Part shown: piece by piece, positions 1 to 12,542 of the stretch
Layout of the letters: each line of letters begins with the position of its first letter
Position numbering within the stretch: the first letter of the stretch is position 1
IMG/VR virus record: IMGVR_UViG_3300020202_000060
Location: 1-12,542 of that record
Strand: one strand, 5' to 3'
From: a virus
Length of the DNA stretch: 12,542 nucleotides
Made by a program: the position numbers and the translations under genes
The notes under the pieces: model-generated
The model's input: only the letters and a program-made list of their open reading frames with translations
Told to the model about the DNA's origin: nothing
Database searches by the model: none

Positions 1-9
1 GATATAATT

Positions 10-54
10 AAACGAACCCTTTTTAAATGGGCATTAAAACGAACCCTTTTTAAA
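10..54 (+). repeat. Two copies of the 18-bp AAACGAACCCTTTTTAAA (10-27 and 37-54, 27-bp period), each with a T5 run; candidate tandem terminators or binding sites
   Basis: Exact direct repeat read from the sequence. It lies just downstream of the last gene of the terminase operon when the ends are joined. Oligo-T runs act as archaeal termination signals. Confidence 0.6.
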
Positions 55-73
55 CCCCCTCCTTCACTTGGAT

Positions 74-85
74 AAAATATAAATA
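74..85 (+). promoter_or_regulatory. TATA-like box AAAATATAAATA upstream of the portal operon
   Basis: A/T-rich TATA-like motif about 60 nt before the portal GTG start. The predicted transcript start would fall near the 106-124 hairpin. Confidence 0.35.
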
Positions 86-105
86 CGCTACTAGTTTCTT
101 AGCAT

Positions 106-124
106 CGCTTAAAGGTTTTAAGCG
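106..124 (+). promoter_or_regulatory. Perfect hairpin CGCTTAAA-GGT-TTTAAGCG in the portal 5' leader
   Basis: 8-bp perfect inverted repeat with a 3-nt loop, read directly, between the TATA-like box and the portal Shine-Dalgarno (SD) sequence. Confidence 0.5.
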
Positions 125-143
125 TAAACAAGAGGTTTCAAGC

Positions 144-1247
144 GTGGGAGAATACAATATAAGTAATACAACAGTAACGGATTTAAAAGGCACCATAAAA
201 GATTTCTCTATCGGAACAAGACAACTTGATAGTGTTAATGCATCAGGGGACACGTTTTATGACAATCCCGACTTCATAAAATATCTATCATATTATAAGA
301 GTATTCCAGAATTAAAGAAGTCTATTGATACATTTGCAACTTATGCAGTAGGTAGAGGTTTCACAGCCGATCCAAGTACAAAAGTTATTCTAGATCACGT
401 GACCGGAGCAGGCGAAGATACTTTTGACAGTATAATATGGAATCTAATCGTTATCAAAAAGATCAACGGAGATTCTTTTGCAGAAGTCATGAGAGAAGGA
501 GACAAGAAGGATGGAGTTATTTTGAACATCAAACCTCTTAACCCTGCCACTATAAGCGTAGTGTACGGATCAGACGGAAGAATCAAACATTATATCCAAC
601 GTAATGAAAAGAACGGGGATAAGAAGCTCGACAAGTGGAGAGTTCTACATCTAATTAATGATCGTATTGGAGATGAAATTCATGGTGTATCCGTGGTTGA
701 AGCCTGTAAATGGATAATTGATGCACGTAATGAAGCCATGAACGACTGGCGCAGAATCTCTCACAGGTCCACTATAAGGGTAATGTATATCGATTCAGAC
801 AATATTACGAAGATCAACCAAGTTAAAACCGAATACGCGGAAGCTATCAAGAAGGGTGAACTTCTTATTATCCCTGCAAAAAGAGGAGAAGCAGAATTTG
901 AAGATTTGCAACTCCCACCCGTTGATGCTTTTCTCTCCTGGATCCGCTACCTAGAGAACGCATTCTATCAAGCGGTAGGCGTTCCGAAGGTCGTCCTCGG
1001 CGGATCCGAGGAGTTTACAGAAGCCTCATCGAAAACTGCGTTAGTAACTTTCGATCAGCAATGGAAGAAAGAGCAGCGTGATCTAGAAGCCGATTTGTGG
1101 AATCAGTTAGCATTAAAGATAATATTGTACGAGCCAATAAGTCTAAAGAACGAGATGATTACAGATGAAAGCAAGAATACTGGACAATTAGGATTTCAAC
1201 CCAATGACGTTACGGCCAACAGCGGAGCCGATGGAGAAGGAGTATAA
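144..1247 (+). CDS. Portal protein (HK97-family-like)
   Basis: 367-aa ORF, GTG start with AGAGG 8 nt upstream. Motif pattern I associate with phage portals: INGDSFAEVMR, RVLHLINDRIGDEIHGVSVVEA, FLSWIRYLENAFYQAVGVPKVVLGG. It heads the head-morphogenesis operon. Confidence 0.8.
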   Translation: MGEYNISNTTVTDLKGTIKDFSIGTRQLDSVNASGDTFYDNPDFIKYLSYYKSIPELKKSIDTFATYAVGRGFTADPSTKVILDHVTGAGEDTFDSIIWNLIVIKKINGDSFAEVMREGDKKDGVILNIKPLNPATISVVYGSDGRIKHYIQRNEKNGDKKLDKWRVLHLINDRIGDEIHGVSVVEACKWIIDARNEAMNDWRRISHRSTIRVMYIDSDNITKINQVKTEYAEAIKKGELLIIPAKRGEAEFEDLQLPPVDAFLSWIRYLENAFYQAVGVPKVVLGGSEEFTEASSKTALVTFDQQWKKEQRDLEADLWNQLALKIILYEPISLKNEMITDESKNTGQLGFQPNDVTANSGADGEGV

Positions 1248-2260
1248 TGGCACCAACAAACTCAAGTAAGCCTAAGCCAAAACCAAAGCCGAAACCTGAA
1301 CCAGAATCAGAATCGCAATCAGAACCAAGACCTAGAAAGGTAGTTAGTATTGCAGGAGAAGAAGTTGATAGTGAACAGTTTATCGCAAGTAAACAACCTG
1401 CTAGAAACTTTTCAAGGCCAACCGGTACAGATCGAAGTCGTGCTGTTGAGATTACAAATTTATCAAGTGCAGAGAAAAGCAGAATATCCCAACAACATGG
1501 ACTGGAAGGAGTAGCAAGACGGGATATTGCATTAGAAAACCAAAAAGCTGAAATTCAAAATCAATTACAACAAGAACGTGCGAAAAGTCTCCAACCGATT
1601 ATTGGACAAGTTGCACAACCAATGCCTGAACAAACTATTATCCCCGGCTCCCCTGTTAATCCTTTAACTCCTGAACAAGCGAAAGAGTTAACCAATACTA
1701 CGCCACCACAACAAACACTTATCGGAAAAGATGAAGCCACAAGCTTGGCCCTTGGTGGAACAAGTATCGGAGCAGGCGCAGCTACTGGCGCAGGTCTTGG
1801 TGCCACAGCAGGTGCAGCTTTTGCTGGTGTTGGTGCTGTACCCGGAGCTATTATCGGGGGAGTTGCTGGCGGAGCAAGTGCAGGTCTTGCTAAAATCTCA
1901 TTTGAAAAAAGAGAGAACGTGGCAGTTGCAACTAAAAACTACAAGCTCGCACGTTCAAATATGAAAACCATAATCAATCAAGTCAATGCTGGAATGATGT
2001 CTCCTGAGGATGCCGTAGTAGCATGGAATGATCAGTTGAATACTATTAATATAGCACATAGAAATCTTAAGCTAGAGACTTCAACATCTCTTGCTCGATT
2101 CTTATCAGGTGGCCGTGTTGAACTAACAGAGATTCAAAACTTTAAAGACAATGAGGAGCTGTTTTTTACGAATAGGTTACAAGCTGCGCTATTAAGTCCT
2201 AATCCTAACTCAATATTTATGGATTTACAAGAAAATGAGGCGCCAAGCTATGACAGCTAA
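1247..2260 (+). CDS. Hypothetical virion protein with an N-terminal (KP)n/(SE)n repeat and a central glycine-zipper hydrophobic segment
   Basis: 337-aa ORF whose ATG overlaps the portal stop (TAATG), with AGGAG upstream. N-terminus is KPKPKPKPKPEPESESQSEPRP. Residues around 165-215 read GGTSIGAGAATGAGLGATAGAAFAGVGAVPGAIIGGVAGGASAGLA. Function not recognised. Confidence 0.7.
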   Translation: MAPTNSSKPKPKPKPKPEPESESQSEPRPRKVVSIAGEEVDSEQFIASKQPARNFSRPTGTDRSRAVEITNLSSAEKSRISQQHGLEGVARRDIALENQKAEIQNQLQQERAKSLQPIIGQVAQPMPEQTIIPGSPVNPLTPEQAKELTNTTPPQQTLIGKDEATSLALGGTSIGAGAATGAGLGATAGAAFAGVGAVPGAIIGGVAGGASAGLAKISFEKRENVAVATKNYKLARSNMKTIINQVNAGMMSPEDAVVAWNDQLNTINIAHRNLKLETSTSLARFLSGGRVELTEIQNFKDNEELFFTNRLQAALLSPNPNSIFMDLQENEAPSYDS

Positions 2261-2408
2261 AAGAACAGCTATTCCAAGCAACGACCAACGTATTTTATCA
2301 AATACCCAGTACAACTGCTCAGGTCCTTTAAGCCTAAGAAATTCAAGCTTTTCCTTTTCTTTTAAGCTCATAAATTTAACAATAAATCGAGGTTTAAAAA
2401 CCTTCTGA
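2250..2408 (+). CDS. Hypothetical 52-aa protein (not in the ORF track)
   Basis: Its ATG overlaps the end of the upstream ORF and its TGA overlaps the next ATG (TGATG), which suggests translational coupling. No recognisable motif; composition is unremarkable. Confidence 0.3.
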   Translation: MTAKRTAIPSNDQRILSNTQYNCSGPLSLRNSSFSFSFKLINLTINRGLKTF

Positions 2409-2554
2409 TGGACGCTGAGTGGATCACAGTTGGAGCCGGTGTTGGGTTCCCCGCTAGTCTCTGTGTTTACCTTCTAGTCCGTATGGAAAAAGCGATTAAT
2501 AAACTAACAGAAGCCGTTACGGTTTTGACGATTAAAATGAAAGGAGGGAATTAA
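2408..2554 (+). CDS. 48-aa single-pass membrane protein, YvrJ-like by eye
   Basis: MDAEWITVGAGVGFPASLCVYLLVRMEKAINKLTEAVTVLTIKMKGGN. The GFP...YLL.R.E.....L pattern recalls the roughly 50-aa YvrJ family. Stop/start coupled to its neighbours. Not in the ORF track because it is under 60 aa. Confidence 0.5.
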   Translation: MDAEWITVGAGVGFPASLCVYLLVRMEKAINKLTEAVTVLTIKMKGGN

Positions 2555-2555
2555 G

Positions 2556-2822
2556 ATGAGTGAACAAAAAGAAGACCTTGGAGCAGTTGATATTGGAGAT
2601 GGGAATAAGCCCTCGTCAACTCCGGTTATTGACTCCGCAAATCAAGCAGCAGAAAGGATGGAAAGAGCTGCCGCAGTCCTCAAAGCGGAAAACGACAGAC
2701 TTGAAATCTTGAGATCTGAAAAGATTCTAGGCGGAATGACCGATGCAGGACAGACAGTCAGTAAACCTGAAATGTCTCCACAGGAATACGCAAGAGCCAT
2801 TCTTGAAGGCAAGATAAAATGA
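2556..2822 (+). CDS. Small alpha-helical protein, possible scaffolding protein
   Basis: 88 aa with a strong AGGAGG 8 nt upstream. Has a coiled-coil-like stretch AAERMERAAAVLKAENDRLEILRSEK. The position between portal and capsid genes is typical of scaffolds. The function is inferred. Confidence 0.7.
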   Translation: MSEQKEDLGAVDIGDGNKPSSTPVIDSANQAAERMERAAAVLKAENDRLEILRSEKILGGMTDAGQTVSKPEMSPQEYARAILEGKIK

Positions 2823-3277
2823 CGCACCTAGTATTGTTAACAAGAGGAAATTTGGAGCATGTAGAGATCTTCATAAAAGAACTACATACGCGATACTTGC
2901 CAATGGACATATACAATCCAGTTACCAAGAAGATGGAGCGCAGATTACAACAGATGCGAGTGTGTCCAGTTCAATTATGGGATATATCATTCCCTGATGA
3001 ACATAAAGACGCTGTGCTAAACACCTGCTTAGCAGGAAATAGTGGGGCGCCAGTTGGAACACATTCAGTCAAGTACAAGCTTGGATTTGCAGCATTACAA
3101 AAAGCTCTGCGTCTAAGCCCTATTCCAGAATATAATAAAAAGGGTAAGTTGGCTATGCGTCCACCAGAACATATCGAGTTAATCGGTATTGGAACTAAGG
3201 ACGATTATTGGATTGAGCCTGATGGAAGCCATGTTTCAAAAGATAAGAAGAGTAAATTAGCAACTGAGGGTATATGA
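2819..3277 (+). CDS. Hypothetical protein (152 aa)
   Basis: ORF overlaps its neighbours by 4 nt at both ends (ATGA). No motif recognised. Confidence 0.65.
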   Translation: MTHLVLLTRGNLEHVEIFIKELHTRYLPMDIYNPVTKKMERRLQQMRVCPVQLWDISFPDEHKDAVLNTCLAGNSGAPVGTHSVKYKLGFAALQKALRLSPIPEYNKKGKLAMRPPEHIELIGIGTKDDYWIEPDGSHVSKDKKSKLATEGI

Positions 3278-3525
3278 CTGAGTGGGAAGATCTAAGCAAG
3301 TTCGAAAGGATAAAAAGAAAGTTTAGATCTTACTCTTTAGAAAAGACCCTGTTAATTCTCTTAACAATTTCATTTTTTTTATTTATTGGTTTTATTCTAG
3401 GTTTCCTAGTTGCATTTGAGTTCATGTGGAGCAAGTCCATTATACTTGCTGAAAAGTTTTTAGATGTCCAACTAAATGGTCAGGCAAAGGAACTAATGAA
3501 AGTTTACTTCTGGAAATTAACATGA
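3274..3525 (+). CDS. Small membrane protein (83 aa, one TM helix)
   Basis: Hydrophobic stretch TLLILLTISFFLFIGFILGFLVAFEFMW after a basic N-terminus. ATGA overlaps on both sides. Confidence 0.65.
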   Translation: MTEWEDLSKFERIKRKFRSYSLEKTLLILLTISFFLFIGFILGFLVAFEFMWSKSIILAEKFLDVQLNGQAKELMKVYFWKLT

Positions 3526-3815
3526 ACATTCCTACTTTTATGTGGCTTAAGAAGTATTTCGATACTGGATACGGTTTAATGAATTACCCTAGAGCATTGA
3601 TGATGGTCATAGGAGTTGGCGGTATTGCTAGAAACTGGAATTGGAAATTACTTATTATTATGGGCATAGCCTACGGTGTATTATGTTTTGTCTCAGGTTG
3701 GCTATACATACTTTTCAAGCTCCAAGATTATGAAAACGAGATTAACAATATCTTAAATCCATTCCAAAGAGAGGTTAGAAAGAAACTTGGCCAGAAGTCT
3801 AAGGTTGTGGGTTAG
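3522..3815 (+). CDS. Membrane protein (97 aa, two predicted TM helices)
   Basis: ALMMVIGVGGIARNW and LLIIMGIAYGVLCFVSGWLYILF segments followed by a charged C-terminal tail, a holin-like topology. The function is inferred only. Confidence 0.65.
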   Translation: MNIPTFMWLKKYFDTGYGLMNYPRALMMVIGVGGIARNWNWKLLIIMGIAYGVLCFVSGWLYILFKLQDYENEINNILNPFQREVRKKLGQKSKVVG

Positions 3816-3924
3816 AGTCGATAAAGAAGAGATCGAACGTATTCGGAGAAAGGCCAAAGAAATGAACATTTCTGTATCAGAGTATATCAGGATCATGTGC
3901 GGACACCGAATAAAAAGAAGATAG
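3805..3924 (+). CDS. Mini RHH (CopG/Arc-like) DNA-binding protein, about 39-45 aa (not in the ORF track)
   Basis: Translation (M)WVRVDKEEIERIRRKAKEMNISVSEYIRIMCGHRIKRR fits the strand-helix-helix pattern. Only TTG starts are available (3805 or 3787). It overlaps the end of the upstream ORF. Confidence 0.4.
   Translation: MWVRVDKEEIERIRRKAKEMNISVSEYIRIMCGHRIKRR
3909..3916 (+). promoter_or_regulatory. Weak TATA-like box AATAAAAA, 22 nt upstream of the ATG at 3938
   Basis: Same 22-nt box-to-ATG spacing as three stronger TATA boxes elsewhere in this genome. No SD precedes the 3938 ATG, consistent with a leaderless capsid-gene transcript. Confidence 0.35.
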
Positions 3925-3937
3925 TTTTATCTCCTGC

Positions 3938-4348
3938 ATGGCTAATGAAGCATCATTAAGAGTAAGAATTGAAGAACCTTTACCTTTTACCGTCGCTGAT
4001 GGAACTGGAATTGAAAAGGGAGCTACATTAAGATTAACTGATCCTAGAACTGCTGCTGCAAATACTGCTAACGGACAAATGGCCGCAGGTATTGCTGCAA
4101 GAGAAAAAGTTGCTTCTGATGGAAGAACTGAATTAGCAGTATACAGACGCGGATGGTTCGACATGAAATGTTCAGGAGCCGTTGTACTTGGTTCTAAATT
4201 AGTATTTGCAGGCGGAGATAATTGCGTAGTACAAGCTACATCAGCACATTCAGGAGCTGCTGTAATTGGAACTGCACTTGAAACTGGAGCAGATAACGAA
4301 GTCATTCTAGTAGACCTTAATATTGGTGGTGGAGGCGTAGGCGGATAA
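3938..4348 (+). CDS. DUF2190-like head decoration/cement protein (by eye)
   Basis: 136 aa, immediately upstream of and overlapping the capsid gene (TAATG). Gly/Ala-rich beta pattern: AAGIAAREKVASDGRTELAVYRRGWFDMK...GSKLVFAGGDN...AVIGTALETGADNEVILVDL. This resembles the small proteins that commonly precede HK97-type capsid genes. Confidence 0.6.
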   Translation: MANEASLRVRIEEPLPFTVADGTGIEKGATLRLTDPRTAAANTANGQMAAGIAAREKVASDGRTELAVYRRGWFDMKCSGAVVLGSKLVFAGGDNCVVQATSAHSGAAVIGTALETGADNEVILVDLNIGGGGVGG

Positions 4349-5211
4349 TGGCAGATCAAGTTGAAATGCAGGATATCAGAGGCCTTGACATTGATAAGGC
4401 AGTTAAAGGTTTCGCATTAACAGAGTATATCTTCAAGAATGCTGTAACAGTTGTTAACACAAGCGCAGATCATATAAGATGGTATCAAGAAACTGCTGCT
4501 GATCTAACTGCAACAGCTCCAATGAGAGTTGCAAACAAAGCTACCTTAGCATTACCTACTGAACTTGAAGTAAGTTGGACAAGAAATACTTCTTATGTTA
4601 AAGAGTACATGGCACAGGGAACTATATCCGAGATGGATATAAAGTCTGCTGACATTGACGTACTTGCTAGAACTCTATTAAGATTAACTAGAGCAGTAGT
4701 TAAACAAGTTGATACAGACATCTACAACGTAGCATCAGAATCTCAAACAGCAGTTAACATTAACTCTGTAACATCCAATGCAGCATGGGATGCAGCATCT
4801 GGACAAGATCCAATAGAAGACATATTGGAAGCTATGCAGAAGATTGAAGAAGCAGATTATGAAACTTCAGGATTAGAAATTTGGTTATCACCTAAAGATA
4901 AGAAGTCACTATTGACTTGGTTGATCTCAACAAAGGGAGCAAGTATACCACAATTTGCATCTGAGAAAGTTGAGAATGGAGTATTAATGACATTCCTAGG
5001 AGCTAAAGTTAGAGTATCTCCAAACGTAGTTGCAGATTCAGCTCTAGTATTAAATCCTAAGAAAGCAGTTACTTACAGACAATTTACTGATACAACCTCA
5101 AAGATAATTGAGAATCCTGGATTGAATAAAATGATTAGAGTATGGGCAAGAGGAATCGCCACTCTAACTGATCCAAAAGCAGTTACTATCATCACTAATA
5201 CTCAGACATAA
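4348..5211 (+). CDS. Major capsid protein, HK97-fold type
   Basis: 287 aa with GGAGG upstream. The C-terminal pattern LEIWLSPKDKKSLL...FLGAKVRVSPNVVADSALVLNPKKAVTY...MIRVWARGIATLTDPKAVTIITN is typical of HK97-like capsid proteins, and the genomic context fits. Confidence 0.75.
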   Translation: MADQVEMQDIRGLDIDKAVKGFALTEYIFKNAVTVVNTSADHIRWYQETAADLTATAPMRVANKATLALPTELEVSWTRNTSYVKEYMAQGTISEMDIKSADIDVLARTLLRLTRAVVKQVDTDIYNVASESQTAVNINSVTSNAAWDAASGQDPIEDILEAMQKIEEADYETSGLEIWLSPKDKKSLLTWLISTKGASIPQFASEKVENGVLMTFLGAKVRVSPNVVADSALVLNPKKAVTYRQFTDTTSKIIENPGLNKMIRVWARGIATLTDPKAVTIITNTQT

Positions 5212-5215
5212 TTCT

Positions 5216-5356
5216 ATGGCATTAGGCACAGTAGTTGATGGGACGGGCACTGTTGGAACAAGATTTTTAGATAAAGATTATCCTAATACTGAAGGTCTTG
5301 TTGCAGGTACTACTATAACTGGTGAAGATCCAACACTTGAGGAGTTAGGAATCTAA
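5216..5356 (+). CDS. Hypothetical 46-aa protein (not in the ORF track)
   Basis: MALGTVVDGTGTVGTRFLDKDYPNTEGLVAGTTITGEDPTLEELGI. It starts 5 nt after the capsid stop and its stop overlaps the fibre ATG (TAATG). Confidence 0.4.
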   Translation: MALGTVVDGTGTVGTRFLDKDYPNTEGLVAGTTITGEDPTLEELGI

Positions 5357-6207
5357 TGGGCGGATTAGGAAGCGGAAGAAAGCCAGACCCTGTAAGATTA
5401 TTAACAGGAGCTAACGAGCCAGTAGGAAGGACTGCAAGCCCTATTGTTTTACCAAATTACTCCGGAGTACCTTTACACGATCCTACAAGAGAAGCATTCG
5501 TATTGAAGGCAGGAGATACCATGACAGGTAATCTTAATATTCTCCCAGATCAAGCGAATTATTCCTTAAAGTTTATGGTTACAGAAAACGGTAATCCTGT
5601 CAGTAAGATTCGTTTTCAGAACACAAGCTTAGGTGATTATGAAATCAATGCAGATGATGCGTACCTTAACTTATCCAAGAGCGTGATAGGTTTCCAAAGC
5701 GGAGTTAAAATCAATGATATGGATTTAACTATCAGTAACATGACTACTTCAGGTTTTCTTAAGAACAGCACAAACGGCTTAATCATGGGCGGTCAGTCAT
5801 CAGGCTTTACTGTACAAGCTGCACAGGGCGGGCGTTTCAATCCTGCTGACGCAACTTCATATTATTTCGGTTGTTCATTTGGCGGATCTTCAGGTAATAC
5901 TACTGCTGACAATGCACGGATCTATATGCCTAAAGCAGGAACGATAACAAGCGTTTACATATTCACTAGAAATGGAACTCCGGGAAGTAATGAGACATCT
6001 ACAATATACGTAAGAAAGAATAATACAGCTGATACAGTTATATCGTCGTCAGTTAAGAACGATCAAACACATGAAGCATTCTCCAATACTGCTTTAAGTA
6101 TAGCAGTAGCACAAGGGGATTATATTGAAATCAAATGGACAACGCCAACATGGGCAACGAATCCATTAAGCACAGAAGTCTATGCAACAATTTACGTAGA
6201 GCAATAG
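5356..6207 (+). CDS. Fibre / receptor-binding-like protein
   Basis: 283 aa with GAGGAG upstream. Contains KAGDTMTGNLNI, the (G)GxMTGxL motif recurrent near the N-termini of phage tail fibres. The C-terminal half is beta-rich. It is the last gene of the rightward structural operon. Confidence 0.6.
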   Translation: MGGLGSGRKPDPVRLLTGANEPVGRTASPIVLPNYSGVPLHDPTREAFVLKAGDTMTGNLNILPDQANYSLKFMVTENGNPVSKIRFQNTSLGDYEINADDAYLNLSKSVIGFQSGVKINDMDLTISNMTTSGFLKNSTNGLIMGGQSSGFTVQAAQGGRFNPADATSYYFGCSFGGSSGNTTADNARIYMPKAGTITSVYIFTRNGTPGSNETSTIYVRKNNTADTVISSSVKNDQTHEAFSNTALSIAVAQGDYIEIKWTTPTWATNPLSTEVYATIYVEQ

Positions 6208-6507
6208 TTATTCTTTATACTCACTATCCCAAACTACTCCGGCACAAGTCCAACCGTTAGACGTGTACTGGTCCATCTCTTCTCCTAGTTTTCTCTTCTC
6301 TGTAAAATCTAATTTATAATTTTTAACTTGAATGAATCTGATATGCTTATCTTTAGGATCGATTGCAATAAGATCACAAAATCCATGAGAGCCACCAGTG
6401 CGTAAGACAATCGGCCAACCTGCTTTTAACAAGGTGTTTCTTACTCTGTACTCTTTAGCTCTACCCCTAGTGTAGTTTGTCGCCATGATTCTGTTTGATC
6501 CATCCAA
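6208..6507 (-). CDS. hjc: Hjc-like Holliday-junction resolvase (PD-(D/E)xK nuclease)
   Basis: RGRAKEYRVRNTLLKAGWPIVLRTGGSHGFCDLIAIDPKDKHIRFIQVKN matches the archaeal Hjc layout (G..xE, ...D-L-I-A..., ...x-V-K). The track start at 6507 is TTG; the ATG at 6486 (MATNYTRG...) is the more likely start. Confidence 0.65.
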   Translation of the reverse strand: MDGSNRIMATNYTRGRAKEYRVRNTLLKAGWPIVLRTGGSHGFCDLIAIDPKDKHIRFIQVKNYKLDFTEKRKLGEEMDQYTSNGWTCAGVVWDSEYKE

Positions 6508-6689
6508 GTAATAACTGCTTCTAGTTCCTCCTGCGCTAGTCTTTTAGCTATACCGAAATTAACCATCATAGATGCTACGATAAACTTTCTATCATTTTCA
6601 TCTACTTTTCCAAATCTCTGGAACTTCTCTCTAACAGTATTCTTTAGCACCTGTAATCGCGCCATCTTTTTATTTAATGTCTGTGACAT
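6441..6689 (-). CDS. Hypothetical helical protein (82 aa)
   Basis: ATG start at 6689. Its 3' end overlaps the Hjc-like ORF by 46-67 nt. No motif recognised. Confidence 0.55.
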   Translation of the reverse strand: MSQTLNKKMARLQVLKNTVREKFQRFGKVDENDRKFIVASMMVNFGIAKRLAQEELEAVITWMDQTESWRQTTLGVELKSTE

Positions 6690-6698
6690 GAGTATGAT

Positions 6699-6806
6699 GC
6701 CGGGTCGTTGAAAAGCGGGAATGGATTAAACCCGTCCCATGCACGTTGCCCGGCTTAGCATGAGTATGACAGGGCGTCACTGGTTTTTAGCCAGATATAG
6801 CCCTAC
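6699..6806. ncRNA. GC-rich structured intergenic element: two nested hairpins, either a candidate structured leader or a small RNA
   Basis: GCCGGG(T) 6699-6705 pairs with (G)CCCGGC 6748-6754 and encloses GCGGG 6715-6719 / CCCGT 6731-6735. AGGGC 6771-6775 pairs with GCCCT 6800-6804 and encloses CTGG 6780-6783 / CCAG 6791-6794. The element is visibly more GC-rich than its flanks. Strand and function are unresolved. Confidence 0.4.
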
Positions 6807-6859
6807 TTTTGTTGTTGAAGGGTACAAAACCATTACCCCAAGATAATAATCGATTTTAA

Positions 6860-6884
6860 TCAGTAGGAAATCGTTCCCTACTGA
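6860..6884 (-). terminator. Stem-loop immediately after the stop of the 124-aa ORF
   Basis: TCAGTAGG (6860-6867) and CCTACTGA (6877-6884) form a perfect 8-bp stem with a 9-nt loop. On the minus strand an A/T-rich stretch TTAAAATCGATTATTATC follows. Confidence 0.45.
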
Positions 6885-7259
6885 TCAGCTTTTACTGGTT
6901 ACTGGCCAAAAGTCAGTAACATAGAGAACATCCTTTAGTCCAGAGCCTATTTTCTGCTTTAGGATATTACCCCAGTAGAACTTCTGTCCTACCCAGTTAT
7001 CCATTTCAGTATTACCTAACTTCTGCAAACAGAGTGTTGTCATTCTGTTAGCACTTGTCTTATTAGGATAGTAAATGCCTTGTGCCTCATTACTAAGCTT
7101 GATCAGTACAGCAAGTTTCTTGTTTTTCTCCCCACTTGGGTCCTGCTGTGTAGGATAAGCCTCGTATCTTGGTTTATCTATAACTTCAAAATGCCTCTCA
7201 CTTTCTGGCATGCTTACTATAAGCTCACCTGTGATAGCTAAGTTTTGTGATTGTACCAT
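6885..7259 (-). CDS. Hypothetical protein (124 aa); weak resemblance to OB-fold ssDNA-binding-like phage proteins
   Basis: Strong GGAGGTG upstream, and its ATG overlaps the upstream stop. The pattern KLAVLIKLSN...LGNTEMDNWVGQKFYWGNIL...VLYV loosely recalls DUF669-type proteins. Not verifiable here. Confidence 0.6.
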   Translation of the reverse strand: MVQSQNLAITGELIVSMPESERHFEVIDKPRYEAYPTQQDPSGEKNKKLAVLIKLSNEAQGIYYPNKTSANRMTTLCLQKLGNTEMDNWVGQKFYWGNILKQKIGSGLKDVLYVTDFWPVTSKS

Positions 7260-7459
7260 TATTTTGCACCTCCTTCTAATTGTGATGATTTTTGGGAAAC
7301 CTCTATTTTTCTACATTTTGCGCAATACCATAATAATCTGCTGGAATTAGGCGGTGTAGCCAATTCTATAATATTAGCCCAATCATGCTCACATTTCTTT
7401 TTCATTCTCTCTTTTATATCAAGCTTTATCATTTTACGAATTTTAACACCGCCTTGCAC
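7259..7459 (-). CDS. Small zinc-ribbon-like protein
   Basis: CEHDW...(21 aa)...CAKC gives a C-x-H / C-x-x-C metal-binding pair. The track start is GTG; an internal ATG (MIKLDIKERM...) may be the true start. Confidence 0.5.
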   Translation of the reverse strand: MQGGVKIRKMIKLDIKERMKKKCEHDWANIIELATPPNSSRLLWYCAKCRKIEVSQKSSQLEGGAK

Positions 7460-7558
7460 ATTCTTCTCTCTTTTTTTCCAGTATAAGGTAACTTCAACAG
7501 CTTCTTTGCTATTGATCTGACATAAGCAATCTCATACTTTTGTCTGCTAATGCGTTTT

Positions 7559-7786
7559 CTATCTTGTTTCATCGTCTTCTACACCCCCGACTACTCGCTC
7601 CATATTACCTACAACCTCAACAAGTCTTGTAACATGAAATCGTCCTGTCTGTCTCTGGTACTCGTCTATTGCATCAGATAGTCTAGTAGTGCGATATACT
7701 GGCAGCTCTCTCCTATCATCTTTCCAAGCTAAAGGAACGGGCATATACCTGCCATCTCTTTGCACTTGAACTTCGTATTCTTTCAT
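7559..7786 (-). CDS. Hypothetical protein (75 aa)
   Basis: AGGAG upstream, and its ATG overlaps the stop of the upstream 45-aa ORF (ATGA). Confidence 0.6.
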   Translation of the reverse strand: MKEYEVQVQRDGRYMPVPLAWKDDRRELPVYRTTRLSDAIDEYQRQTGRFHVTRLVEVVGNMERVVGGVEDDETR

Positions 7787-7920
7787 CTTAATGCTCCTAA
7801 GAAAGATAGTGTCAATGCTAAAGACGCAATTGTCAATACCAACATGTTAATAAGAAGAAAAAGAGTACCAAGATCAAGATCAGGATCATACATGTATTCT
7901 CGTATATGCCAATCCGTCAT
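7783..7920 (-). CDS. 45-aa single-pass membrane protein (not in the ORF track)
   Basis: MTDWHIREYMYDPDLDLGTLFLLINMLVLTIASLALTLSFLGALR. GGGGG sits 7 nt upstream of the ATG, and its stop overlaps the next ATG. Confidence 0.5.
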   Translation of the reverse strand: MTDWHIREYMYDPDLDLGTLFLLINMLVLTIASLALTLSFLGALR

Positions 7921-7952
7921 AGTAAACCCCCATTAGAAGAATAGAAGGAAAA

Positions 7953-7993
7953 CGCCCGAACCGGGAATCGGACCCGGGTCTCCTGCGCGACAG
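7953..7993 (-). other. 3' half of a tRNA-Asp(GUC) gene (anticodon loop to discriminator); candidate attP core
   Basis: The minus strand reads CTGTCGC (loop, anticodon GTC, T33, G37, C38) - GCAGG - AGAC (4-nt variable) - CCGGG TCCGATT CCCGG (T arm) - TTCGGGC - G73. The five bases 5' of the loop (GCCCC) do not pair with GCAGG, so the tRNA similarity stops at the anticodon loop. There is no 5' half and no CCA. Confidence 0.6.
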
Positions 7994-7999
7994 GGGGCA

Positions 8000-8161
8000 T
8001 CATAGATATCTCCCCGGAGCAAGCTTGCCCTTTTTGATTAGTCTTTCAACAATACACTTTGCTATCTCTTTTCTTGAACTATTATCTTCATCTCTTGCTA
8101 ATAGTTTCAAAGCTTTATTGACTTTTATTGGTATAGCAGTCTCCACCCTTACTTTTTTCAT
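8000..8161 (-). CDS. RHH (CopG/Arc/MetJ-like) transcription regulator, 53 aa (not in the ORF track)
   Basis: MKKVRVETAIPIKVNKALKLLARDEDNSSRKEIAKCIVERLIKKGKLAPGRYL shows a clear beta-strand/helix/helix pattern. It is divergent from the integrase, and a TATA box lies 22 nt upstream of its ATG. Confidence 0.7.
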   Translation of the reverse strand: MKKVRVETAIPIKVNKALKLLARDEDNSSRKEIAKCIVERLIKKGKLAPGRYL

Positions 8162-8182
8162 GTCACATTTAACAAAGTGATC

Positions 8183-8190
8183 TATTTAAA
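8183..8190 (-). promoter_or_regulatory. TATA box TTTAAATA (minus strand) for the RHH/leftward operon; leaderless geometry
   Basis: The 3' edge of the box is 22 nt from the ATG at 8161, and no SD lies between them. Confidence 0.55.
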
Positions 8191-8224
8191 TGTTGTGGTG
8201 ATCTACCGGTATGTTACCGTAACC

Positions 8225-8232
8225 TTTATATA
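8225..8232 (+). promoter_or_regulatory. TATA box TTTATATA for the integrase; leaderless geometry
   Basis: The 3' edge of the box is 22 nt from the ATG at 8254, and no SD lies between them. Confidence 0.55.
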
Positions 8233-8253
8233 GTCTCCCTCTAGTGAATTATT

Positions 8254-8901
8254 ATGAGTAAGAAAGCCAAGATTGAGAAAAGGCATCTAACTGCTCAAGA
8301 TATCGACGATATATGCAGGACTATACGCACAAGTCGCAGATATTTACCTAACAGAGCAGGAGAGTTTATGAGAGCAAGAGATCAGACAATAATTAAGTTA
8401 TGCAGTCTCTGTGCTCTACGCCCTAGTGAAGCATTGATGTTAAAATGGTCTGATATTGATTTTGATAATAAGCTGATTAATATAGAAGCAGGAACTAATA
8501 AAGAGAATCAGGGCAATAACGCCTTGCTTATTCCTCAAGCATTAGAGATATTATATGAGTATAAACAAGTCTATGATCAATATTTAGCAGCCGAGTTCTT
8601 ATTCCCCTCATTAGTTAGTTTCGAGCCATTAACATTATCTGCATTTGATAAGATATTTCTAAAGATTCAGAAAGAAGCAGGATTGTATAAGGTCCTATGG
8701 TATACTTCAGCAGGTCAACCAATATCATCACACACACCATATGATTTGAGAAAGCACGCTGGTACTAGGTTTTATAGGCATACAAGAGATCCATACAAGA
8801 CAATGAGATTCTTAAGACAAAAGAAGATGACTTCAATAATACCTTATTTACATAGTGAGATCACAGATATTTACACAGACGCAGCACTTGCTTTCTCTTA
8901 A
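8254..8901 (+). CDS. int: Tyrosine recombinase / integrase (short, 215 aa)
   Basis: Box I-like ALRPSEALMLKWSDIDF (Arg). Box II-like HTPYDLRKHAGTRFY (..LR.H). C-terminal IIPYLH supplies the candidate catalytic Tyr. It lies next to a tRNA-fragment attP candidate. Confidence 0.8.
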   Translation: MSKKAKIEKRHLTAQDIDDICRTIRTSRRYLPNRAGEFMRARDQTIIKLCSLCALRPSEALMLKWSDIDFDNKLINIEAGTNKENQGNNALLIPQALEILYEYKQVYDQYLAAEFLFPSLVSFEPLTLSAFDKIFLKIQKEAGLYKVLWYTSAGQPISSHTPYDLRKHAGTRFYRHTRDPYKTMRFLRQKKMTSIIPYLHSEITDIYTDAALAFS

Positions 8902-8934
8902 TGTGTGTGTGCGTGTGTGTGTGCGTGTGTGTGT
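8901..8934. repeat. 34-nt perfectly alternating purine-pyrimidine tract, (GT)n interrupted by two GC
   Basis: ATGTGTGTGTGCGTGTGTGTGTGCGTGTGTGTGT begins at the last base of the integrase stop codon. Confidence 0.9.
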
Positions 8935-9018
8935 CACATTTTTCCCCCCTAAGAACCCCCCTTTCCATGGGAAATATAAGCACCTTGTGCTATACCTATA
9001 TTTCCTATAGAACCTTAA

Positions 9019-9038
9019 CTTACCTACCCTTACCTACC
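9019..9038. repeat. Tandem 10-bp repeat CTTACCTACC x2 within a C-rich, G-poor stretch
   Basis: Read directly. Confidence 0.85.
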
Positions 9039-9054
9039 TTGTCTTACTACACTA

Positions 9055-9072
9055 ACACACACATACACACAC
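9055..9072. repeat. 18-nt alternating tract ACACACACATACACACAC, an imperfect inverted partner of the 8901-8934 (GT) tract
   Basis: Its reverse complement is GT-rich, and the two tracts bracket about 120 bp. Confidence 0.85.
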
Positions 9073-9211
9073 TCACTTGATCGGAGTTCAGATATTTACG
9101 TACACCTATGCAGTCCTTGCCTGCTAATGGGTTTTGTGTATATCACCGCTTCGTTCGCTTCGCTCACTCCGCTAACGTCCCCCCCCGTCGTAGCTTGAAA
9201 AGCTCGTATAG

Positions 9212-9238
9212 CTAAGTTAATACCTTGTATTAACTTAG
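9212..9238. repeat. Perfect 11-bp inverted repeat CTAAGTTAATA-ccttg-TATTAACTTAG
   Basis: Arms at 9212-9222 and 9228-9238 are exact reverse complements. Candidate operator or hairpin. Confidence 0.85.
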
Positions 9239-9426
9239 GATAGTAGCGTTCAACGTACGTACGTAGTGTAGTTAGCATAGTAATCTAAAGAACGAAGCCG
9301 TAAGGCTGAGTTAGTTAGTAGTAATAGCATAGTACGTATGTAGTGCAACACGTCAACGTGGGGCAATATAACGTCATTTAGAGCGATAGTTGAAGCGTTT
9401 GTACTTTTCTTGGGTTATCTCAGCAG

Positions 9427-9474
9427 AAAAATTTTTATTATTTTTTATTTTTAAAAAAAAGAAAAAAATATATA
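9427..9474 (+). promoter_or_regulatory. 48-nt block that is A/T apart from one G, ending in the TATA box AAATATATA (9466-9474)
   Basis: The box 3' edge is 22 nt from the ATG at 9496. The block could also act as a DNA-unwinding element. Confidence 0.55.
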
Positions 9475-9684
9475 GTGTATCATCTTTACTACCCTATGAG
9501 CTTAAGCGATAAGATTGAAATTTCCCTTTCAGATTCCTATAATAATCGACTAAAGGTTGAAGATGTTAAAGAAGCTGTAAATGAATTGAAAGAGAAAGTT
9601 AGTTTATTTGAAAACCTCAACGGTGGACAAATGGTTCTAAGATGGATAGACGAAATATTCGGAGATAAACTAAGTGGAAGTTGA
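9475..9684 (+). CDS. Small acidic hypothetical protein; true start probably the ATG at 9496 (62 aa)
   Basis: The track start at 9475 is a GTG inside the promoter. MSLSDKIEISL... begins at 9496 in leaderless geometry. It is the first gene of the terminase operon; a small-terminase role is only a positional guess. Confidence 0.6.
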   Translation: MYHLYYPMSLSDKIEISLSDSYNNRLKVEDVKEAVNELKEKVSLFENLNGGQMVLRWIDEIFGDKLSGS

Positions 9685-9859
9685 AGATTTAGGTATTAAG
9701 GTAGTCTCTAAGGATGAAGCCTTATGGACAGAAGTTAAGGAAGCAGCAGAGAAAGAACTAGAATCTATTGAAGATAACTATTTCAGAACAAAGACATTCC
9801 AAACAGCAATTAGGGAACTATGTATAAACAAACTTGCAGAGATTAGTAATGATAAGTGA
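9674..9859 (+). CDS. Small acidic helical hypothetical protein (61 aa)
   Basis: GTG start overlapping the upstream ORF, followed by a double stop TGATGA. No motif recognised. Confidence 0.5.
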   Translation: MEVEDLGIKVVSKDEALWTEVKEAAEKELESIEDNYFRTKTFQTAIRELCINKLAEISNDK

Positions 9860-9945
9860 TGACGAACATAGACAGACAATGCATTGTTTAGAAGTAGCAT
9901 TAAGACAAATTAATAGTGAAGTTAGTTGGATAAGGCAGTTACTAG

Positions 9946-11298
9946 TTGATTTCTTGGAGAAGAATGATAGTCCTAGATGATTGGCAAAAAGAAGTTTTGA
10001 GTTATGATAAAGATCTTCTATTGTGCACTGGCCGTAGAGTTGGTAAGACGTACATACTAGCGAGAAAGGCGTGCGAAGAGATGGTGAATAAACCCAATAC
10101 GCCAGTCATTGTTGTATCATTAACCGAAGATCAAGCGCAACTGATTATTTCTATGGCTCTTAATTACTTACAAGATCATTACCCGAAGATGATTGCAAAG
10201 GGGCAGAACAAACCAACACAGAAAACCATCACACTAACAAACAAGTCGAAGATGATATCGCGCCCTGTTGGAAATACTGGAGATGGAGCGAGAGGATTTG
10301 AAGGAGGAATCTTGATAGTGGATGAGGCTTCCAGAATGCCCCGTTCGTTTTGGATTGCTGGAAAGCCTGTACTGCTAACGACAAACGGACGCATATGGAT
10401 GGCATCAACACCGTTTGGAAAGCAGGGTTACTTCTGGGAGAGATTCGACGAAGCATATAACAAGAAGAGTCCTAGTGCGAGATTCAAAGTATTCTATATA
10501 TCAACAGAGGAAGTAATGAAGAACAGACCAATAAGTGATAGTTGGACGGAGGAACAGAGAGAGGGAGCATTGAGAATACTTGATGAAGATCGAAAGGAGA
10601 TGTCGGAGATCGAATACGGACAAGAGTATCTCGGATTGTTCCTAGACGAGTTAAGACAGTTCTTCCCTGATGAATTAATTGACAAGTGTTGTATACTACA
10701 GAGAAACCCTAATATGACGGGTGATAAGTTCTTAGGGGTTGACATTGCGAGAATGGGAGATGATGAGAGTACGTTTGAAGTTATTAACAAGCTAGATGGG
10801 AAATACTATCATGTAGAATCGCAGATAACAAAGAAGACATATACAACGCAGACAGAGCAGAAGATCATAGAGCTTGATAAGATGTGGAACTTTGTTAAGA
10901 TTGGAATTGACGCGGGGTCTGGATCGCTAGGAGTTGGCATATACGATCATCTGTTACAATCAAACATTAAGAGAAAAATTGAAGCTATGAACAACAGAGC
11001 AATAGCACAGGACAGAGATGGAAAGAAGAAAGTGACTTTACAGAAAGAAGATTACTATGATAACTTACGAGGTATGATGGAACGTGGAGAGATCAAGCTA
11101 TTAGATGATGATAATGTCAAGGCCAGTCTTAGATCTGTACAGTGGGAGTTTACTAATACAGAGGAAGATGTGCAAGAAGGAAAGATCTCTAAAGTGAGGA
11201 TATTTGGTAAGTATACCCACGTAGCCGAAGGTATAATCAGAGCTGCATGGCTTGCGAGAAAAGCGAAGAATTTAAATTTCCAGATATATTACGTATAA
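9946..11298 (+). CDS. terL: Terminase large subunit
   Basis: Walker A-like CTGRRVGKTY, Walker B ILIVDEAS, coupling motif MASTP, and nuclease-domain acidic motifs GVDIARMGDDESTF and IGIDAGSGS. The track start is TTG; the ATG at 9964 (MIVLDDWQKEVL) with GGAGA upstream is more likely. Confidence 0.85.
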   Translation: MISWRRMIVLDDWQKEVLSYDKDLLLCTGRRVGKTYILARKACEEMVNKPNTPVIVVSLTEDQAQLIISMALNYLQDHYPKMIAKGQNKPTQKTITLTNKSKMISRPVGNTGDGARGFEGGILIVDEASRMPRSFWIAGKPVLLTTNGRIWMASTPFGKQGYFWERFDEAYNKKSPSARFKVFYISTEEVMKNRPISDSWTEEQREGALRILDEDRKEMSEIEYGQEYLGLFLDELRQFFPDELIDKCCILQRNPNMTGDKFLGVDIARMGDDESTFEVINKLDGKYYHVESQITKKTYTTQTEQKIIELDKMWNFVKIGIDAGSGSLGVGIYDHLLQSNIKRKIEAMNNRAIAQDRDGKKKVTLQKEDYYDNLRGMMERGEIKLLDDDNVKASLRSVQWEFTNTEEDVQEGKISKVRIFGKYTHVAEGIIRAAWLARKAKNLNFQIYYV

Positions 11299-11299
11299 G

Positions 11300-11452
11300 A
11301 TGCCAGATAAGGTAACAATAGGAAATATTACTATAAGTCGTTCACTAACTTCAAACGGTGATGTAGTAGTATCGGAAGATAAATTTGCAGAAATCGTTGC
11401 ATTGGAAAAATTACGCGAGGAAATAATTAAACTACATCTAGGGGCCAAATGA
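11300..11452 (+). CDS. Hypothetical 50-aa protein (not in the ORF track)
   Basis: MPDKVTIGNITISRSLTSNGDVVVSEDKFAEIVALEKLREEIIKLHLGAK. It starts 2 nt after the terL stop, and its stop overlaps the next ATG (ATGA). Confidence 0.45.
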   Translation: MPDKVTIGNITISRSLTSNGDVVVSEDKFAEIVALEKLREEIIKLHLGAK

Positions 11453-11811
11453 GCTGGACGTTGTGCACAAGCGGAGCAGCAATAATTAAAGCAGGTACTG
11501 GTGCAAGTACAACTATTGTAGGATCGGGTGCTGCATTGGCTGAAATGAGCGACGAGGTAGAAGCATTTATTTGTGATGCACTAAGAGTTGACGTTGTAAC
11601 TAATTACGGATCGCTAACTAGTAATGGTAAGAAACTCCTTGGAAGATTAGCAGCATCTATGATTGCACAGGACATGGTAGATTATGATACAACTGGTTAC
11701 AATAGCGCAAGAGAGGCAGAACTAAAACTTGACAAACTAGAAAACGATATTTCCAAAGCTCTGAAGTTATTGGAAGATGATAAAGTTAAAGCATACTTGC
11801 AGGCGACTTAA
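11449..11811 (+). CDS. Hypothetical virion protein (120 aa), possible head-completion/adaptor protein by position
   Basis: Tightly coupled ORF between terminase and portal, with a helical C-terminus (REAELKLDKLENDISKALKLLEDDKVKAYL). The function is inferred from position only. Confidence 0.6.
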   Translation: MSWTLCTSGAAIIKAGTGASTTIVGSGAALAEMSDEVEAFICDALRVDVVTNYGSLTSNGKKLLGRLAASMIAQDMVDYDTTGYNSAREAELKLDKLENDISKALKLLEDDKVKAYLQAT

Positions 11812-12422
11812 TGGCACTCCAAACAAAGTTTAGGCGATCACCTGAAAAGGCCATAGCCTCTTATTCTTATTTTGATATTGCAGAAGGTAGCGGCTTAATT
11901 GAGTTTCTCCCATTTCTAACAACTAGTGATGGCAGTAATCTAAGCGGAGCCATGACAATTAATACAAGTGTATATGGTGCAAGTTCAGGGGCAGCAAACT
12001 TAACAGCAACTAACAAAGACTTTGATGTAGTTTTCAACTTACCTAAGATTATAGAGGGAAATGCATTTTGTATAACTCCGATAAGGATCCAAGGAACCGG
12101 AAACGGCAAGGTTTATGCAACTATTAAACACGTGGATTTAAACGGAGTTGAAACAACAATCGGAGCACAAGCTACATCCGAATCTGTGATTGGTGGCGGT
12201 GGCGGTGTTAGTGCTGATAAAAAAGTAATCACAAAGTTCACGATTGCAAGAAAGAAATTTAAGAAAGGAGAGAAGTTAAGACTTAATCTTTCAGGAGCTT
12301 CAAGCGGAAGTGTGGAGAAAGCAGATATTGGACTATCACCAGTTAATACTCAATTATCGACGGTATTTGCAACTAATGGGAGCAGATCAAGCCTATTTAT
12401 CCCATTCAGAAACGAGATATAA
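11811..12422 (+). CDS. Hypothetical beta-rich virion protein (203 aa)
   Basis: TAATG overlap with the upstream ORF. Ser/Thr/Gly/Asn-rich beta-type composition with a GGGGG linker. It ends inside the terminal repeat and is followed by the T5-containing tandem repeats. Confidence 0.6.
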   Translation: MALQTKFRRSPEKAIASYSYFDIAEGSGLIEFLPFLTTSDGSNLSGAMTINTSVYGASSGAANLTATNKDFDVVFNLPKIIEGNAFCITPIRIQGTGNGKVYATIKHVDLNGVETTIGAQATSESVIGGGGGVSADKKVITKFTIARKKFKKGEKLRLNLSGASSGSVEKADIGLSPVNTQLSTVFATNGSRSSLFIPFRNEI

Positions 12423-12542
12423 TTAAACGAACCCTTTTTAAATGGGCATTAAAACGAACCCTTTTTAAACCCCCTCCTTCACTTGGATAAAATATAAATA
12501 CGCTACTAGTTTCTTAGCATCGCTTAAAGGTTTTAAGCGTAA
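12416..12542. repeat. Terminal direct repeat, right copy (identical to 1-127)
   Basis: Same 127-nt string as 1-127. The stop codon of the 203-aa ORF (12420-12422) lies inside it. Confidence 0.95.

Follow-up and report, generated by a model that had tools for sequence, protein, structure and literature searches.

The window analysed in this study is a stretch of viral DNA of 12,542 nt in which packaging, head and integration genes are found together. It raises the question of whether a unit of this size can be a complete virus genome and, if so, what kind of particle it builds and which host it infects. We consider it probable that the window holds a complete 12,415-bp genome, and that the virus is temperate and belongs to a large family, as yet uncultured, of miniature archaeal viruses of the head-tailed type with capsid, portal and terminase.

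Genome unit and family

The genome unit is a 12,415-bp circle. Bases 1–127 of the window equal 12416–12542 exactly, which marks the circular closure of the assembly. An independent ENA/MEGAHIT assembly (L089) contained the identical 12,415-bp circle with 0 mismatches, another breakpoint and a 141-bp overlap. The shifted breakpoint and the 141-bp overlap indicate that the 127-bp repeat is an assembler k-mer overlap and not a physical terminal repeat. The source molecule is circular or circularly permuted. An 18-nt direct repeat (AAACGAACCCTTTTTAAA) lies inside the assembly overlap at 10–27 and 37–54.

The sequence-only reading had described a miniature head-tailed-type genome near the lower size limit for tailed viruses, and both points were borne out. 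The closed circle encodes capsid protein, portal, terminase and an integration module, and, as the complete genome of a very small virus with capsid and portal, it lies at the lower end of the size range of tailed viruses. Salmonella phage astrithr, among the smallest isolated tailed phages, and the satellite P4 both have genomes of 11.6 kb (bioRxiv 10.1101/2025.06.18.659913). They fall in the same size class as the 12.4 kb found here, and some family members (10.2–11.6 kb) are at or below 11.6 kb. In contrast to astrithr and P4, with which capsid and portal share no sequence similarity, the present genome belongs to a large environmental family and not to a single isolate, and its likely host is archaeal and not bacterial.

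The genome is not an isolated oddity. The capsid protein had at least 618 homologous clusters, and the longest contigs were almost all 11–12.9 kb. Approximately 195–200 IMG/VR contigs encoded relatives with a shared gene order, none of them longer than 12.9 kb except one tandem 1.8-mer. Ten relatives were circularly closed, at 10,199–12,117 bp. The conserved order is terL, 120-aa protein, 203-aa protein, portal, 337-aa protein, 88-aa protein, 152-aa protein, cement, capsid, 46-aa protein and fibre. The suggestion of an undescribed lineage also held: close identity to a known virus was looked for, and no close relative was found among 50,697 deposited phage/virus records, in which megablast, capsid tblastn and portal tblastn gave no match at all. 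A search for a deposited phage or a paper describing this virus family likewise found none. This large family, with genomes of 10.2–12.4 kb, is apparently undescribed.

Small circularly closed environmental contigs encoding HK97 proteins, with overlapping sizes, are also the subject of the "twilight-zone" genomes of Aguilar et al. The dominant group of that survey, from the human gut, has 8.9-kb genomes whose capsid proteins are encapsulin-like and which lack genes for portal, terminase and tail (bioRxiv 10.1101/2025.06.18.659913). The family described here adds portal, terminase and fibres.

Packaging, head and integration genes

The packaging and head set claimed earlier (terL, portal, capsid, decoration-like protein and fibre) was recovered by Pfam and PHROG profiles, the cement-like protein below the cutoff and the fibre through its relatives. 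The portal protein (144–1247, plus strand, 367 aa) matched phrog_12 (5e-15) and phrog_9232 (4e-12), and PF04860 was precomputed on an identical protein. Its gene uses GTG as start codon, preceded by a Shine-Dalgarno-like AAGAGGT at 131–137 and a TATA-like AAAATATAAATA at 74–85. A portal homologue was present in 80 of the 88 related loci. The large terminase (9946–11298, plus strand) has ATPase and RNaseH-like nuclease domains and matched Terminase_6N (1.6e-7), phrog_2 (2.5e-36), TerL_ATPase, a T7-type RNaseH-like domain and PDB chain 4zni (3.5e-4). Two small proteins are encoded 5′ of terL (9496–9859, plus strand), one of 62 aa, with its ATG at 9496, and one of 61 aa. The latter is conserved in 67 loci, and its position makes it a candidate small terminase or DNA-recognition subunit.

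The major capsid protein (4348–5211, plus strand, 287 aa) matched PF25209 with 28.6 bits (cutoff 27) and four major-head-protein PHROGs, the best being phrog_1650 (2e-17); a HK97-type fold is predicted from these profiles. The cement/decoration-like protein (3938–4348, plus strand, 136 aa) scored 22.3 bits with PF09956, just below the cutoff of 24. It occurred in 86/88 loci, and its homologue in a related contig (L006) carries PF09956. The 88-aa helical protein (2556–2822, plus strand), encoded between the portal and capsid genes, is a candidate scaffolding protein with a weak DUF7307 match. No small gene is more widely conserved: iterated HMM found it in 83/84 loci. Between the scaffold and capsid genes lies a conserved 152-aa protein (2819–3277, plus strand) with the motifs MH.., FPKE and GIRED and a HEAL-like C-terminal end; it had no Pfam or PDB match. 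Pfam and PHROG searches found no capsid maturation protease among the proteins of the window or of the family members. The genome carries the portal, large terminase and predicted HK97-fold capsid protein of Duplodnaviria and Caudoviricetes, and the protease of these groups was not found. By the known Duplodnaviria pathway, the large terminase would fill a small HK97-type capsid with DNA by way of the portal. The 287-aa capsid protein would assemble on the 88-aa scaffold and be stabilised by the 136-aa cement protein. By analogy with other 11–16 kb genomes (P4, C1), T=3 or T=4 is the probable capsid geometry.

Integration appears to be served by a compact module. The tyrosine integrase (8254–8901, plus strand, 215 aa) consists of the catalytic domain only and matched PF00589 (1e-17, residues 14–201) and phrog_216 (7.5e-22). 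Its best NCBIfam match was the archaeal XerA, at 46 bits and below the cutoff. Divergent from it is the leaderless gene of RHH53 (8000–8161, minus strand), a 53-aa putative Arc/RHH-type regulator. A second ribbon-helix-helix protein, the 45-aa RHH45 (3787–3924, plus strand), is MobA/RelB-like and matched NikA-like (1.1e-8) and RHH_1 (7.9e-6) profiles above the cutoff. Of the two RHH regulators proposed earlier, RHH45 is therefore well matched, but RHH53 showed only a weak Arc-like match (phrog_2639, E 0.012).

The candidate attP (7949–7994, minus strand) is a 3′ fragment of tRNA-Asp(GTC), 6 nt beyond the regulator gene. It comprises 42 nt (7994 to 7953), from the anticodon loop CTGTCGC through the discriminator G, followed by TTTT. 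The segment from 7994 to 7949 matched a tRNA-Asp(GTC) gene (72 nt, Rfam 60.7 bits) of a groundwater contig (L090) at 45 of 46 nt, the sole mismatch being in the T-loop. The fragment reported earlier was thus confirmed; its archaeal/eukaryal-type label, however, does not follow from the fragment alone and draws its support from the match on a contig with archaeal-style promoters. Neither ARAGORN nor Rfam found a tRNA gene within the window. A recombinase catalytic domain and an attP matching the 3′ part of a tRNA, as in tRNA-targeting integrases, are both present, and it is therefore predicted that the genome can integrate in the host tRNA-Asp gene. Lysogeny would depend on the integrase, the divergent small regulator and this attP. 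GTDB representatives, IMG/VR and a metagenome scan yielded no integrated copy (attL/attR) of a family member. Among approximately 125 related contigs, the module of integrase, RHH protein and attP was unique to this genome, and for the family in general a temperate lifestyle is not obvious. A small archaeal integrated element of similar gene content, compared by description only, is JAGTQZ010000009_pro. This 10,101-bp provirus in a Bathyarchaeia MAG encodes a capsid protein, a protein annotated as "tape measure", several RHH antitoxin-like genes and an integrase; it was reported without packaging genes and is regarded as defective (PMC11705971).

Profile searches recognised no replication gene in the window or in approximately 125 relatives, so replication is presumably host-dependent. 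Host machinery may act on the 569-bp non-coding region at 8902–9470, which contains inverted arms of (TG)n/(CA)n, three copies of TAGCATAGTA, two of GTACGTAYGTAGTG, a perfect palindrome of 12 nt (9212–9238) and an A/T tract (9430–9470). This region is a candidate origin and/or packaging site. The lack of a recognisable replication gene fits a helper-dependent element equally well.

Capsid-forming phage-inducible chromosomal islands of bacteria are tail-stealing satellites of approximately 10–15 kb with a complete head and packaging set and no recognisable tail genes. The present genome resembles them in size, in its head set without recognisable tail genes and in its integrase. It could be a satellite that makes its own small capsid and packages itself, while borrowing a tail, and perhaps replication, from a larger virus that serves as its helper in the same archaeon. 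Tube, sheath, baseplate, nozzle and replication genes were unrecognisable in the window and approximately 125 relatives, the integrase and attP are present, and 10–12.4 kb matches satellites such as P4 (bioRxiv 10.1101/2025.06.18.659913). However, an integrase throughout the family and chromosomal residence, which would mark a satellite, were not observed: the integrase occurred in this genome only, and the other loci assemble as free circles, ten of them closed. The family also has a diverse set of fibres and receptor-binding proteins of its own, with lectin and tail-collar domains, for which an element that steals its tail would have no use. Such islands typically have a primase/Rep module or a helper-sensing regulator, neither of which was found, and they are bacterial whereas the host here appears to be archaeal. 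We consider a satellite unlikely.

Candidate proteins of the portal vertex

The absence of a recognisable tape measure, tube, sheath or baseplate, pointed out by the sequence-only reading, was confirmed: in the window, profile searches detected no family of tape-measure or adaptor proteins, and families of tube, sheath, baseplate and nozzle proteins were found neither there nor in approximately 125 relatives. The fibre/receptor-binding candidate (5356–6207, plus strand, 283 aa) has a conserved N-terminal anchor (approximately residues 1–70) and a variable, beta-rich C-terminus. Conservation was limited to the N-terminal 40–70 aa; longer relatives matched "tail fiber protein" PHROGs, and a tail Collar domain was found in fibre relatives. 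The preceding conserved 46-aa protein (5216–5356, plus strand) corresponds to a module with which, in relatives, large lectin-domain proteins begin.

The 120-aa helical protein (11449–11811, plus strand) was present in 58 loci and adjoins the portal gene. It had no Pfam, PHROG or PDB match, and its position and size make it a candidate head-tail adaptor. The 203-aa protein (11811–12422, plus strand) was modelled by AlphaFold2 from a 96-sequence alignment as a TNF/C1q-like jelly roll with pLDDT 90.6, and its family comprises 1,636 representative clusters. In Foldseek the model resembled fibre knobs and TNF/C1q trimers with moderate TM-scores (0.5–0.59), the fold being a common one. On the basis of this model, the protein may form a trimeric tail knob, a plug or a spike that binds the receptor. 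The structural modelling proposed earlier was thus productive for this protein, but the single-sequence model of the fibre had low confidence (pLDDT 41).

The 337-aa protein (1247–2260, plus strand) is basic and of low complexity at its N-terminus, Gly-rich and hydrophobic (glycine-zipper) in the middle and helical at its C-terminus. Residues 160–215 matched phrog_1047 and phrog_16692, and relatives matched tape-measure PHROGs and the tape-measure chain 9ki1_g (E 0.01). The Gly-rich hydrophobic segment of this family is also present in tape-measure and ejection proteins, and the protein is a candidate internal/ejection or tape-measure-like protein. Roles for the 120-, 152-, 203- and 337-aa proteins are proposed from position and fold only.

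The sequence-only reading had left the particle as either tailless or short-tailed. Its observation that tail families are missing stands. The fibre-type proteins and the helical 120-aa and jelly-roll 203-aa proteins around the portal gene favour a minimal short tail, which we infer at the portal vertex. A tailless icosahedral virus would instead have a portal vertex with a plug and fibres only and would deliver its DNA independently of a tail. This would agree with the missing tail families, with a 203-aa jelly roll serving as a simple plug or spike, and with a recent survey in which most HK97 genomes of similar size lacked tail genes. We hold it to be quite improbable, since the fibre proteins of relatives match tail-fibre families and the conserved 120-aa and 203-aa genes lie between terL and portal, a place typical of connector or tail parts. 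Moreover, no prokaryotic virus with a portal and a terminase is known to lack a tail. In the favoured short-tailed particle, the 120-aa adaptor and the 203-aa trimeric knob or plug would close the portal. Fibres may be anchored through the conserved N-terminal modules of the 46-aa and 283-aa proteins. The 337-aa glycine-zipper protein would be packaged and then ejected, aiding the passage of DNA across the envelope.

Promoters and host

Archaeal promoters have a TATA box approximately 26 nt upstream of the start site. Across approximately 85 related contigs, TTTA[AT]A started exactly at −29 from ATG 114 times, compared with approximately 3.5 times per other position, an enrichment of approximately 33-fold over background. 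As controls, the low-GC bacterial phage phiCD211 showed no −29 peak and the archaeal virus SIRV2 showed a sharp peak at −43. In the window, TATA boxes were located at −29 of the ATG of the integrase, RHH53 and 50-aa genes and at −27 of the ATG at 9496. This −29 peak and these four cases agree, in motif position, with the leaderless TATA promoters proposed earlier. Transcription would start from archaeal TATA promoters, many of them leaderless, with the first codon 29 nt after the start of the box. The divergent promoter region at 8162–8253 has boxes at 8183–8190 (minus strand, TTTAAATA, for RHH53) and 8225–8232 (plus strand), both beginning at −29 of their respective ATGs. GTGATC repeats at 8178–8183 and 8198–8203 flank the first box, and the inverted repeat GTTACCGTAAC at 8214–8224 abuts the second; these repeats may act as operators.

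The Hjc-type resolvase claimed earlier corresponds to a Hjc-like PD-(D/E)XK nuclease (6208–6486, minus strand, 92 aa from ATG). Its family profile matched Pyrococcus Hjc (1GEF, 7e-5) and also Sulfolobus Hjc; the structure matches were to archaeal Hjc only, and PF01870 was matched in 4/12 relatives. The catalytic core of Hjc is PD-(D/E)XK with E, D and E-x-K. In the present family, E, D and Q-x-K are conserved, with Q in place of the third acidic residue throughout. One relative carries an ERCC4-domain gene. The best deposited-virus match of terL was the haloarchaeal Halogranum tailed virus 1, with 25% identity at 96% coverage (1e-23); Methanobacterium virus PhiF1 came next. With these two archaeal Caudoviricetes the genome has in common the HK97-type capsid protein, portal, large terminase and archaeal promoters. 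They are 74–144 kb in size versus 12.4 kb here, where sheath, tube, tape measure, baseplate and replication genes are unrecognisable.

Taken together, the −29 TATA boxes, the Hjc profile, the XerA and ERCC4 affinities and the haloarchaeal terL match strongly suggest an archaeal virus, and the host is almost certainly an archaeon. An ultra-small archaeon would be a guess. Contig L090, which carries the matching tRNA gene, is a 45-kb contig from a 0.1-μm groundwater fraction that also holds ultra-small bacteria, and it could itself be a mobile element; its TATA boxes lie 27–29 nt upstream of ATGs and, in the case of the tRNA gene, 31 nt upstream. The MAG search suggested earlier gave two GTDB matches, both virus-sized contigs, but no provirus, and the bins were split between one bacterial (an 11.5-kb relative in a Melioribacteraceae MAG) and one archaeal. 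The genome could also be that of a small bacteriophage with coincidental archaeal features, whose host might be an ultra-small bacterium of the candidate phyla radiation or a member of Bacteroidota/Ignavibacteriota. This would suit the Melioribacteraceae bin, the 0.1-μm source of the tRNA contig and the frequency of RHH proteins and tyrosine integrases in phages. It is very improbable, because the binning of a virus-sized contig with a MAG carries little weight, the bacterial control lacks the sharp −29 peak with leaderless starts that the tRNA contig shows, and the Hjc, XerA, ERCC4 and terL affinities point to archaea.

Several small genes complete the genome. The leaderless 50-aa protein (11300–11452, plus strand) has TTTAAA at −29. 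A 48-aa hydrophobic protein (2408–2554, plus strand) occurred in 19 related loci, and its L006 homologue carries PF12841 YvrJ. Two small membrane proteins of 83 and 97 aa (3274–3815, plus strand), recognised from their hydrophobic sequences, are candidates for egress or superinfection functions; the 97-aa protein occurred in 7 loci. The small accessory ORF block (6441–7920, minus strand; 82, 124, 66, 47, 75 and 45 aa) is nearly all unique to this genome, and the 124-aa protein has a single relative, in the related contig L113.

Genome unit and gene content

The first 127 bases of the window were identical to its last 127. The independent ENA/MEGAHIT assembly of the same genome (L089) showed a 141-bp overlap at another breakpoint and gave a 12,415-bp unit with 0 mismatches to the window. 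The overlaps in the window genome and its relatives (127, 123, 114, and 141 bp) are assembler k-mer sizes, which, together with the closure of L089, indicates that the "terminal repeat" marks a circular or circularly permuted molecule and no physical end.

The coding density of the window was approximately 88%. The structural block on the plus strand starts with terL (9946–11298), a 50-aa gene, a 120-aa gene, and a 203-aa gene (11811–12422). It continues past the junction with the portal (144–1247), the 337-, 48-, 88-, and 152-aa genes, two membrane proteins, and the 45-aa ribbon-helix-helix (RHH) protein, and ends with the cement (3938–4348), the capsid (4348–5211), the 46-aa gene, and the 283-aa fibre (5356–6207). 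The minus-strand block (6208–8161) contains an Hjc-like nuclease, six small ORFs, and a 53-aa regulator, from which the plus-strand integrase (8254–8901) diverges. A repeat-rich, non-coding stretch of 569 bp lies 3′ of the integrase, and a pac site is predicted in its vicinity (8902–9470). Directly past the integrase stop codon, imperfect (TG)n and (CA)n runs (8902–8934 and 9049–9076) form inverted arms 120 nt apart. The sole Rfam match in the window, mir-466, reached 25.9 bits, below its gathering score of 85, and was rejected as an artefact of the TG/CA repeats. An 18-nt direct repeat, AAACGAACCCTTTTTAAA, is located at 10–27 and 37–54 and again at 12425–12442 and 12452–12469, in the interval that separates the 203-aa gene from the portal promoter. 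The TATA-like TTTTTAAA is present in each copy, and the repeat may be a regulatory site or a terminator.

The annotations of terL, portal, capsid, integrase, and the 45-aa RHH protein were backed by Pfam and PHROGs. With the same circle in two assemblies, the miniature HK97-portal-terminase genome proposed in the sequence-only reading is real. The cement call was slightly below the Pfam cutoff in the window genome and was made on a relative. Two RHH regulators had been proposed; the 45-aa protein was upheld by Pfam, and support for the 53-aa regulator was weak. Compared with the PDB, the family profile of the minus-strand nuclease gave meaningful matches to archaeal Hjc only (1GEF, 7e-5; 4TKK, 1HH1, and ST1444), and the Pfam Hjc model matched 4 of 12 relatives. 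These comparisons support its annotation as a putative Hjc-type resolvase. The third catalytic acidic residue is a glutamine across the family. The integrase had no word-sharing homologue among 5.8 billion indexed proteins.

Protease, polymerase, primase, helicase, and Rep families were not detected in the window or in approximately 270 proteins of relatives. The 152-aa family (window 2819–3277; alignment A10) matched nothing in Pfam, PHROGs, or the PDB. Encoded between the scaffold and the capsid, it is placed where a novel maturation protease would fit. Near-invariant motifs in this family are an N-terminal MH, FPKE, P.GIRED, and HE-A/G-L at the extreme C-terminus.

Relatives and comparison with known viruses

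The capsid protein had at least 618 homologous clusters at 90% identity, and the longest contigs were concentrated at 11–12.9 kb. Two pattern scans of IMG/VR each confirmed approximately 195 relatives, all on contigs of at most 12.9 kb except L088 (21.4 kb). It consists of 1.8 tandem copies of one 11.8-kb unit (60–277 against 11891–12108); the copies are 98.6% identical, which fits a concatemer or circular read-through. The 35-kb ENA contig L003 (54–8234) shares 99.9% identity over 8.2 kb with the 11.5-kb relative L004 (1–8181). The two diverge inside the fibre gene, after which L003 encodes a 1,090-aa protein with a lectin domain and carries unrelated genes. L003 is probably an assembly chimera or a receptor-module swap with a larger virus. 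Neither long contig was accepted as a genuinely larger relative. The 10 circularly closed relatives ranged from 10,199 to 12,117 bp (median 11.8 kb).

Gene order was conserved across the family. Iterated profiles over approximately 84 loci, most of them partial, detected the 88-aa protein most often, at 83 loci, followed by the 61-aa protein encoded 5′ of terL (67 loci), the 46-aa protein (61), the fibre anchor (61), and the 120-, 203-, and 152-aa proteins (58, 55, and 34, respectively). The remainder of each genome is a variable block of 2.5–4 kb with small ORFs and occasional cargo: methylases, SNase, HNH, glycosyltransferase, an ERCC4 nuclease, CcdA-like RHH, and lectin-domain proteins. The integrase, both RHH genes, and nearly all minus-strand ORFs of the window had no counterpart among approximately 125 related loci, so the window genome is the temperate exception in this sample. 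The complete 10.2-kb relative L046 carries a tRNA-Met(CAT) gene (7836–7910), the only one in the family genomes scanned.

No likeness to deposited phages or viruses was found at the DNA, capsid, or portal level. Close identity to a classified phage would have spoken against an undescribed lineage, and none was found. A literature search returned catalogues and related topics only, with no description of the family, and the family is absent from recent papers on nanohaloarchaea viruses, groundwater DPANN viruses, and archaeal proviruses. The proposal of an apparently undescribed lineage is thus supported, and most of the interpretation made from the sequence was right. The element fits best within the known realm of capsid-portal-terminase viruses, of which it is a new and unusually reduced form.

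To our knowledge, all isolated or classified archaeal tailed viruses have genomes of roughly at least 20 kb. An archaeal family of 10.2–12.4 kb, if true, would lower this floor by about half. Such a family, which encodes complete head and packaging functions and fibres of its own and has no recognisable genes for a tail shaft or for replication, would be a natural minimal system for studying tail requirements. We tentatively propose a broader reading, which we consider possible and somewhat doubtful: a globally distributed lineage of family or higher rank, comprising the smallest known autonomous portal-bearing viruses, with ultra-small or uncultured archaeal hosts, a tail of about three proteins, and no replication genes of its own. 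If true, it would define the minimal gene set of a tailed virus at approximately 10 kb and provide the first widespread virus group for ultra-small or otherwise uncultured archaea.

Isolated tailed genomes go down to 11.6 kb (Salmonella phage astrithr and satellite P4), and most HK97 contigs below 11.6 kb lack portal, terminase, and tail genes (bioRxiv 10.1101/2025.06.18.659913). The present family straddles this survey threshold yet retains portal, terminase, and fibres. A 10,101-bp provirus in a Bathyarchaeia MAG (JAGTQZ010000009, 159913–170013) was called defective and has genes for a capsid, a 'tape measure', three RHH antitoxin-like proteins, and an integrase (PMC11705971). Judged by description only, its content is like the automatic-pipeline annotation expected for the family, and it may be analogous.

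Particle and tail

The sequence-only reading had found no recognisable tape measure, tube, sheath, or baseplate genes, and the profile searches agreed: none was detected in the window or in approximately 270 core and non-core proteins of relatives, nor were nozzle or adaptor families. The structural and profile matches of several virion candidates favour a minimal short tail; a satellite that borrows its tail and a portal virus truly without one are possible but less likely readings.

The model of the 203-aa protein (96-sequence alignment) was a confident jelly roll (pLDDT 90.6, pTM 0.83). Its structural neighbours, with TM-scores of approximately 0.5–0.59, were the C-terminal jelly roll of CocE-type hydrolases, TNF/C1q-like trimers, and knob domains inside phage tail-fibre proteins. 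The 203-aa family is very large (1,636 clusters at 50% identity). Two apparent homologues, P0135 and P0150 (1,825 and 3,346 aa), owed their high scores to 17–23 repeated T/S/A/G-rich units and appear to be low-complexity, compositional false positives. Family profiles of the 120-, 152-, and 203-aa proteins gave nothing meaningful against PDB sequences.

The first 40–70 residues of the fibre were conserved and the remainder was variable. Longer fibre relatives matched tail-fibre PHROGs, Laminin_G_3, and tail Collar domains. Single-sequence AlphaFold gave no usable model of the 283-aa fibre (pLDDT 41). The 46-aa protein (5216–5356) recurs as the N-terminal module of large proteins (L003 10263–13535, and in the relatives L028, L043, L052, and L012), some with Laminin_G_3. 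This arrangement suggests that the module may be a second virion anchor for exchangeable distal domains. The 337-aa family had only a glycine-zipper hydrophobic segment in common with tape-measure and tail-lysin families. The 203-aa fold, the fibre, 46-aa, and 337-aa matches, and gene position together favour the minimal short tail, which would consist of an adaptor, a knob or plug, fibres, and an ejected membrane-active protein.

Promoters, host domain, and putative attachment site

Upstream regions of the family aligned on the start codon showed T-T-T-A-A-A-(T)-A at −29 to −22, preceded by an A-rich stretch. TTTA[AT]A started at exactly −29 in 114 genes, against approximately 3.5 per other position. 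Judged from the sequence, the spacing is that of an archaeal TATA box preceding a leaderless mRNA. The same script gave no promoter peak in phiCD211, a low-GC bacterial phage, and a sharp peak at −43 in SIRV2, an archaeal virus with short leaders. In the window, the box is at −29 for the integrase, the 53-aa regulator, and the 50-aa gene, and the ATG at 9496 has TATATA at −27. The internal genes (portal, 88-, 124-, and 337-aa) have Shine-Dalgarno-like sequences in place of the box. Such a sharp positional signal is a simple, reusable way of assigning uncultured viruses to archaea.

The best curated family for the integrase was archaeal XerA, with a score under the cutoff, and the ERCC4 gene of one relative is a further archaeal pointer. 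Among 50,697 deposited viruses, the best match of terL was Halogranum tailed virus 1 (HGTV-1; 25% identity, 96% coverage, 1e-23), and Methanobacterium virus PhiF1 was also in the match list. With the −29 peak and the Hjc profile, these affinities bear out the archaeal hallmarks first noted in the sequence, and the virus almost certainly infects archaea. A GTDB scan returned two virus-sized contigs in MAG bins only, L007 (CAZXJG010000104.1) and L008 (CBDVEE010000043.1), from representative MAGs of Melioribacteraceae and an 'uncultured archaeon', respectively. Since these contigs (11.5 kb and 5.3 kb) fall in opposite domains, are virus-sized or smaller, and have no evident host flanks, at least one is a binning artefact, and neither is proof of the host.

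On the minus strand, 6 bases past the stop codon of the 53-aa regulator, the window carries CCTGTCGCGCAGGAGACCCGGGTCCGATTCCCGGTTCGGGCG followed by TTTT (7994→7949). It comprises an anticodon loop (anticodon GTC), the 3′ anticodon stem, a 4-nt variable loop, the T-arm, the 3′ acceptor strand, and a discriminator G. The bases 5′ of it are unpaired, marking a tRNA fragment as expected for attP. ARAGORN and Rfam detected no tRNA in the window; the fragment was found by reading the sequence and confirmed by exact-pattern scan. The scan of a metagenome collection returned a single contig, ERZ1292629.434 of 45,087 bp, from Hainich groundwater well H43 (0.1-μm fraction), and that of IMG/VR returned no match. 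Around the pattern, the contig (locus L090) has a complete 72-nt tRNA-Asp(GTC) gene at 5082–5153 (ARAGORN; Rfam 60.7 bits). The fragment matches it at 45 of 46 nt, the lone difference being in the T-loop.

The groundwater contig resembles the virus in its G+C content of 38%. Its tRNA gene is preceded at 31 nt by a TTTAAAA box, and several of its ATGs at 27–29 nt by TATA boxes. A second fragment copy, degenerate and inverted (8429–8472), lies beside a 384-aa XerA-like integrase, which suggests that the tRNA-Asp gene is a mobile-element hot spot. On the opposite side are DNA methylases and a pilin-like gene for conjugation; the whole contig may itself be a mobile element. Neighbouring genes gave weak Bud32-like and XerA-like matches in Pfam and NCBIfam, all below cutoffs. 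Extension through a neighbouring protein reached only a 4.6-kb Logan contig, whose genes (MFS transporter, acetyltransferase, and HTH protein) are uninformative for lineage. Ultra-small DPANN archaea are abundant and heavily virus-linked at the Hainich site (bioRxiv 10.1101/2025.05.30.656956); as a pointer to a DPANN host, the association with H43 groundwater is circumstantial only.

A temperate member with a tRNA-Asp attachment site, if true, would be a concrete starting point for tracing the host and for recovering an inducible provirus. At 8178–8224, the TATA box of the 53-aa regulator gene is flanked by GTGATC repeats, and the inverted repeat GTTACCGTAAC in this region adjoins the integrase TATA box. 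By their placement, these repeats look like candidate operators of a lysogeny switch.

Follow-up and report, generated by a model that had tools for sequence, protein, structure and literature searches.

Attachment sites in tRNA genes were reportedly classified by Williams in 2002, with the anticodon loop as one of the sublocations distinguished. Split tRNA genes exist in Nanoarchaeota. The attP of SSV1 is 44 bp long and matches the 3' end of tRNA-Arg (PMC3293823). In systems of the SSV type, the attP is found inside the integrase reading frame, and integration splits the integrase gene; in systems of the pNOB8 type, the integrase gene stays intact and is found next to the rebuilt tRNA (PMC3293823). 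Sugahara et al. described in 2012 the fragments of tRNA genes, and the introns, that mobile elements leave behind in archaea; their paper also relays that introns have been proposed to shield tRNA genes from integration and reports that mismatches between attP and attB are inherited (PMC3293823).

The locus considered here, in a virus genome that encodes its own tyrosine recombinase, carries a block of 44 nt that is probably an attP. It resembles SSV1 in having a tRNA-derived attP of 44 bp in an archaeal virus. It differs from the SSV type in that the block is found 261 nt outside the integrase reading frame and on the other strand, in agreement with the earlier note on this DNA, which had placed the site outside the integrase gene in a layout that is not of the SSV type. 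An attP outside an intact integrase gene is also the arrangement of the pNOB8 type, a likeness of layout; it differs in that the integrase gene of the virus is divergent from the tRNA piece and a small open reading frame is positioned between the two.

The window, i.e. the whole stretch of 12,542 nt that was analysed (IMGVR_UViG_3300020202_000060), is the complete genome of a small virus. Positions 1-127 are identical to positions 12416-12542 (blastn), and this exact terminal repeat of 127 nt indicates a circular genome of 12,415 bp. The gene products include a portal protein, an HK97-type capsid protein, a large terminase and the 215-aa tyrosine recombinase, referred to as int215 (open reading frame list, Pfam and PHROG). 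The identical genome is present in four independent samples, each time as a contig of ~12.4-12.6 kb or as a fragment thereof. Given the circular genome and the same assembly in four samples, the tRNA-like block is no assembly artefact. Inside the terminal repeat, AAACGAACCCTTTTTAAA is found twice (10-27 and 36-53), 26 nt apart, and has a promoter-like look. The features of the region of interest are as follows.

7944..7952, minus strand: T-rich tract TTTTCCTTC after G73, matching the T-run behind real tRNA-Asp genes
7950..7993, minus strand: 44-nt block identical to a chromosomal site of Candidatus Woesearchaeota, proposed attP core (blastn)
7953..7993, minus strand: tRNA-Asp(GUC) positions 32-73 (Rfam alignment; 40/41 identity to the L004 gene; ARAGORN on a chimera)
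7971, minus strand: position 55 of the T loop, a C here as against a T in complete tRNA-Asp genes
8000..8161, minus strand: 53-aa open reading frame, putative small DNA-binding regulator or excision factor (open reading frame list; its stop is 7 nt before the block)
8162..8253, no strand: divergent control region between the small open reading frame and the integrase gene (read from the sequence)
8254..8901, plus strand: int215, 215-aa tyrosine recombinase, catalytic domain only (Pfam, PHROG)

The minus strand of 7953-7993 consists, in this order, of the anticodon loop with the GTC anticodon (CTGTCGC), the 3' strand of the anticodon stem (GCAGG), a variable region of 4 nt (AGAC), a T arm of 5 bp (CCGGG TCCGATT CCCGG), the 3' acceptor strand (TTCGGGC) and G73 (G), directly followed by TTTT at 7949-7952. 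When Rfam model RF00005 is applied to 7945-7993 alone, the alignment pairs 7953-7993 with positions 31-71 of the 71 in the model and identifies a tRNA that is truncated at its 5' end (19.8 bits, E 0.016); ARAGORN calls no tRNA in the whole window, as expected for a half. The five bases that precede the half, GCCCC (7994-7998), do not pair with GCAGG. The 41-mer is found once in the window and none of 200 shuffles matches it even at 3 mismatches, so that the resemblance to a tRNA is not by chance. The G+C content of the matched part is 73%, and in 200-nt windows it is 0.44-0.46 at the island versus 0.34-0.38 nearby. The earlier description, in which a GC-rich island represents a tRNA-Asp(GUC) 3' half lacking the 5' partner of its anticodon stem, is confirmed on each of these points.

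The metagenomes were scanned with the first 33 nt of the half, accepting T or C at position 55, and the five loci that were found are all complete tRNA-Asp(GTC) genes. The closest one (L004 5082-5153) is on a 45-kb groundwater contig from Hainich, the same contig as that of locus L019 discussed below. It is identical to the window at 40 of the 41 positions, the sole difference being a T at position 55, and it also has C31 and the downstream TTTT in common with the window; the tRNA-Asp gene that the earlier note had proposed to look for in other genomes does therefore exist. A chimera of positions 1-31 of this gene and the 41-mer of the window is predicted to form a cloverleaf of 72 nt, which is identified by ARAGORN as tRNA-Asp(gtc). 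The closest complete tRNA-Asp genes have either TTTAAAA boxes ~30 nt upstream or an intron at 37/38, both of which are archaeal traits. In IMG/VR, scans with the 41-mer, with the 22-mer of the T arm having C55 and with a degenerate 33-mer gave no match. Three of the metagenome contigs (L002, L003 and L005) have 13-24 tRNA genes within ~3 kb, and these arrays include a tRNA-Asp whose anticodon and T arms are equal to those of the block.

The integrase gene adjoining the block is intact. The int215 sequence matches PF00589 (1e-17; Pfam) and the PHROG integrase family (7.5e-22), and its best NCBIfam match is archaeal XerA (4.7e-12, under the cut-off of that family). The tyrosine-recombinase catalytic set Arg-Lys-(His/Tyr)xxArg-...-Tyr is present: in the alignment of 20 family members, R56, R166 and Y198 are invariant and K83 and Y163 are nearly invariant. 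The family is sparse, with 135 representatives, mostly of ~215 aa, in 1.84 billion proteins, and its alignments are too divergent for a pattern search. A word-index protein search with int215 returned only int215 itself and no close relatives with known sites, the PDB sequence search returned nothing and the IMG/VR search returned no relatives. In the control region, the A/T boxes TATTTAAAT (8183-8191) and TTTATATA (8225-8232) are positioned ~21-30 nt from the respective start codons, and we infer that these are archaeal TATA boxes. The 53-aa open reading frame has no family in Pfam, PHROG or NCBIfam, and its AF2 single-sequence model (pLDDT 67) has two helices and is of low confidence. The earlier assignment of this neighbour as an RHH gene, made by eye only, was set aside in view of this model and the lack of a profile match. 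Directly 3' of the integrase stop, at 8902-9080, there is a (TG)n/(CA)n-rich tract of low complexity with inverted symmetry, which is possibly an origin or a packaging signal; a mir-466 match in this tract is spurious.

Three loci of int215 homologues on other elements were inspected. In two of these (L031 and L032, the integrases of which are 38-40% identical to int215), an Asp-like tRNA piece is found within ~400 nt, and near the third (L033) there is no tRNA-like piece. The piece in L031 is at 1-56 on the plus strand, where it runs off the contig end, has a G at position 55 and adjoins a 46-aa open reading frame and a 219-aa int215 homologue. This tRNA end may be an attL junction. The 46-aa frame is at the position equivalent to that of the 53-aa frame of the virus, and the two are not homologous.

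Five distinct relatives of the virus, mostly contigs of ~12 kb with capsid proteins 45-66% identical, have no integrase, and except for one unrelated element no tRNA-like T arm was found in them. The relatives lack both block and integrase, which indicates that these two travel together as an accessory module. The unrelated element is a tRNA-like mini-element of 61 nt in an IMG/VR relative (L023 2403-2473), with the acceptor GGCAGAG/CTCTGCT and the T arm GCAGG TTCGAAT CCTGC, on which ARAGORN makes no call. The search of INPHARED (50,697 deposited phage records) with the capsid protein (tblastn) gave no match. The contigs with the integrase or capsid of the virus are all free and of ~12 kb, a lone 35-kb contig being a larger virus; no integrated copy of the virus or its relatives was seen among them, which is weak evidence given the limited collections, and neither an attL/attR pair nor a provirus flanked by direct repeats was seen in the collections searched.

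A single exact match of the 41-mer exists in the genomes of 185,579 species (one genome each), in a metagenome-assembled genome (MAG) of Candidatus Woesearchaeota (760-kb contig CAZNJU010000001.1). The identity extends over 44 nt (window 7950-7993 and L001 2017-2060, 100%, 44/44; blastn), from tRNA position 32 up to and including the TTT. No 5' tRNA half precedes the match, which is therefore an orphan 3' half and not a tRNA gene. The complete tRNA-Asp of this MAG is 9.5 kb off on the other strand and is identical to the block at 31 of 41 positions, as compared with 41/41 for the orphan half. The orphan half lies upstream of a divergently oriented gene for a 383-aa tyrosine recombinase (int38x), at a distance of ~85 nt, and 3' of the half, on the same strand as the half, are a second integrase (399 aa as called; the longest open reading frame is 422 aa), MazE and a PIN protein. 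The position of the block between two recombinase genes, with the integrase-MazE-PIN island directly downstream, marks the site as a recombination hot spot. No significant similarity was detected between int215 and either int38x or the 399/422-aa integrase. A second direct copy of the block was not found downstream of the half, and a match of 14/16 within a methyltransferase gene, itself intact, was discarded as likely due to chance. The exact match, together with the archaeal traits of the closest complete tRNA-Asp genes, bears out the earlier view of the block as a host fingerprint, and on sequence grounds it supports a DPANN archaeon of the Woesearchaeota/Pacearchaeota type as the host. Elsewhere in the island of this MAG (L011 11161-12360, minus strand; 17328-18254, plus strand; 19765-20962), a Sigma70 region-2 protein, a reverse transcriptase, an MT-A70 methylase and a TrbC/T4SS-pilin are encoded, which are bacterial-type functions within a DPANN genome.

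Homologues of int38x number ~2,400; the best 120 are more than 54% identical, and those named among these 120 are from Pacearchaeota, Woesearchaeota or Nanoarchaeota. In IMG/VR, the search with the int38x alignment found no relatives. At four of the five distinct int38x loci that were inspected (L011, L019, L013-15, L016 and L017), an Asp-like 3' half is present at the same place, 85-90 nt upstream of int38x (L011 9876-9916, L019 ~9871-9911, L013 ~9876-9916 and L016 ~9876-9916, all on the minus strand); at the fifth (L017), a complete tRNA-Glu abuts int38x on the same strand. In the four loci with a half, a complete tRNA-Asp is found downstream of int38x, with 0 to ~9 genes between, and it is followed in three of the four by a methylase and T4SS-like genes. 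This tRNA-Asp is inverted relative to the half, a geometry at odds with simple integration. The halves are 80-95% identical to one another, as compared with 47-61% in the neighbouring 88-90 nt, and they are closer to one another than to their own local tRNA-Asp, which argues that they are under selection as such. In two genomes the tRNA-Asp has an intron of 22 nt at 37/38, inside the block, whereas the orphan half there is intron-less. These intron-bearing genes (L013 11200-11295 and L016 11928-12023) are miscalled by ARAGORN as tRNA-??? with 4-base anticodons. No orphan 5' half of tRNA-Asp is found within 10 kb in the four genomes. A conserved hairpin upstream of int38x was considered and not retained, its support being weak.

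The base at position 55 in the copies that were compared is as follows.

Virus window: C
Orphan halves L011, L019 and L013: C
L032, degenerate half close to an int215 homologue: C
L031, fuller Asp-like tRNA close to another int215 homologue: G
L016, orphan half: T
Complete tRNA-Asp genes, six of six: T

The C at 7971, which the earlier note had singled out as an oddity, is real but not singular, as it recurs in orphan halves. Five Asp-like halves that lack their 5' part have C55, next to integrases of two unrelated families, and a sixth Asp-like copy has G. Judged from these alignments, C55 is a recurrent mark common to integrase-associated copies of tRNA-Asp; the copies are possibly of common descent, in which case the occurrences of C55 are not independent samples. 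A palindrome was considered as the reason for C55, since GACCCGGGTC is a perfect 10-mer with C55, and was rejected because neither L031 nor L032 preserves it.

The best explanation of these observations as a whole, to which we give a probability of about 0.72, is that the block is the attP core of an integration module and that its partner is a block in the host chromosome, the orphan half being the likeliest one. The module would have three parts: the att core (7950-7993), the small open reading frame and the minimal 215-aa tyrosine integrase. The core would copy the part from 32 to 73 of a tRNA-Asp(GUC) of DPANN archaea, together with the three T's that follow. The integrase would pair the viral block with the identical block of the host chromosome and strand exchange would take place inside the block, probably at the anticodon-loop end, where the identity starts, such that the whole virus genome is inserted between two copies of the block. 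The likeliest partner would be the conserved, intron-less orphan 3' half of tRNA-Asp with C55, just upstream of the DPANN recombinase int38x, and a tRNA-Asp gene of the L004 type would be the alternative target. The match of the viral block is 40/41 with the L004 gene, 31/41 with the MAG's own tRNA-Asp and 41/41 plus TTT with the orphan half only. The orphan half is thus a better match (44/44, with C55) than any tRNA gene seen, and it is free of the intron that interrupts the block in the working gene of two genomes; the choice between the two turns on one mismatch and on the context. The tRNA identity, the exact chromosomal match, the integrase and the lack of the module in the relatives are observed directly, and recombination at the block, the position of the crossover and the site used are what we infer. 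The earlier proposal of a likely attP is supported by the adjacent integrase, by the exact match at a chromosomal recombination hot spot, by the absence of the block from the relatives and by the Asp-like pieces near two of the three int215 homologues inspected; an integrated copy was not found.

Like the sites in tRNA anticodon loops, the virus has a tyrosine integrase beside an attP that copies the anticodon loop to the 3' end plus a few bases, in a block of ~44 bp, and the proposed attP is close to the integrase gene on a free element (7950-7993 and 8254-8901, circular genome). Unlike at those sites, the sole exact partner is an orphan half, the virus copy has C55, the 215-aa integrase has the catalytic domain only and the integrated form was not found. 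The virus module would work like the classical tRNA-targeting modules, its membership of this class being incomplete in that a flanked provirus was not found and the exact partner is no tRNA gene. Two of the cellular loci are more like the pNOB8 type, as the tRNA-Glu of L017 precedes int38x, and the half of L011 precedes the 399-aa integrase, each pair being on the same strand. As in the cases of Sugahara et al., a recombinase gene is close both to a fragment of a tRNA and to a complete version of that tRNA, which in some cases has an intron; there, however, the fragment is a 5' fragment in direct orientation, whereas here the fragments are 3' halves, inverted, conserved across genomes and with C55 in common.

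It is possible, although we consider it clearly short of an even chance, that attB is instead the host's own working gene for tRNA-Asp(GUC), with a crossover in the anticodon loop and the viral 3' half keeping the tRNA intact. Such use of a tRNA gene is in agreement with the complete gene at 40/41 that shares C31 and TTTT, with the start of the identity at the anticodon loop, as at known anticodon-loop sites, with the predicted fold of the chimera and its identification as tRNA-Asp by ARAGORN, with the fuller Asp-like tRNA beside a homologous integrase in L031, and with the 44-bp attP of SSV1, which also matches a tRNA 3' end (PMC3293823). However, a crossover in the anticodon loop of an L004-type gene would leave a rebuilt gene that inherits C55, whereas T is present in 6/6 complete tRNA-Asp genes, and a provirus next to a tRNA-Asp was not found. 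The sole perfect genomic match is moreover an orphan half, in a genome whose working tRNA-Asp matches at 31/41, and the earlier claim that the virus restores the tRNA 3' half is unproven and called into question by these observations. The perfect chromosomal identity of 44 nt, compared with the 2-5 differences in the halves of other genomes, argues for ongoing matching and makes it improbable that the block is only the scar of a past recombination, kept for ending the transcription of the small open reading frame and having no integration role now. The integrase next to it is intact with conserved catalytic residues, shuffled sequences fold as well as the region does (z = -1.55), and a terminator has no need of an anticodon loop and a stem strand, which also speak against such a relic. 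It would account for the start of the block 7 nt past the stop codon, for the TTTT and for the integrated copies not being found, and the consensus scan lists the T-arm hairpin (7978-7955) with CGTTTTCCTT as terminator-like. A G+C-rich hairpin with a T-run right after a gene, as in intrinsic or T-tract terminators, is indeed present; this is compatible with an att role too, and the T-rich tract (7944-7952) is possibly a transcription stop for the upstream small gene.

We give little credence to the idea that the block is recognised by the 383-aa int38x of the host and that the virus exploits, or interferes with, a recombination system of the host or of an ICE: the virus has its own integrase, int215 and int38x have no detectable kinship beyond the fold, action of int38x on the half is conjecture only, and the inversion of the half relative to the nearby tRNA-Asp is a poor fit to simple integration. 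The observations that would suit it are the fixed distance of ~85-90 nt between half and int38x in four genomes, the conservation of the halves (80-95%) relative to the adjacent 88-90 nt (47-61%), and the junction sequences, which suggest a core for int38x like CCTGYCG. Every copy has a perfectly conserved T arm, and together with the split tRNA genes of Nanoarchaeota this could point to a functional RNA, either the 3' half of a split tRNA that is joined in trans to a 5' half of the host or a tRNA-like decoy. This is very improbable. Unlike in the split tRNA genes, a conserved leader that could pair with a 5' half is absent, and the copies have unrelated upstream sequences; the break at 31/32 is no known split site; an orphan 5' half is absent within 10 kb in the four genomes, where complete tRNA-Asp genes are already present; and C55 replaces the T that all the complete tRNA-Asp genes seen have there.

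Returning to the preferred reading, in which the block is an attP core with the orphan half as its likeliest partner, the role of the half in the cell can be approached only speculatively. It may be, though we regard it as rather unlikely, that in Woese- and Pacearchaeota the half with U55C beside a recombinase serves mobile elements as a dedicated landing pad or as a decoy attachment site. Sequence divergence, or the intron in the anticodon loop, would then shield the working tRNA-Asp, and the viral attP, C55 included, would have been matched to the decoy and not to the gene. Alternatively, the half could be the remnant of a tRNA-Asp that was split by a conjugative element carrying a replacement tRNA-Asp, which would make the host dependent on the element. 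The C55 halves, and the intron at the same place in the working gene, bear both on the reasons for splits and introns in archaeal tRNA genes and on whether safe integration sites are maintained by cells or by elements. The viral site itself is a tRNA-derived site of an ordinary kind with an unexpected, recurrent variant feature. To our knowledge, DPANN archaea have been linked with only a handful of viruses, hardly any of them temperate; the exact match of 44 nt provides a concrete, testable link to a Woesearchaeota host for one head-tail virus out of a large family with genomes of ~12 kb.

Two of the cellular loci have additional features. In L016, at 8608-11152 (the same as L022), two int38x paralogues of 383 and 392 aa are divergent from a single orphan half, and this pair is flanked on both sides by T4SS-type genes. 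In L019, on the minus strand of 9700-9900, the orphan half is followed by two more remnants of tRNA-Asp 3' ends, CGGTTCGGGCG and CCGCAGCGGGCG, of 11-12 nt each. These are ~60-80 nt apart, match two different types of tRNA-Asp and have the look of scars of repeated recombination.

Follow-up and report, generated by a model that had tools for sequence, protein, structure and literature searches.

The 92-bp spacer (8162-8253) between a leftward 53-aa ORF and a rightward integrase gene is, we believe with good confidence, best explained as a pair of divergent leaderless archaeal promoters, each with its transcription start, as we infer it, on the ATG of the gene that it serves. The window (the whole 12,542-nt stretch of DNA analysed here) represents the circular 12,415-bp genome of a tailed virus. 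In our proposed mechanism, the spacer would act as a compact bidirectional control region holding two divergent archaeal core promoters, each consisting of a BRE, 2 nt, and an 8-bp TATA box at -29..-22, from which the host RNA polymerase would start at the A of the ATG. The leftward leaderless transcript would encode the 53-aa protein followed by Shine-Dalgarno (SD)-led early genes down to 6208, and the integrase transcript on the other side would likewise be leaderless.

By prediction, the genome carries at least five such promoters (Table 1). An earlier sequence-only reading of this DNA had proposed four sites, before the ATGs at 8161(-), 8254, 9496, and 3938, and the 22-nt spacing that it described (counted from the final base of the box to the A of the ATG) is exact at all of them, as is the 34-bp gap (8191-8224) between the divergent boxes. 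Its count has to be revised to five strong sites and a weak one, as the promoters of 11300(+) and 2371(-) had been missed. The former is placed within the 3' end of the terminase gene, and the latter serves a 48-aa ORF (2225-2371).

Table 1. Coordinates of the predicted promoters, candidate regulatory motifs, and neighbouring features in the window
Feature	Position	Strand	Details
attP core	7950..7993	-	3' part of tRNA-Asp(GTC), anticodon loop to discriminator + TTT
53-aa orphan ORF	8000..8161	-	First gene of leftward block 6208-8161; predicted +1 = A of ATG 8161
Direct repeat copy 1, GTGATCTA (TAGATCAC on leftward strand)	8177..8184	+	-23..-16 of leftward promoter
TATA box, leftward promoter, TTTAAATA	8183..8190	-	-29..-22 relative to ATG 8161; score 17.8, rank 1/24,830
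BRE, leftward promoter, CACAA	8193..8197	-	3/5 consensus positions (family MGAAA, -36..-32)
Imperfect 22-bp palindrome GGTGATCTACCGGTATGTTACC	8197..8218		Perfect core TACCGGTA (8204-8211); candidate regulator-binding site
Direct repeat copy 2, GTGATCTA	8198..8205	+	-44..-37 of leftward promoter
BRE, integrase promoter, CGTAA	8218..8222	+	4/5 consensus positions
TATA box, integrase promoter, TTTATATA	8225..8232	+	-29..-22 relative to ATG 8254; score 10.5, rank 6
Tyrosine integrase, 215 aa	8254..8901	+	Apparently monocistronic; PF00589, E=1e-17
BRE, rightward structural-module promoter, AGAAA	9460-9464	+	Promoter of ATG 9496
TATA box, rightward structural-module promoter, AATATATA	9467..9474	+	ATG 9496 = +1; score 14.4, rank 2
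Predicted internal promoter, TTTAAATT	11271..11278	+	BRE CGAAG; ATG 11300 = +1; score 12.7, rank 4
Predicted promoter, TTTTTAAA	2393..2400	-	BRE CAGAA; ATG 2371; score 12.7, rank 5
Weak box, AATAAAAA	3909..3916	+	22 nt before ATG 3938; score -5.3, rank 346

Scores were obtained with a position matrix that spans -40..-1, excludes the ATG, and was trained on related genomes only. Among the 24,830 positions scored, the leftward promoter ranked first, that of the structural module second, and that of the integrase sixth. Six positions scored >=10, five of which have an ATG exactly at +1, at an ATG frequency of 0.0166, and Markov-simulated genomes gave 1.05 matrix matches, 0.02 of them with an ATG, versus five observed with an ATG. 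Thus, of the four sites first proposed, those at 8161(-), 8254(+), and 9496(+) lie far beyond chance, while that at 3938 is unsupported by the matrix in this genome. Its box, which the sequence-only reading had also called the weaker one, lies inside another gene (3787-3924), which codes for a Pfam-verified RHH protein; in 23 relatives, a strong box stands 22 nt before the ATG of the gene homologous to the one at 3938. Of the five strong sites, the integrase promoter scores lowest; it has a G rather than a T at -10 and a T at -1; the leftward promoter has a T at -10 and a C at -1.

The same spacing is found throughout the virus family. In 81 family genomes, 63 of the 173 exact distances between TTTAWATA and the ATG of an ORF equal 22 and 12 equal 23, with about 2 in each other bin; among the exact-box pairs at distances of 20-26, 63/88 fall at exactly 22 nt (given as about 66%), and when up to one mismatch is allowed in the same genomes, 137 distances fall at 22 versus about 18. 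The family logo at unselected positions includes a BRE (MGAAA, -36..-32), a T at -10 (68%), and a T at -1 (61%); together with the TATA box at -29..-22 and an A at +1, it is G-poor from -20 to -1 and contains no SD. The 159 family promoter sites stand before 63 unrelated protein clusters, many of them are internal to the structural module, and in two relatives (L087 and L092) the predicted +1 coincides with independently called gene starts. In published archaeal promoters, an 8-bp TATA box lies near -27 and a BRE near -33, the PPE at -10 is A/T-rich, and -1 is a pyrimidine; leaderless archaeal mRNAs, 94.9% of which begin with ATG, belong mostly to single genes or to the first genes of operons (PMC5316973, PMC4983044, PMC2699501). 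Leaderless is defined as a primary 5' end 0-5 nt before the start codon (PMC4983044).

Applied to a Woesearchaeota MAG, the relatives' matrix places the predicted +1 on the ATG of host-locus genes, and at the tRNA-Asp gene in L006 it places the +1 two nt upstream of the mature 5' end. Because the predicted +1 of this tRNA gene stands at the fixed distance from the box, that distance is a feature of transcription. A promoter grammar of BRE, 2 nt, TATA, 22 nt, and ATG is therefore predicted to be common to the family and its probable hosts. The earlier proposal of archaeal TATA/BRE promoters set to start on the ATG is supported by the spike at 22 nt and by the BRE, PPE, and Inr logo at unselected positions, and again by the occurrence of the same grammar at the Woesearchaeota locus and before the tRNA gene. 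A strict and a relaxed search of the 81 genomes for back-to-back promoter pairs returned one doubtful case (L072) besides this genome.

Leaderless mRNAs are translated without an SD site. The five promoter starts are all ATG, and their anti-SD matches reach at most 3-4 nt and are not rich in G; the four starts proposed at first, including that at 3938, likewise have no G-rich SD, as the sequence-only reading had remarked of those at 8161 and 8254. Its companion claim, that internal genes use SD sites, agrees with the finding of an SD match of >=5 nt to AGGAGGTGATC at -20..-3 in 10 of the 24 other genes (background 6.4%). From their promoter geometry, the mRNAs are predicted to be leaderless, with a leader of 1-5 nt being possible.

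The virus belongs to a large family of ~12-kb tailed viruses (1,355 terminase relatives), a largely uncharacterised group for which no close relatives were found in GenBank phage records. The best named matches of its TerL are archaeal tailed viruses, and the hosts of the family are probably DPANN (Woesearchaeota-like) archaea. An archaeal host, until now an assumption, is supported because the 44-nt tRNA-Asp attP core has an exact match in the Woesearchaeota MAG CAZNJU010000001, where it adjoins two integrase genes; among 185,579 species representatives, the core matches archaeal genomes only. We identify it as tRNA-Asp(GTC) because its T-arm and acceptor are identical to those of the intact gene in L006. 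Being a partial tRNA, the core was recognised by eye and by genome matching; Rfam and ARAGORN detected no tRNA in the window, and the sole RNA family reported was a chance mir-466 match on a (TG)n repeat.

The integrase scores 64.9 bits with PF00589 (cutoff 27.1) and matches a PHROG integrase (7.5e-22), and its best NCBIfam match is the archaeal XerA (4.7e-12, under the curated cutoff). The protein is short and consists of the catalytic domain only, in which candidate catalytic motifs (ALRPSE, YDLRKH, and IIPYLH) were picked out by eye; a T5 run (8940-8944) follows the stop codon. Searches for its relatives with peptide patterns in IMG/VR and in a 5.8-billion-protein database returned only the integrase itself, and phmmer with three tyrosine recombinases found no integrase in 86 relatives. 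The attP core, which begins 6 nt past the stop codon of the 53-aa gene, forms one cassette with that gene and int, and this cassette is absent from the 86 relatives. All five integrase-bearing contigs are the circular genome or its fragments, and no integrated copy flanked by attL/attR was found among them; L001-L004 carry no comparative signal because they are 99.9-100% identical to this genome, with two SNPs (8963 and 8999) outside the promoters. Metagenome scans with an intergenic 27-mer and a 41-nt att core gave no match and no provirus junction.

The 53-aa gene heads a leftward operon of eight genes, and its start agrees with an independent gene call. Its product is small, basic, and helical. 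The sequence-only reading had labelled it an RHH protein, a label that found no support: no RHH profile matched it in Pfam (E up to 5), NCBIfam, PHROGs, or PDB sequences, Foldseek found no match for its model in the PDB, and BLASTP gave no alignment with the window's Pfam-verified RHH. A word search found no homologue among 5.8 billion proteins, and HMMER against 1.8 billion representatives returned the protein itself and spurious matches to long repetitive proteins. In a single-sequence AF2 model (pLDDT 67), residues 1-11 are extended and helices span 12-21 and 28-44. The strand of an RHH protein forms only in the dimer. This low-confidence model is compatible with RHH, and the protein may, with low confidence, be called RHH-like by its secondary-structure pattern alone.

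We tentatively suggest, with somewhat less than even confidence, that the central 20 bp of the spacer (around TACCGGTA) and the two TAGATCAC repeats constitute the site of a small dimeric regulator, for which the 53-aa protein is the best candidate. From this site, it would block the access of TBP/TFB to its own promoter, and so autorepress the early operon, while lying upstream of the integrase BRE. The repeat copies flank the leftward BRE/TATA with a spacing of 21 nt, or two helical turns, and GTGATCTA occurs four times in the window versus 0.45 expected, a number reached in 0/200 shuffles. The centre of the palindrome (8207.5) is the exact midpoint of both boxes and both ATGs, and its core is unique in the genome. 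In the 34-bp gap, 11 of 17 positions are dyad matches (p=0.0008 by shuffles; equalled by 0.0017 of genomic 34-mers), and for dyad symmetry at the exact centre of the spacer p is about 0.001-0.002. Because the two BREs take up about 14 of the 34 bp, any operator would be confined to the central ~20 bp, which by themselves give 7/10 dyad matches (hand-counted; binomial p about 0.005). A search near the other four promoters found no convincing copies of the operator motifs.

An operator in the 34-bp gap, forming part of a lysogeny switch, had been put forward in the sequence-only reading. The dyad symmetry and the paired repeats favour an operator, and the palindrome is indeed centred in the gap, but the exact repeats flank the leftward promoter rather than lying evenly between both promoters, and the int/53-aa module is an orphan. 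The lysogeny switch is upheld in part, through these operator statistics, whereas the RHH fold on which it drew is unsupported and no relative carries the module.

A rather unlikely alternative is that the leaderless promoters are real but hold no virus-specific operator, the repeats and palindrome being by-products of symmetric BRE/TATA elements or targets of host factors, in which case the 53-aa protein would have another role. The promoters do match the generic grammar of family and host, 4 of the 11 dyad matches lie within BREs (hand-counted), the 53-aa protein has no detectable match to RHH or any other DNA-binding family, and an 8-nt direct repeat is present in 11% of genomic 92-nt windows, the same proportion as hold a GC-containing 8-nt palindrome. 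However, the two features coincide in only 1.1% of these windows, dyad symmetry of this degree is seen in only 0.17% of 34-mers, and both the position of the palindrome centre, exactly at the inter-promoter midpoint, and the two-turn spacing of the repeats around BRE/TATA argue against mere by-products.

We consider it distinctly unlikely that the 53-aa protein is instead a recombination directionality factor (RDF; excisionase-like), alone or with an added repressor role as in P2 Cox and 186 Apl. In that case, the shared region would control it jointly with the integrase, and it would not be a lysogeny-maintenance repressor. Cox of phage P2 and Apl of phage 186 combine excisionase and repressor roles, and the small, basic, helical nature of the 53-aa protein would suit this function, as would the position of its gene between the attP core and int in a cassette that is absent from the 86 relatives and therefore travels as a unit. 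Against this, the protein is unlike any known excisionase family, and a gene at the head of an eight-gene operon would more typically encode an early regulator; to our knowledge, none of the archaeal integrases characterised so far needs an RDF.

We give almost no credence to the idea that the octamers belong to bacterial promoters, or are AT-rich words that arose by chance, and that the mRNAs carry leaders of the usual kind: AT-rich octamers are common at 39% G+C, the value of the window, which also contains sigma-70-like matches, but the 22-nt spike and the BRE, PPE, and Inr logo are typical of archaea, all matches of the att core among the species representatives are to archaeal genomes, and the five matrix matches with an ATG compare with 0.02 in the simulations. 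Bacterial sigma-70 promoters were searched for separately and rejected, with 33 sites found versus 34.4 expected and thus no enrichment.

Building on the divergent leaderless promoters, a speculative and on balance unlikely extension is that integration rewires the leftward operon. Because the attP core lies between the 53-aa gene and the next leftward gene (SD-led, ATG 7920), which it precedes, and because no other minus-strand promoter was predicted between 8161 and 6208, integration may cut seven early genes from their only promoter and leave them behind the host tRNA gene, while the 53-aa gene and int would both remain at attR, still governed by the bidirectional control region. The enforcement of lysogeny would then be in part topological, with promoter and operon disconnected by integration and rejoined by excision. 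Under the same scheme, the 53-aa protein would be an autoregulated regulator or an excision factor, and this virus would be the sole member of the large ~12-kb DPANN-virus family found to be temperate.

The archaeal leaderless-promoter mechanism is itself textbook knowledge, and what these results add is extension and annotation, not a new principle. From sequence only, they yield a promoter grammar with strong statistical support for a large family of ~12-kb tailed viruses and for its probable DPANN hosts, by which gene starts, transcription units, and host domain become readable from metagenomic contigs, and they point to the 92-bp region as a tractable candidate for the first lysogeny/integration control circuit in a DPANN-infecting virus.

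The predicted promoters share many features with the BRE/TATA leaderless promoters of Haloferax volcanii, Saccharolobus solfataricus, and Thermococcus onnurineus (PMC4983044, PMC5316973, PMC2699501). In both sets, an A-rich BRE lies just before an 8-bp A/T TATA box, an A/T element occupies -10, and a purine at +1 follows a pyrimidine at -1; the start codon is an ATG that lacks an SD, transcription begins on it (here by prediction), and the first genes of operons are leaderless (again by prediction here), with SD sites at internal genes. The promoters predicted here differ in their very tight spacing (63/88 at exactly 22 nt) and in belonging to a ~12-kb tailed virus with a probable DPANN host and with many promoters within the structural module. 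A literature search found no promoter mapping for DPANN archaea.

In tRNA-targeting integrases of the pNOB8 type, the attP core is the 3' part of a tRNA gene and int remains intact on integration. The integrase described here differs from these in its short length of 215 aa, which comprises just the catalytic domain, and in being an orphan, for which no integrated copy was found; the attP core is likewise the 3' part of a tRNA gene, and int would stay intact. In the switches of phages P2 (C/Cox) and 186 (CI/Apl), int lies on one side of a single short control region, and a small DNA-binding protein encoded at the head of the early operon lies on the other, an arrangement that resembles the one seen here, with DNA binding by the 53-aa protein being a candidate property. 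The P2 and 186 promoters are of the bacterial sigma-70 type and face each other, and int shares its transcript with a separate immunity repressor, whereas the promoters in this virus are archaeal, back to back, and predicted to be leaderless, with a monocistronic int and no second repressor gene evident.

SSV1 is also a temperate virus with a tyrosine integrase; its integrase gene is split on integration, whereas here attP lies outside int. [quoted passage not shown] In an F55-type circuit, lysogens express the regulator, and it is depleted once induction sets in. No sequence similarity to F55 was detected in the 53-aa protein, which is RHH-like by predicted pattern only, and the repeats in this genome occur at the divergent region only and are absent from the other four promoters. 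Nevertheless, the two are comparable in size (F55 is a ~6-kDa virus protein of 55 aa, versus 53 aa here; PMC5569661), and, as in SSV1, tandem TAGATCAC repeats (-44..-37 and -23..-16) lie in the BRE/TSS region of the candidate regulator's own promoter.

Our analysis shows computationally that two divergent archaeal core promoters, written in the host's own promoter grammar, lie between a gene for a 53-aa protein on the minus strand and the integrase gene (int), and that a likely tRNA-Asp attP adjoins this module. The sequence-only reading had placed TATA boxes 22 nt before the ATGs at 8161 (minus strand), 8254, 9496, and 3938. The coordinates of all four boxes are correct, the last base of each lies 22 nt from the A of its ATG, the divergent pair is 34 bp apart, and a G-rich Shine-Dalgarno (SD) sequence is missing at all four starts. 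Its statement that internal operon genes use SD sites also holds, since 10 of the 24 other genes have a match of at least 5 nt to AGGAGGTGATC at −20 to −3, vs. a background of 6.4%.

We collected related genomes (80 from IMG/VR and six from NCBI assemblies) and examined this spacing with a box-centred test that is independent of gene calls. In 81 genomes (the window and the 80 IMG/VR genomes), distances were scored from each exact TTTAWATA to every ATG that lies within 60 nt downstream and starts an ORF of 40 codons or more. Exactly 22 nt was found in 63 of the 173 pairs and 23 nt in 12, with ~2 at each other distance; when one mismatch was permitted, 137 pairs were at 22 nt vs. ~18. The 159 sites stand before 63 unrelated protein clusters, and the largest cluster shows only 41% identity at promoter positions outside the TATA box. 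The spacing is thus kept by selection rather than merely inherited. The predicted +1 also coincides with independently called gene starts in two complete relatives (L087 and L092).

In the family motif, the TATA box occupies −29 to −22, preceded by a BRE (MGAAA) at −36 to −32 and two unconstrained bases; T is found at −10 in 68% and at −1 in 61%, with A at +1 and G scarce from −20 to −1. The positions that played no part in the site search are those of an archetypal archaeal promoter. Published archaeal promoter maps have the same layout, with an 8-bp TATA centred near −27, the BRE around −33, a proximal element rich in A/T at −10, and position −1 occupied by a pyrimidine (PMC5316973). In these maps ATG accounts for 94.9% of leaderless mRNA starts, which occur chiefly at single genes and the first genes of operons (PMC5316973). 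Leaderless mRNAs make up 72% of protein-coding transcripts in Haloferax volcanii, ~80% of them starting on the start codon (PMC4983044), and in Sulfolobus a ribosome-binding site is usually absent from first genes of operons and present in later genes (PMC2699501). In the divergent pair, transcription should begin on each ATG, with downstream genes translated from SD sites; we infer that the actual transcript 5′ ends are at 8161 (minus strand) and 8254 (plus strand).

A position matrix covering −40 to −1, built from relatives only and with the ATG left out, was used to scan both strands of the genome. Of the six positions with scores of 10 or more, five have ATG exactly at +1, although ATG occupies only 1.66% of positions in the genome; Markov-simulated genomes gave 1.05 such matches, and 0.02 with ATG. 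Three of the four proposed sites are among these six, while 11300 and 2371 (minus strand) had been missed. The 3938 site, already described as weaker, scores −5.3 (rank 346) and lies inside a verified RHH gene, although in 23 relatives the homologous cement-like gene is preceded by a strong box at a distance of 22 nt. This RHH gene directly precedes the capsid genes, overlaps the weak box (3909–3916), and has no homologue in the 80 relatives. The predicted promoter of the 48-aa ORF overlaps the start of gene 2408, and the first ten bases of this ORF, ATGAGCTTAA, are the same as in gene 9496. Several internal promoters are likewise present in the structural module of related genomes.

Promoters and associated features of the window
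Feature	Position	Strand	Details
Matrix position	8161	−	score 17.8 (top)
Matrix position	9496	+	score 14.4
Matrix position	11300	+	score 12.7
Matrix position	2371	−	score 12.7
Matrix position	8254	+	score 10.5
Matrix position	9461		A/T tract; among the six top positions
Leftward TATA	8183–8190	−	
Leftward BRE	8193–8197	−	CACAA
Perfect palindrome	8204–8211		TACCGGTA; unique in genome
Rightward BRE	8218–8222	+	CGTAA
Rightward TATA	8225–8232	+	
Strong predicted internal promoter	11271–11302		BRE CGAAG, TTTAAATT, 22 nt, ATG 11300; inside 3′ end of terminase gene
48-aa ORF	2225–2371	−	hydrophobic C-terminus; occupies a 147-nt gap of the plus-strand block that has no other explanation
Predicted promoter of 48-aa ORF	2393–2407	−	rank 5; ATG exactly at +1
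Second small gene, RHH (NikA/CopG/MobA-like)	3787–3924		Pfam E = 1e-8; TTG start; SD GAGGT
Minus-strand gene block	8161 down to 6208	−	
Plus-strand gene block	8254 round circle to 6207	+	

The divergent pair sits at the sole divergent junction in the genome. The center of the palindrome (8207.5) is the exact midpoint of the two ATGs, and TACCGGTA extends to an imperfect 22-bp palindrome, GGTGATCTACCGGTATGTTACC. Dyad matches in the 34-bp gap number 11 of 17 (p = 0.0008 by shuffling), equaled by 0.17% of genomic 34-mers. Further, GTGATCTA occurs at 8177 and 8198, 21 nt apart, so that on the leftward strand its copies at −23 to −16 and −44 to −37 bracket the leftward BRE and TATA. An 8-nt direct repeat together with a GC-containing 8-nt palindrome is found in only 1.1% of genomic 92-nt windows. 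These features support a candidate regulator-binding site, and we tentatively favor a model in which a small dimeric regulator, the 53-aa protein being the likeliest candidate, would bind the repeats and palindrome, autoregulate the leftward operon, and sit upstream of the integrase BRE. Somewhat less probable, in our view, is that the promoters are real with no dedicated operator. Of the 34-bp gap that the sequence-only reading took for an operator, ~14 bp are BRE, leaving a central 20 bp (8198–8217) that contains the perfect palindrome; the motifs do not recur at the genome's other promoters. Two more exact copies of GTGATCTA are inside the portal gene, at 391–398 (minus strand) and 1078–1085, making four in the window vs. 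0.45 expected, a number reached by no shuffle.

The earlier assignment of the 53-aa protein to the RHH family found no support in Pfam, even at E values up to 5, or in NCBIfam, PHROGs, or PDB sequences. An exhaustive HMMER search of 1.8 billion proteins returned only itself and spurious repetitive proteins, and BLASTP gave no match to the genome's verified RHH. Its single-sequence AlphaFold model (pLDDT 67; extended N-terminus, helices 12–21 and 28–44) is compatible with, but not diagnostic of, the RHH fold, and has no Foldseek match.

Six bases past the stop of the 53-aa gene, CTGTCGCGCAGGAGACCCGGGTCCGATTCCCGGTTCGGGCGTTT (minus strand, 7993 down to 7950) is part of a tRNA-Asp(GTC), running from its anticodon loop through its 3′ end, and was not recognized by ARAGORN or Rfam on the window. 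Among 185,579 species-representative genomes, a 23-nt piece of it occurs in just two, both archaeal. One of them (L006) has an intact tRNA-Asp(GTC) at 4157–4228, in which this piece forms the T-arm and acceptor end. In the second, a Woesearchaeota MAG with the sequence on a 760-kb contig, all 44 nt match exactly (L005, 2017–2060), in a tRNA fragment flanked by two integrase genes, an arrangement expected where an integrated element ends. On this match 7950–7993 is likely the attP core, and a Woesearchaeota-like DPANN archaeon is the probable host. Archaeal tailed viruses give the best named terminase matches, and the best curated integrase match is archaeal XerA, below cutoff. In the Woesearchaeota locus, the virus-derived matrix places +1 on the ATG of four genes (688 and 6516 on the minus strand, 6789, and 7360), one of them AbrB-like, with a longest reading frame that begins 117 nt further upstream. 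At L006 4155, the predicted +1 precedes the mature 5′ end of tRNA-Asp by two bases, and the fixed distance is thus a property of transcription, not translation.

The attP core separates the 53-aa gene from the rest of the leftward operon, and the matrix found no further promoter on the minus strand as far as 6208. Integration would therefore part the early genes from their promoter, and the 53-aa gene and int would presumably stay together at attR; no integrated copy was found among contigs carrying the integrase or in two metagenome scans. That the 53-aa protein, encoded beside int, has an excisionase-like role is rather improbable. A bacterial or chance reading of the boxes is highly improbable.

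Bases 1–127 are identical to 12416–12542, and this terminal direct repeat shows that the genome, 12,415 bp long, was assembled as a circle. Independent assemblies from four samples yielded the same genome (99.9–100% identity), with only two SNPs (8963 and 8999). Both fall in a non-coding 595-nt stretch 3′ of int (8902–9495), a possible replication origin or packaging site, which includes an inverted repeat of (TG)n and (CA)n (8902–8934/9049–9076), C-runs, and an A/T-only tract (9420–9475) ahead of the 9496 promoter; relatives have a 670–860-nt non-coding gap at the matching position. Genes for a portal, an HK97-type capsid protein, a cement-like protein, and a large terminase identify a very small tailed virus. 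Most of the 1,355 terminase relatives (E ≤ 1e-10) are on contigs ending at ~11.5–13 kb, sizes that indicate a large family of ~12-kb tailed viruses sharing these four genes. GenBank phage records yielded no close relative, and the literature may already contain a description of the family. None of the 86 relatives contains the back-to-back promoter pair, a detectable tyrosine integrase, or the 53-aa gene, and sequence searches found no relatives of the integrase or 53-aa protein. The virus looks like the only temperate member sampled.

These results derive from sequence a strong promoter grammar for a large virus family about which little is known, and for its probable DPANN hosts. They also delimit a short candidate region for the control of lysogeny that is open to experiment. 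Leaderless mRNAs from archaeal BRE/TATA promoters are well known, and archaeal viruses are known to have small RHH regulators. Among these regulators, F55 of SSV1, a 6.3-kDa RHH protein that maintains lysogeny, binds tandem repeats overlapping the BRE and start site both in early promoters and in its own (PMC5569661), and is a functional precedent for the 53-aa protein.

Follow-up and report, generated by a model that had tools for sequence, protein, structure and literature searches.

Inverted GT and AC tracts around ORB-like dyads: a possible core of an archaeal-type replication origin in a family of ~12-kb viruses

Introduction

What is the function of a long GT tract that begins where an integrase gene ends, and of the AC tract that follows it in inverted orientation a little over 100 nt downstream? 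These tracts lie in IMG/VR record IMGVR_UViG_3300020202_000060, and the whole 12,542-nt stretch of that record, called the window here, represents a circular viral genome of 12,415 bp. Our preferred reading, to which we assign a probability of about 0.55 from the sequence evidence, is that positions 8901–9076 form the core of an archaeal ORB-type (Orc1/Cdc6) replication origin, in which the GT and AC tracts make up the outer arms. Such an origin would most likely serve the virus rather than the adjacent integrase.

Structure of the bracket

The integrase gene, the two arms and the elements between them are as follows (coordinates, strand, description).

8254–8901, plus strand: int, tyrosine recombinase of 215 aa, catalytic domain only (Pfam PF00589, E 1e-17)
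8902–8934, unstranded: left outer arm, (TG)16.5-type tract (TRF: period 2, 16.5 copies, 87% matches)
8939–8943, plus strand: T5 run, candidate archaeal oligo-T terminator for int, judged from its sequence
8944–8949 and 8956–8961, minus strand: two C6 runs, i.e., minus-strand G-strings (G6), directly 3' of ORB-a
8962–8975, plus strand: ORB-a, mini-ORB-like dyad TTTCCATGGGAAAT, with the core TTCC-N4-GAA at 8963–8973
8970–9005, unstranded: inner hairpin or palindrome GGAAATATA-AGCAC-ctt-GTGCT-(atacc)-TATATTTCC, predicted in both DNA and RNA folds
8994–9013, plus strand: ORB-b, ACCTATAT-TTCCTATAGAAC, which fits the family consensus ACCTWCRT-TTCCTATGGAAC, with the core at 9002–9012
9019–9038, plus strand: tandem CTTACCTACC x2 (100% in TRF), in which ACCTAC is similar to the 5' flank of the family dyad
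9049–9076, unstranded: right outer arm, AC-type tract ACACTAACACACACATACACACACTCAC, with the core at 9055–9072

The int stop codon (TAA) occupies 8899–8901, and purine–pyrimidine alternation is uninterrupted over the 34 nt from 8901 to 8934, which is long enough for a B-to-Z transition. An alternating run of this length in 12 kb cannot be the product of chance. The left arm can also be read as 2.8 copies of TGTGTGTGTGCG (100% in TRF). The right arm contains ACACACACATACACACAC at 9055–9072, from which the AC-type array runs on to 9076, and its alternation is interrupted, unlike that of the 34-nt run. The inverted repeat can be drawn in two versions: 8902–8928 against 9049–9075 (27 nt, 81% complementary) and 8913–8934 against 9055–9076 (22 nt, 86% complementary, 120 nt apart). 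The computed center of the outer arms is 8991.5, and the inner hairpin, centered at ~8985, is nested inside them. When the bracket was folded as single-stranded DNA, the predicted energy was −23 kcal/mol (z = −3.95), a value matched by no shuffle. The first-pass annotation of this DNA had reported a long, potentially Z-prone alternating tract with an imperfect inverse downstream, and had suggested that the pair could form a large stem. Sequence inspection and TRF placed all of its features where it had positioned them; the inverse lies 114–120 nt away with arms that are 81–86% complementary, and the stem is predicted to be stable. A 59-aa ORF at 8901–9080 (MCVCACVC…), which has neither a family match nor the promoter geometry described below, was discarded as spurious. 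Mapping by ORF-free gaps was too noisy for use, because spurious ORFs arise from low-complexity sequence.

The interior (8935–9048) has 9 G in 114 nt (8%), compared with 21% G genome-wide. Oligo-T runs are a termination signal in archaea, and the T5 run lies in this segment shortly after int. Both dyads, TTTCCATGGGAAAT and ACCTATAT-TTCCTATAGAAC, match the archaeal mini-ORB (Pyrococcus TTCCACTGGAA), and ORB-a shares 10 of 12 positions with the P. furiosus sequence TTTCCACTGGAA; the invariant TTCC and GAA are equally spaced in the two. The CCATGG at 8965–8970 lies within TTTCCATGGGAAAT; this near-palindrome and the C6 runs had been located correctly in the first-pass annotation, but their match to mini-ORB dyads and G-strings had been missed. 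With a matrix built from relatives only, ORB-a (at 8954–8982) scored 13.4 bits on the plus strand and 11.6 bits on the minus strand, and ORB-b (at 8993–9021) scored 14.8 and 13.6 bits, respectively; no other site in the 12.4-kb genome exceeded 8 bits. The two dyads are near-palindromic, lie 39 nt apart, and both score slightly better on the plus strand. The 28-nt spacer between them is 68% AT, and the tract with 96% AT sits ~400 nt away.

Copies of the bracket in other assemblies

The bracket was found, identical in tract length and orientation, in five further contigs from four other assemblies, all compared as consensus sequences rather than reads. The Logan SRR7003765 copy is a circular contig cut within the GT tract, the ENA ERZ27257313 copy has 12,415 bp plus a 141-nt overlap, the ENA ERZ27257319 copy has 1 SNP, and two contigs of JGI 3300021062 carry the bracket, one of them with 1 SNP. 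These five contigs were assembled with differing k-mer sizes, and the concern that the tracts might be an assembly or chimera artefact is thereby removed. Variation in length by slippage, also proposed earlier, was absent at the consensus level, since the window and the five contigs are equal in tract length and two of them carry SNPs. Similarly, a (TG)6.5 tract is identical in the relatives L057 and L058 despite SNP differences, and a test for a slippage-driven contingency locus revealed no repeat-number polymorphism among near-identical consensus sequences. Judged from consensus sequences, the interior has a single orientation in the window and in all four further contigs that cover it; the Logan contig does so through its two ends, L003 and L090.

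Distribution of the motifs upstream of TerL

The window genome is one of a large family of head-tailed viruses, as yet undescribed, whose genomes are ~12 kb long and whose promoters are of the archaeal leaderless type. The family comprises more than 1,600 terminase homologues, and its contigs end at 11–13 kb. We compared the 1.3 kb upstream of TerL with the remainder of the genomes. TTCC-N4-GAA occurred at 1.49/kb in this zone and at 0.15/kb elsewhere, runs of at least six C at 0.85/kb versus 0.02/kb, and runs of at least six G at 0.72/kb versus 0.14/kb. For TTCC-N3-GGAA dyads, 66 were observed against 2.3 ± 1.9 in dinucleotide-preserving shuffles. The family dyad consensus, AACCTACGT-TTCCACTGGAAAC, was derived from 62 sites in relatives only and contains the P. 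furiosus mini-ORB. Dyads form clusters of 2–4 in at least 14 relatives, and only ~17 of the ~45 relatives with enough upstream sequence have the dyad. A G-string immediately after the dyad is also found in L063 and L012, and L099 has a G8 run directly before ACACACATACACAT, like the minus strand of the window.

Dinucleotide tracts are concentrated in the same zone. All 22 imperfect tracts in ~460 kb of family DNA are located 16–1192 nt upstream of TerL. TG/AC pairs 40–260 nt apart occur at seven independent loci, all in the upstream zone, and these loci include six relatives without an integrase. Inverted-repeat brackets with spacers of 70–150 nt are common in the upstream zone of relatives, and in L084 the inverted arms contain an ORB. 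The arm order varies, with both TG..AC and AC..TG occurring, and the sequence, length and order of long TG/AC arms are unconserved among relatives. The closest relatives (L009/L094 and L001) have other iterons, of the ATCGACGATAAAT type. When nine brackets were aligned with MAFFT and folded with RNAalifold, no consensus structure was obtained, and the brackets of relatives are therefore treated here as analogous rather than proven homologues.

This variability could also be explained if the tracts are neutral, microsatellite-like products of slippage in weakly constrained noncoding DNA, and if the origin or control elements that they enclose do not need them to function. The type (GT, AC, AG or AT), length, order and position of the tracts differ between relatives, GT tracts are missing from the closest relatives, and the window arms are merely 81–86% complementary. 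However, the tracts are confined to one zone in every genome (perfect (TG)≥4 tracts numbered 17 in the zone and 1 elsewhere), their length is constant across copies that differ by SNPs, and the TG–AC pairing recurs at seven loci and at a mapped cellular origin described below. We consider neutrality of the tracts unlikely, although it deserves more weight than any other alternative.

Downstream of the right arm, the noncoding sequence continues to the late promoter.

9077–9495, unstranded: remaining noncoding control region
9147–9172: CGCTTCG-type repeat
9179–9186: C8 run
9192–9204 and 9211–9237: hairpins
9248–9375: CAACGT-type repeats
~9410–9437: family-conserved motif CTTGGGTTATCTCAGCAGAAAAATTTTT, with counterparts in L015, L009, L016, L025, L028, L084 and L098
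9425–9476: AT-richest tract (96% AT)
9467–9474: late promoter AATATATA, followed by 21 nt and an ATG at 9496

The cumulative GC-skew minimum at ~9150–9300 was dropped as independent evidence of an origin, because gene orientation and the G-poor segment confound it.

The zone precedes the TerL operon in every relative, as would suit repeated dyads and arms that served the downstream terminase as a cos or pac site, where DNA is recognized or cleaved for packaging. Many contigs start in this zone, and in one subclade several share a (TT)CCATCGGAA dyad as their starting point, possibly a sign of physical genome ends; inverted or simple repeats explain such contig breaks equally well. Moreover, the assemblies of the window, L016 and L052 are circular and continuous across the zone, the window dyads lie ~480 nt upstream of the operon promoter, and a dyad with a G-string fits a cellular Orc1/Cdc6 site and not any known terminase site. 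A packaging function is accordingly judged improbable.

Relationship to the integrase gene

The best NCBIfam match of int is archaeal XerA (positions 88–258 of 263, E 4.7e-12), and its promoter, TTTATATA at 8225–8232, is followed by 21 nt and the ATG at 8254. The gene was found in none of 80 relatives. A homologue search returned only int itself, with none detectable elsewhere; there was no match in the PDB, and three weak bacterial matches (31–35% over ~80 aa) were obtained in the genome collection. Scans of IMG/VR returned nothing for int, for an interior 26-mer, or for a tRNA-like 26-mer. The first-pass annotation had suggested that int or an RHH protein might act on the segment, but such a link is unsupported, because int is absent in 80 of 80 relatives, in which TG/AC pairs and inverted-repeat brackets recur. 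The int gene is a lineage-specific neighbor that abuts the left arm and lies outside the proposed origin element.

These data bear on whether the adjacent integrase uses the segment as its attP site, with the arms or the interior as core or arm binding sites. An attP shares sequence with a host attB, which is often located at a tRNA gene 3' end. The start of the segment coincides with the final base of the int stop codon, as is classic for an attP, and an 11-mer, CAGATATTTAC, flanks the bracket at 8864–8874 and 9089–9099; however, we estimate the chance expectation of this repeat at ~4%. The dyads, C/G runs and TG/AC brackets are found in relatives that lack int, which is restricted to this lineage. 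The segment contains no tRNA-like sequence, and none was found in 8850–9520. A better attP candidate is the GC-rich, tRNA T-arm-like island at 7952–7999, 270 nt upstream of int, although ARAGORN (even with relaxed thresholds) and Rfam made no tRNA call in 7900–8050, with only a T-arm-like 17-mer at E = 8. We regard the attP explanation as very improbable.

Structured RNA and inversion

Transcription of the bracket could yield a structured noncoding RNA of ~175 nt, in which the GU and AC tracts form the closing stem. The predicted RNA folds are stable (−52 kcal/mol, z −7.1, for the plus strand and −61 kcal/mol, z −5.7, for the minus strand), and a closing stem with a central hairpin is also predicted in relatives. 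Nevertheless, Rfam 15 gave no family match; the only hit, mir-466, reached 25.9–28.7 bits against a threshold of 85 and is attributable to the TG/CA hairpin. No promoter of the family geometry precedes the bracket, and the alignment of the nine brackets contained no common fold. The arms of relatives are perfect Watson–Crick repeats without G–U pairs, which points to a constraint at the DNA level. A functional RNA is thus highly improbable.

The location of a small recombinase gene next to an inverted repeat resembles fimS of E. coli, where the gene for a recombinase of ~200 aa (FimB/FimE) lies beside a short segment flanked by 9-bp inverted repeats. The fimE gene ends adjacent to fimS, and int ends exactly at the left inverted repeat. 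It could be imagined that int, which has 215 aa and no core-binding domain, flips the 114 bp that the GT and AC repeats enclose. It is weakly co-linear with the FimB/E-type invertase PRK09870 (E 9.6e-5), and TATA-like boxes occur on both strands of the interior. However, the invertase match amounts to 22 bits, far under the family cut-off of 221; only one orientation is seen in the consensus sequences of the window and of the four other contigs that span the interior; and the interior itself is nearly symmetric. In addition, relatives share the architecture without any recombinase, and the arms here are microsatellites of ~30 nt rather than 9-bp repeats. The chances of a fimS-type switch are remote. 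A variant that retains the origin, in which a recombinase of FimB/E size inverts the 114-bp origin core between the arms and flips the polarity of the ORBs and G-strings, is the least probable of all the readings considered; if it were true, a recombinase-operated origin switch would toggle between replication modes, or between a carrier state and lytic growth.

Host and initiator

An archaeal host is supported by several features of the sequence: the promoter geometry of an 8-nt TATA box, 21 nt and an ATG, the proximity of int to archaeal XerA, the matches of TerL to archaeal tailed viruses, and the unenriched sigma-70 sites. The promoter geometry was found for int, a 53-aa ORF and a 62-aa ORF, and also for the first genes in at least eight relatives. 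Archaeal tailed viruses were the best annotated matches of TerL. Among GenBank phages, TerL had only matches of ~25% identity, and neither a tblastn search with the MCP nor a megablast search with the whole window gave any match. Sigma-70 sites numbered 9, compared with 5.4 ± 2.1 expected, which is no enrichment.

Searches of Pfam and NCBIfam found no initiator ORF, by size or by family (including orc1/cdc6), in the 12.4-kb genome. The larger ORFs encode the portal, capsid, terminase and integrase, or have no match to any initiator family. The region 6208–6507 had been labeled by eye as "Hjc-like"; this label was unconfirmed by Pfam, NCBIfam or the PDB and was withdrawn.

Comparison with known origins

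One close parallel is ori-pHV1/4 of Haloferax volcanii, an origin mapped experimentally by ARS activity (Norais et al., 2007, PMC1868953). In that origin, "long GT-stretches" follow the two ORBs that flank the DUE, and initiator specificity or DNA bending was proposed as their role (PMC1868953). We verified in NC_013968 that (AC)6 at 84553–84564 and (GT)6 at 84763–84774, separated by 198 nt, enclose an AT-rich core together with ORB repeats and G5 strings. As in the window, intergenic ORB-type repeats and G-strings are bracketed by inverted dinucleotide tracts, and TG/AC pairs recur both upstream of TerL and at a mapped cellular origin. There are also differences: ori-pHV1/4 belongs to a cellular replicon that carries its own orc gene beside the origin, its tracts measure 12 nt compared with 33 and 28 nt in the window, its spacer is longer (198 versus 114 nt), and its order is AC..GT, whereas that of the window is TG..AC. 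Its G-strings face inward and border a clear AT-rich DUE, whereas those of the window face outward and the dyads have no clear DUE between them. Furthermore, its ORB is of a different type, CACTCGACAC…GGTGGTGT.

The G-string concept is taken from PMC1868953 and PMC4010727. The mini-ORB of Pyrococcus has invariant TTCC and GAA cores, with a C/G-string in ORB1 and ORB2 (Matsunaga et al., 2007, PMC1904270). The window shares with the Pyrococcus oriC the TTTCC-N4-GGAA dyad, the C/G-string on the same side of the dyad, and several copies per intergenic region. The gap between string and dyad is ~9 nt in Pyrococcus, whereas in the window one string is adjacent and the second lies 6 nt further away. 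In Pyrococcus, ORB1 and ORB2 have inverted orientations on either side of the DUE and neighbor cdc6/orc1, whereas the copies in the window have the same polarity and the genome has no initiator gene. The archaeal virus Aeropyrum globular virus 1 likewise has a circular genome and an integrase, and its putative origin is an intergenic inverted repeat of 23–26 nt with a 93-nt spacer, located at the GC-skew switch (bioRxiv 10.1101/2021.04.21.440749). However, its authors found no ORBs, and its arms are complex sequence rather than dinucleotide tracts.

A possible host-dependent origin and its implications

The window therefore contains several features of ORB origins, namely TTCC/GAA dyads at fixed spacing, G-strings, clustered ORBs, and GT/AC stretches. 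Counting against an origin, both near-palindromic dyads score best on the same strand and do not clearly form the classic inverted ORBs around an AT-rich DUE, and the G-strings differ in spacing from those of Pyrococcus and in side from those of pHV1. The limited share of relatives with the dyad, the other iterons of the closest relatives and the unconserved long arms count against it as well. As an origin, the element would be a nested palindrome of ~175 bp, with TG/AC outer arms, an inner hairpin, two mini-ORB dyads, and two G-strings beside ORB-a. The virus would borrow the Orc1/Cdc6 initiator of its host, because none is encoded in its 12.4-kb genome. The host protein may bind the dyads and G-strings, under-wind the DNA and load MCM. 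The flexible, Z-prone and mutually complementary arms may help by bending, by absorbing torsional stress, or by pairing after strand separation. Because an adjacent orc1/cdc6 gene is absent, we infer that the element works like an ORB origin that uses the host initiator, and we do not propose that it belongs to a replicator–initiator pair.

If this reading is correct, a very widespread and undescribed family of ~12-kb head-tailed viruses replicates by offering canonical cellular ORB/G-string sites to the host initiator. Compact origin mimicry of this kind would point to an archaeal host for viruses that otherwise carry no host signal. The presence of GT/AC stretches beside ORBs both here and in Haloferax ori-pHV1/4 would also turn a passing remark of 2007 into a testable hypothesis, namely that archaeal origins may use flexible or Z-prone dinucleotide arms as a functional accessory.

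Composition of the element at 8901-9076

On sequence grounds, we propose, at a probability of roughly 0.55, that an ORB-type replication origin has its core at 8901-9076, where it would recruit the host Orc1/Cdc6 initiator, with the GT and AC tracts as its outer arms. The first-pass annotation had reported a Z-DNA-prone GT tract, an inverse AC tract, C6 runs and a CCATGG near-palindrome here. All of these elements were found at the positions claimed, so the observation itself was confirmed, and its interpretation was partly supported. The features are as follows.

8899-8901: stop codon of int, the tyrosine recombinase gene
8901-8934: strict purine-pyrimidine alternation
8902-8934: TG array (TRF: period 2, 16.5 copies, 87% matches; alternatively a perfect 12-mer, TGTGTGTGTGCG, x2.8)
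8944-8949 and 8956-8961: C6 runs
8965-8970: CCATGG
9019-9038: tandem CTTACCTACC x2
9055-9072: AC tract, reaching 9076

The inverted arms are 81% complementary over 27 nt, or 86% over 22 nt with a 120-nt spacer, and the interior has G at 9 of its 114 nt vs 21% genome-wide. The palindrome is nested, the centres of the bracket, the pair of ORB-like dyads and the inner hairpin loop lying at 8991.5, 8987.5 and ~8985, and the predicted single-stranded DNA fold of the region has -23 kcal/mol (z = -3.95). A 59-aa ORF at 8901-9080 (+), whose ATG overlaps the int stop (TAATG) and which reads MCVCACVCACVCV…, was rejected as spurious, having neither a family match nor promoter geometry.

The window assembles as a circle of 12,415 bp, its first 127 nt (1-127) recurring exactly as its last 127 nt (12416-12542), a terminal overlap. 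Four other assemblies yielded five more contigs with the same genome, whole or in part.

Logan SRR7003765: 12,442-nt circular contig, cut within the GT tract, 27-nt overlap
ENA ERZ27257313: 12,556 nt (12,415 + 141-nt overlap)
ENA ERZ27257319: 4,210 nt, one SNP
JGI 3300021062: two contigs, one SNP in one

The intergenic region has the same length and orientation in all five. Because the tracts are identical in assemblies that used different k-mer sizes, an assembler-specific artefact, which had been named as a possible refutation, is ruled out. The suggested length variation by slippage was not seen at the consensus level, at which the window and the five contigs were compared.

Virus family and probable host

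The main genes and the noncoding region are listed below.

144-1247: portal
4348-5211: HK97-type capsid protein
8254-8901: int, 215 aa
8902 to 9495: 595-nt noncoding region, ahead of the operon of small ORFs and TerL
9946-11298: large terminase (TerL)

No close relative was found among GenBank phages. A profile search gave 1,628 TerL homologues at E <= 1e-30, none of them within a large contig, and the longest contigs cluster at 11-13 kb; 12,415 bp is among the smallest sizes of head-tailed viruses. A metagenome scan yielded 80 relatives (TerL identity 42-63%); the circular ones are L016 and L052. Another family member, the 11,990-nt L098, is binned in a public MAG (NCBI GCA_017973815.1, JAEMOJ010000355.1). 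An ORF at 6208-6507 (-) was taken by eye for a small Hjc/PD-(D/E)xK nuclease, which Pfam, NCBIfam and PDB searches of the window protein did not support; similar ORFs adjoin TerL in L002, L072, L058 and L078.

The same geometry, a TATA-like octamer, 21 nt and an ATG, is common to a 53-aa ORF, int and a 62-aa ORF.

8183-8190 (-), ATG at 8161: 53-aa ORF, minus strand
8225-8232, ATG at 8254: int
9467-9474, ATG at 9496: 62-aa ORF

The first genes of at least eight relatives, including L023, L034, L058, L067, L071, L078 and L085, have this arrangement too; it is strictly conserved and corresponds to the layout of archaeal leaderless transcripts. Since the nearest match of int is archaeal XerA and sigma-70 sites showed no enrichment, this geometry makes an archaeal host probable.

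Mini-ORB-like dyads and G-strings

In Pyrococcus furiosus, ORB1 is AAAACCCCCCAGAGTTTCATTTCCACTGGAACC and the 13-bp mini-ORB is TTCCAGTGGAACT, with TTCC and GAA perfectly conserved (PMC1904270). In the window, the stretch of the first dyad, ORB-a, reads CCCCCC-TAAGAA-CCCCCC-TTTCCATGGGAAAT, and the second, ORB-b, lies 39 nt beyond it as ACCTATAT-TTCCTATAGAAC. Across the family, the 1.3 kb upstream of TerL is enriched in TTCC-N4-GAA (1.49 per kb vs 0.15 elsewhere), C6+ runs (0.85 vs 0.02) and G6+ runs (0.72 vs 0.14), and TTCC-N3-GGAA occurs 66 times in this zone vs 2.3±1.9 in dinucleotide-preserving shuffles. Clusters of 2-4 dyads, usually with an ACCTWCRT flank, were found in at least 14 relatives (e.g., TTTCCTATGGAAC, TTTCCAGTGGAAA and TTTCCACAGGAAAC). 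A weight matrix built from the relatives only, leaving the window out (consensus AACCTACGTTTCCACTGGAAACGT), exceeded 8 bits at exactly two places in the whole window genome, 8954-8982 and 8993-9021, both within the bracket. Because of the ORB match, the family enrichment and this placement, we read the CCATGG near-palindrome as a mini-ORB-like dyad and the two C6 runs as G-strings on the other strand. A dyad directly followed by a G-string also occurs in L063 and L012, and in L099 a G8 run leads directly into ACACACATACACAT, as on the minus strand of the window. C6-C7 runs also form hairpin loops, e.g., ggaaaatagggttttgCCCCCCtcaaaaccctattttcc, in L014 (~420-520) and L099 (~495-530); the two such hairpins of L014 lie between ORB-like dyads.

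Arms and brackets across the family

A scoring scan of the family sequences (~460 kb) gave 22 imperfect dinucleotide tracts (GT, AC, AG or AT), without exception 16-1192 nt upstream of TerL; of the perfect (TG)>=4 tracts, 17 are in the zone and 1 is elsewhere. Pairs of TG and AC tracts 40-260 nt apart occur, in either order, at seven independent loci (L022, L034, L071, L078, L085, L098 and the window), every one in this zone. The L098 pair, (AC)4.5…71 nt…(TG)4, directly follows the first leftward gene. Positions 1060-1112 of L085, between its TG and AC arms, hold a homopyrimidine mirror repeat free of mismatches, TTTTCTCTCTCTTTCTTTCTTTT-gtattac-TTTTCTTTCTTTCTCTCTCTTTT; by its sequence, this is a textbook motif for H-DNA (triplex). 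In many other relatives the zone contains a bracket of inverted repeats (arms of 12-37 nt, spacers of 70-150 nt) with a hairpin at its centre, and in L084 ORB-like dyads occur within the arms. In some relatives the late promoter contains or adjoins an AC or TG tract; in several, the tract falls between TATA box and ATG or immediately upstream of the TATA box. The arms may contribute to bending, Z-DNA or stem pairing, and it is unlikely, though far from negligible, that the arms taken alone are a neutral microsatellite.

The remaining control region contains further repeats, in kind common to the relatives.

Within 9147-9375: CGCTTCG-type repeats
9179-9186: C8 run
9211-9237: perfect 11-bp hairpin, CTAAGTTAATA…TATTAACTTAG
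Within 9147-9375: CAACGT-type iterons (at least 7 copies in L015)

At ~9410-9437, immediately upstream of the AT-rich late promoter, is a motif, (T)TGGGCTATCCCC…AGAAAWTTTTT, kept across distant relatives; it occurs in L009, L015, L016, L023, L025, L028, L084 and L098.

Comparison with known origins and alternative readings

The origins of Haloferax volcanii were genetically mapped by Norais et al. (2007; PMC1868953), who described long GT-stretches following the two ORBs nearest the duplex-unwinding element of ori-pHV1/4 and suggested that these might serve initiator specificity or bend the DNA. On its pHV1 sequence (NC_013968), (AC)6 at 84553-84564 and (GT)6 at 84763-84774, 198 nt apart, flank a segment with ORB-type repeats, an AT-rich core and two G5 strings, and an orc-type ATPase gene adjoins. 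The window likewise has a dinucleotide-tract pair around ORB-like dyads and G-strings, but the spacing and placement of its G-strings are unlike those of both Pyrococcus and pHV1. In Aeropyrum globular virus 1, too, the putative origin consists of inverted arms, 93 nt apart, but ORBs are absent there.

A cos/pac packaging site is quite unlikely: many contigs start in the zone upstream of TerL, several at the same dyad, but the motif matches the cellular initiator site, and three genomes (the window, L016 and L052) circularise in assembly through the zone. Four independent contigs of one subclade (L044, L061, L079 and L037, with L086 nearby) have as their first bases the (TT)CCATCGGAA dyad that borders the ORB cluster, which may be either an assembly-breaking repeat or true genome ends.

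The element adjoins int and could be its attP, which we consider very unlikely; int occurs only in this lineage, whereas the motifs and brackets are also found elsewhere in the family, and an island at 7952-7999 (minus strand) is a better candidate. This island, flanked by two small ORFs on the minus strand and situated 270 nt upstream of int, has ~70% GC in a 38% GC genome and contains CCGGGTCCGATTCCCGG and TTCGGGCG, resembling the T-arm and 3' acceptor strand of a tRNA; ARAGORN and Rfam called no tRNA in it, and no exact match was found in IMG/VR. Two copies of the 11-mer CAGATATTTAC lie at a distance of 225 nt, at 8864-8874 (inside the int 3' end) and 9089-9099 (12 nt past the AC arm), with a chance expectation that we estimate at ~4%.

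Stable predicted folds would suit a structured noncoding RNA, but no Rfam family matched, there is no promoter, and the relatives' arms are perfect Watson-Crick repeats, making this highly improbable. An invertible DNA switch is scarcely plausible: the gene ending at the left arm encodes a recombinase of FimB/E size, but the consensus contigs show a single orientation and relatives lacking the recombinase share the architecture.

Against the origin reading, both dyads have the same polarity, with no clear duplex-unwinding element between them; the dyad is absent from some relatives, and the closest relatives carry other iterons; and the arm sequence is not conserved. The viral genome encodes no initiator, and if the origin reading is correct it would recruit host Orc1/Cdc6, which would bind and unwind the DNA at the core. 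The element would then be an ORB-type origin on a minimal virus, its GT/AC arms being unusually long.

Follow-up and report, generated by a model that had tools for sequence, protein, structure and literature searches.

The window, by which is meant the whole stretch of DNA analysed (12,542 nt), raises the question of what is specified by positions 8902-9495, the sole sizeable noncoding stretch of an otherwise tightly packed viral genome of 12.4 kb. An earlier note on this DNA had flagged 9073-9474 as a candidate replication origin or packaging region. The sequence is a closed circle of 12,415 bp, 127 terminal bases being identical at both ends of the 12,542. Independent assemblies of the identical genome are present in ENA, Logan and JGI samples, ERZ27257313 and SRR7003765 being two that contain it exactly; the noncoding region is essentially invariant across them, and position 9078 is the end of one JGI contig of this virus. 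The plus-strand genes extend from 9496 across the junction of the circle as far as 6207. The landmarks are as follows.

From 9496, plus strand: small open reading frames, then TerL, portal, cement protein and HK97-type capsid protein, in this order
9964-11298, plus strand: TerL
6208-8161, minus strand: small-gene block (early module)
8254-8901, plus strand: tyrosine recombinase (integrase), 215 amino acids

That no gene lies between the integrase and the terminase operon, as had been claimed, is borne out by pipeline calls on identical contigs, which put no gene in 8902-9495. The virus belongs to a very large family of ~12-kb HK97-type viruses, with more than 1700 TerL homologous clusters, whose longest contigs are nearly all 11-13 kb. 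A published description of this family was not found in the literature searched, which does not prove its absence. For comparison, about 100 loci of relatives were fetched. Structural and packaging genes are conserved among them and the minus-strand early module is variable. An ORF-free stretch of ~400-1000 nt is found directly upstream of the terminase operon in every relative examined, including all those with a TerL 50-63% identical. No DNA similarity of the control region to known phages was detected. Homologs of the integrase were not found in IMG/VR, in an index of 5.8 billion proteins or among 100 family loci. One 21-kb contig (L076) was considered as a provirus and rejected; the 12.3 kb examined display extra fibre-like genes without a host or integrase gene, which points to a larger relative.

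Alignment with relatives, which had been proposed as a check on the flagged region, gives a divided picture. The region is kept in all relatives examined; its left part does not align, yet the same motifs recur there in roughly fixed order (C-runs, a 24-bp palindrome, CTTAGGTTACCTTAGTGCAC, GCTTCG/CGAGCG, TGTAGTG words and dyads of the type described below). When the window region was locally aligned with the group L012/L035/L041, only the A/T block aligned. The features at the right-hand end are as follows.

9383-9437, plus strand: 55-nt left part of a family-conserved element, sCGAyrGTTGA ... TTTGTAy ... TTGGGyTATCCCCnCwGAmAAATTT
9427-9474: A/T block, T-tracts and then A-tracts; candidate unwinding element
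9460-9475, plus strand: late-operon BRE/TATA promoter AGAAAAAAATATATAG, whose start is exactly 36 nt upstream of the leaderless ATG at 9496

For the promoter, a position weight matrix (PWM) was trained only on the capsid-operon promoters of relatives (consensus CGAAAGATTTAAATAG), in which the sites start at -36 from the ATG in 24 of 45 cases, the modal position. Its top two sites in the genome fall at exactly -36 of the divergent operon-first ATGs, 8161 on the minus strand and 8254 on the plus strand, and the site at -36 of the plus-strand ATG at 9496 is sixth best in the genome with a score of 9.6. Shine-Dalgarno sequences are absent before these three ATGs; several internal genes have GGAGG-like sites. 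As judged from the sequence, the layout of the operon-first genes is that of archaeal BRE/TATA promoters with predicted leaderless transcripts. It shares with these a purine-rich BRE, an A/T-rich TATA, a start 36 nt before the ATG and operon-first genes without Shine-Dalgarno sequences; nothing in it is unusual, and it would be ordinary for an archaeal virus. Sigma-70 promoters are not above shuffles genome-wide, and none precedes the late operon.

These signals point to an archaeal host. The nearest named TerL is that of the archaeal Halogranum tailed virus 1. Among eight MAG bins that hold relatives, five are bacterial CPR and one is Methanomicrobia; the CPR bins are regarded as mis-binning of small, low-GC circles, a caveat that remains with the host assignment. 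No other promoter-like site is present in 8902-9459, which leaves ~560 nt without a transcriptional explanation.

An iterative nhmmer search seeded with window positions 9370-9500 detected one family-conserved element of ~85 nt (window 9383-9469) in about 35-45 relatives. The element is single-copy and invariably shares the strand of the terminase genes. Its distance upstream of TerL is mostly 16-500 nt, with a maximum of ~1 kb. A gap of variable length separates its 55-nt part from the conserved T-tracts, A-tracts and proximal BRE/TATA. The 55-nt element accompanies the terminase/structural module in relatives with and without the dyads described below, the remainder of the region being mosaic. 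Among the ORFs of the genome a small terminase subunit was not recognised, and in many relatives TerL directly follows the 55-nt element. Several roles for the element were considered and rejected. As RNA it has no consensus structure; the GGG/CCC flanks of TATCCCC show no compensatory changes in the alignment that would indicate a hairpin; and the TTTGTAT box scores as background by the promoter PWM in either orientation (-5.7 and -1.0 in the window).

The A/T block has, as had been reported, only one G, at 9461. The claim that it is easily melted stands as well: among all 40-nt windows of the genome, duplex stability is lowest at 9434-9473, about 3.9 sd above the mean. At its right end the block is also a promoter. 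The T6AT3-5A6-8 layout is conserved in relatives, and 18 of 29 relatives have their genome-wide least stable window inside this noncoding region.

The most informative element of the region is a pair of dyads at 8962-9012, which sits outside the flagged 9073-9474. By sequence, these dyads and those of the family match archaeal origin recognition boxes (ORBs), with the window copies degenerate. Their surroundings are as follows.

8902-8934: (TG)n tract, TGTGTGTGTGCG x2.8 and (TG)16; left arm of a long imperfect inverted repeat
8940-8961, minus strand: T5 run, then two C6 runs; minus-strand G-strings abut the left box; reads TTTCCCATGGAAAGGGGGGTTC
8962-8975: ORB-like box L, TTTCCATGGGAAAT, a TTCC...GGAA dyad; sole TTCCNNNGGAA in the genome
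8994-9012, minus strand: ORB-like box R with extension, GTTCTATAGGAAAT-AT-AGGT, also given as GTTCTATAGGAAATATAGGT and ACCTATATTTCCTATAGAA
9055-9076: (AC)n tract, (AC)11; right arm of the same inverted repeat, whose two arms enclose the pair of boxes

The strength of the ORB assignment lies in the family. Dyads of the TTTCCnnTGGAA type occur at 1.0/kb in the family noncoding region and at 0.016/kb elsewhere, a 57-fold enrichment, and are present in 15 of 39 non-redundant loci; the TTTCCAGTGGAA dyads are this same enriched motif. Family boxes such as GTTCCACTGGAAATGAAGGTCT and GTTCCACTGGAAATGGAGGTTA match the ORB consensus GTTCCAGTGGAAATGGAGGGGT (PMC4153887, Table 2) at up to 18 of 22 positions, part of the 3' extension included. 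They also match the Pyrococcus ORB core CATTTCCACTGGAA from the P. furiosus ORB1/2 sequences (PMC1904270). The best-scoring box nearest to the conserved element almost always has the same orientation relative to that element. More than half of the relatives are without ORB dyads and carry other repeats instead, for example TCGACGATAAA in L001 and L007.

In the window itself, box L is followed directly by G6 in the minus-strand reading. Box R carries TTCT in place of TTCC and agrees with the published 22-nt consensus at 15 of 22 positions, a score equalled elsewhere in the genome by two unrelated sites. With the box of relative L016 it has 23 of 26 positions in common, counted by eye. The pair has a DNA fold z of -4.9, and the dyad pattern within this genome alone is marginal (8 of 200 shuffles reach it). 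Since the window copies are degenerate and the dyad is marginal, the case for them rests on alignment with relatives. The window pair aligns, left to left and right to right, with a module [TCCAnnGGAAAT]-N6-24-[ATTTCCnnTGGAA] in eight relatives.

The two boxes are 24 nt apart with a spacer that is not A/T-rich, and they lie 415-460 nt to the left of the A/T block. In most relatives the ORB lies 25-150 nt from the conserved element or the equivalent A/T block, on one side only; none was seen on the far side of the window A/T block. The T5 run at 8940-8961 is a possible archaeal terminator of the integrase gene. Runs of at least six C number three in the whole genome, all within 8944-9186; in the family they are 9.5x enriched in the noncoding region and are nearly always C on the plus strand. 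L011, L001 and L052 have, in their noncoding regions, alternating purine-pyrimidine inverted tracts similar to the TG and AC arms. The (TG)16 and (AC)11 tracts and the 16-nt inverted pair at 8963-9012, just upstream of the flagged interval, had not been mentioned earlier.

No match to an initiator gene (orc1/cdc6, whiP, AAA+/Rep/primase-type), a helicase or a polymerase was found in any ORF of the genome. The largest early protein, of 124 amino acids, gives a confident structural model (pLDDT 82) with weak OB-fold matches (E >= 0.02, TM about 0.36), which make it a weak candidate for an origin-binding protein.

Between the ORB-like pair and the conserved element lies a series of smaller motifs, most of them previously listed as repeats of an origin.

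9145-9172, plus strand: GCTTCG repeats, CCGCTTCGTTCGCTTCGCTCACTCCGC, a family motif
9147-9164, plus strand: CGCTTCGTT/CGCTTCGCT tandem
9179-9186, plus strand: C8 run
9212-9238: perfect 12-bp palindrome CTAAGTTAATAC-ctt-GTATTAACTTAG with a 3-nt loop
9236-9360, plus strand: G-rich region of TAGT/GTAG words, with GTAGTG words
9253-9264: (ACGT)3
9349-9360: CACGTcaACGTG

The palindrome had been described as an inverted repeat of 11 bp; it is present, and its stem is 12 bp with a 3-nt loop. None of 300 dinucleotide shuffles reaches a 12-bp stem, and the DNA fold z is -5.9. Its outer arms, AGTTAAT/ATTAACT, are identical to the arms of a family palindrome, AGTTAWTCGGTAYACCGAWTAACT, and homology between the two may be proposed from the arms only. 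The 24-bp family palindrome (AGTTATTCGGTATACCGAATAACT) is 37x enriched in the noncoding region and is found in at least 35 loci. Nine relatives have a second copy in front of the cement-capsid operon, 8-10 nt upstream of its BRE/TATA. This capsid-operon copy points to a late-gene regulator, and the palindrome at 9212-9238 is probably a site for such a dimeric regulator. Fold z-scores elsewhere in the region are unremarkable, apart from the two palindromes; that at the C8 run is -0.7, and a window hairpin there is not significant. C8 forms a hairpin loop at the equivalent place in L012, L041 and L035. Words nearly identical to the GCTTCG repeats are found in L079 and L070, and related CGAGCG words in L102, L011, L043 and L017. 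TGTAGTG/CACTACA words are 12x enriched in the family noncoding region. The repeats of 9236-9360 in the window are not above chance in shuffles.

The earlier argument for an origin rested largely on iterons and a composition switch. The listed features (repeats, C8 run, (ACGT)3 and A/T block) are all where they had been placed. Beyond chance are the C-runs, the 12-bp palindrome and the A/T block. As iterons they do not hold up, being mostly single instances of family-wide motifs or chance repeats. The direct repeat TAGCATAGTA does occur at 9273 and 9325, with a third copy of 90% identity at 9236, and is unremarkable; outside the TG tract no exact direct repeat exceeds 10 nt, a length attained in 52 of 300 shuffles. 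A bacterial-style iteron/DnaA origin was rejected, there being no multi-copy iteron and no Rep gene, and the promoters being archaeal.

The composition switch is real: 8935-9075 contains 9 G and 49 C (skew -0.69, p = 9e-8). Its second half, 9240-9426, contains 48 G and 28 C and is only weakly significant (skew +0.26, p = 0.03). Cumulative GC-skew over the closed circle has its minimum at 9186-9237, in the flagged region, and gene orientation confounds its use as origin evidence. The switch fails as a sign of an origin because it tracks the boundary of oppositely transcribed units, and in a genome this small GC-skew cannot serve as origin evidence. Averaged over the family, the skew is mildly negative through the ORF-free stretch and positive from the start of the terminase operon; that of the window turns ~180 nt upstream of the family-average turning point, inside noncoding DNA. 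The origin reading as first put forward is thus partly upheld, through the ORB-like boxes, the melting minimum and the lack of an initiator, and has lost its skew and iteron arguments.

Archaeal origins of the oriC1 type, as in Pyrococcus, Sulfolobus, haloarchaea and Methanomassiliicoccales, consist of ORB repeats, an A/T-rich unwinding element and an adjacent orc1/cdc6 gene. The viral region resembles these in its TTCCAGTGGAAAT-type dyads, often paired, which carry a 3' (G)AGG(G) extension and have G/C-strings nearby, and in its long noncoding sequence, where the boxes and the least stable A/T segment are found together. It differs in that the virus has no initiator gene on the replicon, whereas an adjacent orc1/cdc6 gene belongs to the usual definition of an archaeal origin (PMC4010727). 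Further differences are the degeneracy of the window boxes, their close spacing with no A/T-rich DNA in between, and their position to one side of the A/T block only, at a distance of over 400 nt. Cellular origins also lack the conserved 55-nt element and the late promoter to which the viral region is fused.

Tailed phages, too, have control regions in front of their terminase genes: lambda cos is next to Nu1/A, and the SPP1 pac overlaps the promoter of gene 1. The virus is similar to both in having a conserved cis element directly upstream of the terminase operon, overlapping the promoter region, with phased A/T tracts. It differs from both in having no recognisable small terminase and in its archaeal BRE/TATA, leaderless promoters, and it is known here from assemblies.

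It is proposed, with a probability of roughly one half, that 8902-9495 is a central cis-acting control region in which a host-dependent ORB-type origin is fused to a control element and promoter of the late operon. An origin is to be expected in this stretch because a circular episome needs one in cis and the genome has no other sizeable noncoding stretch. The left module, with its two ORB-like dyads (8962-8975 and 8994-9012) and C/G-strings, would be the archaeal ORB-type origin. The dyads would be bound by the Orc1/Cdc6 initiator of the host, which is needed because the virus encodes no recognisable initiator. Loading of host MCM would follow, and the duplex would open where it melts easily, most likely in the A/T block at 9427-9474. 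The right module would control the late operon, from terminase to capsid, by means of the 55-nt element, the T/A tracts and the BRE/TATA, with a leaderless mRNA from 9496. The palindrome at 9212-9238 probably binds a regulator, as would its counterpart ahead of the capsid operon in relatives. From one relative to another the left part changes as replication modules do, and such modular evolution fits the origin reading. What would be new, to go by the sequence comparisons, is an ORB-type origin without an initiator of its own, fused to a conserved 55-nt element.

In a rival reading, the 55-nt element and T/A tracts (9383-9474) might be the pac or cos site at which terminase starts headful or cohesive-end packaging, just upstream of its own genes, which would be compatible with an origin further to the left. 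The element is single-copy, strand-fixed and always just upstream of TerL; it travels with the terminase/structural module whether ORB boxes are present or not, and it is neither RNA structure nor promoter-like. The circular assembly fits a permuted or concatemeric substrate, and 49 of 98 contigs of relatives start at most 1.1 kb upstream of TerL. These contig starts are not confined to a single aligned position, and coverage drop-out at A/T-rich DNA or graph breaks at the borders of conserved and variable modules explain them equally, so that their reading as physical DNA ends was rejected. Also against packaging, no small terminase subunit was identified; as the explanation of the locus it is improbable. 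A broader role for the same segment, as a new signal that would couple replication start, late transcription and terminase loading in a minimal ~12-kb archaeal virus family replicating initiator-less through host-type ORB boxes, is speculative and rather doubtful. The region might instead be concerned purely with transcription, consisting of operators and the late promoter with no part in replication or packaging, with the dyads as operators for a winged-helix regulator. In its favour, the late promoter has the geometry of a real one, the family palindrome before the capsid-operon BRE/TATA stands at a classic archaeal activator/repressor position, and the early and late modules flank the region as they would a genetic switch. 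About 560 nt is, however, very long for operators in a tightly packed 12.4-kb genome; the dyads match the ORB consensus, including the 3' AGG extension, beyond what a generic palindrome would; and an initiator-less circular episome would still have to find its origin elsewhere. Transcriptional control as the whole explanation is for these reasons unlikely.

The neighbouring integrase suggests another function, as attP usually adjoins int, and a crossover within 8902-9240 might be placed at the palindrome 9212-9238 or near 9078, where the contig of the same virus ends. The palindrome has a layout like that of a recombinase core, with 11-bp arms and a 7-bp asymmetric centre. The 11-mer CAGATATTTAC is found three times, at 8337, 8864 and 9089, a triple that is weakly unusual (10 of 100 shuffles). 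Relatives that have no integrase share the same type of region and the same motifs, which argues against an attachment site. Scans detected no tRNA or tRNA fragment, and no integrated copy or junction was found among contigs with this integrase or a related TerL, all of which are about 12 kb or smaller; a metagenome scan for the 3' end of int gave 0 matches. An attP has a low probability. That the stretch is a long untranslated leader or a non-coding RNA gene is barely credible. The C-rich plus strand of 8935-9200 is the compositional sign of minus-strand transcripts. Against this, Rfam gives only a spurious match on the TG/CA tracts, the conserved element has no consensus structure, the fold z is unremarkable outside the two palindromes, and the late promoter is at the right edge with a leaderless start and no promoter-like site pointing into the region.

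The proposed fusion of a host-dependent ORB-type origin with a late-operon control element would have consequences for the family. Should the ORB boxes be functional, the virus would be a very small replicon wholly dependent on the Orc1/Cdc6-MCM machinery of its host. As to packaging, the best candidate signal in this family is the 55-nt element. By comparison of the ORB sequence with host oriC sequences, hosts might be found for a very abundant family that is now binned mostly with CPR bacteria. If the reading is true, archaeal origin recognition could be studied in these viruses as a simple natural model, and shuttle vectors for uncultured archaea might be built on them.

The first 127 nt of the window are identical to the last (1-127 and 12416-12542), an assembler overlap, and the window is therefore a complete circular genome of 12,415 bp. 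Samples from ENA, Logan and JGI each yielded an assembly of this same genome. It belongs to a very large family of ∼12-kb HK97-type viruses with TerL, portal, cement and MCP genes and archaeal promoters, which comprises more than 1700 TerL clusters and whose longest contigs are nearly all 11-13 kb. A tail module could not be recognised in the window or in loci L001-L102 of the relatives, and a literature search did not find a description of the family. The majority of the MAG bins that contain relatives are CPR/Patescibacteria, which is probably a matter of mis-binning.

Features of the genome and of related loci

8902-8934 and 9055-9076: (TG)n and (AC)n, two tracts of alternating purines and pyrimidines in inverted orientation, on either side of the pair of origin-recognition-box-like dyads (ORB pair)
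L001:6014-6180 and L007:2380-2600: TTTATCGACGATAAA-type units in repeated copies, with long A/T palindromes, in place of ORB boxes
8254-8901: tyrosine recombinase, 215 aa (PF00589)
8337-8347, 8864-8874 and 9089-9099: three exact copies of CAGATATTTAC
6885-7259, minus strand: early protein, 124 aa
11264-11279: strong BRE/TATA-like site CGAAGAATTTAAATTT, exactly 36 nt before the ATG at 11300, at the end of TerL
L063:8009-8030 and L002:6701-6723, for example: AGTTATTCGGTATACCGAATAACT palindrome of the relatives, whose second copy precedes the BRE/TATA of the cement-capsid operon by 8-10 nt

Tracts similar to those around the ORB pair are found in the control regions of relatives (L011:2224-2313, L001:6365-6460), and where ORB boxes are missing, the repeated unit looks like the left box, in its GCGACGATTAG variant, of the 55-nt element conserved upstream of TerL. 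One JGI contig of this virus stops at 9078, directly past the (AC)n tract. Among the relatives, with loci L024-L102 compared relative to TerL, 49 of 98 contigs start no more than 1.1 kb upstream of that gene, and the control region is therefore a hotspot of assembly breaks. Physical ends, a drop-out of coverage in A/T-rich sequence, or breaks in the assembly graph where conserved modules meet variable ones are all possible causes.

The recombinase looks like a unique acquisition, inserted with the early operon on one side and the control region on the other; homologs were found neither in the ∼100 family loci nor in IMG/VR or an indexed search of 5.8 billion proteins. The CAGATATTTAC copies, two within the integrase gene and one in noncoding sequence, could be recombinase-binding sites, and such a triple is only weakly unusual, being reached in 10 of 100 shuffles.

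The 124-aa early protein is modelled confidently by AlphaFold (pLDDT 82) but resembles OB folds only weakly (Teb1/RPA-like, E ≥ 0.02); its function may be to bind single-stranded DNA. A homolog (L104) of its 92-aa neighbour has weak Hjc/Mrr_cat matches.

As to late expression, CGAAGAATTTAAATTT is likely an internal promoter of the downstream head genes. The 24-bp palindrome AGTTATTCGGTATACCGAATAACT is present in at least 35 relatives; upstream of the window's own cement gene there are only separated half-sites, TATTCGG and CACCGAATAA (3840-3846, 3904-3913). Because its second copy lies so close to the cement-capsid promoter, this palindrome is probably the site of a late-gene regulator.
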